Part shown: in pieces, positions 1 through 64,000 of the stretch | How positions within the stretch are numbered: the stretch's first letter is position 1 | How the letters are laid out: every line of letters starts with the position of its first letter | DNA from: a virus | Taxonomy: Duplodnaviria; Caudoviricetes | Length of the DNA stretch: 64,000 nt | IMG/VR virus record: IMGVR_UViG_3300032038_000012 | Location: 71,792 to 135,791 of that record | Reading direction: 5' to 3' (one strand) | Made by a program: the position numbers and the translations under genes | The notes under the pieces: model-generated | Database searches by the model: none | What the model was told of the DNA's origin: nothing | What the model saw: only the letters and a program-made list of their open reading frames with translations

Positions 1-2
1 GA

Positions 3-1271
3 AGCGGCGATCCGGTTGGTTATATTGCGGCCAAAACACGAGATCATTGGTATATGGTATATGCAGCCGTTTATCACAAAAGTGGTGATGAATTGGGTTA
101 TTATATTTCTGAGCTCACTTATCATGGCAACAATCCAATCAATCCCATAGCTTACATATTGAAAAACTCTGTCCGAAAAGATCGACTTATAGAAGGGGCA
201 AATGTATCCATTGAAGACGATGAAAGCGGTTGGCTAAGAATTAGTGCAAACGAGAACGAAGCTTATGGTACGTGTTCATCAAGCGGAGATGCCAGCGTTA
301 AGGTGGTTAACATTGTTAGGGGAAGTTCTTTGGTCGAAAGCACTGTAGGAAATATATTAAGAGTGAGATTTGATAACGCTCTAACGTGTAATAATCCAAC
401 ATTAAGAGTAGGAAGTGGAACCTTTGATATATATGACCGAGATACTAACAACAAATTGCAGTCGGGCGCTTGGGGTGCAGGAGATATAGTAACTTTCTAT
501 TGGGACGGAAGTGCGGTTAGAGCTATTGCGGGATTGCGCGCAACCACCACTAATTACGGAGAGGCAAAACTTAGCAGCAGTGTTTCTTCAACAAGCACAA
601 CCGAAGCTGCAACCTCAAGCGCTGTTAGACAAGCTTATAATTTAGCAAATGGCAAGCAAGATGCATTAATAAGTGGAACCAACATAAAAACGATAAATAA
701 TGAATCTTTATTAGGTAGCGGAAATATAAATATATCTGGAGGCGGAGGAACTGCCACAGATGTTCAAATTAATGGTACATCAATAACTTCAAACAATGTT
801 GCAAATATAGTAACAGAAGGAACTTATAATGCTAATACAAATAAAATTGCAACAATGACTGATGTATCAAATGCTGTTGCTAGTAAGTTAGATGGTAATT
901 GAAATGCAGATGATAGCAATGGATCTATTGAATGACAAGAAGGAGAAAGTCCAACAGCTAGTAAATTAATCACTAAAGTTGCTTCTAATACAAATAATAA
1001 TTTTAGTCAAACAGAAATAACATCAGATAATATGCTTTTAACTTCTGGAGTTAATGGTGCTCAAATGAATACTTCTATTAATATGACTCCTTATGCTATT
1101 AATATTACTAATCAAACTACTGATGGAAGTATTACTATAGACGCAGACTTAATTACTTTAAATGGAGGAGCACAAATTGCAACTGTTCCAGATACAAATA
1201 ATAGTATTGTAAATAAAAAATATGTAGATGATATTGTTGGAGATATAGAAAGTTTATTAGGAGGAATATAG
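3..1271 (+). CDS. Tail fibre-like virion protein (5' truncated by window; TGA=Trp at 900 and 933)
   Basis: Frame open from base 3. Track ORFs 54..902 and 1032..1271 are in one frame, separated only by two TGAs. Contains ATTTNYGEAKLSSS..AATSSAVRQAYNLA tail-fibre repeat and GTNIKTINNESLLGSGNI module; ends TAG. Confidence 0.8.
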
Positions 1272-1272
1272 T

Positions 1273-2130
1273 ATGAGTATAGCTAGTGAAATTTCAAGAT
1301 TACAAACTGCAAAGACAGATATAAAAACAGCGATTGAAGCAAAAGGAGTTACAGTTCCTAGCTCTGCAAAAATAGATGTTTTTGATGATTATATTGCTCA
1401 AATTCCAACTGGAGGTTCTTATCAAAGCAAAACAGTTTCTCCAACAGAGTCTTCTCAAACCGTGTCTCCTGATAGCGGATATGATGCTTTATCGAGTGTT
1501 ACTGTTAATGCTATCAGTAATACATATGTAGGAAGTGGAATTGCTAGAAAAAGCAGTTCAGATTTAACTGCTTCAAGCGCAACTGTTACAGTACCTGCGG
1601 GTTATTATAGTTCGCAAGCTACAAAGTCTGTTTCAAGTGGTTCTGCAACAGCTCCTGCATCAATTAGTGGTTCAAGTGCTACTGTTAGTACAGGAACTAA
1701 TGCTTTAACTTTAACTAAAACCGTAAGTGTTACGCCTTCAGTTTCTGCTGGGTATGTAAGTGCGGGAACAGCTGGCAACAGTTCAGTAAGTTTAACAGCT
1801 TCTATTGCTACTAAGGCAGCAGCTACTATTACTCCTGGAACTACTAATCAAACAATAGCTTCAGGAACTTATTTAACAGGGACTCAAACAATAAGCGGCG
1901 ATGCCGATCTTGTAGCCGCAAATATTAAAAAAGGCGTTCAAATATTTAATGTAACTGGTTCATATACTTCAGATGCCACAGCCGCAGCAAGCGATATTGT
2001 TAGTGGAGAAACTGCTTATGTTGATGGAAATAAAATAACAGGAAGTTTAGTTATAAATAAATATTATACAGGATCAACAGCACCATCATCTTCTCTTGGT
2101 AGTGATGGTGATATATATTTCCAAAGTTAG
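1273..2130 (+). CDS. Ser/Thr-rich tail fibre-associated virion protein
   Basis: MSIASEISRLQTAK N-terminus, TPGTTNQTIASGTYLTG and NIKKGVQIF motifs, C-terminal GSDGDIYFQ; GGAGG RBS. Confidence 0.7.
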   Translation: MSIASEISRLQTAKTDIKTAIEAKGVTVPSSAKIDVFDDYIAQIPTGGSYQSKTVSPTESSQTVSPDSGYDALSSVTVNAISNTYVGSGIARKSSSDLTASSATVTVPAGYYSSQATKSVSSGSATAPASISGSSATVSTGTNALTLTKTVSVTPSVSAGYVSAGTAGNSSVSLTASIATKAAATITPGTTNQTIASGTYLTGTQTISGDADLVAANIKKGVQIFNVTGSYTSDATAAASDIVSGETAYVDGNKITGSLVINKYYTGSTAPSSSLGSDGDIYFQS

Positions 2131-2142
2131 GAGGACAATTAA

Positions 2143-3489
2143 ATGGCAACAATTAGATTAGTACCTAGTACATATGCAGTTTCAAGCACTTCTTATTTAT
2201 CAGTTGAAAATGCGGCAAATATGTATACTAACACAGATAGCACTACATATGCAACTATTACAAATAAATATGCATCTACTTCTAGTAGATATTTATATAT
2301 AAGAGGTTTTAATTTTAATGATGTTCCTAGCGATGCAATAATTAACTCTTTTACAGTAAAAATTAAAGGATATGAAAGTGGCTTAGCAACAAGCACTTCT
2401 TATGCTCCAAGACTTGCAAATAGGACATCAACTATTTCAAACACTGCAGCAGGAGAAAATTTTGGAACATCAACAAAAACTATAACAGTGCCTACAGGAG
2501 CATTAACTTGGCAACAAATTTCTTCTACTTACGGTAGTAATTTTACTATTGTAGTTTATGTTAGAAGAAGTAGTAGAAATACAACAGGATATTTTTATTG
2601 TTATGGAGCAGAAATTGAAGTTGATTATACAATTCCTACTTATCATACTGTTACATCATCTACTTCTGTTGGAACTATTTCTCCATCCGGAGCAACTTCT
2701 GTTTTAGAGGGCAATGATTATACATTAACAATTAATGCAAGTAATCCTGTAGCGACTGATAATAATGTTGATGTAACTTCTCAATTAGTCCGAATGACAG
2801 GAGGAACTGGTGAATATGTTCCATATAATTTTACTCGTACTGGATTTTCAGTTACAGACATTTCAAATGCTTATACAAATATAGAAAGTTCTACTCGTGC
2901 AACATTATCTCTTTCTGGAAATACAACAGGAACATTATATTTAGGATTAGGTCCAATTAATATTCCATCTAGCGCGACAATTACAGATATAAGTTGTCAA
3001 GCTAGTTTAGCTTTTAGTAGAAATGGTTCTTCTGCAAGTGTAACCGCATCATGTCAATTATATAGTGGTGACACTGCAAAAGGCTCATCTACTTCAGTAG
3101 TATCAAGTGCAACTGATTTAAGCCAAACTACATTCACACTTACTCCGGGGACATGGTCTGCAAGTGAATTAGCAAATGCACAATTTTATTTTACTGCACA
3201 TAATGGAGCATGAGGTACAACTAGATTTTTTTATGTATATGGAGTATCTTTTACTGTTACTTACACAGTAAATGATGAAATTTATATATATACAATTACT
3301 AATGTTGTTGGAGACCATACAATTATAATTTCTCAAGGAGTAACAACTAAAATATATGTAAAAGTAAATAATACATGAGTTCAATTTTCAAAAATATATA
3401 AAAAAATAAATGGTAGTTGGATTGAACAATCTCCTTCAGATTGGGGAACTATATTTGATACAACTGCTAATTATGTAAATAAGGATTAA
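2143..3489 (+). CDS. Beta-rich virion/tail protein, 448 aa (TGA=Trp at 3211, 3376)
   Basis: Reads through two TGAs to TAA at 3487. IYVKVNNT[TGA] parallels the adjacent repeat IYKKINGS[TGG]. Two internally repeated beta-sandwich units. Confidence 0.8.
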
Positions 3490-3503
3490 AAGGAGGAAAA
3501 AAA

Positions 3504-6500
3504 ATGGCAAATTATCCAGTAAAATTATTAAAGGATAAAGATGGGACAGCTTTTATTCCTGTCGTTAATTCAGATTCCATTATTACCCCAGAGGGCGATA
3601 CTCTTAATGATTTACTAGAAGAAAAACAAGATTTATTAACTTCTGGTACTAACATTAAAACAATTAATAATGAATCTTTATTAGGGTCAGGTAATATTTC
3701 AATACAAGGTGGTGGAGATGCAACTGATGTTCAAGTTAATGGAGTTAGTATTACACAAAATAATGTAGCAAACATAGCAACTCAAACAGCATATAATTCA
3801 TTAACAAATAAGATTGCTACAAAAAATGATATTCCTACACAAACTAGTCAATTAACAAACAATAGTGGATATATAACATCATCTGTTGATAATTTAACTA
3901 ATTATACAAAAACAAATGATTTATCAGAAGTAGCGACATCAGGTTCATATGAGGATTTGTCAGATAAACCAACCACTTTAAGCGGATACGGTATTACAGA
4001 TGCAGGAATTTCAAACGGGACAATTACTTTAGGTAGTAATACTATTACACCTTCTACAGTTCAAAATATAAAAGATGGTTCTAGTACAGGTAGTTTAAGA
4101 AGTTCGGGGTCTAGGACTGAAAATGCAAATTATACCATTGGAAGTTATGCTTTTGCAGAAGGTTACAATACAAAAGCATCTGGTGGTAATTCTCATGCGG
4201 AAGGAAATTATACCGAAGCCTCTGGTAATAGTTCTCATACAGAAGGAAGTAATACAAAAGCTATTGGAACGATTTCTCATGCAGAAGGAAATTATACAGA
4301 AGCCTCTGGAAATCAATCTCATGCGGAAGGCTATTATACAATAGCTTCTGGGTCTGATTCACACGCAGAAGGAATTCGTACAGTAGCGAATGGAAACAAT
4401 GGAAGTCATAGCGAAGGATATTATGCAGAAGCTAATGGAAATTATGGGTCTCATGCTGAAGGACGTGATACAAGAGCTATTGGTGATAGTTCACATGCTG
4501 AAGGTAAGGGTGCAGTTGCATCTCAATCTTATTCGCATGCTGAAGGATGAGATACAATAGCAAGTGGAAGGTATTCACATGCGGAGGGTGGTCGCAGAGA
4601 CGGTTATCTTTTTGTAGGAACTGTTGTTTCTGTGGATGCAGAAAATCAAACTTATGAAGTTAGTGGAGTTCCAAAAGAAGCAATAAGTGATAATTTATTT
4701 TATAGTGGAGCTTTTTTCTCAGAAACTAATAATACTGATTCAGACCAAAGGATAGTTTCAGCCACTCGTTCATCTGACACAAATAATGTTACTTTTACAG
4801 TTTCAAGTTTTGACTCTTCTATAGCAGTAGGAGATAGTTTTAGAGTTTTTGCAGGATCAAAAGCAAGTGGAAATTATTCTCATGCTGAAGGAAATAGAGC
4901 TTATGCTATTGGTAATTATTCTCATGCAGAAGGAAATGATACAATTGCAATTGGAACAACTTCTCATGCAGAAGGATTTAATACATTAGCAAGTGGGTAT
5001 TGTTCTCATGCAGGAGGGAATAATACAAAAGCAAATAAAGATTATCAAACTGCAATTGGAAAATACAATAAAAATGTAAATAATGCTTTGCTTGAAGTTG
5101 GAAATGGGACTGCAGATGACTCTCGTTCAAACGCTTTTGTTGTTTATTCAGATGGAAAAGCTGAATTGGGTGCAGATCCAACTTCATCTATGCATGTTGC
5201 AACAAAACAATATGTAGATAATAAAACTAGTAGTCTTGCTTTATCTAATATAAAAGATGGTTCTGCTACAGGTAGTGTTAGAACATCTGAAGCTTCAAGT
5301 GAAGGTTCCTCTTATACTATGGGAAGAGATGCTTTTGCAGAAGGAAATAATACAAAAGCATCTGGTAATAGTTCTCATGCGGAAGGTTCTAATGCAACAG
5401 CAAGTGGGGATTATTCACATACAGAAGGAAACTGGACAACAGCTTCGGGAGGCTCTTCCCATGCAGAGGGGTATAATACAATAGCGAGTGGGAACTATTC
5501 TCATGCTGAAGGATATTATACTCAGGCAAGTGGAAATTATGGAGCTCATGCCGAAGGATCTTCAACAAGAGCTATTGGTAATAGTTCACGTGCTGAAGGA
5601 GAATACACAACAGCTTCTGGGACTTGATCACATGCAGAGGGGTATTGAGCTAGGACAGGTGGAAAAGGATCTCATGCTGAAGGAGGATGGGATTCAAGTA
5701 TACCTTATAATATTGTTGGTACAGTTGTTTCTATAGATACAGAAAATAAAACCTATGAAGTTAGTGGTTTAACTAGGTATGTTACTAATGATAAAAATTA
5801 TGTAGGAGCAATGTATCATAATAGTTCAAATGGTTGTGCTAATAGTTATTATATTACTTCAGAAACTTATAATACAGCTACTAAAAATTTTACTTTTGAA
5901 GTATCATATATAGATTCTTCTATAGTAGTTGGAGGTTCTTTTTATATAAAGATATCTTCCACTGCGCTTGGAGACTTTTCTCACTCAGAGGGAAGAAACA
6001 CTTTTGCACCAGGAACAGGTTCACATGCTGAAGGATGAAATACAATAGCAAGGTATAGTGGTTCACATGCGGAAGGAGATAGTACTTATGCAGGACCTTT
6101 TTCACATGCAGAGGGGTCTTGGACAACCGCAGAAAGCAATGGTTCTCATACCGAAGGATACGATACTTTTACTAAAGGATACGGCGCTCATGCAGAAGGT
6201 TTTGCTGCTAGAGCAATAGGAGATTATTCTCATGCTGAAGGTGGCGGAGATATTGTTACTGGAACTGTAGTTTCTTTAAATTCTACTGATAAAACTTATG
6301 AAATTAGTGGATTAACTAGATATAGTGATAGTAATAATAATTATATAGGTTGTGTTTTTTCTTATCAGGCATCATATGGTTATGGGAATCAGAACAAAAT
6401 AGTTTCGGAAACTTATGATTCTACAACTGGTAATTTTACTTTTACAGTTACAAAATTTGATGAAACTCATTTTAATGTTGGAGATAGTTTTTATATTATA

Positions 6501-6791
6501 ATGGGTTGTACCGCTTGAGGAGACGGTTCTCATGCTAGCGGGTTAGCAACAATAGCGAAAAAGAATTTTCAAACTGTAATTGGAAAACACAATGATAATA
6601 AAAGTGACACTTTATTTGAAATTGGAAATGGAAGTCGTTTTGGTGGTCGTTCTAATGCATTTGAGGTTTATTCAGACGGAAGAGCTATCGTTGGGGCAGA
6701 TCCAACTACTGCAATGGGGGTTGCAACTAAACAATATGTTGATGATGCAATAGCTAGTGCTATTACTACAACTTTGAACGGAGGTTATTAA
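3504..6791 (+). CDS. YadA-head-like (SHAEG repeat) tail fibre/adhesin, 1095 aa (TGA=Trp at 4548, 5625, 5646, 6036, 6516)
   Basis: Track ORFs 3504, 4632 and 5811 share one frame. The 14-aa SHAEGxxTxASGxx repeat register runs unbroken across each TGA. Two RSNAFxVYSDG neck motifs; ends TAA 1 nt before the next ATG. Confidence 0.88.
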
Positions 6792-6792
6792 T

Positions 6793-7947
6793 ATGGCAAG
6801 AACAGATACACTTCCTAACTTCTTAACAGATGTAGCTGACGCTATAAGAGAAAAAAAAGGAACAGAAGAAACAATACAAGCAAGTAATTTTGACACAGAA
6901 ATAATTAATTTACCTAGTGGTGGAGCAACACCAAGGGTAGGTTTTACAGTAGATGAGTATGATGAAAATGGCTATGCTACTAGGGTTACACTTCTTGGTA
7001 TGACTAGTGTACCTGCTGGTGCTTTTGCTTCTCAAACTTCTTCTACACCTTCGTTATTAGGAAGAAAGTTACAAAGTATAACTTTACCTAGTGGAATAAC
7101 AAGTATAGAAATGTATGCTTTTCAAAATTGTAATAGTTTAGCTTTAACTAGTTTACCTAGTGGAGTAACAAGTATAGGAAACTATGCTTTTAGTGGGTGT
7201 ACTAATTTAGCTTTAACTAGTTTACCTAGTGGAATGACAAGAATAGATAGCTATGCTTTTTATAATTGCACTAATTTAGCTTTAACTAGTTTACCTAGTG
7301 AAGTAACAAGTATAGGAATGTATGCTTTTAGTGGGTGTACTAATTTAGCTTTAACTAGTTTACCTAGTGGAATAACAAGAATAGACACATATACTTTTCG
7401 AAATTGTACTAATTTAGCTTTAACAAGTTTACCTAGTGGGATAACATATTTAAACAATGGTGCTTTTCAAAATTGTACTAATTTAGCTTTAACTAGTTTG
7501 CCTAGTTCGGTAGGCACTATATCAGCCTCAGCTTTTGAAAATTGTACTAATTTAGCTTTAACTATAATACCTAGTGATTCAAAGGATTTGTATGGAAGTA
7601 GTTTCAAAGGTTGCACAAATTTAAAAAAACTTAGGATCACAAGGGCATCAACAATTACAGGTACTAGCACTTCTAACGGTGCATTTAATGGTTGTACAGG
7701 CTTAAAACAAGTATGGATAGGGACATATTCAACTTCATCTAGTTCTATAACTATAGGTAGATATGCTTTTTATGGTTGTAGTGCTTTAGAAAAAATTTAT
7801 ATAAATCGACCGAGAGCAACTGTAGAAGCTATAGCTAATTACCAATATGCTTTTATGAATGATGAAAGTAAAACAGGAATTATTGTATGTAATGATGATG
7901 AAGGGTTTATTACTCAAGAAGAATTTGATGCATTAGTAATTTCGTAA
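6793..7947 (+). CDS. BspA-like leucine-rich repeat (LRR_5) virion protein
   Basis: About 7 near-identical 23-aa repeats LTSLPSGxTxIxxYAFxxCTNLA; N-terminal LTDVADAIREKKGT..IQASNFDTEI virion-attachment motif. Confidence 0.85.
   Translation: MARTDTLPNFLTDVADAIREKKGTEETIQASNFDTEIINLPSGGATPRVGFTVDEYDENGYATRVTLLGMTSVPAGAFASQTSSTPSLLGRKLQSITLPSGITSIEMYAFQNCNSLALTSLPSGVTSIGNYAFSGCTNLALTSLPSGMTRIDSYAFYNCTNLALTSLPSEVTSIGMYAFSGCTNLALTSLPSGITRIDTYTFRNCTNLALTSLPSGITYLNNGAFQNCTNLALTSLPSSVGTISASAFENCTNLALTIIPSDSKDLYGSSFKGCTNLKKLRITRASTITGTSTSNGAFNGCTGLKQVWIGTYSTSSSSITIGRYAFYGCSALEKIYINRPRATVEAIANYQYAFMNDESKTGIIVCNDDEGFITQEEFDALVIS
7080..7560 (+). repeat. 69-bp coding tandem repeat (LRR units)
   Basis: TGTACTAATTTAGCTTTAACTAGTTTACCTAGTGG recurs every 69 nt, in frame. 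Confidence 0.9.
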
Positions 7948-8053
7948 AGGAGGTTAGTATGAAATATTATAAAGTAATGGCATAATTTTACTTTACAATA
8001 TTTTGTAGACTAATAAAAAGAAGAGAGAGATTCCTTCTTCTTCTTTTTATTTA

Positions 8054-8093
8054 GGTCTAAATAGTATAATAAAATAAAACTCTTTTTGATATA
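8054..8093 (+). promoter_or_regulatory. Putative late promoter (GGTCTAA-N21-CTTTTTGATATA)
   Basis: Same bipartite motif at 15525, 16584 and 30704(-); follows a hairpin plus T-tract. Confidence 0.55.
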
Positions 8094-8131
8094 ATTTTAG
8101 TAAGAGAGAAATGGAGATAGGAGGATTTAAA

Positions 8132-8482
8132 ATGTTTAGAGTAAGAAACAAAAATATTTACTTAAACAGAGGAGACGCCATTACTTTACAATTAGTAAAT
8201 AATGAAGGCAAATTCGAAGCTGGAGACACAATTAAATTTTATGTTTGTGCAAATGGCGACTATACAAATATTCTTTTTGAAAAAGAATTTACTGTAGAAG
8301 AAACAAGTAATTTTGCGGAAATAAAATTAACTTCTGCAGAGACTCGTATTGGAGATGCATTCAAAGATGGTTCAGTTACATATTGGTATGAAATTGAGTT
8401 AAATGGAGATACAACTCTAATTGGATATGATGATGAAGGAGCTAAAAAATTCGTTTTATATCCAGAGGCTACTACAGAGTAA
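8132..8482 (+). CDS. Small baseplate/BppU-like beta protein, paralog of 16100..16453
   Basis: NRGD..YWYEIELN..TLIGYD..G.K...L.PEA shared with the 16100 ORF; AGGAGG RBS before 8132. Confidence 0.65.
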   Translation: MFRVRNKNIYLNRGDAITLQLVNNEGKFEAGDTIKFYVCANGDYTNILFEKEFTVEETSNFAEIKLTSAETRIGDAFKDGSVTYWYEIELNGDTTLIGYDDEGAKKFVLYPEATTE

Positions 8483-8504
8483 GAAATAAAAGGAGGAAAT
8501 AAAT

Positions 8505-9188
8505 ATGGCTAAAAATACAATGGGATTTAGAGATGCTTACACTCAAACATTAGATATAGATATTTATCCTAAAGGTAATGATGGAGCCGATGGTATATCG
8601 ATAATAGATGTTGCAGTTGATAATAGAAGACATTTAATTTGCACTTTATCTAATGCTGAAGTTATTGATGCTGGAGAGGTCCCTGCACCAGAAGGAACTT
8701 TTGATGTTGAAATTATAAATTCATTACCTGCATCTGGTTCAATATCTACAATGTATTGCGTTCCACTTCCAAGTGAGCAACAAACAACAATTAAAAAATA
8801 TGAAGAATATTTTTATATTAGTAATGCTTGGGAAAAAGTAGGAACAGCTACAATAGATTTAAGCGGTTACTACACTAAAACTGAAGCTGATGCTATTACA
8901 GATGCATTAGATGATAAAATCGATCAAGAAATTGAAGATAGAGAAGCAGCTATTGCCGCGCACACTAATAGTGAAACTATTACTACTGATTTATCTGCAA
9001 AAGAATCTACTTATTATTTATTAGGAACAGAAGATGGTATTGGTAAGGGGACTGGAATTTCACAAGCTAAAACTACTGTTGAAGGTAGTGGTGTAAAATA
9101 TGAAAGTGGTAGTGAACAAGAAAATGGAAAATTATATATAGATGAAGAAAGGGTTACAACTGGATTGTACTTCACAATTTCAGAGTAG
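8505..9188 (+). CDS. Virion structural protein
   Basis: KGNDGADGISIIDV..HLICTLSN and WEKVGTATIDLSGYYTKTE motifs typical of tail fibre connectors. Confidence 0.65.
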   Translation: MAKNTMGFRDAYTQTLDIDIYPKGNDGADGISIIDVAVDNRRHLICTLSNAEVIDAGEVPAPEGTFDVEIINSLPASGSISTMYCVPLPSEQQTTIKKYEEYFYISNAWEKVGTATIDLSGYYTKTEADAITDALDDKIDQEIEDREAAIAAHTNSETITTDLSAKESTYYLLGTEDGIGKGTGISQAKTTVEGSGVKYESGSEQENGKLYIDEERVTTGLYFTISE

Positions 9189-9205
9189 AGGAGGATTAGA
9201 TAATT

Positions 9206-11458
9206 ATGTCAAAAACAATTAAATTTTATGAAGACGAATTAAAAACTAAACAAGTTTATCCTGAGATTGATCCTGAAGGAAAATATCCTGGGGTAACAGT
9301 TGGTTTAGCAGAGAACTTAACTTCTATAGATGGAGTTACTGATGGTTCATCATTCCAATATAGATCTGCTGCAAGTCATACAAGTGTGGCAACTGATGGA
9401 TATGCAGTATTAAAGAAATTACATGGAGCTAAATCAACAACTACAACAATTCCAGAAAGTATTAAATATAATTTATTAACTACTGGAGTAAAAAGTATTA
9501 CATTAACTTTAGCAACTTTTAAAACTCAAAAAAGTGAAACTGGAGTTTATAATTTTATTTATACTCCAACAATTACATATACATCAAATTTAATAAGTTC
9601 AATTAATAAAGCTACATTTGCTAGAAAAATGAATGCTGCAACAGGAACTTTTGTATTTGAGTTTGATGCAGCTATTGATTATAATGATCCATCAACAATA
9701 GTATCAAATTTTAATAAAAATACTTTTGCAAATAAAGTTTTAGGAACTGCAAATACATATGAATTTACATATGCAACAGATAATTGGTATTTAGGGACAG
9801 AACAAGTTTCTTTATCTCAATATGGATTTACTTTAAATTCAACAACACTTACAGAAGGAATGAAAATTACAGTTTATTATACTGCTAATAATTGAAAATA
9901 TGGTCAAGATGTAGTTGCATTATACCAATATGGAATTATTACAACAGGAAAAGAAAAACCTGGAAATACTATTACAATTAATTATACTGCAAATAATTGG
10001 ATGTTAGAAGATGATATTGTTACATTATCAAGTTATGGTATTTCTATTACAAATGGAGCTGCCGCAATTAATGATAACATTCAAGTTATATATCAAGCTG
10101 AAGAGGTTGGAGTAGTTCAAATAGCAAATCCAACACATTTATTATCAATAGGAATGAATCAATTCAATAAAAGAGGTAGTCAAATTTTATCTAATAGTGG
10201 GATTGATGGTAATGGAGCTATAGGAACTGTTAATGACCATTATGTTATTTGGTTTAAGTGTTTAGGTGGACAAACTTATACTATTTATGATAAAAACGAA
10301 GGTAGTATAGTTCAAGCTGCATATAGTACTGAACCTATTGCAAGTTATTCAACAGGATTAACGATTTTAACACCTGTAACAACTTCATCAGAAGGAAATG
10401 AAGTAACAACTACAACAACAAAAACTTATTATCAAACAACTAATAATGGTTATATGGCTATTGAAACTACTGATATTGAAGATTTATGTTGTCATTTAAC
10501 CTGGTCTGGGACAGAAGATAATACTTATTCAGATTATTGAGAATTTAAATTAGAAATTCCATATGAAGATAAAAATGGAAATAAGATTTCTACATATGGA
10601 TTACCTCAATTAAATGATAATGTATTTGATGAAATTGATTTAGAAAATAATAAATATTATGTTAGAGTAGGAAGAGTTGAATATACTCCTACAAATTTAT
10701 CTAATATTAGTGCTCAAACTTCTAATTATATATATGATAGTAATTGAATTTATTATAAGGCATCAAAAGAAAGAGTTTATGACTTAAAAGAAAGAGAAGA
10801 TATATATCCTTGTGCGGACTTTGGTACAGAAGAATTTTTAAATAGTGTTTTAGAATTATCCCCTACAATAATTTATCAAAACAATTTAAAAGATAAATTA
10901 AGAAGAGATGTTGAAGTTTTAGCTAATAAAACAAATGACTTATCAGATGTTTATGATTGAAATGCAACAACTATGTATCCAAGTGCAAAAGCTGTAAAAA
11001 CAATAACTAATAATATTTATGCAATGTTAGGTTTAGCTGTAAACACTTATGATAATAGTACTGTTTACTCTGCTGGGGACTATGTTGTATATGATAATAT
11101 ATTATATAAATGCGTAACAAGCTCTAGTTCTGCAGGAGGCTTGACTAGAAAACCATCTGCAGTTATTTGGGATAGTTCTAATGAAGTATTCTCAATTACA
11201 GATGAAACTACTTTACTTAATAGCGATCCTATTCAAGAACATGGTATAGGTGAGTATCAAATAAAATTACAAGCAGATTATCATGATCCAAATCATTCAC
11301 ATTATTTACAAACACTAATATGTCCTGATGGGTATGTTTATGGACCGGAAGAAGGGCTTTTCTTGAATATGGGTATTCAAACCTTAACTAATACTGGTGA
11401 AGGAAGTTTTCAAATTACAGATGGACAATGGACTAGATCTTATTTATTTAAAGCTTAA
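9206..11458 (+). CDS. Tail/baseplate protein, 750 aa (TGA=Trp at 9893, 10538, 10745, 10958), C-terminal CBM-like YSAGDYVVYDNILYKC module
   Basis: Three track ORFs in one frame joined only by TGAs; internal repeats YATDN[TGG], YTANN[TGA], YTANN[TGG]. Confidence 0.85.
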
Positions 11459-11525
11459 TTTATAGGGAGAGGGAGATAGTTCCTTCTCCTTTCTTTTAGT
11501 ATATAGAGATAAAAGGAGGATATAT

Positions 11526-12359
11526 ATGATTTTAAATATAAAACGATTTGCGCCAGAGTTAGATGAATATAATCCTGAATATAGTTATACCTATACTAAA
11601 AAAGGATATGTTGCAACAGTAGAGGTTTCTATTGAATGTGATTATGATATTTCAAGTATAGAATTAAGTCGAGGAGAAACTTTATTAGGAGATTTAGTTG
11701 ATGTAACTTCTGATTGAACTCTTTATAATGATGGGAGTTCCATTAAAAGAACTTTTACTGAACCTTGTCATGATACTTTTGTTATAAATTTTGAAAACGC
11801 TACTGTAACTGGATATGTTATAGTAAATACATCTGATGACTTTACCCCAGAAAGTGAACAATATCCAGTAGAAATTAATGGAGATATTCGAATTAGTAAT
11901 AGTGAAATTAAATTAAAAAAAGTTGCTGAAACGATTAAAGATTTAACGAATATTATTTATCCTGTTGGAAGTATATATAGAAGTACAAATGCGATAAATC
12001 CACAGAATATTTTTGGCGGAACGTGAACACAAATTACAGATGATACAATTGTTGCTTATGCAGAAATGTCTGGAACAACTTTAAATCAATCAAAAAATAT
12101 TTCTTCCATTACTGGATCTAGTACTTTTATAGTAACTTTTTCTAAAACTATGGCAAATACAAAATACAAGGTTTTTGTATCTGGAGAATGTAGTGGATTA
12201 GGAGCTGAAATTATAGGAGTTTATGGAAAAACAACAACAGGTTTTAAATTTGATTTTTGTAATTATAGTGGGACAGCAACAACTCCTACAAGTCAAAATA
12301 TTTTAGTAATAGGGCAACTTGCTAATCCTGAATATTACGAATGAAAAAGGACAGCATAG
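11526..12359 (+). CDS. Tail-tip protein with IYPVGSIY...WKR domain and LNIKRFA leader, 277 aa (TGA=Trp at 11715, 12024, 12342)
   Basis: FGGT[TGA]TQI matches FNGT[TGG]EQI in the 12817 paralog; YE[TGA]KRTA matches the WKR C-terminal motif. Confidence 0.85.
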
Positions 12360-12370
12360 GGGGTAAAAAT

Positions 12371-12814
12371 ATGATTATTAATACAGATTTAATTTATCCG
12401 ATAGGAGCAATTTATTTGTCAGTGTCACCTATAAATCCTAAAACTCTTTTTGGTGGAGATTGAGAAGCTATTTCTCAAGGAAGATTTTTACTTGGAGCTG
12501 GTTCTCCTGAAGCGAATACCGCAAATGATTTTGGAGATTTACAAAATTCAGGATATATTTTTCATGTTAATGATAGAGGCGGAGCTTATAAACATACTTT
12601 ATTAACAACTGAAATTCCTGCTCATAAACATCAAATAAAAACAAATAATGATGACTGGAATAATACTCAAAGTGGTGGTAACTATGGTACTACTAAGGAC
12701 GGAACTACCGCTTGGTATAATAATAACTGGTATACAGAGAATACTGGTGGAGGTCAAGCACATAACAATATGCCGCCTTATACAGTAGTTTATATGTGAA
12801 AGAGGGTGGCTTAA
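12371..12814 (+). CDS. Short tail-tip/baseplate Gp10-C-like protein, 147 aa (TGA=Trp at 12461, 12797); missing from ORF track
   Basis: MIINTDLIYPIGAIY..FGGD[TGA]EAISQGRFLLGAG..IPAHKH..HNNMPPYTVVYM[TGA]KRVA. Confidence 0.88.
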
Positions 12815-12816
12815 TA

Positions 12817-13737
12817 ATGAAAAAATTAAATATGAAAAGATTTGCAACTCCAGATCCGGGTTCAGATACTTTTGAAATAACTGTTCATTATACAGAAAAT
12901 TATAACCAAGCAGGTTATTGTAATAGTGTAACCGTATTAGTAACATCTAGTATAGCTATGGCAAGTGTAGAAAGAAATGGAGTGGATGTTGCAGAAGAAT
13001 GGAACGCAGAATTTCCTACAACTACAATTCAAAAAATTTATACTGAAAACACAACTGAAACCTTAACTTTTTCAAGTAGATATGGTGAAGAAATAACACA
13101 AACTATTGATATTATTTCAATAGATGCTCAAAGTGTTATTGGAGCAGATCCAGCAATAGATGCAAATATAAAAATTAATCCAGATATAAAAATAGAAAAA
13201 TTATCTTTAAAAGAAATAGATGAAACTGTAAGCACTTTGTTTGATTTAATTTACCCTGTTGGCTCTATTTATTATACAAATAATGCTAATTTTAGTCCTA
13301 ATGTAAGTTTTAATGGAACATGGGAACAAATTAAAGATGTATTCTTACTTGCGGCAGGAGATACTTACGTTGGTGGAACTAGCGGCGGAGACACCAACAC
13401 GGGCGCTGCTTCAGGTAATACTGGTGCTGCAACCGGAAATACAGGTTCAACTACCTTAACTGTCGATCAAATACCAGCGCATACCCATAAAGTAAAAAGA
13501 AATAATAATTATTCAAATAATTTCATGATAGATACTGGTAAGACTAATCAATGGGGTAGTGCTATAATAAATACATCAGGATATACGGCACAATCAATGG
13601 GCATTACCATTGAAAATACGGGCGGCAGTAAAGGTCATACACATACACTAAACTCACACACTCACACCTTAAACGATCATACCCACACCAATATGCCCCC
13701 TTATATTGTAGTTTATGTATGGAAGAGGGTGTCGTAA
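12817..13737 (+). CDS. Tail-tip protein (LNMKRFA leader, beta domain, IYPVGSIY...HTH...NMPPY..WKRVS)
   Basis: His-rich HTH tip repeats and Gp10-C-like termini; start moved to ATG 12817, just after the upstream stop. Confidence 0.8.
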   Translation: MKKLNMKRFATPDPGSDTFEITVHYTENYNQAGYCNSVTVLVTSSIAMASVERNGVDVAEEWNAEFPTTTIQKIYTENTTETLTFSSRYGEEITQTIDIISIDAQSVIGADPAIDANIKINPDIKIEKLSLKEIDETVSTLFDLIYPVGSIYYTNNANFSPNVSFNGTWEQIKDVFLLAAGDTYVGGTSGGDTNTGAASGNTGAATGNTGSTTLTVDQIPAHTHKVKRNNNYSNNFMIDTGKTNQWGSAIINTSGYTAQSMGITIENTGGSKGHTHTLNSHTHTLNDHTHTNMPPYIVVYVWKRVS

Positions 13738-14420
13738 TGAAAAAAAGAATGAAATTAAATATTTTAAGATTTTCAACCAGTGCTGAAGAAAATATAGACA
13801 TAAAAATTAATGCAGATTTAAAAATAGAAGGAACAGATAGAAAATTAAAAGATATTGATTTGTCATTAACCCATCTTATAGATATTCTCAATTCTCAATG
13901 TGATATTGGAGGATTATATGAAACAACAGATAGTGCTGTCGATCCTAATACTTTTTTACCTGGCACTTGGACATTATTAAGTTCTAATGTTATTGACACT
14001 GGATGGCAAAATTTTTCTTGGACTAATTCTACATATATAGGAACATCACAATCTAGTTATACTCTTAATAAATGGCGTATAACAGATAATGTTTTACACG
14101 TTGTAATAGGTGTAGGATGTACATCTACTATTAACCATGGTAACGAAGATGAAATTGCTAGAGTCCCTATTGCAAACAGTGGATTGAATGAAAGTGCAAC
14201 AAGAATATGGACGGGTGCCGTTGGTGGATCTGGATGTGTGGCAGGTTTCATTTTAAAAGAAACTTCAAATGGTGTGACAGTTGGAATAAAACCTCATACA
14301 TCTTCTACTTTTGCTACAGCTCCTTGGTATTCAACTTATTTTACTTATCCATTACCAAGTAATTTTGTTTTTAAAAGCGGTAATTATAAAAGAAAATATA
14401 TTTGGGAAAGAACAAATTAA
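13737..14420 (+). CDS. Tail-tip protein (LNILRFS leader, inserted beta receptor-binding-like domain)
   Basis: TAATG overlap with the upstream stop; paralogous N- and C-termini (IKINADLKI, PGTW, YIWERTN). Confidence 0.75.
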   Translation: MKKRMKLNILRFSTSAEENIDIKINADLKIEGTDRKLKDIDLSLTHLIDILNSQCDIGGLYETTDSAVDPNTFLPGTWTLLSSNVIDTGWQNFSWTNSTYIGTSQSSYTLNKWRITDNVLHVVIGVGCTSTINHGNEDEIARVPIANSGLNESATRIWTGAVGGSGCVAGFILKETSNGVTVGIKPHTSSTFATAPWYSTYFTYPLPSNFVFKSGNYKRKYIWERTN

Positions 14421-14436
14421 GAAGGAGGGTTAAAAA

Positions 14437-14883
14437 ATGAAAATTAATGTAGATTTTATTTATCCTATTGGATCTGTTTATATTAGTACTGAATCTATAA
14501 ACCCTTCTGTTTTATTTGGAGGGGTTTGGAAACAGACTGCAAAAAGTAGAGCTATTGTAGGAGCAGGGGCAAATATAGCTAACACAAATACAACTTATGG
14601 TTCTTTATCTGCGGGAACGTTAAATTTTACAGCTGGCACCCTTATGGGAGAATCAACACATACACTATCTATTCAAGAAATACCATCACATTCTCATGAT
14701 TTAACTGTACATTCAGGAGGAACTACAGCAGCTCCTATAGGTGGAGTAGCAAATACCGCAAATGCTTCAGGCAGTGGTCTACTAACAGATGCTAGGTGAA
14801 AAATACAAAATACTGGTGGAGGACAAGCTCATAATAATATAATGCCTATTGAAGTGTATTATATATGGAAGAGGGTGTCGTAG
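14437..14883 (+). CDS. Short Gp10-C-like tail-tip protein, 148 aa (TGA=Trp at 14797)
   Basis: Readthrough restores NTGGGQAHNNIMPIEVYYIWKRVS, matching the 12371 paralog. Confidence 0.85.
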
Positions 14884-15488
14884 TGAAAAAGTTAAATATT
14901 AAAAGATTTGCAGTTGATGATAATGCAAATATAAAAATTAATGATGAATTGAAACTTGGAACAAGTGGTATATCATTAGCAGATTTAGTAGTAATGAAAG
15001 GTTTCTTTGATATGTTTCATTTTGAAACTAAAACTTTTGGCGGAGCTACTTGGTTAAAGGTTTATTATACAAATAGTAAAAATGGAACTGTTTTATGGAA
15101 AGATATAGATGAATTAGGTTTTAGTTTGCAGGCTTATAAATGGTCTATATTGGGGATGCTTCCATATTTTTATAATAATACTTGGAAATATGAGTTCTTA
15201 TTAGAGTATCCGTCTTTAGGAAAATATAATAGATGGCGTCAAACAAGTAATCCATTATTGGCAGATCAATCTGTTTCTGGTTATAGTGCAGTAGATATTT
15301 CTATGACACAAAATAATTGGGGCGGATTAGCATTATCAAGTACAAAAGGAACCTCTTGTATTATAGATGGCTCACCTGGAGCAACAACTTGGTATTATGC
15401 AATAGGACAACAAGCTGCTTATCAAGGTGGAATTCCTGCCAATGATCCTAGTGTTCAAGAGGTTTATTTATGGATTAGAATAGGTTAA
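14883..15488 (+). CDS. Tail-tip protein with LNIKRFA leader and Trp-rich (fibrinogen-C-like?) domain
   Basis: GTG start overlaps the upstream TAG; GGATWLKVYY..KYEFLLEYP..NRWRQTSNP..WYYAIG; domain call is tentative. Confidence 0.65.
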   Translation: MKKLNIKRFAVDDNANIKINDELKLGTSGISLADLVVMKGFFDMFHFETKTFGGATWLKVYYTNSKNGTVLWKDIDELGFSLQAYKWSILGMLPYFYNNTWKYEFLLEYPSLGKYNRWRQTSNPLLADQSVSGYSAVDISMTQNNWGGLALSSTKGTSCIIDGSPGATTWYYAIGQQAAYQGGIPANDPSVQEVYLWIRIG

Positions 15489-15495
15489 TATAAAT

Positions 15496-15521
15496 GAGAT
15501 GTGGAAACACATCTCTTTTTT
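15496..15521 (+). terminator. Rho-independent terminator
   Basis: GAGATGTG-gaaa-CACATCTC then T6; near-identical copy at 16553. Confidence 0.85.
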
Positions 15522-15524
15522 ATT

Positions 15525-15566
15525 GGTCTAATATAGAAAATACAAATTAGTGTCTTTTTAAATATT
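15525..15566 (+). promoter_or_regulatory. Putative late promoter (GGTCTAA...CTTTTTAAATAT)
   Basis: Directly after a terminator, upstream of the holin-like gene. Confidence 0.55.
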
Positions 15567-15606
15567 TTTAGAAGAGGGAATATTATAGGAAGAAAGGAGT
15601 TATGAT

Positions 15607-16119
15607 ATGGGACAACTATTAGCTAAATATACTATTACTGAAATTGTTGTATTTTTAGTTCTTTTAGGATTTGCTATTAAAGAGGTTGTTACTTTTTTTG
15701 ACTGAGCTCATAACAGACTTAGAAAAACTTTTAATAAAGAAGATGAACATGAAGAAATTAAAGAACAATTAGAAACAGTTGTAAATCGTTTAAATGATAT
15801 TGAAACACATTTTAACACAATGATAAACGAAAGTCGAGTAAAATATACTGAAATGCAACAATCAATAGATTTATTAATATCGTCAGACAAGGATGATATT
15901 AAAGCCTGGATAACAGCGCAACATCATTTATTCGTTTATGAATATAAATGTATAGATGATTATAGTTTAGATTGTATTGAGAAAAGATATTCTCATTACA
16001 AAGATGAAGGCGGAAATAGTTTTATTGAATTATTAATGAGCGAAATCCGCGCATTGCCTAAAGTGTCTGTTCTACCAGAGCAGGAAGGAGTAGAGAAAAA
16101 TGTTGAAGATAAAAGATAA
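15607..16119 (+). CDS. Holin-like membrane protein, 170 aa (TGA=Trp at codon 33, 15703)
   Basis: AAGGAG RBS; N-terminal TM (IVVFLVLLGFAI), coiled coil, C-terminal YKDEGGNSF motif; in frame with track ORF 15820. Confidence 0.7.
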
Positions 16120-16453
16120 AACAAATTTATGCTTCAACCGCGGTGACGAAATTTATTTAACTATTACTCTTGTAAATGAAACGTTTAAAGCTGGAGATAA
16201 AGTTCAAATGAATATAGTTGAAAAAGAACATTATGAAAATGTTTTATTCACAAAAGATTTTACTGTTGAAGAAGAAGGTGCTTCATATGTTATACACTTA
16301 ACATCTGATGAAACTAGATTTGGAGAGACATTAACAAAAAGAGGAAAAAATTATTGGTATGAAATCTCATTAAATGATATTACACTAATTGGGTATGATG
16401 CAATGGGGCCTAAAATATTATCACTTTTCCCTGAGGCAGAGGTGTCTGAATAA
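16100..16453 (+). CDS. Small baseplate/BppU-like protein, paralog of 8132..8482
   Basis: Shared NRGD, ETR.G and YWYEI.LN motifs. Confidence 0.65.
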   Translation: MLKIKDKTNLCFNRGDEIYLTITLVNETFKAGDKVQMNIVEKEHYENVLFTKDFTVEEEGASYVIHLTSDETRFGETLTKRGKNYWYEISLNDITLIGYDAMGPKILSLFPEAEVSE

Positions 16454-16552
16454 TGGATAAAATTTGTGTAAAAATAGAACCACAAAAAGATATAAAAGTC
16501 ATTTTATCTGTGGGACAAAATGGAAACGTTAACCAATAAAATCTAAATAATA

Positions 16553-16580
16553 GAGATGTGATTTTCACATCTCTTTTTTT
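16553..16580 (+). terminator. Rho-independent terminator
   Basis: GAGATGTG-atttt-CACATCTC plus T7. Confidence 0.85.
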
Positions 16581-16583
16581 ATT

Positions 16584-16625
16584 GGACTAATTAAAGCAAT
16601 ATAAATGACTACTTTTTTATATATT
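16584..16625 (+). promoter_or_regulatory. Putative late promoter (GGACTAA...CTTTTTTATATA)
   Basis: Same motif and context as 8054 and 15525. Confidence 0.55.
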
Positions 16626-16659
16626 TTTAGAACAGAGAGAAAAAAGGAGTGTGAATTAA

Positions 16660-18315
16660 ATGGCAGCAACAAATGCTTTATATCCAGCATTAATAGAAAC
16701 ATATATGCCCGCTTTTTTAATTGACAGTGGAGACACAGAAAAAGATATTTGTAAAGTTTATTTTTCTATATCTCAATATAATAGTATTGGTGATATTGCT
16801 AATGCACAAGTTTCAGTAAGAAATCAAAATACTAATTTATCAGTATTAAATAAAGCACAATATCCTTGTGAAGTTATGGTAACTAATATTTATACAGATG
16901 AAACAGTTACAACTGATTATAAATATTATGTAAAAATTAGAAAAACAGATATGGAAAATAATAACTTTAAAATAGATGAATATTATAAGGTACAAATTAG
17001 ATTTACAGATACTCAGGCTAGTCCTCTTCCTCAAGGAATGACACCTCCGCAAAAGATTGATAGCTGATTAGTTAGCAATTTAGATCATTTTTCAGAATGG
17101 TCAAGTGTTTGTTTAATTAGGGGCATTTCTAAACCAAGTTTAGACTTATTAGATTGGGATCCTGAAGAAACAAGAGATATAGATTGAAGTATTCAAAATA
17201 CTCAAATAAATGGTTCTTTAACTTTTACAGATGCTAATGAAAATGAAACATTAAAAAGTTATAGAATTAAACTATATGATAGTGAAGATAATTTATTAAC
17301 TGATAGCGGAGATATTTTTACAAGTAATTATAACAATGTAAATACTATTAGTTATACTTTTAAATATAATTTTAAAGTAGATACTTCTTATTATTATACT
17401 TTTGAATATACAACTCAAAATCTTTATTCAGAGATTTTTACTTATAATTTTAGAATGATACAAGGAAATACTCAATCTTATAATTTACTTTTAACAGGGT
17501 ATATCCGCCCTGAAGATGGAAATATAGATATTCAAGTTAGAAGAAGTACAGACCAAACCCCAGTATCAGGAAATATTGTTATTAGAAGAAGTTCTAGTAA
17601 AGAGAATTTTACAATATGGGAAGATATTCATACAGAAAGTATTTTAAATGTTCAAGAGGTAGATATTACATGGTCTGATTTTACTGTTGAAAGTGGAGTA
17701 TGGTATAGTTATTGTGCTCAAGTTGTATTACCAGATGGAACAAGAGGTAAAATAACTGAAATTGCAAAACCTGTTATGATTGTTTTAGATGATATATTTC
17801 TAACAACCGCAGAAAGACAATTAAAAGTAAAATTCAATCCATCATTAAGTTCAATTAAAAGAAATATTAATGAAACAAGAACTGATACTATTGGTTCTCA
17901 ATTCCCTTTCATAAAAAGAAATGGAGATATGAACTATGTTTCATTTCCTATTGGAGGACTTATATCTTCAGAGATGGATGAAAATAGAAAATTTACTTCT
18001 AAAACTGAATTGTATGGAGATAATAGAAATTTCTATCAAGAGTATAATGAACAATATGAAATCAATAGACATTCAGATGTAGTATATGAAAGAGCTTTTA
18101 GAGAGGCGGTTATGGATTTCTTATACTCAGGAGAGGTTATGTTATTTAGATCTCCAACTGAAGGAAACTACTTAATTAGAATTATGGATTTAAGTTTCTC
18201 ACCAGAAACTACTTTAGGCAGACGTCTTTGGTCATTTAGCGGAACTGCTTATGAAATAGATTCTTGTTCTATTGACAATTATGATACTTATAAAATTATT
18301 GAAGGAAGATACTAA
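16660..18315 (+). CDS. Virion/baseplate (distal tail-like) protein, 551 aa (TGA=Trp at 17065, 17185)
   Basis: Track ORFs 16660 and 17455 are in frame, interrupted only by TGAs; FSEWSSVCLIR and LFRSPTEGN motifs. Confidence 0.8.
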
Positions 18316-18317
18316 TT

Positions 18318-21300
18318 ATGAAACGTAATTATGTATATTTAAATGACTCAGATTTTTTAGAAAAAATAAACTCAGATAGACAACAAACCCAATATGTAAA
18401 AATTACATTGTTAGACTGGGAAGAAAATCCTATAGAGGAAATTCAAGGTCTTACTACCGGAGGTTCTATCAATTTGAACGGCGACTCCGCAGTAAGAAGA
18501 ACTTGTAATTTATCAATGTATGTTTACAAAGAAAATTATATGAGGATTACCGATCCAAATAATATGATTTCAATAAATAAAAAAGTTTTTCTTGAGGTGG
18601 GTTTAAAAAATAATACAGATAAATATACTGATTATGATATTATATGGCAACCTCAAGGAATATATGTAATTACAGCATGTGGGACTTCACACAGTACAAG
18701 CGGAATTACGTTAAATCTTAACTTGCAAGACAAGATGTGTTTATTAAATGGTACATGCGGTGGAGTCCTACCCTCATCAATTCAATTTGATAGATATGAT
18801 ACTATTGATGAATCAGGTATGTATGTTACATTAAGACCTACTATTGTTCAAATCATTCGAGAATTAGTAAACCATTGGGGAAATGAACAATTAGGTAAAA
18901 TTATTATAAAAGATATTGATGAAAGAATTAAATGTGCTATGCGTTGGATTGGAGATACTCCTGTTTATGCTTATCATAATGGAAGTCAATATGGTATGAC
19001 AACTAACAAATCAGAAGTTGAAGATTCTGGTGAAATACTAGGAATAAGCGGGAATGGTACATTAACAGGAAATAGTGATTTTACTATTGATGAAAATGGA
19101 GTTCTTGATTATCCTGATGGACTTTATACAGATTCAAATGGAAAAATGAAAGTCGTATCTCATAATTATACAGAATATAATTGGGGTGAAGATGTTGGAT
19201 ATATCTTTACAGACTTCACTTATCCTGGAGATTTAATTGCAAATCCAGGAGATACAATTTGTACTATTTTAGATAAAATAAAAGCTACATTAGGTAATTA
19301 TGAATATTTTTATGATGTAGATGGAAACTTTCATTTTCAAGAAATTAAAAATTATTTAAACATTACTCAAGCAACAACAGACTTAAATAATATGCATAAT
19401 GAACAATATCTAGTAGATATTTCAAAAGGACAAAATGTTTATAACTTTAAAGATAGTACATTATTTACAAACTATTCTAATTCACCAAATTATAGTAATA
19501 TTAAAAATGATTATGTTGTTTGGGGAATTAGAGAAAATACAGAAGGAATTAAAGTTCCTATTCGTTATCATTTAGCTATTGATACTAAACCACAAACAGG
19601 AAATATATATAATGTATTTTTCTACGATGATCCAGATGATGGATTAACAAAAGTTAAAGTTCCTATTGAGTTTGTAGATAAAAGTCATTTCCCAACTAAA
19701 GGTGCAGAAGGATGCTTTTATATGGATAAAGCGTCTAGCATTATTTATAAGTGGGATGGCGAAATAGAAGATTTTGTAATTGTTTCTGGCGGAGAGATCG
19801 AGCCTTATAGCACTAAGAGTGAGTTCCCGCAAACAGGAGAACAAGGTGTTGTATATGTTGATAATTCAACAGCAAAGACATATAATTGGGGATTAGATAA
19901 GACATCAGAGCATTTTAGCAAAGTGCAAGAAGAGTTGGATGGACTTTCTACTACATATTATACCAATTTACAAAGTGTCCATTCAAACATTGAAAATACC
20001 GATGACACTATTAACAGTTTACAAAATTCACTTGTTGAAGTGAACAATACAATTACCCCTATTGAACAAAATATTGCTAAAACTACAAATGAGAAAAATG
20101 AAGCTGAAAGACAAAAACAAAGAAATTTAAATGAGGCGGATGCTCTTCAAGATCAATACGATGAGGATTTAGAACAAAAACCTATCGTTGAGGCGGAGAT
20201 CGCTGACTTGAATGATGAGCTAACCGAGTTAATAGATTTAAATAAGGCAACAGTCAATGGAGAATTAATTGATGTAACAAATGCAGAAAATGCAAATATA
20301 TTATCAATTAAGGTTCATGGTAAAACAACTCAAAGAGCTACTCCATCAATGACTAGACCTATACAAGTATTCCCTTTAACAGGTAGTGTATCTATTACCG
20401 CAAGTACAAGAACAGGGTTAGAAAATACTTTATATTATTATTTAGGAAATGGAAATTTTGCTCTTGCAGATGATTATATTAAAGATGGAATATTAACTAA
20501 TAATTATGGAAAATATACTTTATTAGGATATGAGAACTGGATTGTAACAACTACAACTTCAGACTATATTGAATTTAGTTATGATGCTCCTATTGAAGCT
20601 GGAGTAACTGCTACAACTTATTCAAGTTATTTTCCTAATACAGAAGATTGTAGAATAGATGTAACTGGAACTATGATTTCTGTTAGAGTTCCTAGAAATA
20701 TGAATATTACTACAAAAGAAGAATTTAATGATTGGATTATAAATAGTTTAACTCAATTTGCTATTCCTGTTGATGTTTATTATAAATTAGCTACACCTAA
20801 AGAAACTGAAATAGCTTCAGTAGGAATTTTAAAAACTTATAATCCAGAAACAATTATTTCAAATGACATCTCATCTCAAATAGAATTAACATATATGACT
20901 AACACATATTCACAAGAGATTGCAGATGTTGAAGCTGAATTGAGGACTCAAGAGAAAAAATTAAGAACTATAAATAAAGAAATTGCGGAATTACCTGATA
21001 CTATCCAAACTCACCTAGATATTGCTCAACAATTAACTGGAGATATTATGGTAATGGAACAAAATTTAACTCGTTTAAACAATCAATTAGCGCCACTAGA
21101 AGCTCAAAGAGCTGAAATAGTAGAAGCTATTACCGCCCAAGAAGGTTATAAAGACGATTATATTAATCAAGAAAATGTTCTTACATATGGCTACAATGAA
21201 GATTATGCAGCAATTGCCGCAACTCAATATGAGTATGTAGAAACAAGTTTGATTGCAATGGATAAAGTTCAAACTACAGACTGGCGTTCTGAATTATATC

Positions 21301-21965
21301 TTCAAGGTGCAGCCGCAGAACCTCTAGGAGTTTCAAGTAATTATTACTATCCAGAGTTAGCTGCCGAATGGCCAAAGATATATGATATGAAGAAAAATCA
21401 CTATTTAGATACGCAAGGAAATATTATCTACACAGGTGGATTTAAAGATGAAATATTAGCTAATCCAAGTAATATGGATTATTTCCTAGACTTTATTGAT
21501 TCAGATGCAGCAATTTCTCAATTCAATGTAAATGCCATTGGTAGAAGATCTATGGTAGAAAGTAATGATGGATTTAATTGTGTGTTTGAACCTATTATTC
21601 CTGACTATGTTATTATTGAAAAGGGACAAGGAGAAGATACTAGAAGAAAAAGAGAAGAATGTGAAAAGAAAGGTCAAGCATTTATTCAAGTTGAATCAGC
21701 AATTTTTAATACTTTAGCAACTGGTGGTGCTTCTAACGGATGTTTTGAAGAAGTAAAAATGTTATTATATAATTATACAGGATATAATGAACAAATTAAT
21801 TTAAGTATGATACCATTATATTATTTAGAACCAAATATTAGAATTGGAGTTAGAGATATAGAAGCTGATATTTCAGGTGATTTTATTATTAAAACTATAT
21901 CTTTACCTTTAGCCGTTGGTGGTACAATGTCTGTCTCAGCTACTAGAGCGATTGAAAAGTTATAA
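18318..21965 (+). CDS. Large tail/baseplate hub protein (DUF5048-like) with coiled-coil insert
   Basis: GSINLNGDSAVRRTCNL, YEYFYDVDGNFHFQEIKNYLN and IKNDYVVWG motifs; 1215 aa. Confidence 0.7.
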   Translation: MKRNYVYLNDSDFLEKINSDRQQTQYVKITLLDWEENPIEEIQGLTTGGSINLNGDSAVRRTCNLSMYVYKENYMRITDPNNMISINKKVFLEVGLKNNTDKYTDYDIIWQPQGIYVITACGTSHSTSGITLNLNLQDKMCLLNGTCGGVLPSSIQFDRYDTIDESGMYVTLRPTIVQIIRELVNHWGNEQLGKIIIKDIDERIKCAMRWIGDTPVYAYHNGSQYGMTTNKSEVEDSGEILGISGNGTLTGNSDFTIDENGVLDYPDGLYTDSNGKMKVVSHNYTEYNWGEDVGYIFTDFTYPGDLIANPGDTICTILDKIKATLGNYEYFYDVDGNFHFQEIKNYLNITQATTDLNNMHNEQYLVDISKGQNVYNFKDSTLFTNYSNSPNYSNIKNDYVVWGIRENTEGIKVPIRYHLAIDTKPQTGNIYNVFFYDDPDDGLTKVKVPIEFVDKSHFPTKGAEGCFYMDKASSIIYKWDGEIEDFVIVSGGEIEPYSTKSEFPQTGEQGVVYVDNSTAKTYNWGLDKTSEHFSKVQEELDGLSTTYYTNLQSVHSNIENTDDTINSLQNSLVEVNNTITPIEQNIAKTTNEKNEAERQKQRNLNEADALQDQYDEDLEQKPIVEAEIADLNDELTELIDLNKATVNGELIDVTNAENANILSIKVHGKTTQRATPSMTRPIQVFPLTGSVSITASTRTGLENTLYYYLGNGNFALADDYIKDGILTNNYGKYTLLGYENWIVTTTTSDYIEFSYDAPIEAGVTATTYSSYFPNTEDCRIDVTGTMISVRVPRNMNITTKEEFNDWIINSLTQFAIPVDVYYKLATPKETEIASVGILKTYNPETIISNDISSQIELTYMTNTYSQEIADVEAELRTQEKKLRTINKEIAELPDTIQTHLDIAQQLTGDIMVMEQNLTRLNNQLAPLEAQRAEIVEAITAQEGYKDDYINQENVLTYGYNEDYAAIAATQYEYVETSLIAMDKVQTTDWRSELYLQGAAAEPLGVSSNYYYPELAAEWPKIYDMKKNHYLDTQGNIIYTGGFKDEILANPSNMDYFLDFIDSDAAISQFNVNAIGRRSMVESNDGFNCVFEPIIPDYVIIEKGQGEDTRRKREECEKKGQAFIQVESAIFNTLATGGASNGCFEEVKMLLYNYTGYNEQINLSMIPLYYLEPNIRIGVRDIEADISGDFIIKTISLPLAVGGTMSVSATRAIEKL

Positions 21966-21970
21966 AAACT

Positions 21971-22014
21971 AAAAAAGACTCAAGAGATTTTAAAACTCTT
22001 GAGTCTTTTTTTTT
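21971..22014. terminator. Bidirectional terminator at the convergence of the late and replication blocks
   Basis: A6-GACTCAAGAG / CTCTTGAGTC-T9. Confidence 0.9.
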
Positions 22015-22104
22015 ATGCAATTTTAAATTGTATTTATTTTAAAAATAAGAAAAAGAAAACTTATGATAAAAAATCTTACCACTTGTAATTTTTGTTAGTT
22101 ATTT

Positions 22105-22611
22105 TTATTCCCAATTAATTTCATTAGGTTCATTTTTAAATTGCGCGAATCCGATACATATTGCATCAGCCTCGTCATCATTTACTTTTATCCCATATTG
22201 TTCTTCTACAAAGGCGATATCCGCTTCTTTTAATGAGGTTCTTTTTATACCTCTACCATTTTTAATTCCGCATGCCGCTCTCCATGAACTAGGATATATA
22301 TATTCAATAACAACTTTTTTATTGTATTTATCATGGATTAAAAATTCTAACGCAGCCTGAAGATACATTAACGCTTTATGAGTTTTTTGATTACCTACCC
22401 CATATCCGCCTTCAGGTCTAACTTCTTCTACTATGATTTTATCAATTTCATTATTTTGTAAAATTTCATCGATAGCATCCGCCATAATGTGAATTCTTTT
22501 TATTAAGTCTGTTGAAGAAGATGTAATACATCCGTGGTCTTTTAAGTCGCCATCTGCGAAGATTGCCCATCCAGAACTTTTTGTACTTAAATCTAACGAT
22601 AATAATTTCAT
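22105..22611 (-). CDS. RuvC-like Holliday junction resolvase
   Basis: LSLDLSTKSSGWA, IIVEEV, PSSWR and DDEADAICIG acidic motifs. Confidence 0.85.
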   Translation of the reverse strand: MKLLSLDLSTKSSGWAIFADGDLKDHGCITSSSTDLIKRIHIMADAIDEILQNNEIDKIIVEEVRPEGGYGVGNQKTHKALMYLQAALEFLIHDKYNKKVVIEYIYPSSWRAACGIKNGRGIKRTSLKEADIAFVEEQYGIKVNDDEADAICIGFAQFKNEPNEINWE

Positions 22612-22641
22612 TAAATCTCCTCCTTTATTTCCTATATCTAC

Positions 22642-22670
22642 ATTATATCAAAAAATATTGAATTTGTCAA
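22642..22670 (-). promoter_or_regulatory. SigA-type early promoter TTGACA-17-TATAAT
   Basis: Perfect consensus with 17-bp spacer. Confidence 0.85.
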
Positions 22671-22765
22671 GAAATTATTTTCGATTTAAAAAATTCCAAA
22701 TGGCTTTTTGATTTTGAGTTGACGATTGTCCGCGCGCCATTCGTCCCATAAAAAAAAGATGGATA

Positions 22766-23893
22766 CTATTTATCCATCTTATTAACTACTTTATATTTGC
22801 TTTTAGGTTTTTCTTCTTCAGGAGGAATTTTTTCAACTAGGGTAACATATCTCAAATGATTTCTATTATTCCCAGATAATGTATCATATCTAATTTTTGA
22901 AACTATCCACTCATATCCTGGTTTAGGAATAAAACCTAATTCTCCATCAGTGCAATTTCTTTCTTTATATAAATTTGTTGCTCTAACTTTATATTTACAT
23001 TTTAAATCATATTGATATTGTGAATCTCCTGGCTCTAAAATCTCATCCCAACGATCTTTAGGAGGTTGATAATCAAAATTAAATCTTTTTTCATAAATTT
23101 CTTTTACAGGAATATTCTTCATATCAAAAGGTAATATAAAACCATATTTTTCTGTAATACCTAATTCTTTTAAGCATCCCCAAGGAGTTACTATAATTGG
23201 AATATGTAATAATAATGCTTCTATCATTGTATAACAATACGATTCGGAGTCGCTTAATTGAACTACATAATCGGCTTGCGCAAGCTGAGTATTTATATCT
23301 AAAGTTGGTGGCATATATTTAACATTTGGACTTGGGATTGTTTCTCTACTATTTGTATAAACATACCAAGTATAAGGGATTCCCGCATCATCAAGAGCCT
23401 TAGCTAAAGCACACATTCTTTTATATCCTTTTTCTTTTGTTAATCTAGTTGCGGAAACTAGCTTTAAGATTCTTTTAGGCGGATCTATTGTTATTGGATT
23501 GTAACATAATTCACAAGGCTTTCCAGATATTTCTGTGAAACTGTCGCATACTGCTTGACTTACTCCAATATATTTTACATATTTAGGTACTTTTGGAGGT
23601 TCTATTCCTTGTGCTTTATAATCAGCATGGATTATCATATAATATTCTTTAGCTTTTACATTGTTAATAATAGGGGCTTGATAGTTGAAAAAGACTTTAT
23701 CACATTCTATTGTTTGTCCTGTTTCATATTTTCTTACATCTACATATTGTTTTAATCTTGCAATTTGATTTTTATCTCCTGAACCGTAGTAAACAACTAT
23801 ATCCCAATTTTTATACTTTTTACCTAGTTCATAGAACATGTTTTCTACTCCACCTATAACATTTAAGTGGTGAAAATAAAATACGTTTTTCAT
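22766..23893 (-). CDS. GT-B (GT4-like) glycosyltransferase
   Basis: IGGVE, SATRLTKEKG, ESYCYTMIEAL..PIIVT. Confidence 0.8.
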   Translation of the reverse strand: MKNVFYFHHLNVIGGVENMFYELGKKYKNWDIVVYYGSGDKNQIARLKQYVDVRKYETGQTIECDKVFFNYQAPIINNVKAKEYYMIIHADYKAQGIEPPKVPKYVKYIGVSQAVCDSFTEISGKPCELCYNPITIDPPKRILKLVSATRLTKEKGYKRMCALAKALDDAGIPYTWYVYTNSRETIPSPNVKYMPPTLDINTQLAQADYVVQLSDSESYCYTMIEALLLHIPIIVTPWGCLKELGITEKYGFILPFDMKNIPVKEIYEKRFNFDYQPPKDRWDEILEPGDSQYQYDLKCKYKVRATNLYKERNCTDGELGFIPKPGYEWIVSKIRYDTLSGNNRNHLRYVTLVEKIPPEEEKPKSKYKVVNKMDK

Positions 23894-23907
23894 CTAAGCA
23901 CTCCTTC

Positions 23908-24675
23908 CTATTGAATATATTTTCCATCTTTTATATTATTTAAACAAATACCTAATCTCCATTTTCTATGGTCTTCACATACTTGATTTTCACAAGTGAA
24001 GTCCATTAAATCTGCGGCGTATCTATACATACTAGATTGCCATTTTCCTTGTTGTAAATTTTGATTTTCTTCTCTACTACAAGAATTTGTATTATTTCTA
24101 TTCCAAACTATCATAGGTTCTTTTATACTTACAATAGTTTTTAATTTATCGCAGCATTTTATATGTTGAACCACATCTTCCATTAAAGTGTTCTCAGGGA
24201 AAAGTGGAAGTAATTCTCTTTTTACACATTTAGTCCAACAAGCAACATATAAACTTTCTACTAAATCTTTTTGGTTATTTCTGTCCATAACTTGTAAACT
24301 TTTATTATTTCCTATTAAACAATCATATGATAAACTTACACAATCTGGATAGTTATTTTCTATAATTTTATTATATATTTTTTGAAAAACATTTTCATCA
24401 CTAAACCAATCATCACTATCTAAAAATAAAACATATTTTCCAGTTGCGGCTTTAATTCCTAAATTGCGGCCTCCGCCATTAAAAACCTTTTCAGTACATT
24501 TTATTAATTTTACATCAAACTTTTCTATTTCTTCTATTGAATTATCGGTAGAACAATCATCTACTACAATGACTTCATAATCTTTAAAAGTTTGATTAAA
24601 AATAGAGGATAAACTTTGAGAAAGCCATTCTCCATTATTATAGTTTGGCATAATCACACTAAAAAATTTTTCCAT
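23908..24675 (-). CDS. GT2 family glycosyltransferase
   Basis: FSVIMPNYN, VVDDCSTD, RNLGI, FLDSDDW. Confidence 0.9.
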   Translation of the reverse strand: MEKFFSVIMPNYNNGEWLSQSLSSIFNQTFKDYEVIVVDDCSTDNSIEEIEKFDVKLIKCTEKVFNGGGRNLGIKAATGKYVLFLDSDDWFSDENVFQKIYNKIIENNYPDCVSLSYDCLIGNNKSLQVMDRNNQKDLVESLYVACWTKCVKRELLPLFPENTLMEDVVQHIKCCDKLKTIVSIKEPMIVWNRNNTNSCSREENQNLQQGKWQSSMYRYAADLMDFTCENQVCEDHRKWRLGICLNNIKDGKYIQ

Positions 24676-24686
24676 ATTATCCTCCT

Positions 24687-24926
24687 TTATATTGACATTA
24701 AATTTATTTCTTCTTCTGTTAAATCTTCTTTTTTCGCGTGTTTAGGTTTATATACCTCAGGGGCAGTTATTTTAGTGGCATCGTAATTAGATTTTTTTAA
24801 TTCTTCTTCTTGTTTTTTCTTACGACGCTCATCTTCTTCTCTTTGACGTCTATGATTATGTTGCATCATCATTGTAGTTGTTTGAAGAGCAGTCATAGTC
24901 GCCATATGATTAATAAGGAAACTCAT
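24687..24926 (-). CDS. Hypothetical protein
   Basis: Coupled to dut (TAATG overlap). Confidence 0.6.
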   Translation of the reverse strand: MSFLINHMATMTALQTTTMMMQHNHRRQREEDERRKKKQEEELKKSNYDATKITAPEVYKPKHAKKEDLTEEEINLMSI

Positions 24927-25360
24927 TATTGTCCTGTGCTTCCAAATCCACCTTCACCGCGATCAGTTTCACTTAATTCATCTACTTCATGAAATATCAT
25001 ATTATTATATGACATTAATATCATTTGTGCAATTCTTTCTTGAGGTTCAATAGTTCTAATTTCTTCGCTGTCATTATGTAAAGCAACTATATATTCTCCT
25101 CTATAATCTGAGTCACAAACTCCTACACAATTAGCAGGTCTTAAACCTTGTTTTGTAGCTAATCCACTTCTAGCAAAGATTGCCGCAAATACACCATCAG
25201 GTAAAGCAAATGCTAATCCTGTGCCTATTTTTGCAGTTTCATGAGGTCCAATTACTACTGCTTCATCGATTGCTGCATATAAATCATATCCTGCAGCATA
25301 TTCACTACCATGAGTTGGTAATGTTGCATCTTCTCTTAATTTTTTTACACTAATATCCAT
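24926..25360 (-). CDS. dut: dUTPase (trimeric)
   Basis: AGYDL, RSGLA, GVCDSDYRGE, RIAQ, RGEGGFGSTG. Confidence 0.97.
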   Translation of the reverse strand: MDISVKKLREDATLPTHGSEYAAGYDLYAAIDEAVVIGPHETAKIGTGLAFALPDGVFAAIFARSGLATKQGLRPANCVGVCDSDYRGEYIVALHNDSEEIRTIEPQERIAQMILMSYNNMIFHEVDELSETDRGEGGFGSTGQ

Positions 25361-25623
25361 TAAAACGCACTCTCCAAACTATTATTATATTGAACTTCTG
25401 TTTGAAATTCTGGTTCTTTTTCATCGGTGAATTGTTTTGTAATTGAAAGTTTCCACCATGAGTCTACAACTTCACCTTTTTGTTTTCTTTCTTTATATTG
25501 ACTAGTATATTTAGTCACGATAAAATGATTATCGGTTTTAGCTTCTTCGATAATTTGTTTTACTTGTTCTTCAGTATCTACTCTATACACTTCTGTTGTT
25601 GTTATTAAATATTTCATATACAT
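25360..25623 (-). CDS. Conserved phage hypothetical protein
   Basis: Operon-coupled ORF. Confidence 0.7.
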   Translation of the reverse strand: MYMKYLITTTEVYRVDTEEQVKQIIEEAKTDNHFIVTKYTSQYKERKQKGEVVDSWWKLSITKQFTDEKEPEFQTEVQYNNSLESAF

Positions 25624-25631
25624 TTCCTTTC

Positions 25632-25889
25632 TTATATAATGTTTATATTTAATTGTCGGCTATATTTTGAACCCATTGCTTTTGTAAGGTCCTTTTTTAA
25701 TCCTGAAGAATAAATTTTAGAACCTTTAATTTCAACTGTGTCAATATCATATTTATCTGCTAGACTAAATACAGTTTCAATTAATTTTGCAGGGTTTACA
25801 GCAGTTTCTTCAATAACTTTATTTTCATCTATTGCAACAAGTGTTTTTGTAGCAACAAACATTTTGTTAAGGATAATTATTCTTTTCAC
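25632..25889 (-). CDS. Hypothetical protein
   Basis: AGGAGG RBS, GTG start. Confidence 0.65.
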   Translation of the reverse strand: MKRIIILNKMFVATKTLVAIDENKVIEETAVNPAKLIETVFSLADKYDIDTVEIKGSKIYSSGLKKDLTKAMGSKYSRQLNINII

Positions 25890-25907
25890 GCGTTTCCGCC
25901 TCCTTTA

Positions 25908-26291
25908 CTAAATTTCTATTACTGCGTTATCATATGGGAAGAAATAATATACAAATGCTTCTTCACCTATTGATAACCAGATTTCAATGGCTTGCTCATC
26001 TTTTGTTAAGTCTATTCCTTTAATTAGCCCTCTATTCAATAGACACTCCATTAATTCACTTATTTCAAATTTTAATTTTTCTTCATCAAAATTTCTCATT
26101 TCATTTCTAAAGATAGTATAATCTTTTCTTTCATTTGATAGTAACATATAATAAATTGCGTTAGTATCTTTTAGAAACTCCATTATTAATTCTTTTTTTT
26201 CTTCTAGCATTTCGCCAACAAGAGCTACTTCACCTTTTTCAACAGCCATCTTGTTTAAATCGTATAATGTTCCCATACCAATTTCACTCAT
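25908..26291 (-). CDS. Hypothetical protein
   Basis: RBS before MSEIGMG; YYMLL..E.KDYTIF and YYFFPYD motifs. Confidence 0.7.
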   Translation of the reverse strand: MSEIGMGTLYDLNKMAVEKGEVALVGEMLEEKKELIMEFLKDTNAIYYMLLSNERKDYTIFRNEMRNFDEEKLKFEISELMECLLNRGLIKGIDLTKDEQAIEIWLSIGEEAFVYYFFPYDNAVIEI

Positions 26292-26302
26292 TGTATCTCT
26301 CC

Positions 26303-26596
26303 TTAAAAACCTAATATTACGCACATAAATTTACTCCAATTAGATTGTTCTTTTTTTAAGATTAAATTTTTACTTCTTTTTCTAAAAATGTGCATTTTAT
26401 ATAAACGGTTATGATACCTCCACTCTTTAATAAAAGTTTCCATTTTTCTATTAACAAAAAACTCTTCAGTTCTTTCAAAAATAGATTCTAGTATCAATTC
26501 CATTTTTTCTTTATTATTTATAATATATGATTTTTCAATTTTTATTTTATCAGGATAGCAAGTTATTTCTATACCCCTAATTTTCATCTGTTCCAT
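26303..26596 (-). CDS. Hypothetical protein
   Basis: AGGAGG RBS. Confidence 0.65.
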   Translation of the reverse strand: MEQMKIRGIEITCYPDKIKIEKSYIINNKEKMELILESIFERTEEFFVNRKMETFIKEWRYHNRLYKMHIFRKRSKNLILKKEQSNWSKFMCVILGF

Positions 26597-26616
26597 ATAT
26601 TATAAACCTCCTTCTA

Positions 26617-27081
26617 TTAATTTTGTTCATCAACTGCGTTGAACACTTCGCAGAAGCCTTCTAAATGATCTAGTTCATGTTGTATAATCGCACTTAACCA
26701 ACCGCCTTGGTCTAACTTTTGTTTTTCTCCATTTTCATCTAAATATTCACAAATAACTTTTTGAGGTCTATTGACAATAGTATATATTCCAGGTGCACTT
26801 AAACAACCTTCTTTAAAAGGTTTTATTCCATTGGCTCCACTTCTTTTCCATGTAATTACAGGATTTATTAAAGTATATTCTTTATTATCATATTTTATAA
26901 CACATACTCTTTTTAACTCTCCAATTTGAACTGCGGAAATCCCAGCTCCTGATGGATCGGAATTTAAAGTATCTTTCATATCTTGTATTAAATCTTTTAT
27001 TTCATCTATATTTTTTACTTCTTCACTTTTTTGTAATAATATATCTTTATCTTGTGGATATTGTAATATTTTTCTTATCAT
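26617..27081 (-). CDS. def: Peptide deformylase
   Basis: All three PDF motifs: GAGISAVQIG, EGCLS, QHELDHLEG. Confidence 0.95.
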   Translation of the reverse strand: MIRKILQYPQDKDILLQKSEEVKNIDEIKDLIQDMKDTLNSDPSGAGISAVQIGELKRVCVIKYDNKEYTLINPVITWKRSGANGIKPFKEGCLSAPGIYTIVNRPQKVICEYLDENGEKQKLDQGGWLSAIIQHELDHLEGFCEVFNAVDEQN

Positions 27082-27108
27082 TTCTTTTCATTCCTTTCAT
27101 ATATATAT

Positions 27109-27137
27109 ATTATATCATTATTTTTAATATTTGTCAA
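27109..27137 (-). promoter_or_regulatory. SigA-type promoter TTGACA-17-TATAAT
   Basis: Perfect consensus upstream of def. Confidence 0.85.
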
Positions 27138-27162
27138 TAAAAAGAAAAAAGATAGACCAAGT

Positions 27163-27588
27163 CTATCTAGTTAACACAAGTCTTTTTTCTTTATATTCTG
27201 GTTTTATGACTTTTATTCCATGACTTGTATACATATCGTCATAGTGGGCTTCAAATCATAATAACATTTCTCTTATTCTTTTTAAGTTTTCAATATTTAC
27301 TTCTCCCCTAAGATTTTCTTCAACCATTTCTTTTGTTATTTCTAAAAAAATTTCTCTATCAACTCTTTCAATGGTATGCAAATAATTATGGGATGTATCT
27401 TGATTTAATATTGCTCCATTTCATTTTACATACCCATCTCCTAAACCTTTTCTTTTACAATCTTTACGAGGAACAATAAGGTGATGAAAACTAAGCTCAT
27501 TGACATTTTTAAATGTGTATCCCATAAAATCATAACCAAGTTTTTTTAATTCATACTCTTTTACCATTTCTTTTGTAACTGCTCTCAA
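27163..27588 (-). CDS. HNH-like protein, 141 aa (TGA=Trp at 27421-23 and 27256-58)
   Basis: AGGAGG plus TTG start; readthrough gives LSFHHLIVPRK..GYVKWNGAILNQDTSHNYLH, ending at TAG 27163. Confidence 0.72.
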
Positions 27589-27642
27589 ATTAACCCTCCT
27601 AAAACACAAAAAAGGCTAAGTTTAAAAAACTTAGCCTCCTTT

Positions 27643-27804
27643 CTATTTGTTTCTAAATAATAATGCTGTGTATAAAAAAGTTGCCCCTAACCATTGTAAT
27701 GATACGGGCCAATTTTGTTTATTAATAACAATATTTAATATTAAACTTCCTAGAGCTCCAGTTACCATAAGTCCAGGGAAAAATATTTTTAAAAAATTAA
27801 TCAT
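27643..27804 (-). CDS. Small 2-TM membrane protein (53 aa)
   Basis: MINFLKIFFPGLMVTGALGSLILNIV...WLGATFLYTALLFRNK; overlaps the nrdG stop; followed by a terminator. Confidence 0.65.
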   Translation of the reverse strand: MINFLKIFFPGLMVTGALGSLILNIVINKQNWPVSLQWLGATFLYTALLFRNK

Positions 27805-28294
27805 TCTCTATTACTCCTTCCTTTAAATTTAATATGTTTTGATTTCGACTTCCACGCCATTTTAAAGTAATATCTCTTTGTTCTAATATAAACGGACCTT
27901 CAATTAAATAGTCTATGTTTGCTAAAATCTCTCCTGCATCTACGATTTCTATTAATTGGTCATATGTGTAACCAGTCCATATACATATTACAATATCTGG
28001 AAAACGAGATTTCACAACTTTAATCAATAGCCTAATAAAGTCTCTTTTATCATAAGTATCTAAAGGTTCACCGCCTAGAATACTCAGATTTCTTTGTATG
28101 CCATTGGCGGTAATTAATTCTAAGATATGATTAATTAATTCGTTCCAGTCCCAGATTTCTCCTCCGTCTGGATTCCATGTTTCTGGATTATGGCAACCTT
28201 TACAATGAAAAGGGCAGCCTTGAAGGAATAAGCTAACGCTTACGCCCTTCCCATTAACGAAATCATTCTCATTAATACCGGCAATCCTAATCAT
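27797..28294 (-). CDS. nrdG: Anaerobic RNR activating radical-SAM protein
   Basis: GCPFHCKGCHNPETW, GGEP, RGSRNQ; adjacent to nrdD. Confidence 0.95.
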   Translation of the reverse strand: MIRIAGINENDFVNGKGVSVSLFLQGCPFHCKGCHNPETWNPDGGEIWDWNELINHILELITANGIQRNLSILGGEPLDTYDKRDFIRLLIKVVKSRFPDIVICIWTGYTYDQLIEIVDAGEILANIDYLIEGPFILEQRDITLKWRGSRNQNILNLKEGVIEND

Positions 28295-28296
28295 TT

Positions 28297-30609
28297 TTAC
28301 CTCCAACCCTTTAATTCTTTAGAGTGTTTAAATCTCATTTCTGTTTCTTGTTGTTTTCCTAGGTTAAAGGCTGTCTTATAATCTCCTGTTAAATATCCTG
28401 TAACTCTACGTAATTGTTGTATATGAGTGCTTCCGCACATAGGACATTTATCATTAAATTCATCAGTATACCCGCAATCTAAACAAGTATCATTTGGTAC
28501 ATTAATTGCGAAATAAGGAATATCTTTATCCATAGCATAGTTTACTATTTCCTCAAGAGCATCTAAGTTATTTTTAACTCCGCCCTCAAGCTCTACATAA
28601 GTAATACACCCTGCATTTGAATACCCAGTTAATTGAGATTCAATATCAATTTTTTCAAATGGGCTCATTTCTTTCCATACAGGAACATGGATACTATTTG
28701 TAAAGAATTCTCTATCGGAAACGTTAGGTATCTCTCCATATGCTTTCTTAAACTTCTTCATTGAAGTATAACACATATTTTCGGCTGGCGTGTAATAAAC
28801 ACCAATATTTAAGTGTAGTTCTTTTTTGAATTGAGCGCATCTATCTTTAAATAATTGTTCAATTCTTTTTGCTAATTCCATACCTTCTTCTGTTGTATGG
28901 TCTTTTCCAATTAAAATTTGTAGTGTTTCAGCTAGTCCAATTTGTCCAATAACCAAAGTTCCATGTTTCATAGCACTTTCTACTGTTTTTCCGTCATATC
29001 CTAACATAACACCATTTTCATACATAAATTTTGCTGAACTTGGATCTTGGCTAATTATCCAATTATATCTTTCAACTAACATATCTCTTGCTTCATGAAT
29101 TTTTTTATCCAATAATTCCATAAAATCAGTTCCTAAAGATTTTACAGTATCTTCAGGACCGGCTTGAGCTAATGTTTTTTCATAGTATTCCTTAGCTTCC
29201 ATTGCAAGAGTAGGCATAACAATAGTAACAGGACAAATATTTCCGCGGCCATCCTTAGTTTGAGGATTTGTTCCAGGCTCTGCATTAATGTCTGCACCAT
29301 TATATGTACGGCATCCCATTGTAGAAACGTAAGTTTTAGGGTCTTCAGGATCATATCCCGCATTTACTGACCAATCAACATTTACATAATTAGGGTATAA
29401 TCTTTGAGCTGTTGAACGTAATGCTAATTGGAATAAATCATAATTAGGTTCTCCTGGTTTACGGTTTACGCCTTTCATACATTGAAATATACCACAAGGG
29501 AATATAGGTGTTTTTCTAACCTTTCCAACTCCTTCAATAGAACCTTCTAACAATGCTTTTGTAACCATTCTACCTTCAGGTAAAGTACAAGTACCATAAT
29601 TAATTGAAGTAAATGGTAATTGATTACCGCTTCTACTTTGTAATGTATTTAAGTTATGATACATTCCTTGTACAGCCTGCATAAGTTCTTTTTCGGTCAT
29701 ATCCATCGCGTATTGATAAACATCTCCAAGTAATTGATAATTTTCATCATCTATTGAAGCATTATCTTTAATAACATAATGTTCTTTATCTTGTGCTGAT
29801 ATAGCAAAATGAATTTCTTTATTCGATTCAGAAACATAGTTAGGTAATTTTGTTAAATATTTAATTCCATCTAGCCAATGTTTTCTAAATGATTTACGAA
29901 CATATGGAACCATAGTCCAGTCTATATGACTAGCACTAACTCCACCAAATTGTTGTAAAGATTGTAATTGGAATAATACTGCAACTAATTGAAAAGCAGT
30001 ATTGATTGATTGCGCAGGTCTTACATCAGTTTGTCTTGTATTAAATCCTTCTGCTAATAATTTATCAAAAGGAATAGTTAAACAATTATGCATACCTACT
30101 GCATAAGAGTCTAAATCATGAATATATATTTCATTATTCAAATGATTTTCTCTTGCCATTGGAGAAACGATATAATTTAAAGCATAATCTTTCATTAATT
30201 CGTTTCTAGCCTCTCCCATTCTACCACCAAATGAATATTCGTCTACATTAGCATTTTGGTTTTGAACGTCAGATGCTTCTACTTTCTCTTTGATATTTTT
30301 CATTAGTTGTGAATTTTTGTTTCTAATTTTTGTTCTTTCTTCTCTGTATAAGATATAGTTTTTAGCCACATCTTTTCTTTTTGTTGCCATTAGACCTTTC
30401 TCAACTAAATCTTGAATATCTTCGATTTCAGGTATTTCATCTACATCTAAATAATACCCTTCAATATAACTTGCTATGTTCGCAGCTTTTTCTTTTGCAT
30501 AATCTGAAGCTTCACCATCAACGTCGATGAACGCTGCAAGAATAGCTCTCTCAATCTTCTTTGGATCGAAATTTACGATTCGACCATCTCTTTTTTTGAC
30601 TTGTTTCAT
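28297..30609 (-). CDS. nrdD: Class III anaerobic ribonucleotide reductase
   Basis: ATP cone KRDGR, YIHDLD, TPIFP, MGCRT, Zn site, glycyl-radical RRVTGYL. Confidence 0.97.
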   Translation of the reverse strand: MKQVKKRDGRIVNFDPKKIERAILAAFIDVDGEASDYAKEKAANIASYIEGYYLDVDEIPEIEDIQDLVEKGLMATKRKDVAKNYILYREERTKIRNKNSQLMKNIKEKVEASDVQNQNANVDEYSFGGRMGEARNELMKDYALNYIVSPMARENHLNNEIYIHDLDSYAVGMHNCLTIPFDKLLAEGFNTRQTDVRPAQSINTAFQLVAVLFQLQSLQQFGGVSASHIDWTMVPYVRKSFRKHWLDGIKYLTKLPNYVSESNKEIHFAISAQDKEHYVIKDNASIDDENYQLLGDVYQYAMDMTEKELMQAVQGMYHNLNTLQSRSGNQLPFTSINYGTCTLPEGRMVTKALLEGSIEGVGKVRKTPIFPCGIFQCMKGVNRKPGEPNYDLFQLALRSTAQRLYPNYVNVDWSVNAGYDPEDPKTYVSTMGCRTYNGADINAEPGTNPQTKDGRGNICPVTIVMPTLAMEAKEYYEKTLAQAGPEDTVKSLGTDFMELLDKKIHEARDMLVERYNWIISQDPSSAKFMYENGVMLGYDGKTVESAMKHGTLVIGQIGLAETLQILIGKDHTTEEGMELAKRIEQLFKDRCAQFKKELHLNIGVYYTPAENMCYTSMKKFKKAYGEIPNVSDREFFTNSIHVPVWKEMSPFEKIDIESQLTGYSNAGCITYVELEGGVKNNLDALEEIVNYAMDKDIPYFAINVPNDTCLDCGYTDEFNDKCPMCGSTHIQQLRRVTGYLTGDYKTAFNLGKQQETEMRFKHSKELKGWR

Positions 30610-30662
30610 TTTTACCTCCTAGTTATTTAAAATATTTTAAGGATGTCAAACGTTTCCTCAGT

Positions 30663-30704
30663 TATATTTAAAAGTTTGCATATGATAATTAATTTATTTA
30701 GACC
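30663..30704 (-). promoter_or_regulatory. GGTCTAA-class promoter upstream of nrdD
   Basis: GGTCTAA...CTTTTAAATATA on the minus strand. Confidence 0.5.
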
Positions 30705-31292
30705 TTAATCTTCCGCGTCTAACTCGGCATAAATCTTATCAAAATTATATATGTAGTCTGCATATGCGTTTAAATCAAATTCAAAAGTAGTTCCAGTATT
30801 AAATATAGGAATATAATCCCACTCAATGTCTGCAAAATCTTCTGCATCAGTAAAATATCTTCTACAGATTTCCGCACAATCGGGGTTCTCCTCACGATTT
30901 AAACTTCTTAATAGTCTAATTTTATCAGGAGCCAAAACATAAAGAGGAATAACTTCTATGCGGGAGTCAGATAAAAGAGCATCAATTCCCGCAGGATTAA
31001 AAACACCAATATTAATTTTGTCTTTATCTAAAGCTTCTATTGGAGTCCCATAAAACCAATTATTGAATTCTGTTGCCTCTAGCATTGAACCGTCTAAAAC
31101 TTTATTTGTAAATTCTTCATTAGTTAAAAAGAAATAATCTTTTTTATCTTCTTCATAATCTCTTTTTGGTCTTGTTGTACAGCTTATAATACTGTGGGTT
31201 GCAGATGGGAAGGACTTAATTATCCATTTCTGAATACTGTCCTTTCCGCTAGCACTCTTTCCAAAAAGAGCGATAACTTTTATTTTATTCAT
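30705..31292 (-). CDS. gmk: Guanylate kinase-like protein
   Basis: GKSASGKD P-loop, SCTTRPKRDYE, DYFF, WFYGT. Confidence 0.88.
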   Translation of the reverse strand: MNKIKVIALFGKSASGKDSIQKWIIKSFPSATHSIISCTTRPKRDYEEDKKDYFFLTNEEFTNKVLDGSMLEATEFNNWFYGTPIEALDKDKINIGVFNPAGIDALLSDSRIEVIPLYVLAPDKIRLLRSLNREENPDCAEICRRYFTDAEDFADIEWDYIPIFNTGTTFEFDLNAYADYIYNFDKIYAELDAED

Positions 31293-34200
31293 CGTCGCTC
31301 ATTCCTTGTCTATCATGAACTAACTCTAATTCTCCATTATCAGTTATATTCACAATTTTATATATTTGATGGAAACCATTATTTTTATAAGTTTTTGCTA
31401 CAAATGTATCATCACGTCTATATCCAGCCACTAATAACTTAACACCTCTTGTAAACCAACCTTTTTCAACTACTTTTTTAGTTCCATCAGGTTGTTTTTC
31501 TGATAATTGGCGGTTATACATTGCAAAATATTCTTTTGTAAATTTTACATTTACTACTCCTGTTGTTGTTAATAATGTGATTGATGAACGTGTATCATTC
31601 TTTCCAATAACAGTTCCAATAATTTTACTTATTTTATAAATAGGTAAATCTCTTCCATTTCTCTTAAAGAAATAATCTATTGCAGGTTCTGGTGATAAAT
31701 CATTAAAATCTACTATACCATATTTATTCATTTTAACATCTTTTAATTCGTGTTCATGATAATAGAAACATAAAGATTCCATTTCATACGCACTAATACT
31801 CTTTCCTGCATATTTATCCCACATCTCTTTAAATAATATTGTATTGAATTTTTCTAGAATTTCATTTTGATTTTCTTTTATCCAGTCTCTTGCTTTATCC
31901 ATTGTTGATTTATAAATTTTTTCCCATTTAGTTTGTTCTATACAAGTTAATCCATTTATAACTTCTAATAAATCCATATCAAAATATTTACTATAAAATT
32001 CTTCACATATATTATCAAATACGAAGTATTTACCAACTTTTTTATTTGCTTTTAAATATTTTGTAAAGTTAAATACTCTCTTTTGTAAATCTAATTCTTC
32101 AGGAATTAAATCATGTTGTATCAAACCATTAAAGTTTTGTAATGTTATTCTTTTCTTTGCTTCACAAACTTTTGAGATATAATATGTCATAACTAATTGT
32201 CTTGGTTCTACTCCCAACTCTTTAGCCCATTTTTCTTCTACTTTATCAAATGCACCAGCTTTAATTAAACTAAACATTGCACTTTTATTTAATGGACATC
32301 TTGCCATAAAGTCTGCTATTCCAATATATGGTCTATTCGCAATAATTTGATCTATTATCGGACCTCCTACATTACTTAATGCTTTCATACCAAATAATAT
32401 TACATTATTATCTGCATCTGGTTCAAAACTATAACTTGATTTATTTATATCTACTAAACTTACTTTAATTCCTTTTCCTATAATATCTCCAAGTGCTTTT
32501 GCAATTTTTCCATAATCAGTTGTTTTCTCTTTTTTCTTTGCTACCTCACCTGTATCTTCATCTTCTTCAAAATCACTTTCTTCTTCAAGACTTCCGCTAT
32601 TAACAATTAAACAAGCTGTGTTCCAATATATCGGATTCCATCTTGTTGCTATATACATTGTTTGAAAACCTATAAATGAATATGCTAATGCGTGAATAAT
32701 ACTAAATGAATATCCCATTTGAGGTCCAACTCCACATGTCCAGATATAATTTCCTAGACAAGGGCTTGCCGCCTGGTCTAATACTTGTTGTCTTAATGCT
32801 GGGATTTTATTCATTTGTTTCTTACCTACAACTTTACGAGCTGCATTCGCATCTTTAAGAGAGAAATGACATAAATGTTCGTCCATTAACATTCTCATTA
32901 ATTGCTCTTGACTTGGTGGAACTCCATATGAACTTTCAAAATAAGGTTTAAGATATTCTTGCTCTTGTTTTGTCAATCCATAATTATCCATCTCTTGATA
33001 CCATAGGTTAATATTATTTTTATATCTAATGTATTTATCCATTGGAGATTCTTGACCTTTTTCGGCAGTCATAAGTCTCATTAATCCATTTGCATCTGCC
33101 ATCTCTAACATTGACTTAGGTTTAATTTTCTTTGCTGCTTGACTACCTACTTCACTATCAAATTGAAAGATATTTAAAACACTATTTTCTTGAAGAGCTT
33201 TCCATATATTTTGATCTTCAATAGGAAGAACATTTGGGTGAAAATATTTATCATAAATTTCTCTTAATGTTAAATCACTTTCAACTTCTCCATAATCTTG
33301 TAATAATCTTATTGCTTCTGTTAATTTATCTTGTACTTCTGTTACTAAGAAGTCATATTTTGTCATACCTGCTGCTTCACACATATGTAAATCATATGCT
33401 GTAATAACTTCTCCTTTTGGAGTTCTCATGAATGAACCAAATTCATATGGATCTTCATCAAATAATATTACTCCTGAAGCATGGCTACTTCTTTTATTTA
33501 CTAAACCTTCAATACCAATCATTATATCTAATAATCCAGGATATTGATTAACTTCATTTATAAATAAAGTTATTGGTTTTCTATCTTTTTCAGGATTACC
33601 ATTAATAACATCACTTAATGACCATAAAAATCCACGTTCACTAGGAATTAATGATGATAAATATTGAGCTGTATCAACATCTATACCATCTGGGAATCCT
33701 TCTGCACGATAACCTCTACAAGCTGTTAAAATTGTTGAACGAGTTCCTTCAGTTCCAAATGTTGCTATTAAAGTGCACCCTAAATTTTCTCTACTTAACT
33801 CATCTATATCAGGTCTAAAGAATTGACCTCTTTCTTTTTTAATTTCATTTAATATCTTTGGTCTTTTACTTGGACATAAATCTAAATCTATATCTCCTAA
33901 TTCAACTCTCTCTTTATTTAAATATCTCCAGAATGGAAGATTCCATTTAATTGGATCCAATTGAGTTATTCCTAAAAGATAATGGTTCAAACCTGAACAA
34001 CTTGATCCACGCCCTGCTCCAACCATACTTCCGCACTCCCAGAACAAATTAACATAATGTTCTAGAGTTACTGGATAACTAAACATATTTGTTTCAAGTT
34101 TTTCACTTATTGTTTGTTTAATATCTGCTTCTTCTTCTAATCTACTCAAATATGTGTCATTATATAAATCTAATTTTTCTAGTTTATCGACACATTTATT

Positions 34201-35232
34201 TACCCAATATCTATTTACTTTATCATCTGACTCAAACATAGATGCTAATATAGGATAATGTTCTTTGTCAAAACTTTTCTTTGGATAATCAGGTACACTA
34301 ACCTTTGGAATTGTTTGTTTATGTGCTAAACTAAAGTTTTCTATTTTTTCAAAAATACTATAACTATTATCAAACATTTGCATTATGTAATCTTCACTAA
34401 AATCAGATTTTTTCAAATTTTCTATGATTTCTTCATTTGTTTGAAGATATGCAAATTCATAAAATTCATCTACTTCTCTTTCTCCACCTTTTGAGTTTAA
34501 ATATGCTTTATGAACATATCTATCTTCTTTCTTTAAATAATGGGCGTCTGAACCAATTACCATTTTTAATCCAAATGCTTGTGTAATAGAAACTAATCTT
34601 TTATTTACTAATATTTGATCTCTAGATGCACCTGGCGCACATTCTACATAAAAATCATCCTTAAATATTTCTTTACACCATAACATAAAATTAACTATAT
34701 TATTGTGTGCCATTTCCGCACCATTCTTATCTCCTGTTGCTTCTGCATTTATTAAGTTTAAAGTGTTAACACTTAATTCTCCGCCTAAACATGCTGTTGT
34801 TGCTATTAAACTTCCAGGATATTTCTTTATAATTTCTTCCATATCACTTTTTAAAGTTGGAACTCTTTCCATACCTCTATCCCAATAGCTATTCATCCAA
34901 GCTCTTGAAGATAATTCTCTTAATGCTCTATGTCCTTCTTTATTTTTTGCTATTAAGATAAAGTGATAATATCTTTGTCCCATATCACGAGTGTCAGTTA
35001 AATATATTTCATTTCCTAAAGCCACTTTAAAATCAGGATGTTCTTTTAATAACTCCTGTTGATACATATTTATTTCTATATGACCACATAAAGCTTCATG
35101 GTCAGTTATTGCTATACCAGCTAATCCTAACTCAATAGCTCTGTTAATTAAATCTTTAGGTCTATTAATACAATCTAATAATCTTAAATTCGAATAGTGA
35201 GTATGACTATGAACTTCAAACCTTTTATTCAT
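31285..35232 (-). CDS. dnaE: DNA polymerase III alpha subunit (family C, PHP domain)
   Basis: HSHTHYS, AITDH, GRGS, DIDLD, HASGV, KYDFL, YSFS..HALAYS. Confidence 0.95.
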   Translation of the reverse strand: MNKRFEVHSHTHYSNLRLLDCINRPKDLINRAIELGLAGIAITDHEALCGHIEINMYQQELLKEHPDFKVALGNEIYLTDTRDMGQRYYHFILIAKNKEGHRALRELSSRAWMNSYWDRGMERVPTLKSDMEEIIKKYPGSLIATTACLGGELSVNTLNLINAEATGDKNGAEMAHNNIVNFMLWCKEIFKDDFYVECAPGASRDQILVNKRLVSITQAFGLKMVIGSDAHYLKKEDRYVHKAYLNSKGGEREVDEFYEFAYLQTNEEIIENLKKSDFSEDYIMQMFDNSYSIFEKIENFSLAHKQTIPKVSVPDYPKKSFDKEHYPILASMFESDDKVNRYWVNKCVDKLEKLDLYNDTYLSRLEEEADIKQTISEKLETNMFSYPVTLEHYVNLFWECGSMVGAGRGSSCSGLNHYLLGITQLDPIKWNLPFWRYLNKERVELGDIDLDLCPSKRPKILNEIKKERGQFFRPDIDELSRENLGCTLIATFGTEGTRSTILTACRGYRAEGFPDGIDVDTAQYLSSLIPSERGFLWSLSDVINGNPEKDRKPITLFINEVNQYPGLLDIMIGIEGLVNKRSSHASGVILFDEDPYEFGSFMRTPKGEVITAYDLHMCEAAGMTKYDFLVTEVQDKLTEAIRLLQDYGEVESDLTLREIYDKYFHPNVLPIEDQNIWKALQENSVLNIFQFDSEVGSQAAKKIKPKSMLEMADANGLMRLMTAEKGQESPMDKYIRYKNNINLWYQEMDNYGLTKQEQEYLKPYFESSYGVPPSQEQLMRMLMDEHLCHFSLKDANAARKVVGKKQMNKIPALRQQVLDQAASPCLGNYIWTCGVGPQMGYSFSIIHALAYSFIGFQTMYIATRWNPIYWNTACLIVNSGSLEEESDFEEDEDTGEVAKKKEKTTDYGKIAKALGDIIGKGIKVSLVDINKSSYSFEPDADNNVILFGMKALSNVGGPIIDQIIANRPYIGIADFMARCPLNKSAMFSLIKAGAFDKVEEKWAKELGVEPRQLVMTYYISKVCEAKKRITLQNFNGLIQHDLIPEELDLQKRVFNFTKYLKANKKVGKYFVFDNICEEFYSKYFDMDLLEVINGLTCIEQTKWEKIYKSTMDKARDWIKENQNEILEKFNTILFKEMWDKYAGKSISAYEMESLCFYYHEHELKDVKMNKYGIVDFNDLSPEPAIDYFFKRNGRDLPIYKISKIIGTVIGKNDTRSSITLLTTTGVVNVKFTKEYFAMYNRQLSEKQPDGTKKVVEKGWFTRGVKLLVAGYRRDDTFVAKTYKNNGFHQIYKIVNITDNGELELVHDRQGMSDDE

Positions 35233-35298
35233 AAATATTTCCACCTTTCTTATATATATTATATCATATTTTTTAATAAAAATCAAATGACTCTATTT

Positions 35299-35784
35299 TT
35301 ATTGATCGCGGCTATTGATTGGATATTCGAGCTCACAACAGTCAATATGATTATCTGCAAAATATTTTAACAAAACTTCTCTTTCACTACATTTATTGGA
35401 TGGTGCTTCATGAACAACAAAGACAACTATTGGTTCTTCTTTAAATCCCATCCATTTTTTTACCCTTTTCGCAAAATTAAAAGTTTCTTTTAAAAAATCT
35501 AATATATTTATTTTATCTAGCTGTTTTCGATATTGTTTTAAAAATAAGCAATTATTAGGGTTATCTAAACAATATTTTCTTCCGAAACATAATCCTGAAC
35601 ACGTTTCATCTCCATGAAGCAATTCACACCTAAAGCCATTAGCAACTCCTCGTTTGTCTAAAAATATATAATTTTTGTCTTGAAAATTATGATACCACTG
35701 TGGATCTGAAACTGCGGTACTTACCGGTATCATATAAGGTTTAAAAAATCTAATTTGATAAAAATAACTTATTGCTAATTTCAT
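35299..35784 (-). CDS. Conserved phage protein (DUF488-like?)
   Basis: SYFYQIRFF..PVSTA, Cys cluster, VHEAPSNKCSER. Confidence 0.6.
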   Translation of the reverse strand: MKLAISYFYQIRFFKPYMIPVSTAVSDPQWYHNFQDKNYIFLDKRGVANGFRCELLHGDETCSGLCFGRKYCLDNPNNCLFLKQYRKQLDKINILDFLKETFNFAKRVKKWMGFKEEPIVVFVVHEAPSNKCSEREVLLKYFADNHIDCCELEYPINSRDQ

Positions 35785-35785
35785 T

Positions 35786-36982
35786 TTAATCAGCCCTTAT
35801 CAAAACTAATTTTTCAGATGCACGAGTTACCGCTGTATATAACCATCTAGCATGTTCTTCTTCATTAAAAGGGAACTTTTCTTCGATAACTAATACTTTA
35901 TCCCACTCTGAACCTTGAGCTCTATGAGTTGTGATAGCATAGCCATAAGTAAATTCATATGGTAGTAAATGTCTATATAATTTATTTTGACTAATAGCAT
36001 ATTCAGTTTTCCAATCTAAAGTTTTTTCTCCCGTTAATATCATATTTTTATCCATAATTAAATCGGAATAAACTTCTCCACCTTCTTCAACGAAATCACA
36101 ATTTAATGTTTCAATTCTTCTAGGTTGTCCATAATGAAGTTTATTTAACATTCCCGGTATAATCTCAAAAGATGAATAACTATCTTTTATTGTCCCAATA
36201 GTTCCATTTACCAAGGCGCTGCCGCCCTGACACTCATCTTCCCAATAATTTCTATAACAAATAATTTTATCTCCGTCTTCAGGATCTCCAGAGTGACCTA
36301 ATAAATCTCTCATTTGAGCATTTATCTTTTTTCTAGTGTCATTAGTAGCAACTAATATTTGGTCAGCCCACTGCAACATACCTGTATTTAATTCTGCTCT
36401 TGAAAATATTTGAACCTGTTTTCCCTTATAAGTACCAATAGGCTCTCTATTTCTAATTTTCATAGAAAGTTGGACTATTTCAGAGCCTTCCTCTTGACGC
36501 ATAACCTCATCTAAAAATATATGAGCATGGTCAAGTAAATGGTTATCTTCATTTTTATTTATTGGTGGTAATTGGAATGGATCGCCTAAACACAAAATAT
36601 AAATATTAGGGTATGATGCCAATTTTTCCATCAATGACTTTGGAACCATAGACACCTCATCTACTACAACTATTTTATAAGGGATAGTTGTTACAGGAAT
36701 TCTAACATATGTTCCATCTGGTTTAGGATGACTAATAAACAATAGCTTATGTAAAGTTCTTGTATTAGTATTACCTTTCTTTGCTAATACTTGAGTTGCT
36801 TTTCCTGTAAAACTAGTATAAACAACATCTTTATCTTCAACGTGTAGAGCGGAAATGATAAACTTAACTAATGTAGATTTACCAGTACCCGCATACCCTG
36901 AAATAATAGTGCATTTTTTTCCTGAATTATAGCGGTCTACTGCTATTTGTAAACCTTGTCTTTGCTTTTCATTAAGTTCCAT
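35786..36982 (-). CDS. SF1B RecD2/Dda-like helicase
   Basis: GYAGTGKST, VDEVSMV, GDPFQLPP, YAITTHRAQGSEW, YTAVTRA. Confidence 0.92.
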   Translation of the reverse strand: MELNEKQRQGLQIAVDRYNSGKKCTIISGYAGTGKSTLVKFIISALHVEDKDVVYTSFTGKATQVLAKKGNTNTRTLHKLLFISHPKPDGTYVRIPVTTIPYKIVVVDEVSMVPKSLMEKLASYPNIYILCLGDPFQLPPINKNEDNHLLDHAHIFLDEVMRQEEGSEIVQLSMKIRNREPIGTYKGKQVQIFSRAELNTGMLQWADQILVATNDTRKKINAQMRDLLGHSGDPEDGDKIICYRNYWEDECQGGSALVNGTIGTIKDSYSSFEIIPGMLNKLHYGQPRRIETLNCDFVEEGGEVYSDLIMDKNMILTGEKTLDWKTEYAISQNKLYRHLLPYEFTYGYAITTHRAQGSEWDKVLVIEEKFPFNEEEHARWLYTAVTRASEKLVLIRAD

Positions 36983-36994
36983 TTTTACGCCTCC

Positions 36995-37267
36995 TTACAT
37001 TACTTTAAAAACTCCTAATACAACTTTATCTTTCACTATATAAATAAGACCTGGTAGGGCTTCCTCATCTTTTTTTACTGCCATACCATAATAAATTTCA
37101 ACATTTTTATCATTGTCATATCCTAATTGTGCGGGGTAATCATACCCAACTTCTTTATAAAATTCAAGATAAGTTGCATAGCACATTACTAATTGTAAAT
37201 CTTTTGATGTAAAGTGAAATCTTTCTTCAATATAATTTAAAAAGTTAAAAATAATATCTTTTATCAT
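36995..37267 (-). CDS. Hypothetical protein
   Basis: Own promoter and RBS. Confidence 0.65.
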   Translation of the reverse strand: MIKDIIFNFLNYIEERFHFTSKDLQLVMCYATYLEFYKEVGYDYPAQLGYDNDKNVEIYYGMAVKKDEEALPGLIYIVKDKVVLGVFKVM

Positions 37268-37351
37268 TTCTTTTCTCCTTTTTCTTTATTTCTATATATA
37301 TTATATCATAATTATTATTTAAAATCAATAAAAAGCTAAAAGCTTATGCTT

Positions 37352-39100
37352 TTAGAATAAGTATTTTCCAGAACCTGTAATCTCATACTCTTCCATGAAA
37401 ATCTGAGGTGTTACATTTCCGAAGAACTCGTTTATATGACAAGTTCCTACTACATCCATTTGAACATAAGCTCCAGTTTGATTTTCTAACATTTCACATT
37501 CTTCATCAGTAGCATTAAACTTCATTATATTAACTTTATTTGGCAAAGTAATTTTTAATGTATTACTTGATTTTCTATATACTTGAACCATATCTTTGCT
37601 AACTTTTAAATCTTTTATTGCTACCATAGCTTCATTAAAATCTTTTCCCCATAGTTCTTTTAATCCACCAATAGTTAATATATCTTGTGGATTTACATCT
37701 CCGCCTGTATAAATATAATCAACATAATAGACTGGTTCAGAACTCATATCAGCAAGAGCTCTATCAGTATTATCTATAAAACTTTCCAATTTATCTGCGG
37801 CGATACATACACCAAATGCGTTTTGATGACCTTGAGCCCATTCTACGCCACTTTCTTCACATATATCTTTAAAATTAGTTAACCCTGATGTTTCATATCC
37901 TCTTGCGCTTCCTTGATAATTATCATCAGTCTCAGTAATAACACAACAAGGTCTTTGATATTTTGCAGCGAGTTTGTTAGCGATTAAACCAGCTATATTT
38001 CTGTCTACTTGTCCGTCTTTTAATGTGAATAATAAAACTTTATGTTTTAATAGACCTTCTTTTTCAATTTTCTTTTCTAGTAATTCCATTCCCGCATCTT
38101 GCGTTCTTGTTTGTCTATTTTTTACATTTGTAGACATCCTAACTGCTTGGTCTACTAATCTCTCTTCTTCACCTGGTTTATGTCCTCTTTTGTTTGAAGG
38201 TATCATTTTGAAAGCATCTGATTTCAACATAGATTTGAATAATAATTCTTTTTCTTCAATACTACCACTTCTTTGAACTGCATTTATCATTGGAACTATA
38301 TAAAATGCTGCATCAATTGAAGTTATATGCTCTCCAAGTTTGAATTTATTTTTTTGCCACATTTCATAAATATATGGGTTGTGGATATTTTCAGGTAAGA
38401 AACCTTTATTTATTAAATGTTTTGTTTCTATTGATGTTAAGCTCATCATATCTCCTGTGTTTCCAAGAGCTACTAAATCTATGTAATAATCGGCATATGA
38501 TGTTCCTAATAATCTATCTAAATATCTACAAAATTGCCAAGTAACTCCAACTCCAGATAATTCTTTGTTAGGGTAATCGCTTAACTGATTATTGATAACA
38601 CAAGCATCTTCACTGACATATTCAGCTTCGTGGTGATCCATTACTAGAATATCAATTCCACGGTCTTTAAGTTCTTTATGTAATTCATAATCATTACTAC
38701 CAGCATCTGGAACGATAATAAATTTAAAATCTTTTTGATTTATATAATCCATACAATCTGATAATCCATGTTGTTTTCCTTCATGGACATACCATTTTAG
38801 ATTATTTTGTACAAAACTAGGAAACGAGTCATTTAAATAGTTTATTAAAAGTGCAGCCGCTGTAAAACCATCGCAATCGCAATCACAAATAACTAGGGTG
38901 TTTGACTCTTGTTGAATATTGGATACTAACATTTTTGCACCTTTCTCTATACAATCTCCAAATGCGGTTGGATCAGAAATATCGGCGTCAGAAGTATTCA
39001 TATAATGATGAGTTTCATTGTAAGGAATTTTTCTATTTACTAAAACTTGTTCTAATGTACTATAATTTGGATTATTCACTCCTAGTAGTTTTAATTTCAT
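37352..39100 (-). CDS. recJ: RecJ-like DHH ssDNA exonuclease
   Basis: DCDCDG, PDAG, DHH, LSGVGV, GSAR, GHQNAFG. Confidence 0.92.
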   Translation of the reverse strand: MKLKLLGVNNPNYSTLEQVLVNRKIPYNETHHYMNTSDADISDPTAFGDCIEKGAKMLVSNIQQESNTLVICDCDCDGFTAAALLINYLNDSFPSFVQNNLKWYVHEGKQHGLSDCMDYINQKDFKFIIVPDAGSNDYELHKELKDRGIDILVMDHHEAEYVSEDACVINNQLSDYPNKELSGVGVTWQFCRYLDRLLGTSYADYYIDLVALGNTGDMMSLTSIETKHLINKGFLPENIHNPYIYEMWQKNKFKLGEHITSIDAAFYIVPMINAVQRSGSIEEKELLFKSMLKSDAFKMIPSNKRGHKPGEEERLVDQAVRMSTNVKNRQTRTQDAGMELLEKKIEKEGLLKHKVLLFTLKDGQVDRNIAGLIANKLAAKYQRPCCVITETDDNYQGSARGYETSGLTNFKDICEESGVEWAQGHQNAFGVCIAADKLESFIDNTDRALADMSSEPVYYVDYIYTGGDVNPQDILTIGGLKELWGKDFNEAMVAIKDLKVSKDMVQVYRKSSNTLKITLPNKVNIMKFNATDEECEMLENQTGAYVQMDVVGTCHINEFFGNVTPQIFMEEYEITGSGKYLF

Positions 39101-39296
39101 TCTTTTCTTCTTCCTCCTCTACCTGATAATATTTACATAACCTTAATAAATTTATAAAATTAATTACTTTATCTTTTAATTCACAAGTACTATAATTATA
39201 TATGTCTATTCCTACTTCATCATAATGATGTTGATAATACTTGCACCACTTACATTTAGGATGCTTTTGTCTGTATTCAATGATTTCTCTATCCAT
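39072..39296 (-). CDS. Small Cys-rich protein
   Basis: CKWCKYY..C..CKYY. Confidence 0.65.
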   Translation of the reverse strand: MDREIIEYRQKHPKCKWCKYYQHHYDEVGIDIYNYSTCELKDKVINFINLLRLCKYYQVEEEEEKNEIKTTRSE

Positions 39297-40390
39297 TACA
39301 ATACCACCCTTCTATTAAATAATTCCATAAATATTTCTGGTCCTCGATCAATGGGACTATCTTTATAACCTAATAAGTTCCATTTATCAAATAAGAAACT
39401 TATTTGTATCTCATCTCCATATTTTTTATTTATATCTTTTAATTTCTTTGTCCAGCTCTTCCACTCATCATCTCCAAGTTCTTGGAACTGTTTATCGAAT
39501 GCTATACAGATTTCTTCTGCTCCACAAGATTTTAATAACTGAACTTGATAATTTATTAAGCTACTTCCGCATACCGCTACACTTATATCATTATCTATTC
39601 CAAAATAACTTTGATATAACAAACAACTTTTTTCTCCTTCAAATACTATTACTTTTTTTAAGTTTTTTATTTGTTGTTTGCTATTGTTTAAATTATATAA
39701 ATTAAAACCTAATGGGTGATTATACATTTTATAATTTAATATCGCTGGTTTATATTTACCATTTTCTTCATTTTCTTTTATTAAAGTTCTTTCTCTTATT
39801 CCTATTAACTCCCCATCAATATTATAATGAGGAATTACAATTCCGCACATTACCGGGTCATAACATATGTCATTATGCATCATAACTTCTCGAGTAATAC
39901 CCTCTTCTTCCCAAGGTATAATGTGCGGTCTAGGAAGATATTTTAAAATACTTTTATCATAATAAACAAAGTCCATTATTTTTTCTTTTCTCTCTTGAGA
40001 GTTATTTCTATCATATCTATTAAGAATTTTCCAATCTTGGATTTCTTCCTCATGATTTTCTGAAAATGGGCTCTCAATGCTTAATCCATAAAAATTAATA
40101 ATATAGGATATCGCTTGAAATAATGAAACTTCAATTCCATTTAATTTATTTATTTTTATAATTAGCTCATATATATCAAAAGAGTCAAGACAATCTGTAT
40201 AACACTTAAATAATTTTGTATTTTCATAATAATATAACTTATGGCTGTGTCCTCCATGGCATATAGTTCGAGAGATAATTAAACCACCTTTAATCACTGG
40301 ATCGCCGCCATATGACATTAATAAATCATAAACTTGTTCTATTGTTAATTCATTTTTTATATTCTCTGACCATTCTTTTATATTTTCCAT
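39296..40390 (-). CDS. DnaG-like primase
   Basis: Zn-finger ICH..FKCYTDC; TOPRIM VFEGEKS, IAFD, KDSPID. Confidence 0.85.
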   Translation of the reverse strand: MENIKEWSENIKNELTIEQVYDLLMSYGGDPVIKGGLIISRTICHGGHSHKLYYYENTKLFKCYTDCLDSFDIYELIIKINKLNGIEVSLFQAISYIINFYGLSIESPFSENHEEEIQDWKILNRYDRNNSQERKEKIMDFVYYDKSILKYLPRPHIIPWEEEGITREVMMHNDICYDPVMCGIVIPHYNIDGELIGIRERTLIKENEENGKYKPAILNYKMYNHPLGFNLYNLNNSKQQIKNLKKVIVFEGEKSCLLYQSYFGIDNDISVAVCGSSLINYQVQLLKSCGAEEICIAFDKQFQELGDDEWKSWTKKLKDINKKYGDEIQISFLFDKWNLLGYKDSPIDRGPEIFMELFNRRVVL

Positions 40391-40442
40391 TTCATCTTTT
40401 CTCCTTTACATATATTATATCATTTTTTAATGATTTTTTCAA

Positions 40443-40661
40443 TTAGAAGAACAAATGATATAGAGCTCTTAAAGTTCTTTTAAACTTGCCATCTTTAAAT
40501 TCATAACCATCAACAAAAATATGATTATCAATTTGAGAAACTGAATGTCCTTTTACCCTTTTTGGAAATGGGTATCTAACGCCATTAATCTCTATCCATT
40601 TTTCTCTGCTATTTACAATAGAGTAAGTTTTTCCATTTTCTTGTATTGTTATCATAAACAC
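40443..40661 (-). CDS. Hypothetical protein
   Basis: Operon ORF. Confidence 0.6.
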   Translation of the reverse strand: MFMITIQENGKTYSIVNSREKWIEINGVRYPFPKRVKGHSVSQIDNHIFVDGYEFKDGKFKRTLRALYHLFF

Positions 40662-40674
40662 CGTTAGCTCCTTC

Positions 40675-42219
40675 CTAGAAAGCAGAGCTTTCTATTTTTG
40701 GATTAATTTTAATTTTTAAATCTGTCATTTCTACCATTTTATATTGGTAATCTGTTGCAAACATTGGGATAAATTTACATTGACCCCTGTCTGCTTTACA
40801 CCATAACAGAATATCTTTATATTGTCCACGTCTATTTTTATATATAGACATTTTTATATTAGGTTCTTCAAAACCACCTTTTGTAATGATTTCTCGAAGT
40901 GCTTCTTTATCTTCTTGCGAAGTTTGTAACATAATGGCACCTAAGTCAATTTTATCTGCTATTGATTTAGCACCTCTTAATAAGTTTTGGTCATATTGTT
41001 GTGCTGTAACATAATCAGCATTTAATTGTGTAGCAGACATTATAAATACACCATATTCATTACATAAATCTTTTAATCTTATTGAAATCATAAATAATAC
41101 ATTATCTTCTCTTAAGCCTTTAATTCCGGTTCTTGATGTTACTTCACTTAATATTTTCATACTTGTATGAAGATAATCAAAGAATATATAACGAACTCCC
41201 CACTCTCTAATACCATACTTAATTGTATTTTCAATATCTTTCAATGAGAAATCTGGAAGTTTTTTAATATATATAGGGCTTTTTTGAATGATTTCCGCAG
41301 CGTGCAATACTCTTTCGTATTCATCGCCCTCGTAGTTGTTATAAATAATATGAGTTTCATTTACTCCCGCTATAAAGGCTAATAATAATGTTTGGATTTC
41401 ATCTATTTCTTGTTCGGTTGTAACAAACATTACGGGCTCCTTAGTTCCATTCTCTACCCAAGCCCCAACCGCATTGTCATATAGTTCATTACATCCTATA
41501 GATGCAAATTGACTTGCCATAAACCTCGTTTTTCCTACACCGGTTGCCGCACTAAATAAATAGAACTTTTTTAATCTTGCACCTCTTGTTACAGTATTTA
41601 TAAGAGGTCCGTACATAGGATATCCAAGTTCAGGATGCTTTTGAAGACTTTCAATTAATTCAATGATATTATCTCCAGCTGGTTGCATATCTTCATCTGC
41701 ATCATCTATATATTTCATTTTAATATCAGTTATTTTGTCATCAATTATCTCTGCAATTTCTTCAAGAGAAGTGCTATCTAACCAATCCTCTTGTGCTTGT
41801 TTTTTCTTGGCGTCTAATATATTATTTATATCATATAACCAAGATAAATCCATTCCTATCTTTTGATACATTCTTAATAAAGTCATTTTTTTCATTCTTT
41901 TATAATAATAATCAAAAGTAGAAAGTTGAACATTTTCAGATATTTTCTCTAAATACTCAGCGCCTTTATGAGTTTTATATACAGCTAAACTTTTAGGTCT
42001 ATCTTTTAAATAATCCTCAATAGCATTAACTGTGATACTCTTTGCACCAAGTTTATATAAATTATATATTGAACCGAATAAAATTTTATGAAATTCTTCG
42101 GTAAAATCATCCGTATTAAAAGTATAGTTTTCATTATCAAGTAACGTTGGGTTTTGATAAACGCTTCCTATAACCTGAATAATTGCGGATATATCTACAT
42201 ATTTTACACTATTACTCAT
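40675..42219 (-). CDS. dnaB: DnaB-like replicative helicase
   Basis: SAATGVGKTR, FFDYL, SATQLN, KNRRG. Confidence 0.9.
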   Translation of the reverse strand: MSNSVKYVDISAIIQVIGSVYQNPTLLDNENYTFNTDDFTEEFHKILFGSIYNLYKLGAKSITVNAIEDYLKDRPKSLAVYKTHKGAEYLEKISENVQLSTFDYYYKRMKKMTLLRMYQKIGMDLSWLYDINNILDAKKKQAQEDWLDSTSLEEIAEIIDDKITDIKMKYIDDADEDMQPAGDNIIELIESLQKHPELGYPMYGPLINTVTRGARLKKFYLFSAATGVGKTRFMASQFASIGCNELYDNAVGAWVENGTKEPVMFVTTEQEIDEIQTLLLAFIAGVNETHIIYNNYEGDEYERVLHAAEIIQKSPIYIKKLPDFSLKDIENTIKYGIREWGVRYIFFDYLHTSMKILSEVTSRTGIKGLREDNVLFMISIRLKDLCNEYGVFIMSATQLNADYVTAQQYDQNLLRGAKSIADKIDLGAIMLQTSQEDKEALREIITKGGFEEPNIKMSIYKNRRGQYKDILLWCKADRGQCKFIPMFATDYQYKMVEMTDLKIKINPKIESSAF

Positions 42220-42745
42220 TCTTCTCACCAACACTTTCTTCACCAAAATCAAATAACTTTGGCGGCGCTACATATACTCTCGGAGATCCAATTTCAATTT
42301 CTTGAACCTCTGGCTTTTTGATTTTTTCAGGTGCTGCTTTATTAGCTATATCTGCCAAATATAAATTATAAAAATAGTTTAAAGCATCATTATAAACAAA
42401 AGGCACAATACCTATTCCATCATTTGCTTTTTCTATTGAGTTATGTTTTAATTCAAACCACCAATATAATGTTTTTTGCATCCCAGAATAAGTATATTTA
42501 TATTCTTGTTTAAAATCTTTTATTTGCTTTTTAATTCTTGCACTTACAACATTTTTCTTAAAAAGTTTCTTAATATATTTTTCTAATTCCATATAATCTC
42601 GTTCTTCTTGAGATATAGATTGTTGATATTTTTCAGCACATTCTTTATGGGCATAACGACGTCCGCCCACTTCGACAAAAGGTTCTGCATTTCTATTAAA
42701 TTGAATTCCGCAATATTTACATTTAACCATACGCGTTGCTGCCAT
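42212..42745 (-). CDS. Zn-finger protein, putative helicase loader/replication accessory
   Basis: CKYC..HKEC, GIGIVPFVY; directly upstream of dnaB. Confidence 0.6.
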   Translation of the reverse strand: MAATRMVKCKYCGIQFNRNAEPFVEVGGRRYAHKECAEKYQQSISQEERDYMELEKYIKKLFKKNVVSARIKKQIKDFKQEYKYTYSGMQKTLYWWFELKHNSIEKANDGIGIVPFVYNDALNYFYNLYLADIANKAAPEKIKKPEVQEIEIGSPRVYVAPPKLFDFGEESVGEKNE

Positions 42746-42861
42746 ATTCAACACCTTCTTTTCCTTATATAAATATTATATCATAATTTAATAAAATAAT
42801 CAAAAAAGAGAAGATAGTTGCATATGATGTATCTTCTCTTTTTCATCTCCTTTTATCTCTC

Positions 42862-43884
42862 TTATTTAACTAGGTCTTGTAAATCTGATACGATTAAACT
42901 AATTGCTTCAACTTGGTTTCTATCACATTGATTAACCTTATTTCCGCGTCCTAGATATTTATCTGTGATTTGAACAATTTTAGGTTGCCATTCAGCTACG
43001 AATTTTTCTTCACCAGCTGATTCGATGATTCCACTTACGATATCATTGAAAGTAGATACAAGTTCGTCAAAATCAAGTTCTTTAGTAGTGTCTTGATATG
43101 CGTTAGATTTTTCCTCTGTGAAGAATTCTTTTCCATCTTCGCTAGCTTGTTTGTCAATAGCTTCACCTATTGCTTTTACAAGATTATCATAACTAAAATC
43201 AATATATTCTGGAGTATATTTGAATCTAGATCCAGCCATATATCTTGGAGTACCTCTCATAAATAATTTAGTTTCAAGTTCTCCTTTATCATTTGTTACT
43301 ACTCTTGAATATCCAATTATATCTGTCATACGAGAAACAATATTTGTTGCTCTTTTATCAAGAGTTGGAACAATTTTATTATATTCTTGTCCTTGTTCAT
43401 CAGTAAAAGTCTTATCAGTTGCGTGGCTGATTAATACTAAACCATACCCCATTTGTACGATGCTTCTTAAACTTTCATCGAATTCTTGTGCAACTTGACC
43501 ATACCCCTTACCAAAAGGAATATCACTAATACTATCTACTCCGAAACTTCCATCTGGACGTTTCGCATTATCACATATATATTTTGTTACATAATCGTAA
43601 GCGATGTCCGCAGTATCGATTATGATAGTTTCAAACATTTCTTTTGCTTTATCTTCTTTTAATTGACGTAAAACCTTCTTGAATTCAGCCCAGTTATTAA
43701 TAGGTTGAGCCATAATTCCAGGAATAGCCATATAACCTTTTTCAAAAGCTAGTAATAATGAATGAGGGAAATGAGCGGCAGTTGTTGTTTTACCGGTCTT
43801 TGGATCTCCATAAAAGAAAACTGAATATCCCTTTAAATTATAACTAACTTGGTGAGGTTGAATATTAAAAATATCTATTGCCAT
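42862..43884 (-). CDS. AAA_24 / Sak4-like recombination ATPase
   Basis: YGDPKTGKTT, IIIDT, LISH, AGSR. Confidence 0.85.
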   Translation of the reverse strand: MAIDIFNIQPHQVSYNLKGYSVFFYGDPKTGKTTTAAHFPHSLLLAFEKGYMAIPGIMAQPINNWAEFKKVLRQLKEDKAKEMFETIIIDTADIAYDYVTKYICDNAKRPDGSFGVDSISDIPFGKGYGQVAQEFDESLRSIVQMGYGLVLISHATDKTFTDEQGQEYNKIVPTLDKRATNIVSRMTDIIGYSRVVTNDKGELETKLFMRGTPRYMAGSRFKYTPEYIDFSYDNLVKAIGEAIDKQASEDGKEFFTEEKSNAYQDTTKELDFDELVSTFNDIVSGIIESAGEEKFVAEWQPKIVQITDKYLGRGNKVNQCDRNQVEAISLIVSDLQDLVK

Positions 43885-43952
43885 TTTTATCTCTCCTTCT
43901 TATTAAAAATAAGGACGGCGGGATGCCGCCCTTTAGTTAGTTAATTTTTATC

Positions 43953-44891
43953 TTAGAAATTAAATCCGCCTGGTGCTGCTGCAGTTGTTGCAGGTGCTGG
44001 AGTTGAAGCTGCTTTTTGAGCTCTATATTCATCGCTACGAGTTTTAATTTCTGCTAATAAAGTTTGTCTATCTTGCATAGCTTTTGTTAACTCTTCACTT
44101 GTTAATATTTTTTCATCTCCAAAATCATAAGGTACTTTTGCAGTTCCTGTGATGTTCCATGCTTTTGTTTTTCTTGTATAAGTTCTTACTGATTCTTCAC
44201 CAAATGCAGAATCTTCTTTAATTTCAACTGGAATATTCATACATTCAATTTTTCCCCAAACTTTTGTGAAGACTGGAGCTGAATTAGATACTTCTAAATC
44301 TAAGAAATATTTCATTCCATCTTTATGTCTTACTGTGAATTCAACTGGTAATAATGAATTTCTGAAGTTGAAAATTGCACCTTTTACAGTTACATAAGCA
44401 TCCTCATTTCTTTCTTCGTTTGCTTCTACTTCTTTTACTCCTGTAATTACCATATCAGCTGAGAATGTATTTCTTTCTCCTTCTGCTCCTAGTTCATTAA
44501 CTAGAGTTACAAATCCACCTTCATTAGTTTTTACAGATACTAATTCATCATTATTTTCTCCTGTGTAGAAGTCATTTAATGCGATAGCTGTATCAATTCT
44601 AACCTTTTGAGCTTCATCTTTACCATTTGCAATCCAAGTTTTTCCTTCATCAATTATCTTTTTTAAATTTGCATAAGTTGCATTTTTATTACCTGCAGAT
44701 GTAGTTTCAGTTACATATGTGTAGTGAACTGGGATAATGTTTAATCCTTCTTCATCTACTGCAACTTCTAATTGACCTGAGATAAATTCTTTTCCAAAGT
44801 TTGCTGAAGTTTGATTTTGAACTGTTTTAATAGTTAAATTATGTTGATAAACTCTTCCTTCAATTCTTTCTGTGTTAATCATTTTTTTCAT
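43953..44891 (-). CDS. Putative ssDNA-binding protein
   Basis: Next to Sak4; two beta/OB-like halves, low-complexity tail ending GGFNF. Confidence 0.6.
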   Translation of the reverse strand: MKKMINTERIEGRVYQHNLTIKTVQNQTSANFGKEFISGQLEVAVDEEGLNIIPVHYTYVTETTSAGNKNATYANLKKIIDEGKTWIANGKDEAQKVRIDTAIALNDFYTGENNDELVSVKTNEGGFVTLVNELGAEGERNTFSADMVITGVKEVEANEERNEDAYVTVKGAIFNFRNSLLPVEFTVRHKDGMKYFLDLEVSNSAPVFTKVWGKIECMNIPVEIKEDSAFGEESVRTYTRKTKAWNITGTAKVPYDFGDEKILTSEELTKAMQDRQTLLAEIKTRSDEYRAQKAASTPAPATTAAAPGGFNF

Positions 44892-44937
44892 AATACTTTT
44901 CTTCTCCTTTTCTCTTTTTCTTCAAACTTATATAAAT

Positions 44938-44966
44938 ATTATATCAAAATTTTTATTCTTTGTCAA
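44938..44966 (-). promoter_or_regulatory. SigA-type promoter TTGACA-17-TATAAT
   Basis: Perfect consensus. Confidence 0.85.
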
Positions 44967-45309
44967 ACTCATACGATTTTCCTAGCTCAGTTAACCCATA
45001 TGCAACTGGGTTGGCACCAACTTTTTCTACAAAGCCATCATTGATTAGCTTCTTAATTGAACCTGAAACTGAACGAGGTGTCATAAATAACAGTTCTCCA
45101 ATTTCCTTTGCTTTGAAAACATTTATATATTTTTGCTCATTCTCTCTCATACACTTGAAAATTTTAAGCCCGTTCTCTGTGAATGTTTTTGAGCTATTTC
45201 CGCCTTTAAACATTGCTATTAACTTGTTCATATCTTCTTGGTCGAACTCATAATTATTAACAGTATGATTAAAATGTTGTTCTAAAAACTCTTTAATTTC
45301 TTTTTCCAT
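44953..45309 (-). CDS. Winged-helix DNA-binding protein
   Basis: KAKEIGELL..RSVSGSIKKLINDGFVEK..YGLTELG. Confidence 0.75.
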   Translation of the reverse strand: MEKEIKEFLEQHFNHTVNNYEFDQEDMNKLIAMFKGGNSSKTFTENGLKIFKCMRENEQKYINVFKAKEIGELLFMTPRSVSGSIKKLINDGFVEKVGANPVAYGLTELGKSYEFDKE

Positions 45310-45387
45310 TTTCTCTTACCTTTCCTTTCTAATTATATTATATCATATTTTTTATATTTTATCAACAAAAGAGCCATAATTGTAGAA

Positions 45388-46026
45388 TTAGGTTATATGT
45401 TTTGATCGAAGTACTTCGTTACAAATATGTAGGTTGTATGCTTTTTCAGGCGTTAGCCACCATCCGCTACGTTTTTCATAGTCAGATTCAGTTACTTTTG
45501 TTCCTTCCATAAGCATATCATGTAATTCAGTTTGTTGTTCTTTTATGAAATCCTCATAATTAGATTGAGCTTCTCCTAAATTAAAAAATGCTAAATCTTT
45601 TTCATAATAGAAAGATGCTCTAGGATAAGAATATCTCTTTAATCCAGCTAAATAAATATAGAAAGCTTCTTTAAACACATTTCCAATATTTACTGTATAA
45701 ACTGGGGTTCTAGATAATTTAATAGTGTCTATAATAGTTAATGCTGCAGACAAAGAACCTCCGCGTGAATCTATATAAAGTTTAATGGGTTCTCTTTGAG
45801 TCGTAATACTATCTTCATCTACATTATTCCAAAAACGAACAAATTTATCAAATTGATTTGCTATTGTTGGAGTAATATTATCTAAATAAAACTCTCTATT
45901 TAAATGGCTTGTTACTTCAATAGCTGTATAAAGTTGTTCAAGACTACCGTCAAAGTTAGTGAAAGTATTTTGAACATAAGTATCTCTCCAAACTTGAGGT
46001 TTTTTAGTATTTGTTATACGCCACAT
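45388..46026 (-). CDS. ClpP-fold protein lacking the catalytic Ser and His
   Basis: PIKLYIDSRGGS..IDTIK..PVYT..G..WLTPEKA matches ClpP; the AASMG site reads VFKEA and the MIHQP site reads YYEKD. Confidence 0.8.
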   Translation of the reverse strand: MWRITNTKKPQVWRDTYVQNTFTNFDGSLEQLYTAIEVTSHLNREFYLDNITPTIANQFDKFVRFWNNVDEDSITTQREPIKLYIDSRGGSLSAALTIIDTIKLSRTPVYTVNIGNVFKEAFYIYLAGLKRYSYPRASFYYEKDLAFFNLGEAQSNYEDFIKEQQTELHDMLMEGTKVTESDYEKRSGWWLTPEKAYNLHICNEVLRSKHIT

Positions 46027-46091
46027 AATATCTTTTCTCCTTTTCTATTTATATTATATTATATTTTTTATATTTTATCAAATTAATTCTT

Positions 46092-46958
46092 TTAATTATT
46101 ACCTCTTGTACTATTTAAACCATAATCATAACTTTTATATAATTCTATATAAAATTTTTCTTTTTCGTTTAATTCATCTTTTGGGCACTCTTCAAGTAAT
46201 TCAAAAGTGAAATTCTCTAATCCTTGTTGTTGCATTATTTCATAAAATTTATTTTGAGGGGCGTCAATTCCTAAACCGGCTTTCATATGGTCGCGGAAAC
46301 GCTCTTTTACATCTACCGCCTGCCCTATATAACACCTACCATCAATTAGACTTGTAATTTTATAAATCCCAGTCTTTTTGTTTGGGCCTAGGACATTACT
46401 ACATAAAGTATTTGCTTTTTTAAGATAATAAGTACTCCATATCAACATTCTAAGTGGGCGGGGATCCCTTAACATATCTTCTATACTTTTGATAATTTTT
46501 ATTTCTCTCTTTTCAACATCAGGGATAGTCAAAGTATAAAAATCTTTATTCTCTTTGATTTCTTGCTCTTTAAGTTGAGCATTAATTGCGGCAGCACGGG
46601 TTGAAGCGATTTTATCGAGTTCTTTTTTATTATACTCGATTTGTTCTAATATTCCTTGTTGTGATTGGTCATATGCTTCTTCTAATCTAGCTACTCTTGC
46701 ATCATATTCTTTTTCTTTTTCATTATATAATAAATCTAATTGGTCAGAATAAACAGACATAGCATTCGACATATTTTCTTTCATATGCCCGACTGTCTGT
46801 TCATACATTTGAATTTCTTTTTCTTTTCTTTGTTTTTCTTCTTCTAATCCTTTATTAATTTCTTCTATTTCTTTATTTATTTCTACTTTCTTGTTAGTTT
46901 TAATAAATAAAAATAAAGAAATAATAAATAAGATTAACCCTATTATAAAAAATATCAT
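46092..46958 (-). CDS. Membrane-anchored coiled-coil protein with C-terminal GIY-YIG domain
   Basis: N-terminal TM, heptads, TGIYKIT..CYIGQA..ERFRDH..LNEKEKFYI..GLN. Confidence 0.85.
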   Translation of the reverse strand: MIFFIIGLILFIISLFLFIKTNKKVEINKEIEEINKGLEEEKQRKEKEIQMYEQTVGHMKENMSNAMSVYSDQLDLLYNEKEKEYDARVARLEEAYDQSQQGILEQIEYNKKELDKIASTRAAAINAQLKEQEIKENKDFYTLTIPDVEKREIKIIKSIEDMLRDPRPLRMLIWSTYYLKKANTLCSNVLGPNKKTGIYKITSLIDGRCYIGQAVDVKERFRDHMKAGLGIDAPQNKFYEIMQQQGLENFTFELLEECPKDELNEKEKFYIELYKSYDYGLNSTRGNN

Positions 46959-47030
46959 TAAAACTTTCCTTTCTAATAAAAAAGGAGGTGGGATTACTCC
47001 CACCTCTCACTCGCTTTATTTATATTAAAA

Positions 47031-47300
47031 TTATTCAGCGTCTTCTTTAGCTTCAGGATCAAAGTTTCTTCCTTCATCTGTTAAAACGATGAATTTAACT
47101 GCTTTGTGGCTTCCATCTTCTAATTCGATTTCAGCTGCGTTTCTAGCCATTAATCCTTTTCTTTGGAATGCTGAAGTAACGATTCCGTTTACTGATCTTA
47201 CTTCTAATCCAGTTCCTTCAGCGATATCAGCTGCAGTAATATTTTCTCCTTCATGAGCTTTTACATAATTAAATACGATTTTACTATTTTCTTTTAACAT
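47031..47300 (-). CDS. Winged-helix DNA-binding protein
   Basis: ITAADIAEGTGLEVRSVNGIV..LTDEG; own perfect promoter (47353-47381) and terminator. Confidence 0.75.
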   Translation of the reverse strand: MLKENSKIVFNYVKAHEGENITAADIAEGTGLEVRSVNGIVTSAFQRKGLMARNAAEIELEDGSHKAVKFIVLTDEGRNFDPEAKEDAE

Positions 47301-47496
47301 TTTCTTTCTCTCCTTCTTTTTTGTTGTATTCGTAATTTATTATTACATATATATTATATCAAAAAATTATTTTTTTGTCAATAATATATTTCTTTAATCT
47401 AGACACATTATTTGCTTATCTCGTTCTTGATTAGTATTTTGTGAAAAGATTAAATATTCTTCTCTCATCTTTTCTAATAATATTATACCATAAAAA

Positions 47497-49434
47497 TTAA
47501 TTTATGTCAAATATTTTTTGAAAATCTTCTTCTGACAAGATTGGTATACCCAATTCTTGTGCTTTTTTGTTCTTAGCTGACGTAGAATTAATATCATTAT
47601 TGATTAGGTAATTTGTGTTTTTTGACACAGAGCCAGTAACTTTACCACCTAGGGACTCAATAAGAGCTGATAAACTGTCTCTATTTTTCCATATGTGTAC
47701 TTTACCTGTTACACAAAAAGTTAAATCTTTTAATTTTAGTTCATTTTCTTCTTTTTTATTTTCTTTTATTTGTAAATAATTATCTACAATATAATCTAAT
47801 TCACTATAATCAAAATCACTTATCGCTTTATGCATTTCCCAGCCATATCCGCCGAAACTTGTGAAATCAAAACCACTTTCAACGGCTTCTCTGAATTCAG
47901 AGTAAGACCCAAATCTTTTGGATAAATCTTTTCCGACTGTTCTTCCAATAAGAGGGATACCCGCTGCAGAGATAACGGCTTCAAGAGAACAAGATTTACA
48001 GTCTTCGATGGCTTGTAGTATTTTTTCAACAGATTTTTCACCAAATCCTTGCATCTTTTCCCATTCTTTTTTATGTTCTTTAAGTTTGAAAACATCTTTG
48101 ATACTTTCAACCCAACCCCAATCAATAAGTTTTTCAAAGGTTGCCTTTGATAATCCTTTTGCATCTAAGCCCTTCTTTCCAAAGAAATGGTCTAAACGAT
48201 TGATTAATTTTCCTTCACAACTAGGATTAGAGCAATACAAAACTCTTACTCCATTTTCACCTTTTATAATCGTAGGTTCTCCGCAAATAGGACATACGGC
48301 AGGAATATTAATTAAACTTGCGATTTCTCCTTCATAAGGTAATACCCTAGATATTTGAGGAATAATCATATTTGCTTTATAAACCATTACTTTTGTGTCT
48401 TGGTATCTAATTCCTAATTCATCCATAATACTAATATTATGAAGACTAGCTCTAGATACTTCGCTACCATCAATATTTATAGGTTCTAATAGAGCCACAG
48501 GAGTAAGAACTCCTGTTCTTCCCATAGTCCATTCTACATCTCTTAATATTGTTTCATATTCTTCATCGTAGAATTTATATGCTAATCCACCTTTAAAATG
48601 ATGGTCTGTTTTACCAGCAGCTTCGTATTCGCTACATTTATTATACTTGAATACCACTCCATCAATAGGGTATTCAAGTTTTTGACAATCAAGCTGTATG
48701 TTTTTTATTACTTTTTCTATGTTATAATTAGAAATGTCTCTGCGAGTAGGGACAACAGTAAAACCAAAATCTGATAGTTTGCATAATTTACCTAATAAAG
48801 TAAAATCATTTAGTCCTTTTATACAATCCCATGCTACGAAGCTAAGTTTTCTCATAGAACTTTCTTTGCTATCTAATAGTCTAATACTTCCTGATGCAAA
48901 ATTTCTCGGATTTTTATACTCAGATTCAAACTCTTTAAAATTTTCATAAGTACAAATTATTTCTCCATCTACAATTAATTCATCTTGAAAATTAATTCTA
49001 TTAGGAATATTTTTTACTTGTAAGGCGTTATGAAGAATATCTTCTCCTACTAATCCATTTCCGCGAGTTTCTGCAGATATAAGTCTACCATTAACATATC
49101 TTAAAGAACAAGTTAAACCGTCCATTTTTGCCATAGCGATATAATCATTATTATAAACGAATTTTTGTATTTCATTTATATCTTTTGTTTTATCTAATGA
49201 TAACATAGGATGATTATGCTCTACTTTGTTTAATTTACTTACAACTTGAAAATTAACTTTTTGAGTAGGGCTTTCTTCTAAATAAATACCGCTTTCTTTT
49301 TCTAATTCTTGAAGTTCAAAATACATATCGTCCCATTCTTTGTCAGAAATTTCTGGGCGACCTTCGTCGTAAAGTTTAGTATAATAATTTAATTTTTCAA
49401 CTAATTCTTTAATTTTTAAAAGTTCCATAACCAT
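47497..49434 (-). CDS. ligA: NAD-dependent DNA ligase
   Basis: HPMLSLDK, KMDG, TRGNG, NPRNFASG, GRTG, Zn finger, BRCT. Confidence 0.96.
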   Translation of the reverse strand: MVMELLKIKELVEKLNYYTKLYDEGRPEISDKEWDDMYFELQELEKESGIYLEESPTQKVNFQVVSKLNKVEHNHPMLSLDKTKDINEIQKFVYNNDYIAMAKMDGLTCSLRYVNGRLISAETRGNGLVGEDILHNALQVKNIPNRINFQDELIVDGEIICTYENFKEFESEYKNPRNFASGSIRLLDSKESSMRKLSFVAWDCIKGLNDFTLLGKLCKLSDFGFTVVPTRRDISNYNIEKVIKNIQLDCQKLEYPIDGVVFKYNKCSEYEAAGKTDHHFKGGLAYKFYDEEYETILRDVEWTMGRTGVLTPVALLEPINIDGSEVSRASLHNISIMDELGIRYQDTKVMVYKANMIIPQISRVLPYEGEIASLINIPAVCPICGEPTIIKGENGVRVLYCSNPSCEGKLINRLDHFFGKKGLDAKGLSKATFEKLIDWGWVESIKDVFKLKEHKKEWEKMQGFGEKSVEKILQAIEDCKSCSLEAVISAAGIPLIGRTVGKDLSKRFGSYSEFREAVESGFDFTSFGGYGWEMHKAISDFDYSELDYIVDNYLQIKENKKEENELKLKDLTFCVTGKVHIWKNRDSLSALIESLGGKVTGSVSKNTNYLINNDINSTSAKNKKAQELGIPILSEEDFQKIFDIN

Positions 49435-49495
49435 CTCAACTCCTTTATATAAATATTATATCATTATTTTTAAAAAATATCAAATAAGGTAACCT

Positions 49496-49714
49496 TTAGC
49501 AGGTTACCTTATATGGTTCTTCTAGACCGTAGTCACCATTTCCGCCAGTAAAAGTAATTGTAGGTTTATAACAAGGATATTGAGATTTTAATTCTTCATA
49601 TTTTCCTTTTATAATTAACAATTCTTTATATTCTTCTAGGGGAATTGTGATTTGTTTTTCATCTAAAGCATGATAATATCCAACAGTGATATTACTTGTT
49701 TCTTTCTTATCCAT
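49496..49714 (-). CDS. Hypothetical protein
   Basis: RBS; terminator overlaps the stop. Confidence 0.6.
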   Translation of the reverse strand: MDKKETSNITVGYYHALDEKQITIPLEEYKELLIIKGKYEELKSQYPCYKPTITFTGGNGDYGLEEPYKVTC

Positions 49715-49724
49715 AAAATTCTCC

Positions 49725-52067
49725 TTATAATTTTATAATAGAGCCTATTTCGCCTTGTTTAATCATAATATTTCCAGTTGCAGTACGTCCTAATAAAGGG
49801 ACTTCATTAGCGGCTATACAAATTGCATTCTTGCCTGATAATAATAAATTATCAGTTTCTGAAACCATTGCTGCACCTACTACTGGACCTGTTCCAGGAG
49901 TTTCTTTATATATGATTACTCCTTTTCCATTCTTACCTTGAAGTGGGAATTCATCTAAGCTAGTTTTCTTTCCATATCCATATTTTGTAAATACTGCTAA
50001 TTGTTCGTTTTTATTTATTATAGGTAATCCAACTAATACTTCGTCATCTTCTGCTAATTTTATTGCTTTAATTCCTGATGTAGCTCTTCCTATTGCAGAA
50101 ACATCTTTAGTATCTATATGGATACATTGACCTTTTTTAGTTATGATTATCATTTCTTCTTCATCCATGATTTCGATATTAGCGATACTATCTCCATCTT
50201 TTATTTTAATTGCCGCAATTCCTGTACTTCTTTTAGTTTTAATATATTCTTCTAATAAAGTTTTCTTTAAAAGTCCTTTTTTAGTTATGAAGATAACATA
50301 TTTTTTATTATTTTTTCTTTCTAATGTTGTTACAGCAATTACTTTTTCAGTAGGTTCCATATTTATAAGGCTACCAATACCAACACCTTTTGATGCATTT
50401 GTTCCAGCTGGTATATTATCAACTAATAATCTATACATTTTTCCTGTATTAGTGAAAGCTAATAATGTATCTATTGTGTTTGTTGCTATTGTATCAAGGA
50501 TCGCGTCGTCTTCTGTTTTAACGCCCTTTCCGCCCTTTCTTTGTACTCTAAAGCTAGATTTTGCAACTCTTTTAATTTCTCCAGAATTAGATATGATTAC
50601 AACTACATCTTCAGGAGTAACTGTTTCAATCTCTTTTTCTTCTGGTTTAATTTCGATATGATCTAGTTCTGTTCTTCTATCATCTCCGTATTTTTTAACA
50701 ATAGATTCAAGTCTTTCACGAACAGTTTTCTCTTGAGCTTCTCTACTTTCAATTAAATGAGATAATTCGATTACTGATTTATCTAATTCAGCTTTTTCTT
50801 CATTTAATTCTACTTTTTCAAGACTTGCTAATTTTCCTAGTTTCATATCTATAATTGCTTTTGCTTGAGGTTCAGTAAATTTATATTCTTTGATTAAGCC
50901 ATCTTTTGCGGCAACACTGCTCGCAGACTTTTTAATAAAAGCAATTATATTATCTATATCTTCTAAAGCTCGTAGTAAACCATCAACAATTTCTTGTCTT
51001 GCTTTTGCTTTTGCTAAATCAAAAGTTGCCTCTTTCACAATACAATTTACATTATGGTCTACATAAAGTTTTATACATTGTTTCAAGTTTAATTCAGTTG
51101 GAGTTTTATCAATTAATGCAACTTGATTATATGATATAGAAGTTTGTAAATTAGTTTTTAAATATAATTTCTTTGCGATTGAGTCGGGATCTATACCCTT
51201 TTGGCATATGACAACTATTCTTAAACCTTTTTTATTACTTTCATCACGGATTTCCGCAATTCCTTCGATTTCTTTAGCGTCACAAACAGCGCCAATCTCA
51301 CTCATTAATCCTTCTATTGTTGTTCCATAAGGAATTTCATAGAATACTAAATTACCTTTTTCAACTTTATATCTTGCTCTAACTTTTACACTTCCATGTC
51401 CAGTTTTCATTATTGCTGGAATATCATTTTTATTTATAACAATTCCACCTGTTGGAAAATCTGGTCCTGGTAACATAGGTTCTTTACCATCCATATAATC
51501 ATAAATTGCTTGAGCTACTTCTTTTAAGTTATGAGGTAGCCAGTTACATGCCATTGCGACACCAATTCCGCTATTTGGATTACATAATAAGTTAGGGAAT
51601 ATAGCAGGTAAAGTAACTGGTTCATTTGCATCTTCAGAGTAGTTAAGAATAAAATCTACATTATTCTTTTTAATTCCAGCTAACATTCCATCTTCAGCAA
51701 TTTTTGAAAGTCTTGCTTCTGTGTAACGAGCTGCAGCTGGTCCATCTCCTGCGATATTACCATTATTACCGTGCCAATCTATAAGAGGGTATCTCATAAC
51801 CCAATCTTGAGATAATCTAACCATAGCTCCATAAATAGAACTATCTCCATGTGGGTGATACTTCCCCATAACATCTCCGACTATTCTAGCTGCTTTTACA
51901 TGGGGTTTAGAATAAGTTCTTCCGCTTTCAAAAGATGACCATAATATTCTTTTTGCTACTGGTTTAAGTCCAGATAATGCGTCAGGAATAGCACGATCTG
52001 TATTAACAGCAACAGCATATTCAATAAAGTTCGTTCCTAATTCGTGTACTAAATCATTTGTTATCAT
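49725..52067 (-). CDS. gyrA: Type IIA topoisomerase subunit A (gyrase-like)
   Basis: HPHGDSS, AARYTEARL, GyrA-box QRKGGKG, beta-pinwheel CTD. Confidence 0.93.
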   Translation of the reverse strand: MITNDLVHELGTNFIEYAVAVNTDRAIPDALSGLKPVAKRILWSSFESGRTYSKPHVKAARIVGDVMGKYHPHGDSSIYGAMVRLSQDWVMRYPLIDWHGNNGNIAGDGPAAARYTEARLSKIAEDGMLAGIKKNNVDFILNYSEDANEPVTLPAIFPNLLCNPNSGIGVAMACNWLPHNLKEVAQAIYDYMDGKEPMLPGPDFPTGGIVINKNDIPAIMKTGHGSVKVRARYKVEKGNLVFYEIPYGTTIEGLMSEIGAVCDAKEIEGIAEIRDESNKKGLRIVVICQKGIDPDSIAKKLYLKTNLQTSISYNQVALIDKTPTELNLKQCIKLYVDHNVNCIVKEATFDLAKAKARQEIVDGLLRALEDIDNIIAFIKKSASSVAAKDGLIKEYKFTEPQAKAIIDMKLGKLASLEKVELNEEKAELDKSVIELSHLIESREAQEKTVRERLESIVKKYGDDRRTELDHIEIKPEEKEIETVTPEDVVVIISNSGEIKRVAKSSFRVQRKGGKGVKTEDDAILDTIATNTIDTLLAFTNTGKMYRLLVDNIPAGTNASKGVGIGSLINMEPTEKVIAVTTLERKNNKKYVIFITKKGLLKKTLLEEYIKTKRSTGIAAIKIKDGDSIANIEIMDEEEMIIITKKGQCIHIDTKDVSAIGRATSGIKAIKLAEDDEVLVGLPIINKNEQLAVFTKYGYGKKTSLDEFPLQGKNGKGVIIYKETPGTGPVVGAAMVSETDNLLLSGKNAICIAANEVPLLGRTATGNIMIKQGEIGSIIKL

Positions 52068-52243
52068 TATTCATTATCCTCCTTTACCATTATCATTTCT
52101 CCATCTTTTAAATTATTATTAATTTCAACTTTTATGCTATTCATTAAATCTGTTGCCGCCTTTAGTTTTGCGAAAACATTTTTAGTGTCTGGGATTAAAT
52201 CTTTCATCATTTTAAGAGTTTCTTCATTTACCATTATTTTCAT
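52067..52243 (-). CDS. Small hypothetical protein (58 aa) between gyrB and gyrA
   Basis: GGAGG RBS, MKIMVNEETLK...; stop overlaps the gyrA ATG. Confidence 0.65.
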   Translation of the reverse strand: MKIMVNEETLKMMKDLIPDTKNVFAKLKAATDLMNSIKVEINNNLKDGEMIMVKEDNE

Positions 52244-52253
52244 AAGACACCTC

Positions 52254-54170
52254 CTATTCTGCGTTGTAAACAGCTTCTTGAGAATGTAATCTAATATATT
52301 CTTTTCTTGCTGTTACACCTGTTCCCATTAATTGTTCAAATAGTACATTAGCTGCGCTAACATCATCTACTGTTATTTGTTTTAAGATTCTTTCATTTGG
52401 ATCTGTTAATGTTTGTTCAGTTTCCTCAACAGACATTTCTCCTAAACCTTTCATACGATTAACAGTATATTTTTTTGTTGGATTTTCTTTTTTAAATTTT
52501 TCTAATTCTTCATCATTCTTTATATATTTATATTCTTTTCCTATTGTTACTTTATATAATGGAGGTACTCCCGCATAAACATATCCATCTTGAATAAGTT
52601 GTGGACAGAAATTCCATATAAAAGTATAGAATAGGTTCTTAATATGAGCACCATCGACATCGGCATCTGACATTATAATTATTTTGCCATATCTTAAATC
52701 TTCAGGTTCATATGTAACTTTCATATTCTTTACATCAATAGTTAAACCAAATGCTTCTATCATTGTCATAATTTCTGCATTTTTTTGAATTTTATCTAAA
52801 GTTGCTTTTTGAGTATTAAGTATCTTACCACGAACTGGCATTACAGCTTGGAACTCATTATCACGAGCAGTCTTTAAGTTTCCACTTGCAGAATCTCCCT
52901 CTGTAATATATATTTCACATTTACTTCTGTCTTTACTGAAGCAATCTGCTAATTTACTATCAAATTTTAATACTTTTTCTTTTTTCTTATTAGTTTCTCT
53001 AACTCTTTCTCTTGCGTTCTTTGCTGCTTCTCTCGCTTTTCTAGCGGCTGCCGCTTTATCAAAGATAGTTTTTATTTCTTTTTCATTAGAGGCTAACCAA
53101 TATTGAAGATTAACCGCAATAATAGATGCAAAGTTAGACATATCTAATTTTGTTACTGTTGATTTAACTTGAGCATCATATGCAACATTAGGGGCTGTCA
53201 TATTAAATACTATATACATTCCCTCTTGAATATCATCTCCAGTTAAATTTTCATCTTTATCTTTTAACCATTTTTTATCTCTAAAGAATTTATTAAATTC
53301 TCTTGTTATAATTGTTTTAACTTGAGTTATATGAGGTCCTTTCTCTGTTAAACCTGTATTAACATAAGGTACAAGAGTAAGTGAATAATTAGATGTATAT
53401 GTTAATACCATATCTAATTTTTCTTTTCCCTCACTATATTGCATATTAAATCTATTTGTTATTATTTCTTTTCCTTTTACAGCTTCATCAACTAAATCGT
53501 TTAATCCATGTTCAGAATAATATTCAGTTTTACCTTGTTCATCTTGTAGGATAATTCTTAATCCAGGGCATAAACAACTAATAGTATTTAATAAATCTCT
53601 AACTTTTTTATTTTCTACTCCTGTATGAGTAAAAAATTGCTCACTTGGAGACCAAACTACAAAAGTTCCTGATTTTCCATATGATTCAGGTAAGCTTGGG
53701 GTAGTTCTTTCTTTAAAAACTCCTTCTTGGAATTCAACACTTTCTGATTTACCATCTCGCCAAGTTAATACTTTTAACCAATGAGATAAATAGGTTGTTA
53801 TTTTTGAACCTATTCCGAAAGAGCCTAAAGAAGTTCCTTCATAAGTTCCATCTTCACGATATTTTCCTGATGTATTTAATATACTAAAAGCAGCTTCAAG
53901 AACTGAAGTTCCATCTTCTCTCATTTCATTTGGAAGAAAGCCTTGACCATGATCCATTACTGAAATGACATTATTTCCTTCATCTATATTAACTTCTATT
54001 AAATTACCATGACCTAATCTAAATTCGTCAACTGCATTAGAAATTATCTCAACTAATAACTGAGTAGAGTATGTAGTATCGCCTGCATATACTCCCGGTT
54101 TTAGTCTTGTAAACTCTAATGGAGATAATGACTCGATTGAATCCTTTGTGTATAATTTCTTATCTGCCAT
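52254..54170 (-). CDS. gyrB: Type IIA topoisomerase subunit B
   Basis: EIISNAVDE, EGDSA, PVRGKILN, DADVDG, KGLGEM. Confidence 0.95.
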   Translation of the reverse strand: MADKKLYTKDSIESLSPLEFTRLKPGVYAGDTTYSTQLLVEIISNAVDEFRLGHGNLIEVNIDEGNNVISVMDHGQGFLPNEMREDGTSVLEAAFSILNTSGKYREDGTYEGTSLGSFGIGSKITTYLSHWLKVLTWRDGKSESVEFQEGVFKERTTPSLPESYGKSGTFVVWSPSEQFFTHTGVENKKVRDLLNTISCLCPGLRIILQDEQGKTEYYSEHGLNDLVDEAVKGKEIITNRFNMQYSEGKEKLDMVLTYTSNYSLTLVPYVNTGLTEKGPHITQVKTIITREFNKFFRDKKWLKDKDENLTGDDIQEGMYIVFNMTAPNVAYDAQVKSTVTKLDMSNFASIIAVNLQYWLASNEKEIKTIFDKAAAARKAREAAKNARERVRETNKKKEKVLKFDSKLADCFSKDRSKCEIYITEGDSASGNLKTARDNEFQAVMPVRGKILNTQKATLDKIQKNAEIMTMIEAFGLTIDVKNMKVTYEPEDLRYGKIIIMSDADVDGAHIKNLFYTFIWNFCPQLIQDGYVYAGVPPLYKVTIGKEYKYIKNDEELEKFKKENPTKKYTVNRMKGLGEMSVEETEQTLTDPNERILKQITVDDVSAANVLFEQLMGTGVTARKEYIRLHSQEAVYNAE

Positions 54171-54221
54171 ACTTTTCTCCTCTCTTCATTTTTCTATATA
54201 TCTATTATATCATAATTTTTC

Positions 54222-54722
54222 TTAAAAATCAAAAATTTTGCTTGAGAAACAGAAATCTTTATGATTTTCAAAAATCTTTTCTAATTTTGCCTGATTTTTT
54301 GATGCTACCGCATCTGCTATTTCATTACCAAGTATTCCCGCATGTCCTGGAACACCTCTTACTATAAAGTTAGGAAAATCAATACACGCAAAAGGATATA
54401 AAGTTTTTACTAACTCTATATTTTCTACTTCTTTTTTCTTACTATTTAACCAGTTATTTCCCGCCCAAGTATGAATCCAACTATTAAACATATTCACACA
54501 ATAGGCAGAATCAGAATATATCTCAACTTCTTGGTCTTTATAATCTGTGGTAGCTAGGTTAAGTGCCCATATGAGCCCCTTTAATTCTGCTTGATTATTA
54601 GTAATATTTTCATATTGTTTACCATAAGTTGTTATTAGTTTATTTTTAGTAGTTACTGCCACTCCAAATCCACCTTCACCAGGGTTTCCGCGGCTACTAC
54701 CATCACAATATATTTTAATCAT
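54222..54722 (-). CDS. rnhA: Ribonuclease HI
   Basis: YCDGS..NPG, TNNQAEL, SDSAY, GHAG..GNEIAD. Confidence 0.93.
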   Translation of the reverse strand: MIKIYCDGSSRGNPGEGGFGVAVTTKNKLITTYGKQYENITNNQAELKGLIWALNLATTDYKDQEVEIYSDSAYCVNMFNSWIHTWAGNNWLNSKKKEVENIELVKTLYPFACIDFPNFIVRGVPGHAGILGNEIADAVASKNQAKLEKIFENHKDFCFSSKIFDF

Positions 54723-54785
54723 TTTTATCACCTTTATTTCATTATATTATATATTTTATAAAAAATCAAATAAAAAACAGAGGAT

Positions 54786-55196
54786 TTACTCCTCTGTCTT
54801 TTTTTCTTTTAATTTTTTCATATGGTCAATTATAACTAGTCTGTTCTCTAGTTTATTGTTAATAACTTCTTTTAAAGATTTTATATTGCCTATGATTTCT
54901 TTTTTATAATCTTTATATTGTTTTAATCTTTTTTCTAACGCAGGTTCTTCATGTCCTAATCTAGTTTTTAAATCTTCTAAACAATTTATTTGAATATTAA
55001 CTCTTACTAAACATTTTTCAAAATATTGTATAGTAGCTCTATATTCTGCTAATTCGCATCCTAAAAAGCTAGATGCTACATCTTTATCATCGGGACTTAA
55101 AAATGAATAGTCGCAGAAATTACCATAATCAGTTTGGATTTCAACAAAAGAAACTCCATCTTCTTTATCATAGTTTGATTTTACTAATTTAAACAT
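54786..55196 (-). CDS. Hypothetical protein
   Basis: Operon ORF. Confidence 0.65.
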   Translation of the reverse strand: MFKLVKSNYDKEDGVSFVEIQTDYGNFCDYSFLSPDDKDVASSFLGCELAEYRATIQYFEKCLVRVNIQINCLEDLKTRLGHEEPALEKRLKQYKDYKKEIIGNIKSLKEVINNKLENRLVIIDHMKKLKEKKTEE

Positions 55197-55202
55197 CTTA
55201 TC

Positions 55203-55391
55203 TTACTCCTCTCTAGAACTTATTGTTGGTAAACATAGCCATATCAATAGCCAAAACCAACCGTTTATTGGGACTGTAACATCAAGGAATTCTGCTACAT
55301 GAACCCCATTAATAAGAAAGTCTATATTTAATATATCGACAATCCATATTATTGTAATTAATGTTTTTAAAATCACATATAAACCTAACAT
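55203..55391 (-). CDS. Small membrane protein
   Basis: Two hydrophobic segments; RBS. Confidence 0.65.
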   Translation of the reverse strand: MLGLYVILKTLITIIWIVDILNIDFLINGVHVAEFLDVTVPINGWFWLLIWLCLPTISSREE

Positions 55392-55400
55392 ATTTCCTCC

Positions 55401-55997
55401 TTAATAGAACCAAGGCTGTCCGCCTATGGAATTATCTAACGCAATCTTTTTCTCTTTTACATCTTCTACTATTTGCTCAAGAGAAACTGGTTTGTTATCA
55501 TGAGCATCTAAACATACGCAATACATATATGGATTGTCTGAATAAAACTTAGTTTGTTGGTGCGTATGCCCATAAATGTTTACCATATGTTTAGCCCATG
55601 GCTTATCGTCATCATAGTTTGCGGTAATTGTTGGATAATGTGATAGCCATACGTGGTATTTCCCGAACTTTTTTCTTAAAGCACAATCAATAGATACAAC
55701 ATTTGGACATTGACTATAAAGTTCTATGCGGGTATCTGTATCATGATTTCCAATTAGAATATGTATTCTACCATTTAATTGTTTTAAGCATTCAAGACCG
55801 TGTTCATTATCTCCTAACATAACGTCCCCAAGATGATAAACTTCATCATCAGGGCCAATAATAGAATTCCAATTCTCAATAATTGCGGTATCATGCTCTT
55901 CAGAGTTAGCAAATCCGCGAGGCCCGAAAAGAAACTCTTTTTGGTGTCCAAAATGAGTATCACTTGTAAACCAGATTTTTCTTTCTAAAGAATCCAT
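55401..55997 (-). CDS. Calcineurin-like metallophosphoesterase
   Basis: SDTHFGH, LGD, GNHD, SHYP, GHTH. Confidence 0.9.
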   Translation of the reverse strand: MDSLERKIWFTSDTHFGHQKEFLFGPRGFANSEEHDTAIIENWNSIIGPDDEVYHLGDVMLGDNEHGLECLKQLNGRIHILIGNHDTDTRIELYSQCPNVVSIDCALRKKFGKYHVWLSHYPTITANYDDDKPWAKHMVNIYGHTHQQTKFYSDNPYMYCVCLDAHDNKPVSLEQIVEDVKEKKIALDNSIGGQPWFY

Positions 55998-56503
55998 TCT
56001 TTATTTGCCTCCGCTTCTAAATCTATAATAGTTTCTTTTCCATTTTCTATAATATGAAGATATTTTACTCCTTCGGACCAAGTTGGTTTTTCTAATCGTC
56101 CAAACATTTGTATAATACTTTGTTCTGGGACTTTTTCTATACCTTTTCTAAGAGCATTATATTTTAAACAAACTTCTACAGGTGTATTTAACCAAATTAC
56201 ATGGATTTCTTCTGGTTGAATGTGCAAAGATGTAATTAATTTTCTTCTTGCTCTTGAATCTAAAGATGTTTGATCTGCATATACATTATTATGTGTTTTC
56301 AAATTTTTTTCAATAGTGTCAATAAATTCTTGATACACTTGTTTTTCTTTTGAAAAATAAGGTTCATTAGGATTAACCCATCCAAACCTAATTCTGTCTC
56401 TTGAAACATAAGCATCTGTATCTTTCATATGATGTTGACACCAAGTTGATTTTCCTGATCCAGGAATGCCCATCATAATATATAATTTACTCATTTCCAT
56501 CAA
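55985..56503 (-). CDS. Polynucleotide kinase-like P-loop kinase (AAA_33)
   Basis: GIPGSGKST, SRDRIR, DQT, R..VP. Confidence 0.85.
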   Translation of the reverse strand: MMEMSKLYIMMGIPGSGKSTWCQHHMKDTDAYVSRDRIRFGWVNPNEPYFSKEKQVYQEFIDTIEKNLKTHNNVYADQTSLDSRARRKLITSLHIQPEEIHVIWLNTPVEVCLKYNALRKGIEKVPEQSIIQMFGRLEKPTWSEGVKYLHIIENGKETIIDLEAEANKEWIL

Positions 56504-56855
56504 ACTCCTTTTTTATCCTATGACCACAATCATTTGAAAAATCTGAATTCCAACATTTACCATTTTTATTATAAGGGCAATCTTCTTTTGAGCAGCTTAA
56601 AAGTTCATTAATTTCATAACGGTTACCCTCTACAAATCTTCCTGCTTCAAATTCTTCTCTAAAAGTTTCATAGGTATAATTATCATTTTCTTTTATCTCT
56701 GCGTGATTTGTTTCTTCACCACAATAAATACAATATAGTTTCTTCAAATGTCCACCTTTTCTTTCTTGACCTTTTTTACGGTGAACAGGAAGTCCTTCTT
56801 TTCCGCATTTAGTGCAGAAAAATCTACTAGTCTTCATCTGAAATGTTTTCGGCAT
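56487..56855 (-). CDS. Zn-ribbon protein with bL33-like N-terminal domain
   Basis: FFCTKCG..RKK..HLKKLYCIYCGEETNHAEIK parallels the L33 CxxC..LKKYCxxC..HxE pattern. Confidence 0.65.
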   Translation of the reverse strand: MPKTFQMKTSRFFCTKCGKEGLPVHRKKGQERKGGHLKKLYCIYCGEETNHAEIKENDNYTYETFREEFEAGRFVEGNRYEINELLSCSKEDCPYNKNGKCWNSDFSNDCGHRIKKEFDGNE

Positions 56856-57048
56856 CGTCAATTACCTCCTCTGTTTCAGACATTTCAATGTAACTATCTT
56901 CATCTTGAAAACATCTTCTAAGATAGTCTTTTCCGCCATCAACTGAGACATTTCCGCAAGAACAAGTTACAAAATCATGACGATGAACAGATTCGATAAT
57001 ATCGCCACACTTTAAACACTTCACTGCGTTCTTAATTATCTTATTCAT
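56827..57048 (-). CDS. Small Zn-binding protein
   Basis: CLKCGDIIES.HRHDF.TCSCG.VSVDGG. Confidence 0.75.
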   Translation of the reverse strand: MNKIIKNAVKCLKCGDIIESVHRHDFVTCSCGNVSVDGGKDYLRRCFQDEDSYIEMSETEEVIDDAENISDED

Positions 57049-57141
57049 AATTATCATTTCCTTTCTTTTATATTTTACATATATATTATATCATAATTTT
57101 TTATAAAAATAAAATTACCGCTTTATAAGGCGGTAATCTTA

Positions 57142-58413
57142 CTATTGATGGTATTTAATTAAGAATTCGTTAGATACAGCTTTAAAGCTTTCTCTACCAT
57201 CTAGGGTTCTTAATACAACTCCTTCTCTCATTTCTCCATCTAATTGCGATATGCCATCTGCATATGCAACCATTTCATCACAAGTTTCTGGTAAAATAAA
57301 ATGTTCATCTAATATAGGAACGCAAGGAATATTATATGTATTTACTAATATTTCTGTCATTTCTCTTGGGTTTAATCTTTTTGTTGTTCCATCTTTATAT
57401 CCAAATATTAAATTAAATGCTGCAAAATCAACATCTGCTCTTCCATAATCCCTATTTTGAACTTTATTACCATAAGTTTCTCCTTGTATAGTTACAAAAA
57501 CAAATTCTTTATGTGTGTCTAATATATTTCTTAACACTTCTTCGGCATTATATTTTTCAGCCATTTCAGTATAAACATTTGTTTCATAATAACATTTTTT
57601 ATCAGGTTTATCAAAACATACATTTCTTGAACATACATAAAAATCAAATTTCTTTCTTCCTAATCTTTTCATAGTAAATGTAGTTGAAGTTCCATCTATT
57701 TTTTCAGTGACCATCCATTCTTTTTCTGGATCTCCAGGGAATAGAAATGGCATATTTTGAACTCTTTCTTCATCTGTTTTAACTACCCATGCAGGCCAAC
57801 CGCGAGTATCTCTTTTCTTTCCTAAGAAAATAAATAAGAATTTTTTACCCCAAGTGTATTTATATAATGTTCTTAAAAATTTATGTGCTTTAAATAATTT
57901 TAAATGTCTTTGATACATTCTCATATATTTATCAATATTTGCTTTTCTTTTATTATCTTCTATTACTGAATAAATAACACCTAATTCTTCTGTTAGAGGT
58001 ATATTTATATATTCATCGCCTGGTAGTTCATGCAGCTTAGCTACGTTCCAACCTATTTGAATTGCGGAAATACAAGCAGGCATACCTCCATTTTCACAAA
58101 AATCTCCAAGAGCCATAAGTAAACCTTGAGATACAAAGTTTCCTTTTCCTCCAAAAGTATATTTTTGAGTTTTTATTTTATAGTGTTTAGAGGCTAAAAA
58201 CTCTGACCACTGTCTTTCAGGTAGTTTACTATCTATTTCAAAATAAACAGCTATATCACCTGGCTTAAAAGTACCTTTTCTAGTCATTATATGCCATCCA
58301 CCTACTATCGCACATTCACAATTATCTGAACCTTCAATAGGCTTTATGTCATCAATTTTTACAGTATAGGCAAGTTCTCTTTGTTTTGTTTTTGGGTTTA
58401 ACATATTTTTCAC
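57142..58413 (-). CDS. ATP-dependent RNA ligase (Rnl2/DRB0094-like)
   Basis: N-terminal VYFEIDS domain; TEKIDGTS, QGE, REGVV, FKAVSNEFL. Confidence 0.9.
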   Translation of the reverse strand: MKNMLNPKTKQRELAYTVKIDDIKPIEGSDNCECAIVGGWHIMTRKGTFKPGDIAVYFEIDSKLPERQWSEFLASKHYKIKTQKYTFGGKGNFVSQGLLMALGDFCENGGMPACISAIQIGWNVAKLHELPGDEYINIPLTEELGVIYSVIEDNKRKANIDKYMRMYQRHLKLFKAHKFLRTLYKYTWGKKFLFIFLGKKRDTRGWPAWVVKTDEERVQNMPFLFPGDPEKEWMVTEKIDGTSTTFTMKRLGRKKFDFYVCSRNVCFDKPDKKCYYETNVYTEMAEKYNAEEVLRNILDTHKEFVFVTIQGETYGNKVQNRDYGRADVDFAAFNLIFGYKDGTTKRLNPREMTEILVNTYNIPCVPILDEHFILPETCDEMVAYADGISQLDGEMREGVVLRTLDGRESFKAVSNEFLIKYHQ

Positions 58414-58457
58414 TTCTCCTTTTTATTTATTATATAATAATTTTTTGGAATTATCAA

Positions 58458-59150
58458 CTATTCTACAAAGTATATGGGTTCTAGTGTATCCAAATCTAAT
58501 AATGCAATTTTCTTTGATACAAAAGTAGCTAAATCTAAATCTATTTTATGTTGATGACAATATTTACAAATAGTTATAGATTTTTTACCTTCTAATTCCT
58601 TCACTCTTGTTTGCAGGTATTGAACAGGTGAATGTCCATGTACTATATAAGTATCTTCATCTCCATCCCATTCTGTTTCAGTTAAATGATTGCGGTTCCA
58701 GATGAAATCCGCAGGTCTATCACTTAATAAGTCTTTAAAACTAAATCCAGAATGTGATAAATAAATTTTTTTATTATCCTTATTTATATATAATGTTTTA
58801 TAAACAGTTTTTGTTTTTAAATTATGAATTAATTCTTCTTGCTCTTGTTCACTGAGAGCTTGAAAAGCTCGAAGTGTTACTAGCGTTTCATTTTCTGTAA
58901 TTATACTTTTTTGTGTTAATAACGCCATATTAATATCTTTTACATAATCTAAAAACATATCTTCGTGATTACCTATTATATAAGTAACTCTTTTATCTTT
59001 AAATAATTCTTGCATAATTCTAATTCCATCTGGACCGCGATCAATCGCATCTCCTAGAAAGAATATTTCATCATCTTCTTTACAATAATTTTTTATGGCT
59101 AACCATAAGTTATAGTTGCCATGAATGTCAGTAAAAGCATATTTAGCCAT
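58458..59150 (-). CDS. PPP-family Ser/Thr phosphatase-like metallophosphoesterase
   Basis: TDIHG, LGDAIDRGPD, GNHE, HGHSP. Confidence 0.9.
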   Translation of the reverse strand: MAKYAFTDIHGNYNLWLAIKNYCKEDDEIFFLGDAIDRGPDGIRIMQELFKDKRVTYIIGNHEDMFLDYVKDINMALLTQKSIITENETLVTLRAFQALSEQEQEELIHNLKTKTVYKTLYINKDNKKIYLSHSGFSFKDLLSDRPADFIWNRNHLTETEWDGDEDTYIVHGHSPVQYLQTRVKELEGKKSITICKYCHQHKIDLDLATFVSKKIALLDLDTLEPIYFVE

Positions 59151-59388
59151 ATAAATCATCTCCTTTTTTAAATACTACATATATTATATAATGATTTTTT
59201 TATAAAATCAATTAATCATTTCCGCACTCAAGCAAAGAAACCTTTTTGATTTTTTTCATATTTTATTATAAAATTGTTTTAGAAATTTGAAAAGCACAAA
59301 ATTCACTAAGGACTTTTTAAAGTTTCTTATTTTATTTTTTACAAAAATTATAATATAATAATAATGTAAAAAGAAAGGAGAGGGAATT

Positions 59389-60069
59389 ATGGAAGCACGA
59401 AAAGAAGATTTAGATGAAATATTAGAAGCATTATCATATGGAACTTTTGATGAAAATGATGAGGCGGATTTTTATTCAATCGTGGTTCAACCCTTTTCAG
59501 AAAAATATAAGAAACCATTTGATTATGCAACAGGTGCTACTAAAGGTGTCTTAATATTTGAACAATTAGGGTTTGTAATCAAAATACCTTTCTGTCGTAA
59601 TTCAGAAGATTGTGAATATAACAGTACATATGGTGAATATGAATGTTGTTATTTTACTGGTGCGGATACTGATAATGGTTGGGATTATTGTGAAGCTGAG
59701 GCAAATAAATATGAAAGAGCTGAAGAAGAGGGCTTAGCACAATGTTTTGCAAAAACTAAAAAAATAGGAGATATTGATGGATACCCAATATATATACAAG
59801 AACTTGCAGATATTTATAAAAGTATTGATTATCAATCTTCACACACCGAAGAAGATAGCCGTCAAGTAAGTTCAATCTGTAATAGTAATAATTTTTATAT
59901 GTTTAATATTGAATGGTTAAGTGATGCATTCCATTATTATGGAGAAAAAATGTTCCATAAATTATTAGAATTTATTAGAACAGTAGGAATTAACGACTTA
60001 CACGATGGTAATATTGGATATATTGGAAATAGACCAGTCTTAGTTGATTATTCATCATTCGATTCATAA
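59389..60069 (+). CDS. Protein kinase-like enzyme
   Basis: GATK, VIKIP, E helix, DLHDGNIG catalytic loop, VLVDY. Confidence 0.8.
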   Translation: MEARKEDLDEILEALSYGTFDENDEADFYSIVVQPFSEKYKKPFDYATGATKGVLIFEQLGFVIKIPFCRNSEDCEYNSTYGEYECCYFTGADTDNGWDYCEAEANKYERAEEEGLAQCFAKTKKIGDIDGYPIYIQELADIYKSIDYQSSHTEEDSRQVSSICNSNNFYMFNIEWLSDAFHYYGEKMFHKLLEFIRTVGINDLHDGNIGYIGNRPVLVDYSSFDS

Positions 60070-60137
60070 TCCGCTATTGATTTTTATAAAAAAATATTAT
60101 ATAATAATAATGTAAAAAGAAAAAGGAAGTGATTATT

Positions 60138-60431
60138 ATGGATTTCAATATTCTACATCCATTTAGCACATTTAGAGGCGATGATGCTTATAATGGAGAA
60201 TTTAATGGAGCAACAGGCTGGATAATGCAAAGTGATGTTGACAGACAAAAATTAACAGATGGTTTCAAACAAGCAATAGACGAAGGATATGACATCAATG
60301 ATGAAGATATTCAAAATATAATATTTAAACAATTAAATTGTAGCCCATCTGATTTAACACCTTTTGATTTAAACAAATTAAAAAAGGACATTGAAAAGTA
60401 TTATAAAGAAGTCCATAAATCATTGTTCTAG
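60138..60431 (+). CDS. Hypothetical protein
   Basis: Promoter TTGATT-17-TATAAT at 60077-60105. Confidence 0.65.
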   Translation: MDFNILHPFSTFRGDDAYNGEFNGATGWIMQSDVDRQKLTDGFKQAIDEGYDINDEDIQNIIFKQLNCSPSDLTPFDLNKLKKDIEKYYKEVHKSLF

Positions 60432-60447
60432 TCCGCACGAGACCCAG

Positions 60448-60476
60448 TTGATTTTTACAAAAAATTTTGATATAAT
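60448..60476 (+). promoter_or_regulatory. SigA-type promoter TTGATT-17-TATAAT
   Basis: Near-consensus with 17-bp spacer. Confidence 0.8.
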
Positions 60477-60508
60477 AAATATAGAAAAAATGAAGGAGGA
60501 AAAATAAT

Positions 60509-60874
60509 ATGGAAAAGAAAACTACAAAAAGAGAATTTTATGAAATGATTAAGGAAATCGTTGCAGAAGATGAAACATTAGTTGCATTCTGTGAAAAAGA
60601 AATCGCAGCAATTGATGCAAAAGCTGAAAAAGCAAAAGAAAGAGCAGCAGCTAAGAGAGCAGAAGGAGATGCTTTAAGAGAAGCAGTTCAAGCTGTATTA
60701 ACAAATGAATTCCAAACTATTGATGAAATCACAGGAAAAGTTGAAGGAGAAGAAGTAACAAAAGCAAAAGTTACTGCTAGATTAACTCAATTAGTTAAAG
60801 CTGAAATCGCTGAAAAAACTGATGTTAAAAATGAAGAAACTGGAAAAACAGTAAAAGCATATAAATTAGTTTAA
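60509..60874 (+). CDS. Coiled-coil plus winged-helix DNA-binding protein
   Basis: QTIDEI..KVTARLTQLVK..K..KAYKL; strong RBS and terminator. Confidence 0.65.
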   Translation: MEKKTTKREFYEMIKEIVAEDETLVAFCEKEIAAIDAKAEKAKERAAAKRAEGDALREAVQAVLTNEFQTIDEITGKVEGEEVTKAKVTARLTQLVKAEIAEKTDVKNEETGKTVKAYKLV

Positions 60875-60931
60875 TAACATTAACAGGGCGGGCTTAAACC
60901 CGCTCTATTTCTAGTTAAGAAAGGTGGAAAT

Positions 60932-61741
60932 ATGAAATATTGTTTAACTTATCGACCAAATAAAGAACAATTAATGAATAAAGCAGATGAGTTATCTATA
61001 AACTTTAACAGATCAGATACCACTTTACCGGAGTTTTTAGAAAAATATAGAAAGAAAAGAATAATAATAAATATAGATATAGAAAATTTTACAGATGAAG
61101 ATATGAAGCTTCTAAAAGCGATATATGAAAAGCAACCTATTTTTACTTTAAAATTTTCTACTTATAATAAAAAGTTCGTGGAAGATACAAAAGAAGCTCA
61201 TATGCCTTATTTCTTAAGTAAATTAGTTAATGATTGGGACACTTTTAATGCTTTAATAAAATTAGGAGTATCTGATATTTATATAGTTGAACATTTAGGT
61301 TTTGAACTAGACCTATGTGCAGAAAAGGCGCACGCCGCAAATATTCAATTAAGAGCCTTTCCTAATATTGCTCAAGCAAGTTGGATTGATACACCAGAAA
61401 TTAAAAAGTTTTTTATTAGACCTGAAGATGTCGTTCAATACGAACCTTATTTAGATGTTTTAGAATTTATCACAACAGACACATCAAAAGAGGGTGTATT
61501 ATATGATATTTATGCTGTTGATAAAAAATGGAATGGGCCTCTAAAAGAAATTATTAGCGACTGTAATATTGATATTAGTAGTCAATATATAGTTCCAAGA
61601 TTTGCGGAAAATCGTATAAGATGCGGAAAGAAATGTTTAAAAGGATCTAATTGCACTATATGTGAGACTATTGAACATTTAGCAAGAACATTAGAAGAAC
61701 AAAAAATAAAAGTAGTAATGAAAAAAGAGGAGGAAGAATAA
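60932..61741 (+). CDS. Peptidase U32-like fold protein (tentative)
   Basis: GVSDIYI, FFIRPED, C-terminal CGKKC..C..C. Confidence 0.5.
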   Translation: MKYCLTYRPNKEQLMNKADELSINFNRSDTTLPEFLEKYRKKRIIINIDIENFTDEDMKLLKAIYEKQPIFTLKFSTYNKKFVEDTKEAHMPYFLSKLVNDWDTFNALIKLGVSDIYIVEHLGFELDLCAEKAHAANIQLRAFPNIAQASWIDTPEIKKFFIRPEDVVQYEPYLDVLEFITTDTSKEGVLYDIYAVDKKWNGPLKEIISDCNIDISSQYIVPRFAENRIRCGKKCLKGSNCTICETIEHLARTLEEQKIKVVMKKEEEE

Positions 61742-62043
61742 TGGCTTTAAAAGGAAGTATAAGTAAAGAAATAGTAGCAAAGAAAATACTTGAAACTTTT
61801 GAAGGAAGTTTTCAATATGAAAAAGAAATTAGAATTCCTATGGAAGAGGATGGAAATCAAATTCAATTAAAATGTGTTTTAACTTGTGCAAAAACAAATG
61901 TAGAACCTAATGGAGAGAACGCGATTCCAGGAGAAGTAACTCCAGTTGCCGCAGGTGTTCCCGCAAGTGAAAAAACATTTGTAGAACCTACGCAAGAAGA
62001 AAAAGATAATGTGCAAAAATTAATGCAAATGTTAAACTTATAA
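61741..62043 (+). CDS. Conserved phage hypothetical protein
   Basis: Coupled ORF; terminator follows. Confidence 0.7.
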   Translation: MALKGSISKEIVAKKILETFEGSFQYEKEIRIPMEEDGNQIQLKCVLTCAKTNVEPNGENAIPGEVTPVAAGVPASEKTFVEPTQEEKDNVQKLMQMLNL

Positions 62044-62139
62044 TTTTAATAAAAGTAGGCGGCATTCCCGCCTATTTTTGATTTGATTTTTTTGAAAAAA
62101 TATTATATAATAATAATGTAAATAAAGGAGGAATTATAT

Positions 62140-62316
62140 ATGGAAAACAAAGATTATTATGATGACGAAATTGAGGTTATTAAACCACCTTATTATAGAG
62201 TAATGTATATTGATGACGAGGGAAGAAAACATCTTGCTACAGTAACACACCTACCTTATTTACAATATTTAAAAGACAGATTTACTGTAGTTGAGTGCAC
62301 TCTTGTTACAGAGTAA
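62140..62316 (+). CDS. Small hypothetical protein (58 aa)
   Basis: AGGAGG RBS and promoter. Confidence 0.65.
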   Translation: MENKDYYDDEIEVIKPPYYRVMYIDDEGRKHLATVTHLPYLQYLKDRFTVVECTLVTE

Positions 62317-62319
62317 AGT

Positions 62320-62348
62320 TTGACTTTCGTAAAAAATAATGATATAAT
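62320..62348 (+). promoter_or_regulatory. SigA-type promoter TTGACT-17-TATAAT for the hsp20-tRNA transcript
   Basis: Near-consensus. Confidence 0.8.
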
Positions 62349-62432
62349 ATAAGTATGAAAAAGGTAAAGAACCTTTTCCATATATATTATGTTTGTGCGT
62401 CAAAGTTGTTTTTTACGAAAGGAGATTTTAGT

Positions 62433-62831
62433 ATGTTTGATTTTGATTTTGATGATATTTTTACACCAATTTTACTAGATTGGGACAAGAAAAATTACAG
62501 ATTTAATAGAGGAGAAAAAGATATGCATCCATATTCAATTTCCTCAGATGAAGAAAAGACAATTATTGTTCACAATGTTTTAGGTATTAACAAGGAAGAT
62601 TTGAAAGTAACAAAAGAGAAGGAAAATGGAACGACTTATATTGCAATAGAAGGTAAAACAAAAGATAGCCTAACAAAAAGAGAATACTCAGTCAGTTCAA
62701 GATTTGCATTAAATGAAGAGGAGTTAGACCTTTCTAACATCAAATCTAGTATGAGAAATGGGTTACTATACATTATTATTCCAGCAAAAAAACCTGAAAA
62801 ACCAACTAAAGATACAATAGAAATTCTATAA
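62433..62831 (+). CDS. Small heat-shock protein (Hsp20/alpha-crystallin)
   Basis: VLGINKEDLKV, IKSSMRNGLLYIIIP, C-terminal IEI motif. Confidence 0.85.
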   Translation: MFDFDFDDIFTPILLDWDKKNYRFNRGEKDMHPYSISSDEEKTIIVHNVLGINKEDLKVTKEKENGTTYIAIEGKTKDSLTKREYSVSSRFALNEEELDLSNIKSSMRNGLLYIIIPAKKPEKPTKDTIEIL

Positions 62832-62881
62832 TAAAATAAAATAAACATATTGTTTTTTATCTTTGATGCACAAGCGTCATT

Positions 62882-62956
62882 GCACCCTTAGCCAAGTTGG
62901 TAAGGCAACGGACTGCAACTCCGTGATCGCTGGTTCAAATCCAGCAGGGTGCTCCA
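62882..62956 (+). tRNA. tRNA-Cys(GCA)
   Basis: GCACCCT/AGGGTGC acceptor, ACGGA-CTGCAAC-TCCGT, GGTTCAAATCC, U73, CCA encoded. Confidence 0.95.
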
Positions 62957-62957
62957 T

Positions 62958-63010
62958 GCCAACATAAAGAGAGCCTTCCCGCGGCGTTGGTGTTTTTACT
63001 AATCTCTTTA
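62958..63010 (+). ncRNA. Minimal HDV-like (theta) self-cleaving ribozyme
   Basis: P1 GCCAAC/GTTGGT with G1-U wobble, P2 TAAAGAGA/TCTCTTTA, P3 GCC/GGC, L3 TTCCCGC, no P4, J4/2 CTAA (catalytic C 62999). Confidence 0.85.
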
Positions 63011-63014
63011 AAAC

Positions 63015-63395
63015 GGGGCGATACTGCAAACAGTCTCTCCGGAGACTATGATTTTAAACTCAAGCTAGGTAGTAGTGAAAAGAGAACCCCTAGTGAGAAC
63101 CAACAATCTTTTCACAATCAGATTTAGTAACATTCTTTTTAACCCTAAAGATACAAACAGCGAAAAAGGTATCTAATCAATTTTGTGACTCTGTATCTTG
63201 AGTTTTAAGGAAGTTTAATCACTGTAAATGGACTGACAAGATAGAAAGGTCTATTTGTTCATTAGAATTATTTAAGATATGTTAGTCTTTGACTTGAACG
63301 GGGAAAACGTTCCTCATTGACGGGCTCCTCTTAGTATTTTTAAGTAGTTCTATTGTTACAAAAAGCATAGGGTAACCGCCTATGATGAGGAAAAT
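63015..63395 (+). ncRNA. Unidentified structured RNA candidate
   Basis: No credible ORF; several nested and crossing helices (see findings). Confidence 0.45.
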
Positions 63396-63575
63396 TTATA
63401 TATTTTATGGAATTAAAAATAAGAAAAGGATGGGGCAAGCGATTATAAAAACATATCAAAGATTTTGATACTACCATAAGATGCTTGTTATACGAAATCT
63501 GATTTTCTTTATTGATTTTAATTAAAAATTTTAATATAATATATATGTAATAAAAAAGAAAGGGAGTATTCGAAT

Positions 63576-63806
63576 ATGGCAAAAAGAAAAGGTAAATCAG
63601 GTAGCGGAGAAGGATATTATATTATTACTCAAGCTAACCTAGATAAAAAAGGAAAAACAAATAAGAAATTAAAAAGAAATCCTATGGCATCTAAATATCT
63701 TACTGCCAGAGGCAAAGAAATTATAGAGGCGGCTGCAGCTTTTGCTAAAGAACATCCAGCAGGAAGTGGTCGTAGAAACAAGAAAGATGAAAGCAAAGCC
63801 GCTTAA
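63576..63806 (+). CDS. Small highly basic protein
   Basis: Promoter 63512-63540, RBS, Lys/Arg-rich. Confidence 0.7.
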   Translation: MAKRKGKSGSGEGYYIITQANLDKKGKTNKKLKRNPMASKYLTARGKEIIEAAAAFAKEHPAGSGRRNKKDESKAA

Positions 63807-63815
63807 TCTTTTCAT

Positions 63816-63892
63816 GCGGGTGTAACTCAGTTGGTTAGAGTGCACGTCTGATACGCGTGATGTCGGAGGTTCGAATCCTCCCACCCGCACCA
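63816..63892 (+). tRNA. tRNA-Ile(GAT)
   Basis: GCGGGTG/CACCCGC, CACGT-CTGATAC-GCGTG, GGTTCGAATCC, CCA. Confidence 0.95.
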
Positions 63893-63895
63893 TAT

Positions 63896-63984
63896 GCAGA
63901 AGTAACTCAATTGGAAGAGTGTGGGCGTACGCAATCTTAACAACCAGGACACGTGAGTTGTTGGTTCGAATCCAACCTTCTGCA
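63896..63984 (+). tRNA. tRNA-like element with non-canonical anticodon region
   Basis: Perfect acceptor (GCAGAAG/CTTCTGC), D and T arms; the 39-nt middle has no canonical anticodon stem. Confidence 0.6.
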
Positions 63985-64000
63985 AAACCTGGTCGGGTAG

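Follow-up and report, generated by a model that had tools for sequence, protein, structure and literature searches.

The virulent, siphovirus-type phage analysed here, from the bovine gut (rumen), most probably translates UGA as tryptophan in some of its genes by means of its own tRNA(UCA), infects a standard-code host and has accumulated TGA codons in its tail-tip genes. The probability of this explanation as a whole was put at about 0.78. The window, a stretch of 64 kb, is the final part of a complete phage genome of 135.8 kb. Genome-wide, 33 in-frame TGAs were counted in 15 genes, 24 of them inside the window; one of the 33, codon 20 of a 1362-aa gene, may precede the true start. About 8% of the Trp codons of the genome were TGA, confined to one module. 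TGA occurred in the genes for the tail tip, baseplate and fibres that follow the tape measure, in the opening gene of the late block and in one gene whose product has an HNH-like motif. TGA recoding as a phenomenon is already published for this kind of phage (Borges et al., 2021-2022).

In-frame TGA codons and the genes that carry them

All 24 TGAs listed in the initial annotation were in frame, and the open reading frames fused under TGA=Trp and ended in TAA or TAG, which confirmed the observation. The positions 27421 and 27256 given there were the low ends of the minus-strand codons 27423-27421 and 27258-27256. No gene end in the window used TGA, as had been claimed, and TGA was nearly absent as a stop codon in the phage. 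Re-prediction with table 4 instead of table 11 raised the coding density at 75-90 kb of the genome from 0.71-0.80 to 0.93-0.98, and the density of the replication block was the same under both codes. Read-level sequencing error was tested and did not account for the codons. Error-free contigs from three runs of different studies covered positions 9893, 10538, 10745, 12461, 12797 and others, and TGA at 9893, 11715, 12024, 12461, 12797 and 17065 was common to IMG/VR relatives. Sequencing error is thus set aside by the sites reproduced in contigs of other runs and the TGAs shared with relatives.

The products of the fused reading frames were mostly tail-fibre, baseplate and putative carbohydrate-binding proteins. 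At the start of the window, the 3' part of a plus-strand tail-fibre gene (3-1271; 698 aa in full, genome 70966-73062) fused under code 4 and matched the Phage_fiber_2 repeat and tail-fibre PHROGs. Its TGAs at 900 and 933 fell in a poorly conserved stretch, so that homologs are silent on the residue. A 448-aa tail protein (2143-3489, plus strand) carried TGA at 3211, a variable site, and at 3376, where nine relatives had W and one had TGA. The 1095-aa repeat-rich fibre protein (3504-6791, plus strand) comprised five TGAs (4548, 5625, 5646, 6036 and 6516) and three TGGs and was a single reading frame under code 4 only. It matched phrog_25468 in seven stretches at 4e-86 and showed a YadA_head match, indicating a YadA-head-like repeat. 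Four TGAs (9893, 10538, 10745 and 10958) were located in the gene of a 750-aa protein (9206-11458, plus strand), with a CBM_5_12 match of 24.0 bits that stayed below the Pfam cut-off of 26.2 bits. The relatives L028 and L029 had TGG or TGA at the first three of these sites.

Several proteins with Gp10_C similarity followed on the plus strand. The 277-aa baseplate/fibre-tip protein (11526-12359; Gp10_C at 1e-9) had TGA at 11715, 12024 and 12342 and no TGG, and L028 showed TGA, TGA and TGG at these positions. Its C-terminus, YYE[TGA]KRTA, matched the WKRVS and WKRVA ends of paralogs. A short partner protein (12371-12814), with a GGGGGT ribosome-binding site preceding the ATG at 12371, carried TGA at 12461 and 12797. 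A Gp10_C match at 5e-26 covered both codons, both were W in two paralogs, and both were TGA in L029 and TGG in L028. The 148-aa Gp10_C protein (14437-14883; 2e-23) held one TGA at 14797, which was TGG in relative L027 and TTT in L028. Further downstream, also on the plus strand, a 170-aa protein (15607-16119) with a single membrane helix at its N-terminus, and with a long charged helix, carried TGA at 15703 (W33), a site that was TGG in all three close relatives. It may be the counterpart of the recoded Agate membrane protein of Borges et al. A 551-aa late protein (16660-18315, plus strand; phrog_30026) had TGA at 17065 and 17185, where relatives with 91-94% protein identity had TGG or TGA. 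The last gene of the late block, coding for 1215 aa (18318-21965, plus strand), contained 12 TGGs and no TGA. The L029 ortholog had nine TGAs and three TGGs, so the set of recoded genes differs among close relatives.

The fused minus-strand frame (27163-27564) encoded a conserved protein of 133 aa between NrdG and peptide deformylase, with TGA at W48 and W103. W48 was invariant in 24 homologs, and position 103 was W, Y, F or L. The protein showed the HNH-like motif LSFHHLIVP...WNGA...H..YLH; neither Pfam nor PHROG gave a match, and a search for a group I intron was negative. This motif and location do not agree with the lysis role that had been assigned to the gene.

Decoding of TGA and the code of the host

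A search of the genome beyond the window detected a tRNA with the anticodon UCA upstream of it, at genome 8971-9066. This single-copy tRNA of 96 nt was a paralog of the adjoining tRNA-Trp(CCA), having the acceptor stem, D arm and anticodon stem in common. It showed an A1-U72 pair and G73, and the model that it fitted was that of an ordinary tRNA (61.6 bits) rather than tRNA-Sec. In addition, it carried a further 5-bp hairpin, the loop of which (CUCCAAA) copies the CCA anticodon loop of tRNA-Trp. Across 14 distinct sequences the extra arm was 100% paired, and two of the pairs showed compensatory changes; invariance of the loop in the collected tRNAs was imposed by the search pattern, so the independent evidence is the stem covariation only. 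The gene was situated in a tRNA array adjoining early-type small genes. In the literature searched, a tRNA(UCA) with a Trp-like body and a second CUCCAAA hairpin was not found described. We consider this tRNA with its spare CCA hairpin the most interesting component of the system; the hairpin, if it serves as a handle for tryptophanyl-tRNA synthetase (TrpRS), would make for a compact, naturally occurring solution to opal suppression. Neither an RF-1-domain protein nor a TrpRS was found in the phage genome.

Three kinds of comparison supported Trp as the meaning of TGA: paralogs, homologs with an invariant Trp, and close relatives with TGG or TGA. Two of the three paralog pairs quoted in the initial annotation were recovered (VVYM[TGA]KRVA versus VVYVWKRVS; FGGT[TGA] versus FNGTW), and W stood opposite 12 TGA sites in paralogs. 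In alignments with three close relatives, 17 of 20 TGA sites were matched by TGG or TGA, and at 19 sites with TGG in the window L029 had TGA. W48 in the HNH-like protein and W293 in the product of the first late gene did not vary among homologs, and W or TGG was opposite every TGA at a conserved position. The sites 900, 933 and 3211 are non-conserved positions, and Trp there is expected from the presence of a single decoder.

That TGA encodes another residue, either serine or selenocysteine through a long-variable-arm tRNA and SerRS or glycine as in code 25, or that the TGAs are real stops which split genes or mark pseudogenes, is extremely improbable. ARAGORN called the 96-nt tRNA(UCA) 'SeC' because of its long extra arm, and the combination of G73 with a long arm is also a feature of tRNA-Ser. 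However, the conserved sites aligned to W and never to S, G or C, TGG and TGA swapped freely between sequences 80-96% identical, and the tRNA combined a 7/5 acceptor/T-stem geometry and the A1-U72 pair with a Trp-like body and a generic-tRNA score. Selenocysteine decoding in particular was rejected, as the geometry was not the 8/5 or 9/4 of tRNA-Sec and the homologous sites were W. Split genes are contradicted by Pfam and PHROG matches that span the TGAs and by conserved C-terminal motifs downstream of them. Very unlikely, too, is a host that itself uses code 4, with a phage that follows its host and makes no switch. The nearest lysin homologs in cellular genomes came from small-genome Bacilli/'Tenericutes' MAGs (37-59% identity), some of them labelled Tenericutes, the tmRNA tag of the phage ends in AFA, a Mollicutes-like ending, and TGA as a stop codon is almost absent. 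A phage of a code-4 host would be expected to use TGA=Trp genome-wide, which was not observed: not one of the 192 Trp codons of the early and head blocks was TGA, although A-ending codons accounted for 85-93% at the comparable two-fold sites of Lys, Glu and Gln, so that a code-4 host becomes very hard to maintain. Moreover, the phage has its own tRNA(UCA), an early gene (genome 13552-13998) stops at TGA exactly where its homologs end, and the CHAP and LysM lysins are peptidoglycan hydrolases. RF2 and RF1 were present in all five genomes tested of the candidate host lineage, RF2 above the curated cut-off, and four of the five had tmRNA tags of the GN...AFA style of the phage. These indirect indications favour a standard-code host, as in the earlier view, which is probably one of the Bacilli with a cell wall, a small genome and a retained RF2.

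Distribution of TGA in the genome and among relatives

The replication and nucleotide-metabolism block (22105-59159, minus strand; 41 genes) comprised 136 TGGs and no TGA apart from the HNH-like gene, in agreement with the initial annotation. Its Pfam matches included NrdD, NrdG, DnaE, helicases, RecJ, DnaB, LigA, GyrA, GyrB, RNA ligase and glycosyltransferases, and code 4 and code 11 gave the same reading-frame ends. A second block, which begins one gene ahead of the terminase and ends with the tape measure (2723 aa), includes the terminase, the portal and a virion structural protein; it had 56 TGGs and no TGA. The lysis region (genes for the CHAP lysin and the LysM endolysin plus three neighbouring ones) had 28 TGGs and no TGA. 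The tail block held 29 TGAs and 134 TGGs as run, with one gene counted one base out of frame, and about 30 and 135 when corrected from the per-gene counts. In Fisher tests, the tail block differed from the replication block (p = 7e-9) and from the block up to the tape measure (p = 1.4e-4), and the lysis region differed from the remainder of the tail block (p = 0.003). The partition of TGA is not chance. The label 'virion/lysis genes' for the recoded set did not hold, since both the terminase-to-tape-measure block and the lysis region were TGA-free. The preference of lysis genes for the recoded stop in the model of Borges et al. was likewise not seen in the lysins and their neighbours; one membrane protein, at 15607-16119, carries a single TGA. 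No bias was observed at the +4 base following TGA, which gives no hint that leaky termination contexts were selected.

Close relatives, 80-96% identical where aligned, differed in the sites and genes that bear TGA. Just 6 of 20 aligned TGA sites had TGA in at least one close relative as well. In homologous late genes, TGA made up about 3% of the Trp codons in L028, about 18% in the tail block studied here and about 50% in L029, and homologous tail regions ranged from 0% TGA in L079 to 80% in L081. This range and the rapid turnover of sites point to ongoing accumulation and not to fixed regulatory sites. The initial annotation had proposed that the recoding is a selected genetic-code gate, by which virion and lysis proteins are blocked until a late switch to TGA=Trp; we regard this as unlikely. 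The gate is in line with the sharp change from replication genes free of TGA to tail genes that carry it, with TGA at an invariant Trp both in the first late gene and in the HNH-like gene, which lies within the early block, and with the significant TGA preference reported for the endonuclease, tail protein and membrane protein of Agate phages (Borges et al., 10.1101/2021.08.26.457843). Against it, the lysins and their neighbours (0/28) and the head-to-tape-measure block (0/56) were free of TGA, so lysis and head assembly are not gated here. The few shared sites, the 1215-aa gene with no TGA here and nine in L029, the replacement of the membrane protein TGA by TGG in relatives and the spread of TGA shares argue against it as well, and the tRNA(UCA) sits beside early-type genes. 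Accumulation where tolerated would fit the data at least as well as a tuned gate.

In the preferred explanation, TrpRS of the host would charge the phage tRNA(UCA), probably aided by the CCA-loop hairpin, and the charged tRNA, once accumulated, would outcompete RF2. TGA would be excluded from genes translated before or without efficient suppression, such as the replication genes; in this genome it is also kept from head, tape-measure and lysin genes, the reason for head and tape measure being conjectural. The tail-tip genes, presumably last-made, low-copy and fast-evolving, would tolerate and accumulate TGG to TGA transitions under AT pressure. Full-length tail-tip proteins, and hence infectious particles, would need the suppressor and lysis would not; this dependency may be a by-product or a timer under selection. 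As a tentative and possible extension, the code change might be a gene-by-gene take-over that starts in tail-fibre genes and is enabled by the two-armed tRNA(UCA), and not a lysis clock. If so, the tail regions of the relatives would form a natural time series of a genetic-code change, and the spare hairpin would show a CCA loop to the host TrpRS, so that a synthetase or release factor of the phage would be unneeded.

Relation to known systems

The closest likeness was to the Agate phages, TGA-recoded phages of animal guts (Borges et al., bioRxiv 10.1101/2021.08.26.457843, later Nature Microbiology 2022), which had been anticipated in the remark that gut phages with recoding biased to late genes are known. 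Common to both are a genome of about 127-135 kb with low GC, an animal-gut habitat and two GC-skew arms skewed in opposite directions, as also measured here. They further share TGA=Trp with a phage suppressor tRNA, the near loss of TGA as a stop, replication genes in the standard code, recoded tail genes and an endonuclease-like gene within the early block, and a very different degree of recoding among close relatives. This likeness rests on size, habitat, code and gene pattern, whereas the clade is defined by a large-terminase tree with at least 95% bootstrap. In contrast to Agate, the lysins and the genes from before the terminase to the tape measure are TGA-free here, and the published emphasis on lysis control is not applicable; the endonuclease-like gene is free-standing between nrdG and def, with no group I intron detected. 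The recoded set, being the tail-tip/fibre module and not lysins or head genes, adds a caveat to the published model. TGA-free lysin and head genes and variable sites among relatives mean that a 'late-gene timer' should be weighed against simple accumulation where suppression is tolerated. Standard gene callers break the receptor-binding genes of this phage, and the tail module needs code 4.

The phAss-1 ('Phassvirus') group of human-gut phages is alike in its genome of about 136 kb, siphovirus type, giant tape measure, many tRNAs including suppressors (PMC10607447) and relation to Enterococcus phage EF1-like genomes. Protein similarity was distant, with 34% identity over 53% of the 1215-aa protein. 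In phAss-1, TAG is read as Gln in 41 ORFs, among them those for terminase, portal and tape measure (Babkin et al. 2023, PMC10607447), whereas here TGA is recoded to Trp and these three genes are not recoded. With code 4 of Mycoplasmatales and Entomoplasmatales and their phages, the present system has in common that UGA is read as Trp via a tRNA-Trp with anticodon UCA. Code-4 organisms use TGA as the main Trp codon genome-wide, have lost RF2 and have no cell wall; here, TGA makes up about 8% of the Trp codons, all within a single module, it is decoded by a tRNA of the phage, and RF2 is retained by the candidate hosts.

Genome organisation and source of the phage

The virus record consisted of one contig, 135,791 bp long, that carried direct terminal repeats and had a GC content of 30.8%. 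It was rated complete, and the window comprised its final 64 kb. Runs containing this DNA originated from 13 studies and, where the source was named, mostly from bovine gut metagenomes. A search of GenBank phages found no nearly identical DNA. In genome 0–31 kb, 24 tRNAs formed an array, accompanied by a tmRNA and small genes. The late block was located on the plus strand (genome 31.3–93.8 kb). It opened with the gene of a conserved zinc-ribbon protein and one of unknown function, before the large terminase, portal, a virion structural protein and a tape measure of 2723 aa. Two giant tail proteins came next, then the lysis region, which encodes a CHAP lysin and a LysM endolysin, and last a long series of tail genes, among them fibre, Gp10_C baseplate and leucine-rich-repeat genes. 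The replication block (NrdD, NrdG, DnaE, helicases, RecJ, DnaB, LigA, GyrA, GyrB and RNA ligase) was encoded on the minus strand at window 22105–59159.

Several individual features were recorded. A BspA-type leucine-rich-repeat protein (LRR_5, 2e-56) was encoded amid the tail-fibre genes at window 6793–7947. A 340-aa protein of the lysis region (genome 65956–66978; segment L004:10956–11978) showed weak C-terminal matches to Hint/intein-type autoprocessing domains. Outside the window and inside the tRNA array, 337 nt on the plus strand (genome 5822–6158; segment L001:5822–6158) matched the OLE (ornate large extremophilic) RNA family with 109 bits against a gathering score of 50, the match being far shorter than the 616-position model. 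OLE RNAs are a feature of Firmicutes, so a phage-borne copy seems unusual. A tRNA-like gene in the terminal repeat (window 63896–63984, equal to L001:23–111) reached 45.6 bits with the Rfam tRNA model. It had good acceptor, D and T arms and a 39-nt middle region without a normal anticodon arm, and was not called by ARAGORN. A 69-nt tRNA of unknown type outside the window (genome 693–761, on L001) was assigned the four-base anticodon 'gaaa' by ARAGORN and scored 50.9 bits with Rfam tRNA.

In-frame TGA codons and their decoding as tryptophan

The initial annotation had described 24 in-frame TGA codons read as tryptophan. All 24 were found in frame, and the respective ORFs were broken under the standard bacterial code (code 11), in which TGA is a stop, and whole under code 4, in which it is read as Trp. 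The recoded ORFs ended without exception in TAA or TAG. Coding density over the affected 15 kb rose from 0.71–0.80 with table 11 to 0.93–0.98 with table 4, and that of the replication block was unchanged. Matches to Pfam and PHROG spanned the TGAs. The sites are not errors, since many were covered by error-free contigs in three runs of different studies and independent IMG/VR assemblies had TGA at six sites in common. At 12341 and 12796, ATGA and GTGA were considered as stop/start overlaps and rejected, because the residues past each TGA complete the conserved C-terminus WKR(V/T)(S/A). The fibre genes at window 9000–18000 were covered in four runs by contigs rich in strain variants, joints and loose ends. 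Identity to relatives was 77–83% at 12.7–16 kb versus 93–96% on both flanks. Recombination among receptor-binding genes seems to have a hot spot in this region.

The amino acid was identified from paralogs and homologs. Paralogs within the genome placed tryptophan opposite 12 TGA sites, including the C-terminal WKRVS motif of Gp10_C. The close relatives L027, L028 and L029, with 77–96% nucleotide identity in the aligned segments, carried TGG or TGA at 17 of 20 aligned sites, and L029 showed TGA at 19 positions that are TGG in this phage. W48 of the minus-strand gene 27163–27564 was invariant among 24 homologs, W293 of the first late-block gene among 15, and site 3376 was tryptophan in nine alignments. 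Sites 900, 933 and 3211 were variable positions and the residue was uninformative. Serine, selenocysteine or glycine was not seen at conserved TGA sites. By these alignments, the amino acid assigned to TGA is tryptophan.

One tRNA with a UCA anticodon, the presumed TGA decoder, was present in the genome (genome 8971–9066), 4 bases upstream of tRNA-Trp(CCA). The two tRNAs had the acceptor stem, D arm, anticodon stem, the A1–U72 pair and G73 in common. The tRNA(UCA) contained an insertion of 21 nt forming a 5-bp hairpin, whose loop CUCCAAA copies the Trp anticodon loop. Searching IMG/VR by pattern retrieved 18 more tRNAs of this two-armed build; the invariance of CUCCAAA among them was imposed by the search pattern and has no evidential value. 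In an alignment of 16 of these tRNAs (14 distinct sequences), pairing of the extra stem was complete (100%), and two of its pairs showed compensatory changes. CCA is the main identity element for tryptophanyl-tRNA synthetase (TrpRS), so the extra hairpin is plausibly a handle that keeps TrpRS recognition. No description of a two-armed tRNA(UCA) was found in the literature searched. Neither an RF-1-domain protein nor a TrpRS was encoded in the phage genome. HDV-like or theta ribozymes beside the tRNAs had no match in Rfam 15 at E ≤ 0.05, a library from which the family is possibly absent. Sigma-70-type sites upstream of the tRNA(UCA) were uninformative, with 36 against about 23 expected in such AT-rich DNA. 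A candidate late-promoter motif, TATTTTTAGAA, was dropped as an indicator of suppressor timing because its 4 exact intergenic copies in the late block were too few.

Distribution of recoded genes and the code of the host

The 41 genes of the replication block held 136 TGG and no TGA. The 16 genes from the one before the terminase to the tape measure held 56 TGG and no TGA. Downstream of the tape measure, 13 of the 29 genes of the tail block contained TGA, with about 30 TGA and about 135 TGG according to per-gene counts. Within this block, the five genes of the lysis region were free of TGA and had 28 TGG. The +4 base showed no bias between TGA and TGG contexts. Outside the tail block, TGA was present in two genes only. 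One was the first late-block gene (genome 31344–32456; L002:11344–12456). Its product of 370 aa was highly conserved with a C-terminal four-Cys zinc ribbon, and was labelled 'sigma factor' by PHROG with no Pfam sigma domain. The single TGA is at W293, an invariant Trp, so the last 78 residues need suppression. A consensus promoter, TTGACA-17-TGATAAAAT, preceded this gene. The other was the minus-strand gene 27163–27564, initially taken for a lysis gene. It was flanked by nrdG and a gene for peptide deformylase and named HNH-like from a motif alone; Pfam and PHROGs returned no match. A group I intron around it had no Rfam match at E ≤ 1, so it could not be equated with the intron endonuclease of the Agate phages, the TGA-recoded gut phages of Borges et al. 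The initial label 'virion/lysis' is thus too broad, since neither the lysis region nor the 16-gene set ending with the tape measure contains TGA and the minus-strand gene is not a lysis gene. Apart from two outliers, the recoded genes form the tail-tip and receptor-binding module.

The share of A-ending codons for Lys, Glu and Gln was 85–93% in every gene set, so that under code 4 most Trp codons of all genes would be expected to be TGA. TGG nevertheless accounted for all 192 Trp codons in the replication block and in the 16 genes ending with the tape measure. An early gene with a HEVGH motif (genome 13552–13998) had its TGA stop at precisely the position where the homologs terminate; no other convincing TGA stop was present in the genome. 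Among cellular sequences, the endolysin had its nearest homologs in MAGs of small-genome Bacilli and 'Tenericutes'. All five MAGs tested from candidate host lineages encoded RF2 as well as RF1. A tmRNA tag of the form GN...AFA was present in four of the five tested MAGs with lysin homologs and in the phage's own tmRNA (genome 987–1411, on L001 outside the window; predicted tag GNLFTKISNKVKSLFAFNCVAFA). This indirect evidence argues for a standard-code host, with the small-genome Bacilli/'Tenericutes' as a lead.

Probable accumulation of TGA and comparison with known phages

The initial annotation had interpreted the recoding as a gate on late expression. Among the same late genes, the TGA share was about 3% in L028 and about 50% in L029; it was about 18% in the whole tail block of this phage. 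Homologous tail regions of the more distant relatives L079 and L081 had 0% and 80%, respectively. TGG/TGA differences among relatives were mostly single G/A changes on terminal branches. The set of TGA-bearing genes varied as well: a gene of 1215 aa had no TGA here versus nine in L029, and the TGA of a membrane protein was TGG in all three close relatives. The tRNA-array loci of other phages (L005–L026) were too distant for early-gene orthologs. An origin of the tail module by import from a code-4 genome or organism was rejected, as its codon usage matches that of the genome elsewhere and its genes occur in relatives with TGG at these sites. Judged from these codon comparisons, the pattern looks like continuing accumulation rather than a demonstrated tuned timer. 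AT pressure would continue to convert TGG to TGA wherever suppression is reliable, and strong selection would act against TGA in early genes. Synthesis of the tail tip would then depend physically on the suppressor. Lysis is not timed by recoding in this phage, the lysins being free of TGA.

Borges et al. described replication genes in standard code with recoded tail genes, and a recoded endonuclease within an early gene. TGA stops were nearly lost in their phages, and relatives with >90% ANI used different codes. A model of late-gene regulation was also proposed. The recoding of TGA to tryptophan found here is a correct rediscovery, since that account already contains the recoding pattern and the regulation model. 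The phAss-1 group (PMC10607447), a distant relative, recodes TAG and not TGA. What sets the present genome apart is that recoding cleanly spares its lysins and head genes.

Follow-up and report, generated by a model that had tools for sequence, protein, structure and literature searches.

A ribosomal L27-type leader on four tail-tip proteins of a gut phage that also carries a Prp protease gene

The tip-gene array and its leaders

The genome of a gut phage, 135,791 bp (136 kb) long, contains four tail-tip genes (A, C, D and F) whose products begin with a leader that closely copies the short peptide removed from ribosomal protein L27 in Bacillota, and two short partner genes, B and E, lie among them. 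The array falls within the window, the whole stretch of 64,000 nucleotides that was analysed, and the positions below are those of the window unless the genome is named.

11526..12359, plus strand: tip gene A, 277 amino acids when TGA is read as Trp, with three in-frame TGA codons; residues 141-205 form a partial Gp10_C domain
11526-11549, plus strand: leader of gene A, MILNIKRF, predicted cut before the Ala at 11550
12371..12814, plus strand: short partner gene B, 147 amino acids, a bare Gp10_C domain without leader
12817..13737, plus strand: tip gene C, 306 amino acids, comprising an N-terminal domain, an IKINPDIKIE module and a complete Gp10_C domain that has Gly-rich and His-Thr repeats
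12817-12843, plus strand: leader of gene C, MKKLNMKRF, predicted cut before Ala
13737..14420, plus strand: tip gene D, 227 amino acids, with an IKINADLKIEG module, a weak N-terminal half of Gp10_C and then a different C-terminal domain
13737-13772, plus strand: leader of gene D, MKKRMKLNILRF, predicted cut before Ser
14437..14883, plus strand: short partner gene E, 148 amino acids, a bare Gp10_C domain without leader, one in-frame TGA
14883..15488, plus strand: tip gene F, 201 amino acids, GTG start, with an IKINDELKLG module after the leader and then a C-terminal domain
14883-14909, plus strand: leader of gene F, (M)KKLNIKRF, predicted cut before Ala

All four leaders were found at the starts where the original prediction had placed them, and they share the consensus M(KK)LN[IM][KL]RF'[AS], in which the apostrophe marks the predicted cut between P1 and P1′. 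Gene A opens with an ATG at 11526 after a clear AAAGGAGG site and reads MILNIKRF'APE, gene C opens with an ATG at 12817 and reads MKKLNMKRF'ATP, gene D opens with an ATG at 13737 that overlaps the preceding TAA and reads MKKRMKLNILRF'STS, and gene F opens with a GTG at 14883 that overlaps the preceding TAG and reads (M)KKLNIKRF'AVD. Alternative in-frame ATG or GTG codons further upstream (MEEGVV..., MKEGGLI...) fall among the codons for the conserved C-terminus of the preceding gene, 5' of the ribosome-binding site, and short starts are also those picked by gene callers in the orthologues. The leaders measure 8, 9, 12 and 9 residues in A, C, D and F, respectively, and occupy the extreme N-terminus, as expected of an L27-type propeptide, whose length is about 8-14 residues; in all four paralogues P6 is Leu, P5 is Asn, P4 is Ile or Met and P1 is Phe, with Ala or Ser at P1′. 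A signal peptide and a lipoprotein signal were both rejected as identities of the leader, which is too short and too charged for either.

The motif is specific to these genes. Its back-translated DNA pattern matches 4 times in the window, where 100 shuffles give an expectation of 0.03 and never as many as 4 matches, and when the motif was sought throughout the 135,791 bp, as the original prediction had advised, a six-frame and N-terminus scan gave real-frame matches at the four tip starts only. The tip proteins A, C, D and F are the sole L27-type N-termini in the phage proteome, and no leader was found on the head proteins of the phage (the capsid-like protein, the portal and neighbouring proteins).

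The domains behind the leaders differ, as had been noticed from the sequence: A, C and, weakly, D carry Gp10_C in different contexts and F carries another domain, and the partner genes at 12371 and 14437 indeed lack the motif, both being bare Gp10_C domains. In a profile search with the curated threshold, Gp10_C (PF21939), the C-terminal domain of T4 gp10 and a domain of tail-fibre and baseplate tip proteins, which is also found in 'antireceptor' proteins of Lactobacillus delbrueckii phages, scored 39.8 bits in A (partial), 93.1 in B, 66.5 in C and 84.2 in E; gene D reached 17.4 bits, under the cut-off, and gene F had no PF21939 match. The C-terminal domain of F, which gave weak matches to fibrinogen/ficolin-like folds, differs from those of the other tips and is possibly fibrinogen-like. 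In an AlphaFold2 model of the gene F product, residues 1-22 are unstructured and the C-terminal domain has a pLDDT above 90; being a monomer model, it is blind to any trimeric N-terminal structure. As to the TGA gate mentioned in the original prediction, among the leader genes in-frame TGA codons occur in gene A only (three), and C, D and F have none.

Among orthologues of gene F (n = 35), the leader is exactly 9 residues long in every case, P6 Leu, P1 Phe and P1′ Ala are each present in 35 of 35, and P5 is Asn or Asp in 30 of the 35, while the linker after the leader (10-21 residues) is hypervariable, with 26 distinct versions in the same sequences. Leader codons vary synonymously (TTA/CTA, ATA/ATT, AGA/CGA/CGT, GCA/GCG/GCT) with the amino acids fixed, and, as far as these codons tell, selection on the leader acts at the peptide level. 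Five homologues without leader have their N-terminus exactly at the KINEDLKIG module, the next conserved module; on this comparison the leader is an optional extension of the tip protein. Paralogues and orthologues together show three residues at P3 (Lys, Leu, Asn) and two at P2 (Arg, Lys), and leader types among the orthologues include MKKLILNKF'A and MK[YF]LDIKRF'A. In a single orthologue P1′ is occupied by Val (MILNIKRF'V), which counts against reading the leader as a Prp cleavage site.

The phage-encoded Prp and the likeness to L27 propeptides

Prp is an essential ribosome-maturation protease and is studied as an antibiotic target. A phage homologue of it, which the original prediction had recommended looking for, is present at genome positions 5646-5942 (G000:C1), outside the window and 78 kb upstream of the tip genes, and encodes 98 amino acids with the catalytic dyad. 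The product matches PF04327 (Peptidase_Prp) over profile positions 1-89 of 90 (51.6 bits, cut-off 27, E 1.1e-14) and phrog_4478 'peptidase' (E 6e-14), and in alignment its His21 and Cys28 fall on the catalytic dyads of S. aureus Prp (4PEO; His22, Cys34) and of TM1457 (1S12). Neither residue varies within the phage Prp clade (8 sequences), and the protein is kept in relatives at 73-98% identity. A tblastn search of GenBank phages with the phage Prp returned nothing, searches of IMG/VR with the single protein and with an alignment found no relatives (near-identical records not being shown), and the JGI metagenomes scanned yielded two short contigs only.

The loop between His and Cys is 5 residues shorter in the phage enzyme than in the closest bacterial Prps (GHANYDTYGKDIVC vs GHCRDNN-----VC). 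This shortened loop omits the position of S. aureus Asp31, which is reported to be essential (D31A is inactive; PMC9405229), and has an Asp one position further from Cys, as in TM1457, a protein whose loop it resembles and whose organism has no long L27. Without the Asp31 position and with a TM1457-like loop, the activity and specificity of the phage Prp are uncertain. The gene sits in a tRNA array, between tRNA-Asn and tRNA-Gly and not near structural genes; flanked by a transglycosylase gene and tRNA genes, it is not in the bacterial rplU-prp-rpmA context, and an L27 gene is absent from the phage genome. The translation-support module of the phage comprises 24 tRNAs, a suppressor tRNA and a tmRNA-like gene, and the place of Prp in the tRNA array, so far from the tips, means that it may serve translation, by way of host L27, instead.

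The closest bacterial Prps (46-32% identity; 300 Bacilli genomes sampled) come from small low-GC Bacilli, in whose genomes prp adjoins an L27 gene with the start MMKLNIQLF'AHKKG or ...LNIQLF'A. Set beside L27 N-termini of candidate hosts, a comparison the original prediction had called for, the tip leader is near-identical to the MMKLNIQLF'A of these bacteria: 5 of the 7 positions from P6 to P1′ are identical, with Gln replaced by Lys or Leu at P3 and Leu by Arg at P2. Prp is available in the system from the phage gene and also in the candidate host lineages, where prp lies beside L27. TGA read as Trp was rejected as the native code of a candidate host, the 3-kb loci around the closest bacterial Prps looking like code 11.

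The suggestion that the KRF ending mirrors host L27 stands in part. L27 with Arg at P2 occurs naturally in at least 120 species, and an L27 start MKYILNIQRF'ASKKG is found in three ruminant Erysipelotrichaceae MAGs; on the other hand, the lineages with the closest Prps have Gln-Leu at P3-P2. The L27 leaders examined have Gln at P3, in rare cases Thr or Glu, and never Lys, which counts against the Prp-cleavage reading. The tip leaders agree with the published L27 motif, MLxx(D/N)LQ(F/L)F'A(S/H)KK (PMC9405229), in Phe followed by Ala and in P6 (Leu), P5 (Asn or Asp) and P4 (aliphatic), and depart from it at P3, where the motif has Gln, and at P2, where it has Phe or Leu. The alternation of Asn and Asp at P5 in the tip orthologues also agrees with that motif (PMC9405229).

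Leaders and Prp in other phages

What is known of the leader in phages is that capsid and scaffold proteins carry it and that it was noted once on a major tail protein. Wall et al. reportedly described, in 2015, the Prp cleavage of the capsid (CP) and scaffold (SP) proteins of 80alpha and of ribosomal protein L27, and to our knowledge the only demonstrated phage role of Prp is this trimming of staphylococcal capsid and scaffold proteins, where it is unclear what the cut is for. In 80alpha, Prp cuts both proteins between Phe and Ala; the phage can do without the cut in the capsid protein and does not need the one in the scaffold, whose N-terminal sequence is nevertheless essential for assembly (PMC5744158). 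For phage phi13, one Discussion sentence in Kizziah et al. 2017 notes the motif on the major tail protein, with the suggestion that Prp is associated with large self-assembling complexes, tails included (PMC5744158). The claim that a use on tail tips had not been described must be narrowed accordingly: phi13 is a precedent on a tail protein, and no report was found on receptor-binding tips.

The tip leaders resemble the 80alpha case in being short extensions with Phe then Ala and with matching residues at P6 (Leu), P5 (Asn or Asp) and P4 (aliphatic), and in that a host L27 propeptide is copied onto several non-homologous virion proteins of one phage. They differ in their carriers, which here are four paralogous tail-tip or receptor-binding proteins, the head proteins being without leader, in P3-P2, which is Lys-Arg here and Gln-Phe/Leu there, and in the protease gene, which here is phage-borne. 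Phage phi13 likewise has an L27-type leader on a tail component, but its carrier is a tail-tube protein known from a single unanalysed remark, as against a receptor-binding tip array, a phage protease and conservation among orthologues here.

In a scan of IMG/VR, the canonical leader was found in other uncultured phages on capsid, scaffold, tape-measure, major tail and other tail proteins, which points to frequent L27-type leaders on the tail components (tape measure, tail tube, distal tail) of uncultured Bacillota phages. A Prp gene is lacking in 46 of these 50 records, and the four that encode Prp have the gene order portal or minor head protein, Prp, leader-bearing scaffold, leader-bearing capsid. 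Such head-module phages (phrog_4478; the IMG/VR records behind L320-L323) are like the present one in having their own PF04327 Prp together with leader-bearing virion proteins, but their Prp gene has the portal or minor head gene on one side and the leader-bearing scaffold and capsid genes on the other, whereas here it lies in the tRNA array, 78 kb off. The 5-residue loop deletion also sets the present enzyme apart from theirs, and it is nearer to bacterial Prps (46% identity), the Prps of the head-module phages giving no match at E 1e-3.

Related phage records without Prp number 22 (portal 65-80% identical; four of them at least 90% complete), and the leader is missing in 21; the remaining one, a fragment that is 29% complete, has the same leader array. 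Relatives that share the Gp10_C domain have ordinary MA... N-termini without leader. Two further motif matches in relatives were rejected as chance, the one at G003:119756 being antisense within a long gene and the one at G009:92179 having a TGA codon in the match. The longest contig is 138,229 bp both for a Prp cluster member and for a leader-bearing orthologue, and the two probably lie on one contig of that length. The co-occurrence of Prp and leader is essentially that of one lineage and one evolutionary event.

Possible fates and uses of the leader

The tip leader may be an L27-type propeptide that is cut by Prp between Phe and Ala or Ser, likeliest by the Prp of the phage itself, a reading that we hold with only a little more belief than doubt in the absence of cleavage data. 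The Prp-type processing or assembly tag that the original prediction had inferred for the tips is supported to this extent, by sequence evidence only, and cleavage is unmeasured. The 8-12-residue leader M(KK)LN[IM][KL]RF would be removed post-translationally after Phe and before Ala or Ser by a Prp-family cysteine protease; which protease this is can also only be inferred, the 98-residue phage enzyme being the likeliest, possibly aided by host Prp. The cut would leave a short flexible acidic/Gly/Pro linker before the conserved neck module [IV]KIN.[DE]LK, which probably attaches each tip protein to the baseplate, and since all four alternative tips bear the same leader, one protease step would serve all of them. 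The purpose of the cut is inferred by analogy with the 80alpha capsid and scaffold: the tips could share the leader as a tag for assembly or chaperoning, which would come off before they are incorporated or while this happens. As cleavage is dispensable or not required in 80alpha, cleavage of the tip leader may matter little. The phage would then probably be trimming its host-recognition proteins via a borrowed ribosome-maturation system, no cleavage having been measured. A more specific version, in which the short-loop Prp co-evolved with the K-R-F'A leaders and the tips are cut by the phage Prp and not by host Prp, seems unlikely to us at present; if true, the maturation of four alternative receptor-binding tips hangs on one phage gene, and a ribosome-maturation system has given rise to an orthogonal post-translational switch for host-range proteins.

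Cutting by host Prp only, as in 80alpha, is possible, although we think it improbable. The phage Prp would then have a separate job, for example maturing host L27 and sustaining ribosome assembly in infection as part of the translation-support module, and its location within the tRNA array (tRNA-Asn/tRNA-Gly), away from structural genes, fits such a job. The Prp-less majority of other canonical-leader phages must depend on the host, and a host Prp cutting phage proteins has published precedent (PMC5744158). However, P3 and P2 depart from candidate-host L27 in every paralogue and orthologue, as expected with a differing protease, the remodelled active-site loop of the phage Prp is conserved across its clade, and the Prp-less relatives are also without leader, save the one incomplete fragment. 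It is rather doubtful, too, that the leader goes uncleaved and acts as a tag for assembly or docking, kept in the virion or transiently binding a common chaperone or baseplate socket, with its L27 likeness coming from common ancestry or from Prp binding without cutting. Against such a tag stand the invariant P1 Phe and P1′ Ala, which are the signature of a scissile bond, the invariant catalytic His and Cys of the phage Prp clade, the hypervariable 10-21-residue linker between leader and fold, and the leaderless homologues, which begin at the neck module and so indicate that the leader is unneeded for the function of that module. Its appeal comes from the 80alpha scaffold, whose N-terminus is essential and whose cleavage is unneeded (PMC5744158), from the fit of one N-terminus on four alternative tips to a common docking site, and from the chance that the loop deletion in Prp ended catalysis with binding retained.

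We regard it as very improbable that conservation acts on the nucleotides, with the peptide a by-product of a repeated junction that couples or initiates translation or lets tip cassettes be shuffled by recombination. The junctions are indeed repeated DNA (families D1 and D3), stop and start overlap (TAATG, TAGTG), the ribosome-binding site lies within the conserved C-terminus of the upstream gene, and the leader codons are A-rich; yet the leader of gene A follows an unrelated intergenic region, the leaders change synonymously with constant amino acids, and the peptide is an independently defined protein motif, the L27 propeptide, found in organisms with different codon contexts.

If the preferred reading, a propeptide cut by Prp, is true, the Prp system extends to receptor-binding tail tips, with a phage-borne and remodelled protease, and Prp-dependent processing would be a general virion-assembly device and not a capsid curiosity. 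The leader could then aid host prediction, as it copies the L27 N-terminus of the host lineage, and foreign-host expression of such tail fibres would have to reckon with it. Additionally, the leaders with Lys at P3 and Arg at P2 and the short-loop enzyme offer natural substrate variants and a natural enzyme variant for studies of Prp specificity.

Tail-tip genes and their leader starts

Four tail-tip genes were predicted to open with a common leader, a short N-terminal peptide ending in Phe (P1) before Ala or Ser (P1'), and a check of start sites and reading frames found these starts real and correctly placed; the two short genes interleaved with them indeed lack the motif, as had been claimed. 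The genes are listed by window position, with a slash at the predicted cut.

11526 (gene A, 11526-12359): unambiguous ribosome-binding site AAAGGAGG; MILNIKRF/APE
12371-12814 (gene B): short, interleaved, without the leader motif
12817 (gene C): stop-start overlap with the preceding gene; MKKLNMKRF/ATP
13737 (gene D): stop-start overlap with the preceding gene; MKKRMKLNILRF/STS
14437-14883 (gene E): short, interleaved, without the leader motif
14883 (gene F, 14883-15488): GTG start, stop-start overlap with the preceding gene; (M)KKLNIKRF/AVD

The back-translated leader pattern matches the window four times, against 0.03 expected. The entire genome, as the original prediction had proposed, was scanned in all six frames and at protein N-termini, with no real instance beyond the four tip-gene starts; in these scans no leader stood on the terminase, the portal or the capsid-like head proteins of the phage. 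C, D and F are each preceded by a gene ending in ...[YV][MVI]WKRV[AS] (window 12780-12830, 13700-13750 and 14850-14900). The last codons of these preceding genes contain the ribosome-binding site of the next gene (GAAGAGGGTG), and stop and start overlap at the junctions, as TAATG in one and TAGTG in another, a layout that makes false 'MEEGVV' starts appear upstream in frame.

The T4 Gp10 C-terminal domain (PF21939), common to Lactobacillus delbrueckii phage 'antireceptors', is matched by B, C and E, in its first half by A, and weakly by D, while PHROG matches of the tip proteins fall in tail, tail-fibre or baseplate-wedge families; calling the genes tail-tip or receptor-binding proteins is reasonable but inferred. 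In gene A the domain stops after its first half (IYPVGSIY...FGGTW) and unrelated sequence follows, with the separate downstream gene B supplying a complete one, and D and E are paired likewise. A short [IV]KIN.[DE]LK module after the leader is common to C, D and F. The C-terminal domain of F differs from Gp10_C; in the AlphaFold2 model (pLDDT 83 overall) it is confident, with pLDDT above 90, and the top structural matches listed for the model, all weak, are fibrinogen- or ficolin-like lectin domains (E 7.5e-3, TM 0.41-0.45). Judged from the model, this domain could be an acetyl-sugar-binding tip.

A Prp gene within the tRNA array

The viral record (135,791 bp, window at bases 71792-135791), rated complete, has direct terminal repeats and a G+C content of 31%, and its portal relatives are large Bacillota siphophages (Enterococcus EF1-like, Bacillus PBC2-like, Lactococcus) and the human-gut phage Phass-1. 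Reading TGA as tryptophan is required in some plus-strand late genes (window 1-22000), and in-frame TGA is almost absent from the minus-strand early genes. A total of 24 tRNA genes, among them one whose anticodon is UCA, lie in the initial 11 kb of the genome along with a tmRNA-like gene. The search for a phage homolog of Prp, the cysteine protease that removes the N-terminal extension of Bacillota ribosomal protein L27, found one there (G000:C1 is the whole genome).

G000:C1:1-11200 (outside the window; L002): tRNA array, with transglycosylase and Prp genes embedded
G000:C1 987-1411: tmRNA-like gene, called by ARAGORN
G000:C1:5646-5942 (outside the window; L001:1501-1797): Prp gene, 98 aa, between the transglycosylase gene and tRNA-Gly; PF04327, 51.6 bits against a cut-off of 27
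G000:C1 8971-9066: tRNA with anticodon UCA, adjoining tRNA-Trp

His21 and Cys28 of the phage protein align with the catalytic dyad of Staphylococcus aureus Prp (4PEO) and TM1457 (1S12), and neither residue varies among seven homologues (73-98% identity) from public assemblies. The His-Cys loop is five residues shorter than in the closest bacterial relatives, a conserved deletion that takes in the site equivalent to Asp31, which is essential in S. aureus Prp; TM1457 has a similarly short loop. The deletion could alter specificity or reduce activity, and an altered specificity would fit leaders with Lys-Arg.

Leader conservation, L27 likeness and the readings compared

The same array occurs in close relatives, whose leaders include MKLNIKRFASGG, MKEKRIKLNINRFASGG and MEKLNIKRFAPEDPG. 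The leader is exactly 9 residues long in 35 of the 40 closest gene F homologues, and in these P6 Leu, P1 Phe and P1' Ala are invariant (35/35 each), with variation at P5 (Asn in 26, Asp in 4) and P2 (Arg in 30, Lys in 5). A Gly/Glu/Pro/Asp-rich linker of 10-21 residues follows, in 26 distinct versions, and then directly a conserved KINEDLKIG module, at which the other five homologues begin, without leader or linker. Leader codons differ synonymously, and residues 1-22 are unstructured in the gene F model. Together these data favour reading the leader as an N-terminal extension that is optional, flexible and sequence-specific, with selection acting on the peptide, and they speak against a structural strand and against a signal in the nucleotide sequence; conservation at the nucleotide level, contradicted by the synonymous changes, is very improbable. 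The gene A orthologue of a relative (L104:9931-10764, minus strand) reads MILNIKRF/VRELDEY, and with Val at P1' it may be a natural variant that is cut poorly or not at all. Four gene F homologues (P0036, P0038, P0043, P0045) carry a diverged leader, MKKLILNKF/A, in which Phe/Ala is kept, P2 is basic and P3 polar but the hydrophobic pattern is shifted, and which resembles the L27 leader MLELLIQRF/A of an uncultured Bacilli MAG (L192).

Among 300 genomes sampled from the class holding one 'uncultured Bacilli' MAG, the best matches to the phage Prp (46-32% identity) came from genomes of 0.8-1.0 Mb, at loci of 24-36% G+C. At the eight best-scoring loci with L27, that protein starts MMKLNIQLF/AHKKG (four), VLKFNIQLF/A (one) or ...QLNIQLF/A (three). 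Compared with these candidate-host N-termini, the fibre leader MK(K)LNIKRF/A equals MMKLNIQLF/A apart from Gln to Lys (or Leu) at P3 and Leu to Arg at P2, and in sequence copies a specific L27 propeptide. The published L27 motif is MLxx(D/N)LQ(F/L)F'A(S/H)KK (PMC9405229). A scan of 185,579 species' genomes gave at least 120 L27 matches with Arg at P2, those listed including MKYILNIQRF/ASKKG in three ruminant Erysipelotrichaceae MAGs and MLRI[DN]IQRF/AHKKG in Acutalibacteraceae and Ruminococcaceae, so that natural substrate variation includes Arg at P2; none of the L27s examined had Lys at P3.

Prp cleaves the F-A bond of L27 and of the capsid and scaffold proteins of staphylococcal phage 80alpha, the L27-type motif has been noted on the phi13 major tail protein, and the authors remark that Prp seems associated with ribosomes, procapsids and tails (PMC5744158). 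Nothing further was found in the literature linking Prp to tail-fibre, receptor-binding or baseplate proteins. The inferred Prp-type processing of tip proteins gains independent support from the phage Prp, the L27-like leader and the peptide conservation, all of it sequence evidence without demonstrated cleavage. On this footing the likeliest reading, held with moderate confidence, is that four alternative tail tips would each lose an L27-mimicking propeptide through Prp-type cleavage, with the phage's own Prp the probable protease. Cleavage by host Prp alone is unlikely; the location of the phage Prp gene in the tRNA array does allow it a role in host L27 maturation instead, and the phage genome contains no L27 gene. 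Next in rank, and doubtful too, is an uncleaved tag, for which 80alpha offers a parallel: its scaffold N-terminus is essential and scaffold cleavage is not, capsid cleavage being likewise dispensable (PMC5744158).

Leaders and Prp in other phages

Of 22 related IMG/VR records, whose portals are 65-80% identical and of which four reach 90% completeness or more, none has a Prp. Neither a strict nor a relaxed pattern finds the leader in 21 of these; the remaining one, a fragment 29% complete, has the same leader array. The Gp10_C fibres of three relatives examined have ordinary N-termini. Co-occurrence of Prp and leader is essentially confined to one lineage, the sole further hint being a longest contig of 138,229 bp listed both for one member of a Prp cluster and for one orthologue with the leader.

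A scan of IMG/VR for K[LF]NIQ[LF]FA returned 63 loci (L255-L317), 58 at protein N-termini. By clustering and family searches, the canonical leader M..K[LF]NIQLF/A stands on major head (17), scaffold (at least 13), phrog_372 tail (11), tape-measure (4) and major tail (2) proteins, several clusters being unidentified. Bearing an L27-type leader seems to be widespread among the tail proteins of uncultured phages, a use little described. Example loci are:

L310:85-2391, minus strand
L298:3488-5362, plus strand
L291:8374-9099, minus strand
L267:367-3003, minus strand
L263:6680-8065, plus strand

Prp is encoded in 4 of 50 canonical-leader phage records (L320 in G352, L321 and L322 in G371 and G355, L323 in G359), each with the order portal/minor head protein, Prp, leader-bearing scaffold, leader-bearing capsid, and with downstream leaders such as MPYKFLIQLF/A and MKELKFNIQLF/A; this gene order connects the Prp genes of phages with virion proteins that bear the leader.

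Follow-up and report, generated by a model that had tools for sequence, protein, structure and literature searches.

The hsp20 gene of this rumen phage is enclosed by a long-range helix that joins the 5' and 3' untranslated regions of its message, and this helix is real and is kept by matched mutations. In the window, by which we mean the whole stretch of 64,000 nt that was analysed, the 5' arm ATGTTTGTGCGTCAAAG (62389-62405, + strand, about -44 to -28 from the AUG) and the 3' arm CTTTGATGCACAAGCGT (62861-62877, + strand, +30 to +46 past the stop codon) are antiparallel and pair at 17 of 17 positions, 14 of them Watson-Crick and three of them G-U on the + strand. The helix is separated by 4 nt from the tRNA-Cys gene, which starts at 62882. 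Both the pairing with its three G-U pairs and its distance from the tRNA had been put forward in the original prediction and can be read directly from the sequence. Judging from the covariation described below, the helix is under selection, and we give about an even chance to its being an end-to-end clamp that sets the limits of the hsp20 message and shields it in the manner of the hbs 5'/3'-UTR interaction, a function for which we infer both the cleavage sites and the stabilising effect.

The comparative evidence comes from alignment-guided scans, which returned 26 viral, 64 metagenomic and 3 genome-bin loci and, once duplicates and truncated loci had been removed, 58 distinct hsp20 loci in a tRNA-array setting. 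It was the alignment-based searches that gave these loci, as a scan of viral contigs with the single protein, a nucleotide search of phage genomes with 62050-63000 and a tblastn search of phage genomes with Hsp20 (even at E 1) all returned no match. The helix found in the 58 loci is 10-21 bp long with a median of 15 (a few copies carry one U-U mismatch or a bulge), its arm lengths being clustered at 13-18 bp with one type only reaching 21 bp, and it lies about 40 nt upstream of the AUG and 7 to 40 nt past the stop codon. At this same position we found 23 types of distinct arm sequences, with a median duplex free energy of -17 kcal/mol (range -9 to -23) and a predicted helix probability of 0.87-0.99 in the full-length messages. 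The pairing between cognate arms has a median length of 15 bp, compared with 9 bp for non-cognate flanks, and pairings of at least 15 bp were reached by 19 of 2762 non-cognate flank pairs (0.7%) and by 7 of 1120 shuffled flanks (0.6%).

In a MAFFT alignment of 32 of these sequences (alignment A2), 78.9% of the cells are paired against 63.5 ± 1.2 in shuffles, and 118 cells carry a double-sided change against 48 in shuffles. The covariation score is 0.518 against 0.243 when shuffled, a value reached in none of 500 shuffles, and it falls to 0.13-0.23 when the registers are slid by 1-3 columns. Double-sided changes are present in 16 of the 19 pairs. A few rows of the alignment are shifted by one column, so that all these values are too low. 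Even in the closest variant (L035) both arm substitutions keep the pairing, one turning a C-G into a U-G pair and the other a U-G into a U-A pair. Covariation among related phages had been named in the original prediction as one way to check the pairing. Within the helix the inner 7-8 bp (..AUAUUAAGA/UCUUAAUAU..) are partly conserved, as if they were recognised by a protein or a nuclease.

The helix is restricted to a particular context. The hsp20 homologs located outside tRNA arrays (L029-L032, L085) do not have it, and the pairing is lost in one locus (L054), a recombinant or else a chimera of the assembly, in which a 5'UTR from one lineage is found with a 3'UTR from another. Furthermore, no ungapped 5'/3' helix of at least 10 bp was detected at the hsp20 genes of the cyanomyoviruses S-PM2, Syn9 and P-SSM2, the first of which has an ordinary terminator, so that the clamp is not shared by all phage hsp20 genes. 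Within the phage itself, folding of 62350-62960 gives the helix in both the minimum free energy and the centroid structures, and this is the longest flanking helix among the 197 ORFs of the genome that bear a ribosome-binding site, the runners-up being low-complexity purine/pyrimidine matches. A comparable enclosing helix was found at none of the other ORFs in this set, nor at other ORFs of the tRNA region such as the one at 63576-63806, just before tRNA-Ile. We also considered that the helix could be a general feature of ORFs in tRNA arrays and rejected this idea, as hsp20 is the only one enclosed among the phage's own ORFs.

The window is the final 64 kb of a complete virus record of 135.8 kb, which is closed by a 127-bp end repeat and whose ends are spanned by a tRNA region with 24 tRNA genes, one undetermined tRNA-like call and a tmRNA-like gene. 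The first genes of this region are hsp20 and tRNA-Cys(GCA) (62882-62956, + strand, 68.7 bits), the latter with its CCA encoded, and an Rfam scan of 60000-64000 identified tRNAs only. The phage also carries a suppressor-type tRNA(UCA) and an RNA ligase gene (PF09414, 84.9 bits, 57175-57723, - strand), and no RNase III gene was found in it. Its relatives come from rumen and gut metagenomes, and three related loci fall in genome bins of uncultured Bacilli or Erysipelotrichaceae, a hint that the host belongs to these groups.

The hsp20 ORF (62433-62831, + strand) encodes 132 amino acids followed by a stop codon and belongs to the HSP20 family, since residues 37-131 match PF00011 with 37.8 bits (E 2e-9), above the gathering cut-off of 20.8. 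There are 163 homologs, many of them from phage contigs of 120-140 kb, and the closest ones on record (P0002-P0005) are 73-95% identical, while the metagenome scan yielded loci with 99-100% identity (L034-L037). A longer frame opens at 62355, which is not the real start; the true one is 62433, preceded by the Shine-Dalgarno sequence AAAGGAGA (~62417-62425). This sequence lies in the stretch 62406-62432 (+ strand) between the 5' arm and the gene, after a U-rich spacer (TTGTTTTTTA) and before the spacer that leads to the AUG, and the relatives keep an AAGGAGG-type Shine-Dalgarno together with the (a/t)tagtATG context. Upstream, at 62320-62348 (+ strand), there is a sigma-70-type promoter with TTGACT, a 17-nt spacer, TATAAT and an extended -10 TG (11 of 12 matches, TG present), which is also found at related loci and from which transcription is predicted to start at about 62354-62356. 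A 5'-terminal hairpin of 5 + 7 bp with one A-C mismatch (62354-62382, + strand), also noticed in the original prediction, begins where transcription is predicted to start and is an insert, specific to this lineage, that separates the start from the 5' arm; unrelated hairpins occupy the equivalent spot in L008, L040, L017/L061 and L026, and most lineages have none. We found no terminator between hsp20 and tRNA-Cys, and no antisense promoter stands out at hsp20.

In most lineages the arms lie 1-12 nt from the predicted RNA ends. In the promoter-type layout (TTGACT-17-TGnTATAAT) the 5' arm follows mostly 5-12 nt past the -10 box and would thus contain the first nucleotides of the transcript, given the putative start site, except that in L040, the L008 type and the window lineage the arm is preceded by a small unrelated hairpin. 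In the embedded layout 1-10 nt separate the 5' arm from the 3' end of the tRNA upstream (Gln, Lys or Trp). On the other side, the 3' arm precedes the next tRNA (Cys, Val, Arg or Pro) by 2-9 nt in 37 of 55 loci. In four independent lineages without tRNA-Cys (the L008 type, L048, L018 and L101) a theta-like ribozyme starts 1-4 nt past the arm, in L021 and L080 another ORF follows, and in five types there are 100-150 nt of unassigned, GC-richer sequence; an Rfam search with the sequence directly past the 3' arm of ten relatives gave no match. A specific link of the helix to tRNA-Cys, as first proposed, is therefore not general. On the other hand, the absence of a terminator and the same layout in the relatives support the idea that the helix sets the hsp20 message apart as a loop in a transcript running on into tRNA-Cys.

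The window itself contains a candidate theta (minimal HDV-like) ribozyme directly after tRNA-Cys, at 62958-63010 (+ strand), whose architecture was judged by eye against the published drz-Mtgn-1 seed (PMC10879173). The element would form P1 (GCCAAC/GTTGGT), P2 (AAAGAGA/TCTCTTT) and P3 (GCC/GGC) with TTCCCGC as L3 and CTAA as J4/2, that is, the predicted nested double pseudoknot with a C-rich L3, a CUAA J4/2 and a cleavage site at the 5' end beside the 3' end of the tRNA. Its sequence is kept in more than 20 relatives, and Rfam gave no match for it. RNase P and HDV-like ribozymes cleave precisely at their own 5' edge and therefore the hsp20 message would end a few nucleotides beyond the helix; in the window, an RNase P cut at 62881/62882 would leave a 3' tail of 4 nt. 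The theta ribozymes of recoded gut phages have been reported to be associated with a tRNA array, a suppressor-type tRNA(UCA) and an RNA ligase (PMC10879173), all of which are present in this phage, and the same kind of element is found here after tRNA-Cys and, in four lineages, after the 3' arm. However, theta ribozymes located away from tRNAs were left without an assigned function (PMC10879173), and what is different here is that some of them sit 1-4 nt past a helix that closes a message. This arrangement suggests that they form the 3' end of the mRNA.

The hsp20 region was also found in rumen RNA libraries, the data being Logan assembled contigs, which cannot define ends. In four studies contigs cover hsp20 from 62369/62373/62386 to 62816-62867, as an RNA piece separate from a second one at 62964/62968/62969-63474/63475, with tRNA-Cys uncovered. 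Contigs of two studies run unbroken from 62369/62373 across the 5' arm into the ORF. The contigs stop about 15 nt short of both predicted ends, with two stops (62864 and 62867) within the 3' arm, and they give a weak hint of ends near 62354 and 62881.

If the helix works as an end-to-end clamp, the arms would pair in the + strand transcript and close the hsp20 message into a loop with its two ends joined. Transcription from the strong promoter, or in other lineages read-in from the upstream tRNA, would proceed without a terminator into tRNA-Cys. RNase P would then cut at the 5' end of the tRNA or, where the tRNA is absent, a theta ribozyme would cut at its own 5' end, and either cut would free a message with just 1-9 unpaired nucleotides past the helix, whose 5' end would also be inside the helix or in the adjoining hairpin. 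Ends paired in this way would be resistant to 5'-end-dependent decay (RNase J1, access of RNase Y) and to 3' exonucleases, and the helix would take over the role of a terminator hairpin at a place where a terminator would block synthesis of the downstream tRNAs. The arms lie a little beyond the stretches that ribosomes cover at the start and stop codons, and the helix could therefore stay closed during translation. Stabilisation of the mRNA had been among the roles first suggested for the helix, and it is the one that we prefer.

The closest known system is the hbs 5'/3'-UTR interaction of B. subtilis (Braun, Durand and Condon 2017, PMC5737220), an A/U-rich pairing of 14 bp and -19 kcal/mol that limits cleavage by RNase Y, can be re-established by a compensatory mutation and is unaffected when RNase III is deleted. 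In both cases an A/U-rich pairing of about this length joins complementary segments outside the ORF, one in the 5'UTR just past 5' hairpins (in our case, the hairpin of the window) and the other in the 3'UTR immediately ahead of the 3'-end-forming element. In both cases it also encloses a short ORF with a strong Shine-Dalgarno in a Bacillota setting, the hsp20 helices having the median length and free energy given above. The compensatory changes, which were obtained by mutagenesis in hbs, appear here as natural covariation over the 23 arm types of a phage hsp20, and the 3'-end element, a terminator in hbs, is here a tRNA, to be cut by RNase P, or a theta ribozyme. An mRNA 5'/3'-UTR interaction is thus an already known kind of structure.

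Some observations count against the clamp. In L021 and L080, with an ORF next, and in the five types with 100-150 nt of further sequence, it is not evident that the message ends at the helix; to these can be added the semi-conservation of the inner 7-8 bp and an RNA-library contig (X15) that reaches upstream through the promoter. Moreover, a local 3' hairpin would protect the 3' end equally and therefore the long-range design is left unexplained by the clamp. As the other ORFs of the tRNA region have no helix, the protection of ends in arrays is not the whole reason for it, and something specific to hsp20 must be involved.

The function of the helix could also be that of an RNase III processing stem, as first proposed, with the host enzyme cutting both strands, excising the hsp20 message from the tRNA precursor and leaving a short paired stub. 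We regard this as unlikely. The topology is that of the stems from which RNase III processes 16S and 23S rRNA, in which the sequences flanking the product form a long-range helix and tRNAs are part of the transcript. The tight clustering of arm lengths, the semi-conserved inner base pairs (which could be a recognition box), the lack of any other processing site past the helix in L021 and L080 and, weakly, the two contig stops within the 3' arm are all compatible with it. However, in contrast to the rRNA precursors, the enclosed product here is a message to be translated, the helices are, at 13-18 bp, shorter and RNase III is not needed in most lineages, in which the 3' end would already be freed by RNase P or a ribozyme and the 5' arm starts at the 5' end of the transcript, a placement that excision would not require. 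Usual RNase III substrates span roughly two helical turns (~20 bp or more), a length that neither the median helix nor the 17 bp of the window attains; as minimal substrates can be shorter, this lowers the claim only. Furthermore, the phage has no RNase III gene of its own, the contigs of two studies pass unbroken through the 5' arm into the ORF, and the comparable 14-bp helix of hbs is unaffected in a B. subtilis rnc deletion mutant (PMC5737220).

In a more ambitious version of the clamp, which we also hold to be improbable, hsp20 and its arms might constitute a self-contained, portable message module that fits between any two RNAs that are processed by RNase P or process themselves. Cleavage of these neighbours would define its ends, and the clamp would seal them to give an exceptionally long-lived, or even ligase-circularised, closed-loop mRNA. 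Mitochondrial transcripts are punctuated by tRNAs, as reportedly described by Ojala, Montoya and Attardi in 1981. In the same way, cleavage at neighbouring tRNAs would set the ends of the hsp20 message, although here this takes place in a bacterial phage, with an extra end-to-end helix and for just one ORF of the array.

Another candidate for the function of the helix is translational control. Directly inside the 3' arm there is a 3'UTR motif, AAACATATTGTTTTTTA (62843-62859, + strand), that has been retained despite complete turnover of the arms beside it and that may either pair with the start-codon/Shine-Dalgarno region or form a local hairpin between its A run and U run. This motif includes the AAACATA (62843-62849) that had been proposed as an alternative partner within the 3'UTR, and AAACATA is indeed complementary to TATGTTT (62388-62394). 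The clamp could bring the 3'UTR element AAACAUAUUGUUUUUUA onto the AUG and the Shine-Dalgarno, keeping the message closed, as the tac/fbi pairing does in hok, until heat, a protein (possibly Hsp20) or processing opens it; we think this rather doubtful. Consistent with it, in many promoter-type lineages the folds of the mini-messages show AGUAUGUUU paired to AAACAUAUU and AAGGAGG to the U run, the partners co-change in L017 (AUAUGUUUAAU with AUUAAAUAUAU) and in L026, and the AUG is predicted to be mostly paired in full-length folds (unpaired probability 0.02-0.3). However, the pairing of the start region is just 1-3 SD above that of shuffled 3'UTRs, and the hsp20 start region ranks anywhere from 1st to 95th among 197 phage start regions when the 3'UTR is long enough to pair. 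Four lineages embedded between tRNAs (L020, L021, L069 and L084), whose 3'UTRs have 6-11 nt, possess the helix without the motif, and the alternative local hairpin also weakens the case. That the two U runs and the A run of the 3'UTR form an ENE-like U-A-U triple helix is speculation.

RNA thermometers are classically found at small heat-shock genes. However, the predicted opening between 30 and 55 °C is small, the main helix is predicted not to melt, and the temperature of the rumen is nearly constant. A thermosensor had been among the functions first suggested, and this suggestion does not fit the helix itself, as the helix is predicted to stay formed up to 55 °C with a probability of 0.94-0.99 from 30 °C in the full message. 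We accordingly rejected the 17-bp helix as an RNA thermometer of the ROSE/fourU kind, there being no melting in the predicted 30-55 °C series. In hok/Sok of plasmid R1, the pairing of the ends (tac/fbi) stabilises the full-length hok mRNA (PMC9841398), and the resemblance consists in a short message whose paired 5' and 3' ends would give a closed, stable form, possibly with sequestration of the start site. Nevertheless, hok is a type I toxin message that is activated by 3' trimming and controlled by a cis antisense RNA, whereas the gene here belongs to HSP20, neither a trimming switch nor an antisense RNA is evident, and sequestration of the start site is weakly supported.

It would be quite improbable, in our opinion, that the helix is a folding insulator that packs the 500-nt AU-rich message apart from the tRNAs and the ribozyme and so keeps their processing efficient. 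The helix does occur only where hsp20 is among tRNAs or ribozymes, being absent from the homologs outside arrays, and its arms adjoin their structured neighbours within 1-10 nt, but other ORFs between tRNAs of the same genome have no helix and the promoter-type lineages have no structured element upstream. We consider it very improbable that the helix is a scaffold for circularisation, another of the functions first suggested, holding the processed ends for sealing by the RNA ligase of the phage. The presence of this ligase gene, the enrichment of RNA ligases in phages with theta ribozymes (PMC10879173), the 3'-OH that RNase P leaves and the resemblance of a stem with short single-stranded ends to a broken hairpin loop are in line with such a role. 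Against it, the 5' end in the promoter type would be a triphosphate, separated from the helix by 35 nt and one hairpin in the window, ribozyme-cut ends would be 2',3'-cyclic phosphates, which this class of ligase does not join directly, and no joints or circular junctions were reported in the contigs of four RNA runs, which could not show rare ones.

Finally, it is barely credible that the arms are a DNA-level inverted repeat (for example an invertible switch or the termini of a mobile cassette) instead of an RNA structure. The slots that hsp20 and its arms occupy differ between phages (promoter-Cys, Gln-Val, Lys-Arg, Trp-Thr), and they therefore behave as a portable unit, but the 23 unrelated arm sequences leave no conserved recombinase site, the window arms match at only 14 of 17 positions as DNA, and no joints were reported in the assembled RNA contigs. 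The three mismatches of the window arms are all G-U on the sense strand and would read as A-C on the - strand. Among the relatives the internal non-Watson-Crick pairs on the + strand, small as the numbers are, comprise 6 G-U, plus the 3 of the window lineage, against 1 A-C, or 5 G-U against 2 A-C in a stricter count. The promoter, hsp20 and the tRNAs are all on the + strand, and the orientation of hsp20 relative to the tRNAs is constant in ~90 loci. The proposal that this is an RNA helix of the + strand and not a DNA repeat is thus borne out by the G-U bias, the constant orientation and the lack of a common arm motif.

To our knowledge, end pairing of bacterial mRNAs has been shown for a few genes only (hbs, icaR, hilD and hok), in one species each, and our literature search found no description of a 5'/3' helix enclosing hsp20. 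What would be new here is the setting in a tRNA array, the abutting RNase P and theta sites and a possible role for theta ribozymes located away from tRNAs, the function itself being deduced. The 23 arm versions with matched mutations provide unusually strong comparative evidence for selected pairing of mRNA ends, and the arrangement points to a route for expressing a protein inside a tRNA array without a terminator, with the likely use of RNase P or a theta ribozyme for making the 3' end of an mRNA. It also offers a natural, ready-made module for stable messages in Bacillota, and raises the question of why phages enclose hsp20 alone. If the portable-module reading were true, these messages would be a phage counterpart of mitochondrial tRNA punctuation combined with closed-loop messages like those of eukaryotes, and the orphan theta ribozymes that are not associated with tRNAs would gain a role in the formation of mRNA 3' ends.

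The hsp20 gene (62433-62831, + strand) is enclosed by a 17-bp RNA helix (5' arm 62389-62405, 3' arm 62861-62877), and a motif in its 3'UTR, AAACATATTGTTTTTTA (62843-62859), is kept across the lineages in which hsp20 lies behind its own promoter, while the neighbouring helix arm is wholly different among them. Part of this motif, TTGTTTTTTA, recurs right after the 5' arm (62406-62415), so that two U runs are opposed where the helix opens towards the gene. In the cultured cyanomyoviruses S-PM2 (L105), Syn9 (L106) and P-SSM2 (L107), no ungapped helix of at least 10 bp was found between the 5' and 3' sides of hsp20. The hsp20 genes of these three phages have in common the 5'UTR motif AACTCGCTTA(T)AAAGGAG, and that of S-PM2 ends in an ordinary terminator.

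Among the compared hsp20 loci, L054 (332-789 and flanks) joins a 5'UTR of the L013 type to a 3'UTR and downstream tRNA of the L023 type, and the enclosing helix is gone; this locus arose either by natural recombination or as an assembly chimera. In five other loci (L065, L066, L083, L084, and L026), GC-richer elements of 100-150 nt directly follow the hsp20 3' arm and separate it from the tRNA downstream; the L065 element (1577-1680) is closed by AAGTCCAATTA/TAATTGGACTT. An Rfam match was found for none of these elements, and they are possibly additional ribozymes or small structured RNAs.

In the phage itself, a predicted theta (HDV-like) ribozyme (62958-63010) lies downstream of tRNA-Cys, at the head of a discrete RNA of ∼510 nt (62958-63475). 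Two contigs assembled from rumen RNA libraries of different studies (X15 and X19) cover this RNA from 62964/62968 to 63474/63475, and the contig of a third study (X17) starts at 62969 with the Illumina adapter directly against that start. Beyond the ribozyme, the RNA body had no match in an Rfam search, and its conservation is limited to close relatives, apart from a patch at ∼63156-63220.

Directly 3' of tRNA-Ile there is a tRNA-like gene of 89 nt (63896-63984; Rfam tRNA, 45.6 bits) that ARAGORN did not call; its variable arm may be long, it may carry an insert, or its anticodon loop may be unusual. Outside the window, the tRNA array runs on across the end repeat into contig 1 of the phage's own complete record, G000 (1-11200), with 22 more tRNAs and, in addition, one tRNA-like call of undetermined type. 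This part of the array includes a tRNA with anticodon UCA called as SeC (8971-9066) and a tmRNA-like gene (987-1411). Rfam also places a tmRNA in the relatives L008 (4771-5210, 77 bits) and L018 (4368-4807). An RNA ligase domain (PF09414, 84.9 bits) is encoded on the - strand (57175-57723) within an open frame of 426 aa; neither an RNase III gene nor a CCA-adding enzyme was found in the phage.

Finally, the hsp20 promoter and its first transcribed bases (62319-62371) recur at six other places in G000, mostly on the - strand (for example 128858-128905 and 117102-117145, both -). These repeats resemble one early-promoter family whose leaders share their start.

Follow-up and report, generated by a model that had tools for sequence, protein, structure and literature searches.

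Genome and locus

Here, we describe a tRNA-associated ribozyme locus in a Caudoviricetes phage of the bovine (cattle) gut, whose genome of 135,791 bp has direct terminal repeats and a CheckV completeness of 100%. The DNA analysed is a 64,000-nucleotide stretch of this genome (the window); its sequence is present in bovine-gut DNA runs at 0.95-0.97 of sampled words and in RNA runs too, and the bovine-gut runs that carry it come from 14 studies. Tail-fibre and baseplate domains are encoded, indicating a tailed phage of the animal gut, as are the carriers of theta ribozymes. The following features lie at the locus:

62320-62348, + strand, sigma-70-like promoter (TTGACT, 17 nt, TATAAT, with TG before the -10; 11/12 matches)
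62433-62831, + strand, Hsp20/alpha-crystallin gene (hsp20), upstream of the tRNA-Cys gene (Pfam PF00011, E=3.7e-9)
62882-62956, + strand, tRNA-Cys(GCA), discriminator U62953, CCA (62954-62956) encoded (ARAGORN; Rfam RF00005, 68.7 bits)
62958-63010, + strand, minimal HDV-like (theta-type) ribozyme of 53 nt (sequence, descriptor, covariation, covariance models)
63011-63472, + strand, non-coding RNA (ncRNA) with the ribozyme at its 5' end (alignments, model matches, RNA contigs)
63143-63213, + strand, conserved 5' domain of the ncRNA, with a covarying outer helix
63310-63316, + strand, invariant UUCCUCA hairpin loop of the ncRNA, anti-Shine-Dalgarno-like (alignments)
63512-63540, + strand, promoter of the next unit (TTGATT, 17 nt, TATAAT), conserved in all relatives
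63896-63984, tRNA-shaped gene (Rfam tRNA, 45.6 bits)

The hsp20 ATG at 62433 is preceded by the ribosome-binding site AAAGGAG, and the listed ORF starts at 62355. Across the genome ends runs a tRNA array of at least 25 tRNAs plus a phage-encoded tmRNA that lies inside the array (genome C1:987-1411, outside the window) and is likewise found in relatives L012, L032, L038, L041, L048 and L054. CCA is encoded in 24 of 25 scanned tRNAs (23 by a script test, plus a tRNA-Met with CCA one base further on). The tRNA-shaped gene at 63896-63984 has good acceptor, D and T arms and a 34-nt region in place of the 17-nt anticodon arm; ARAGORN needs the intron option to report it and then calls it Lys(ctt), a 6-nt insert included. 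A blastn search of 62700-63600 against 50,697 phage records gave no match.

Ribozyme fold

The ribozyme is made up of these elements, preceded by a single-nucleotide spacer:

62957, + strand, spacer U at position -1, with the predicted scissile bond at 62957/62958
62958-62963 (GCCAAC) and 62986-62991 (GUUGGU), + strand, P1, 6 bp, with G62958·U62991 as first pair
62964, + strand, J1/2, A (1-2 nt depending on the parse)
62965-62972 and 63003-63010, + strand, P2, 8 bp (7 bp in the Kienbeck field format)
62973-62975 (GCC) and 62983-62985 (GGC), + strand, P3, 3 bp
62976-62982, + strand, L3, UUCCCGC, 7 nt with U as first base
C62978-G62992 plus U62977·U62993, + strand, P1.1, one Watson-Crick pair
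62993-62998, + strand, UUUUUA, filling the position of the absent P4 (from the sequence)
62999-63002, + strand, J4/2, CUAA, with C62999 at the catalytic position

In the sequence and the descriptor parse these elements form a nested double pseudoknot, in which P1 crosses P2 and P3 is nested in P1. The exact parse agrees with an earlier note on this DNA, which had described a complete nested double pseudoknot with a G1-U wobble in P1, P2, P3, L3 UUCCCGC, no P4 and CUAA. The P1.1 mini-helix of HDV-like ribozymes normally has two pairs; here C62978-G62992 is the sole Watson-Crick pair, in line with the single-G P1.1 candidate of that note. The 7 nt between P1 and J4/2 consist of a 2-nt P1.1 field and a 5-nt L4. 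In the notation that Kienbeck et al. (2024) use for their fields, the element reads GCCAAC, AT, AAAGAGA, GCC, T, TC, CCGC, GGC, GTTGGT, GT, TTTTA, CTAA, TCTCTTT, and in the accessible part of the supplementary entries of that paper the P1.1 partner GT is the one field that lacks a published counterpart. For the 53 nt, the minimum-free-energy fold (z = -1.69) is uninformative because pseudoknots are outside the energy model.

Relatives, covariation and model searches

Relatives were gathered in two ways. A query with the small protein encoded at 63576-63803 yielded 31 syntenic loci, and an IMG/VR scan with a pattern consisting of the P3/L3 core, G and CTAA, the only search in which P1 and P2 were left unconstrained, yielded 30 loci. 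Nineteen of these 30 parse as full HDV-like ribozymes, and 4 more do if a longer J4/2 is allowed; the P1 and P2 sequences of the 19 differ widely yet still pair. At 8 of these loci, in unrelated phages, G1 comes immediately after the last base of tRNA-Thr, tRNA-Trp or tRNA-Ser.

Five distinct related phages retain the arrangement of tRNA-Cys-CCA, 1-2 nt and ribozyme; at L032/L033, L048, L047 and L054, a ribozyme of the same type stands 1-2 nt behind a CCA-encoding tRNA-Cys(GCA). At L012/L052 a second tRNA-like element ending in CCA-U stands between tRNA-Cys and the ribozyme. G1 lies 1-2 nt after a CCA end in 6 of 8 distinct loci, these included. This element (L012 2411-2479, equivalent to L052 ~1936-2004) is about 70 nt long, has an acceptor-like stem, a T arm and the CCA end, is without a normal D or anticodon arm and is missed by the Rfam tRNA model; the predicted ribozyme cut falls 1 nt after its CCA.

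Sixteen distinct ribozymes, that of the window and those of 15 relatives, were aligned; the alignment has 100% standard pairs in P1, P2 and P3, with both sides changed in 11 of 18 pairs; since the members were chosen by a scan that requires pairing, the complete pairing is partly built in, while the compensatory variety is not. Covariation scores 0.677, where shuffled partners give 0.195 and slid partners 0.07-0.12. Invariant in the alignment are G1·U (16/16), two bases of L3 (its first U and its G), the C-G pair of P1.1 and the C of J4/2.

Both strands of the whole 135,791-bp genome were scanned with our own descriptor (G1, P1 of 6-7 bp, P2 of 6-8 bp, P3 of 3 bp, U as the first L3 base, one or more P1.1 pairs, and J4/2 C..A), by which 62958-63010 is the only site with the catalytic C. 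With another base at the catalytic position, the strict scan gave no A or U parse and one G parse (63224-63287), which is AT-rich, is not conserved as a ribozyme in relatives and was taken as a chance control. When the genome was shuffled forty times with its dinucleotides preserved, each shuffled genome had on average 0.1 sites, and a chance site would further need to land a few bases from one of about 27 tRNA ends. Relaxed descriptors yield hundreds of matches; even so, among the ARAGORN tRNAs of the phage a ribozyme is found only at tRNA-Cys, with no second one near any other tRNA of the genome. An AT-rich parse after tRNA-His, which the relaxed descriptor returned, appears with the control base too and was rejected.

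Rfam 15 gave no match to the HDV family or any other ribozyme in 62850-63560, even at E<=10, and its HDV-family models gave none in seven related loci at E<=0.1. Because Rfam models fail on P4-less forms of this sort, two covariance models (P1+P3 and P2+P3) were built from the 15 relatives with the window sequence excluded. Their scores for 62958-63008 are 57.8 bits (E=5.6e-11) and 59.8 bits (E=1e-12), with 13-22 bits for the runners-up; across the window and the complete genome no other match goes above 22 bits. The earlier note had called for a covariance-model search, in which the relatives-built models matched at 58-60 bits and the HDV-family models of Rfam gave no match. The fold, the cut position and the minimal HDV-like/theta class given in the note are upheld by the covariation, the independent covariance models and the conserved synteny.

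tRNA-Cys and stop-codon recoding

G1 lies 1 nt after the CCA of tRNA-Cys and 4 nt after the discriminator, inside the theta criterion of +/-5 nt of a tRNA 3' end. The predicted cut 1 nt after the CCA, between U62957 and G62958, was read in the same way in the earlier note, and in relatives it falls 1-2 nt after the CCA.

Long ORFs with in-frame TGA, open only under TGA read-through, occur only in a + strand block at 1-18300, which encodes tail-fibre, YadA-head, CBM and baseplate Gp10 domains (for example 3483-6788, 1102 codons with 5 TGAs, and 9200-11455 with 4 TGAs); a solved-structure search with one TGA-containing ORF gave no match. The long - strand ORFs at 22769-59174 have no TGA past the first dozen codons, except for an HNH-type ORF at 27166-27615. 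The description of the phage as TGA-recoded is therefore supported in part, for the late genes on the + strand at 1-18300. The presumed UGA suppressor lies outside the window:

genome C1:8971-9066, tRNA(UCA), 96 nt, next to tRNA-Trp

The earlier note had also attached meaning to the tRNA-Cys anticodon being one base from UCA. Since the phage has its own suppressor tRNA elsewhere, without a ribozyme, and L038 and L041 have the ribozyme without a tRNA, this remark is unsupported. ARAGORN labels the tRNA(UCA) 'SeC'; it is always close to tRNA-Trp(CCA), and its 96 nt suggest a long extra arm, which would set it apart from ordinary suppressors of the Trp type. A tRNA(UCA) is also present in L034, L035, L037, L038, L041, L042 and L046, and L034, L035 and L037 additionally carry a tRNA(CUA).

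Transcription and the downstream RNA

A + strand promoter search found no other good promoter from 62320-62348 to 63512. As 62320-62348 is the only strong upstream promoter on the + strand, hsp20, tRNA-Cys, ribozyme and ncRNA probably form one transcript. Downstream, the ribozyme-ncRNA unit is bounded by the promoter at 63512-63540, which belongs to the next unit (the small ORF 63576-63806 with the tRNA array).

RNA contigs were taken from four bovine-gut metatranscriptome runs of four studies. Each run has one hsp20 contig, with its 5' side at 62386, 62417 or 62595 and its 3' side at 62803-62879, and a separate ncRNA contig of similar depth that starts at 62964, 62969, 62970 or 62975, 6-17 nt past the predicted cut. 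The ncRNA contigs (~500 nt) end at 63432, 63467 and 63474, and at 63695 in the fourth run, placing the 3' end of the ncRNA at ~63432-63474. The tRNA-Cys region has no own-phage cover in the contigs of the four runs, which says nothing either way. The contigs are a weak hint of a discrete, fairly abundant RNA whose 5' end coincides with 62964 or slightly precedes it, which is what a 62957/62958 cut would predict, and an RNA 5' end near 62958 in vivo is weakly indicated; contigs cannot prove an RNA end, and a protein RNase cut at the tRNA 3' end gives the same picture.

In run X20 (depth ~700), a contig joins 62879, plus an extra A, head-to-tail to 62386, and the contig of a second run also begins at 62386. 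These two positions lie 3 nt (62386) and 2 nt (62879) outside a 17-bp long-range helix (62389-62405/62861-62877) that brackets the hsp20 ORF. The junction may reflect a template-switch artefact of reverse transcriptase or, given the RNA ligase of the phage, a circular or concatenated hsp20 RNA.

From 63011 to the promoter at 63512-63540 there is no conserved ORF, and no Rfam family matched the ncRNA, either at the gathering threshold or at E<=10. The outer helix of its 5' domain is AAGAUAC/GUAUCUU in the window and AAGAAG/CUUCUU, AAGAGA/UCUCUU or AAGAAAC/GUUUCUU in relatives, whose alignments also contain a long-range helix. Between the ribozyme and the conserved core of the ncRNA, the window has an extra insert of about 130 nt (63011-63142).

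Of the matches of a model of the 5' domain, 9 of 9 lie at ribozyme-bearing loci, always just downstream of the ribozyme; the model has no match in the other syntenic loci, and in new IMG/VR contigs it finds the same clade and chance matches only. The ncRNA is known from about 9 IMG/VR contigs, which all belong to one clade and are no independent replication, so that its co-occurrence with the ribozyme may be shared descent. In L038 and L041 the order is hsp20, 40 nt, ribozyme and ncRNA, without a tRNA (the gene upstream of the ribozyme in L038 is an hsp20 homologue), and the ribozymes of the two differ at four positions with the fold unharmed. The ribozyme is thus tied to the ncRNA no less tightly than to tRNA-Cys.

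Comparison with known ribozymes

Theta ribozymes (Kienbeck et al., 2024, Nat Commun, PMC10879173) share the plan of the window element: a 6-bp P1 starting from G, a short J1/2, a P2 of 7-8 bp, a 3-bp P3, a 7-nt L3 starting from U, no P4, a short L4 and the catalytic C at the start of J4/2 CUAA. Also shared are a cut that falls no more than 5 nt to either side of a phage tRNA 3' end and an animal-gut phage with a reassigned stop codon in its late genes and a DRB0094-like RNA ligase (PMC10879173). The window element is a further theta ribozyme, real and fairly ordinary of its kind. It differs in having a P1.1 of C-G plus U·U, whereas P1.1 is Watson-Crick or G·U in the accessible part of the published entries; in a partner tRNA that encodes CCA and is cut 1 nt past it, whereas only 4.5% of published theta partner tRNAs encode CCA (PMC10879173); in the recoding of TGA, whereas the published link is to TAG (code 15) and code 4 genomes make up ~6% of tRNA-associated theta cases (PMC10879173); in having tRNA-Cys rather than a suppressor tRNA as partner; and in its tie to a conserved downstream ncRNA, with survival without a tRNA in two relatives. 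The accessible portion of the supplementary entries contains neither the exact ribozyme nor the sequences of its relatives, and no Cys, GCA or TCA rows.

Among minimal drz ribozymes (drz-Mtgn of the human microbiome, Riccitelli et al., 2014; Kienbeck Supplementary Data 4), which are P4-less double pseudoknots as well, uvig_490047 shares the L3 fields T, TC, CCGC and uvig_475923 the L4 TTTTA; as far as these entries were accessible, they differ by a two-pair P1.1 (TC/GA or GC/GC). The drz ribozymes of Supplementary Data 4 are classed as isolated (not beside a tRNA), and the paper gives isolated ones no role (PMC10879173). The mammalian CPEB3 ribozyme, which is active, has the same P1.1 make-up and the same type of L3/P3 core (PMC4836649); it differs in its P4 helix, its intron location and the lack of a tRNA link, which confines the likeness to the core. 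A P4 stem is also absent from the 5' HDV-like ribozyme of silkmoth R2 (PMC3774820). R2 and L1Tc are eukaryotic mobile elements with large J1/2 inserts, whereas the RNA released here would be a phage ncRNA with no sign of mobility.

In the accessible set of about 240 published theta and minimal-drz entries, P1.1 is always Watson-Crick or G·U (CC/GG, TC/GA, TC/GG, GC/GC, GC/GT, AC/GT). One of them is the GG version of the IMG/VR ribozyme L001, which has GT; the published RNArobo descriptor thus probably does not accept the U·U subtype, as far as the accessible entries reflect it. In IMG/VR the core occurs most often with U·U (19 of 23 true matches), most relatives conserve this form, and the P1.1 of the active CPEB3 ribozyme is likewise one G-C plus U·U (PMC4836649). 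By analogy, a ribozyme of this subtype is likely active and may be slower. A common natural subtype with a one-pair P1.1 appears to be absent from the published lists, in so far as these were accessible, and the published counts may be underestimates.

Modest novelty lies in the U·U subtype of P1.1, in a cut placed 1-2 nt beyond a CCA that the tRNA gene itself encodes, and in the link with a conserved, expressed ncRNA that persists without a tRNA. Theta ribozymes would then also serve CCA-encoding tRNAs, where a predicted cut 1-2 nt beyond the CCA implies a further healing or trimming step, and a ribozyme kept without a tRNA before a conserved, expressed ncRNA suggests a testable role for theta ribozymes away from tRNAs. 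The general picture of HDV-like ribozymes is unchanged, and the value of the case is incremental.

Probable function of the ribozyme

On the observed fold, conservation, covariation, uniqueness in the genome, position and ncRNA linkage, we put at roughly 0.78 the probability that the element at 62958-63010 cleaves itself as a minimal HDV-like (theta-type) ribozyme. Its cleavage is predicted from the chemistry of the HDV family, whose members leave 2',3'-cyclic phosphate and 5'-OH ends; four theta ribozymes self-cleave in vitro, with C-to-U knockouts used (PMC10879173). Most likely the ribozyme both frees the tail of the tRNA and makes the front end of the expressed ncRNA. This double role had been suggested in the earlier note, and it fits the conserved ncRNA that always stands behind the ribozyme and the RNA contigs that start at 62964-62975. 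More tentatively, and at less than even odds in our estimate, the conserved partner of the ribozyme may be the clade-specific, abundantly transcribed, structured ncRNA of ~0.5 kb and not the tRNA, the ribozyme making and capping its 5' end. If true, this would give a role to the 'isolated' theta ribozymes left unexplained in the 2024 paper.

A ribozyme selected only as a 5' processing or stabilising element of the ncRNA, with tRNA-Cys as a passenger, would account for L038 and L041, which keep ribozyme and ncRNA without a tRNA and whose four ribozyme differences are structure-neutral, for an ncRNA 5' domain seen only behind a ribozyme (9/9, and none in new contigs), for the lack of a ribozyme at any other ARAGORN tRNA of the genome, and for an ncRNA as abundant as hsp20 mRNA in the RNA contigs; the R2 and L1Tc retrotransposon ribozymes, which free RNA from an upstream co-transcript, offer an analogy. 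We nevertheless regard it as unlikely. The contigs are of one clade and their co-occurrence may be shared descent, the placement of G1 1-2 nt after a CCA in 6 of 8 loci, the tRNA-like element of L012/L052 included, is a precision hard to explain for a passenger, and the same subtype lies directly after other tRNAs in unrelated phages without the ncRNA.

Trimming of the tRNA 3' trailer is the standard theta role, 58% of theta occurrences being tRNA-associated, and the cut lies inside the +/-5 nt window (PMC10879173). That the ribozyme does this and nothing else, the RNA behind it being a discarded trailer or an intergenic leader, is improbable, as the downstream RNA is conserved, has covarying helices and forms a ~500-nt contig in four RNA studies, and the ribozyme persists without a tRNA in L038 and L041.

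The single Watson-Crick pair of P1.1 raises the case of a fold that is catalytically dead, or too slow in vivo, and serves as a stable 5' stem while host RNases make the RNA ends, and the RNA contigs do not separate a ribozyme cut from an RNase cut. Across 16 sequences whose helices vary freely, however, G1·U, the catalytic C and two L3 bases (U and G) never change, as expected of an active site under selection, U·U is the commonest subtype of the IMG/VR core (19/23) and CPEB3 is active with the same P1.1 (PMC4836649), all of which makes a dead fold very improbable. The reading of the site as a loose-motif match that arose by chance in AT-rich DNA, for which the control parse with G at 63224-63287 and the hundreds of relaxed-descriptor matches speak, is refuted as far as computation goes by E-values of 1e-11 to 1e-12, 0.1 sites per shuffle, placement at a tRNA end and compensatory changes.

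With the ribozyme active and serving both RNAs, the hsp20 promoter would give one RNA comprising hsp20 mRNA, tRNA-Cys, ribozyme and ncRNA, in which the 53 nt would fold into the nested double pseudoknot, and C62999 and Mg2+ would catalyse attack of the U62957 2'-OH on the 62957/62958 bond. The upstream product would be tRNA-Cys-CCA-U with a 2',3'-cyclic phosphate, and the downstream product a 5'-OH RNA of ~515 nt, headed by the folded ribozyme and ending shortly ahead of the 63512 promoter. The 5' end of the tRNA would come from RNase P, and host exonucleases or the phosphoesterase/kinase/ligase set of the phage would remove the extra U and the cyclic phosphate; a cyclic phosphate one base past the CCA requires such assumed extra healing steps, which counts against this pathway. 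The phage set is encoded as an end-healing and sealing cluster (55401-59159, - strand) that could process ribozyme-made ends:

55401-55997, - strand, Metallophos_2 phosphoesterase, calcineurin-like (Pfam)
55985-56503, - strand, PNK-like P-loop kinase (Pfam)
57142-58413, - strand, RNA ligase, PF09414 with PHA02142 OB fold (Pfam; NCBIfam)
58458-59159, - strand, Metallophos phosphoesterase, calcineurin-like (Pfam)

The best NCBIfam match of the RNA ligase is TIGR02306 (DRB0094 RNA ligase), at 84 bits and below the cut-off; the DRB0094 RNA ligase family is 140-fold enriched in theta-carrying phages (PMC10879173). By tblastn, the RNA ligase has only relatives of <30% identity, in phages of unrelated hosts. 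If the ncRNA is indeed the conserved partner, the cyclic-phosphate and 5'-OH ends could be substrates of this kinase, phosphoesterase and RNA-ligase cluster, and the head-to-tail hsp20 RNA junction of one run hints that such ligation may occur on this transcript. The cluster also contains a gene for a small Zn-ribbon protein, and it is adjoined by an RNase H gene (54225-54746).
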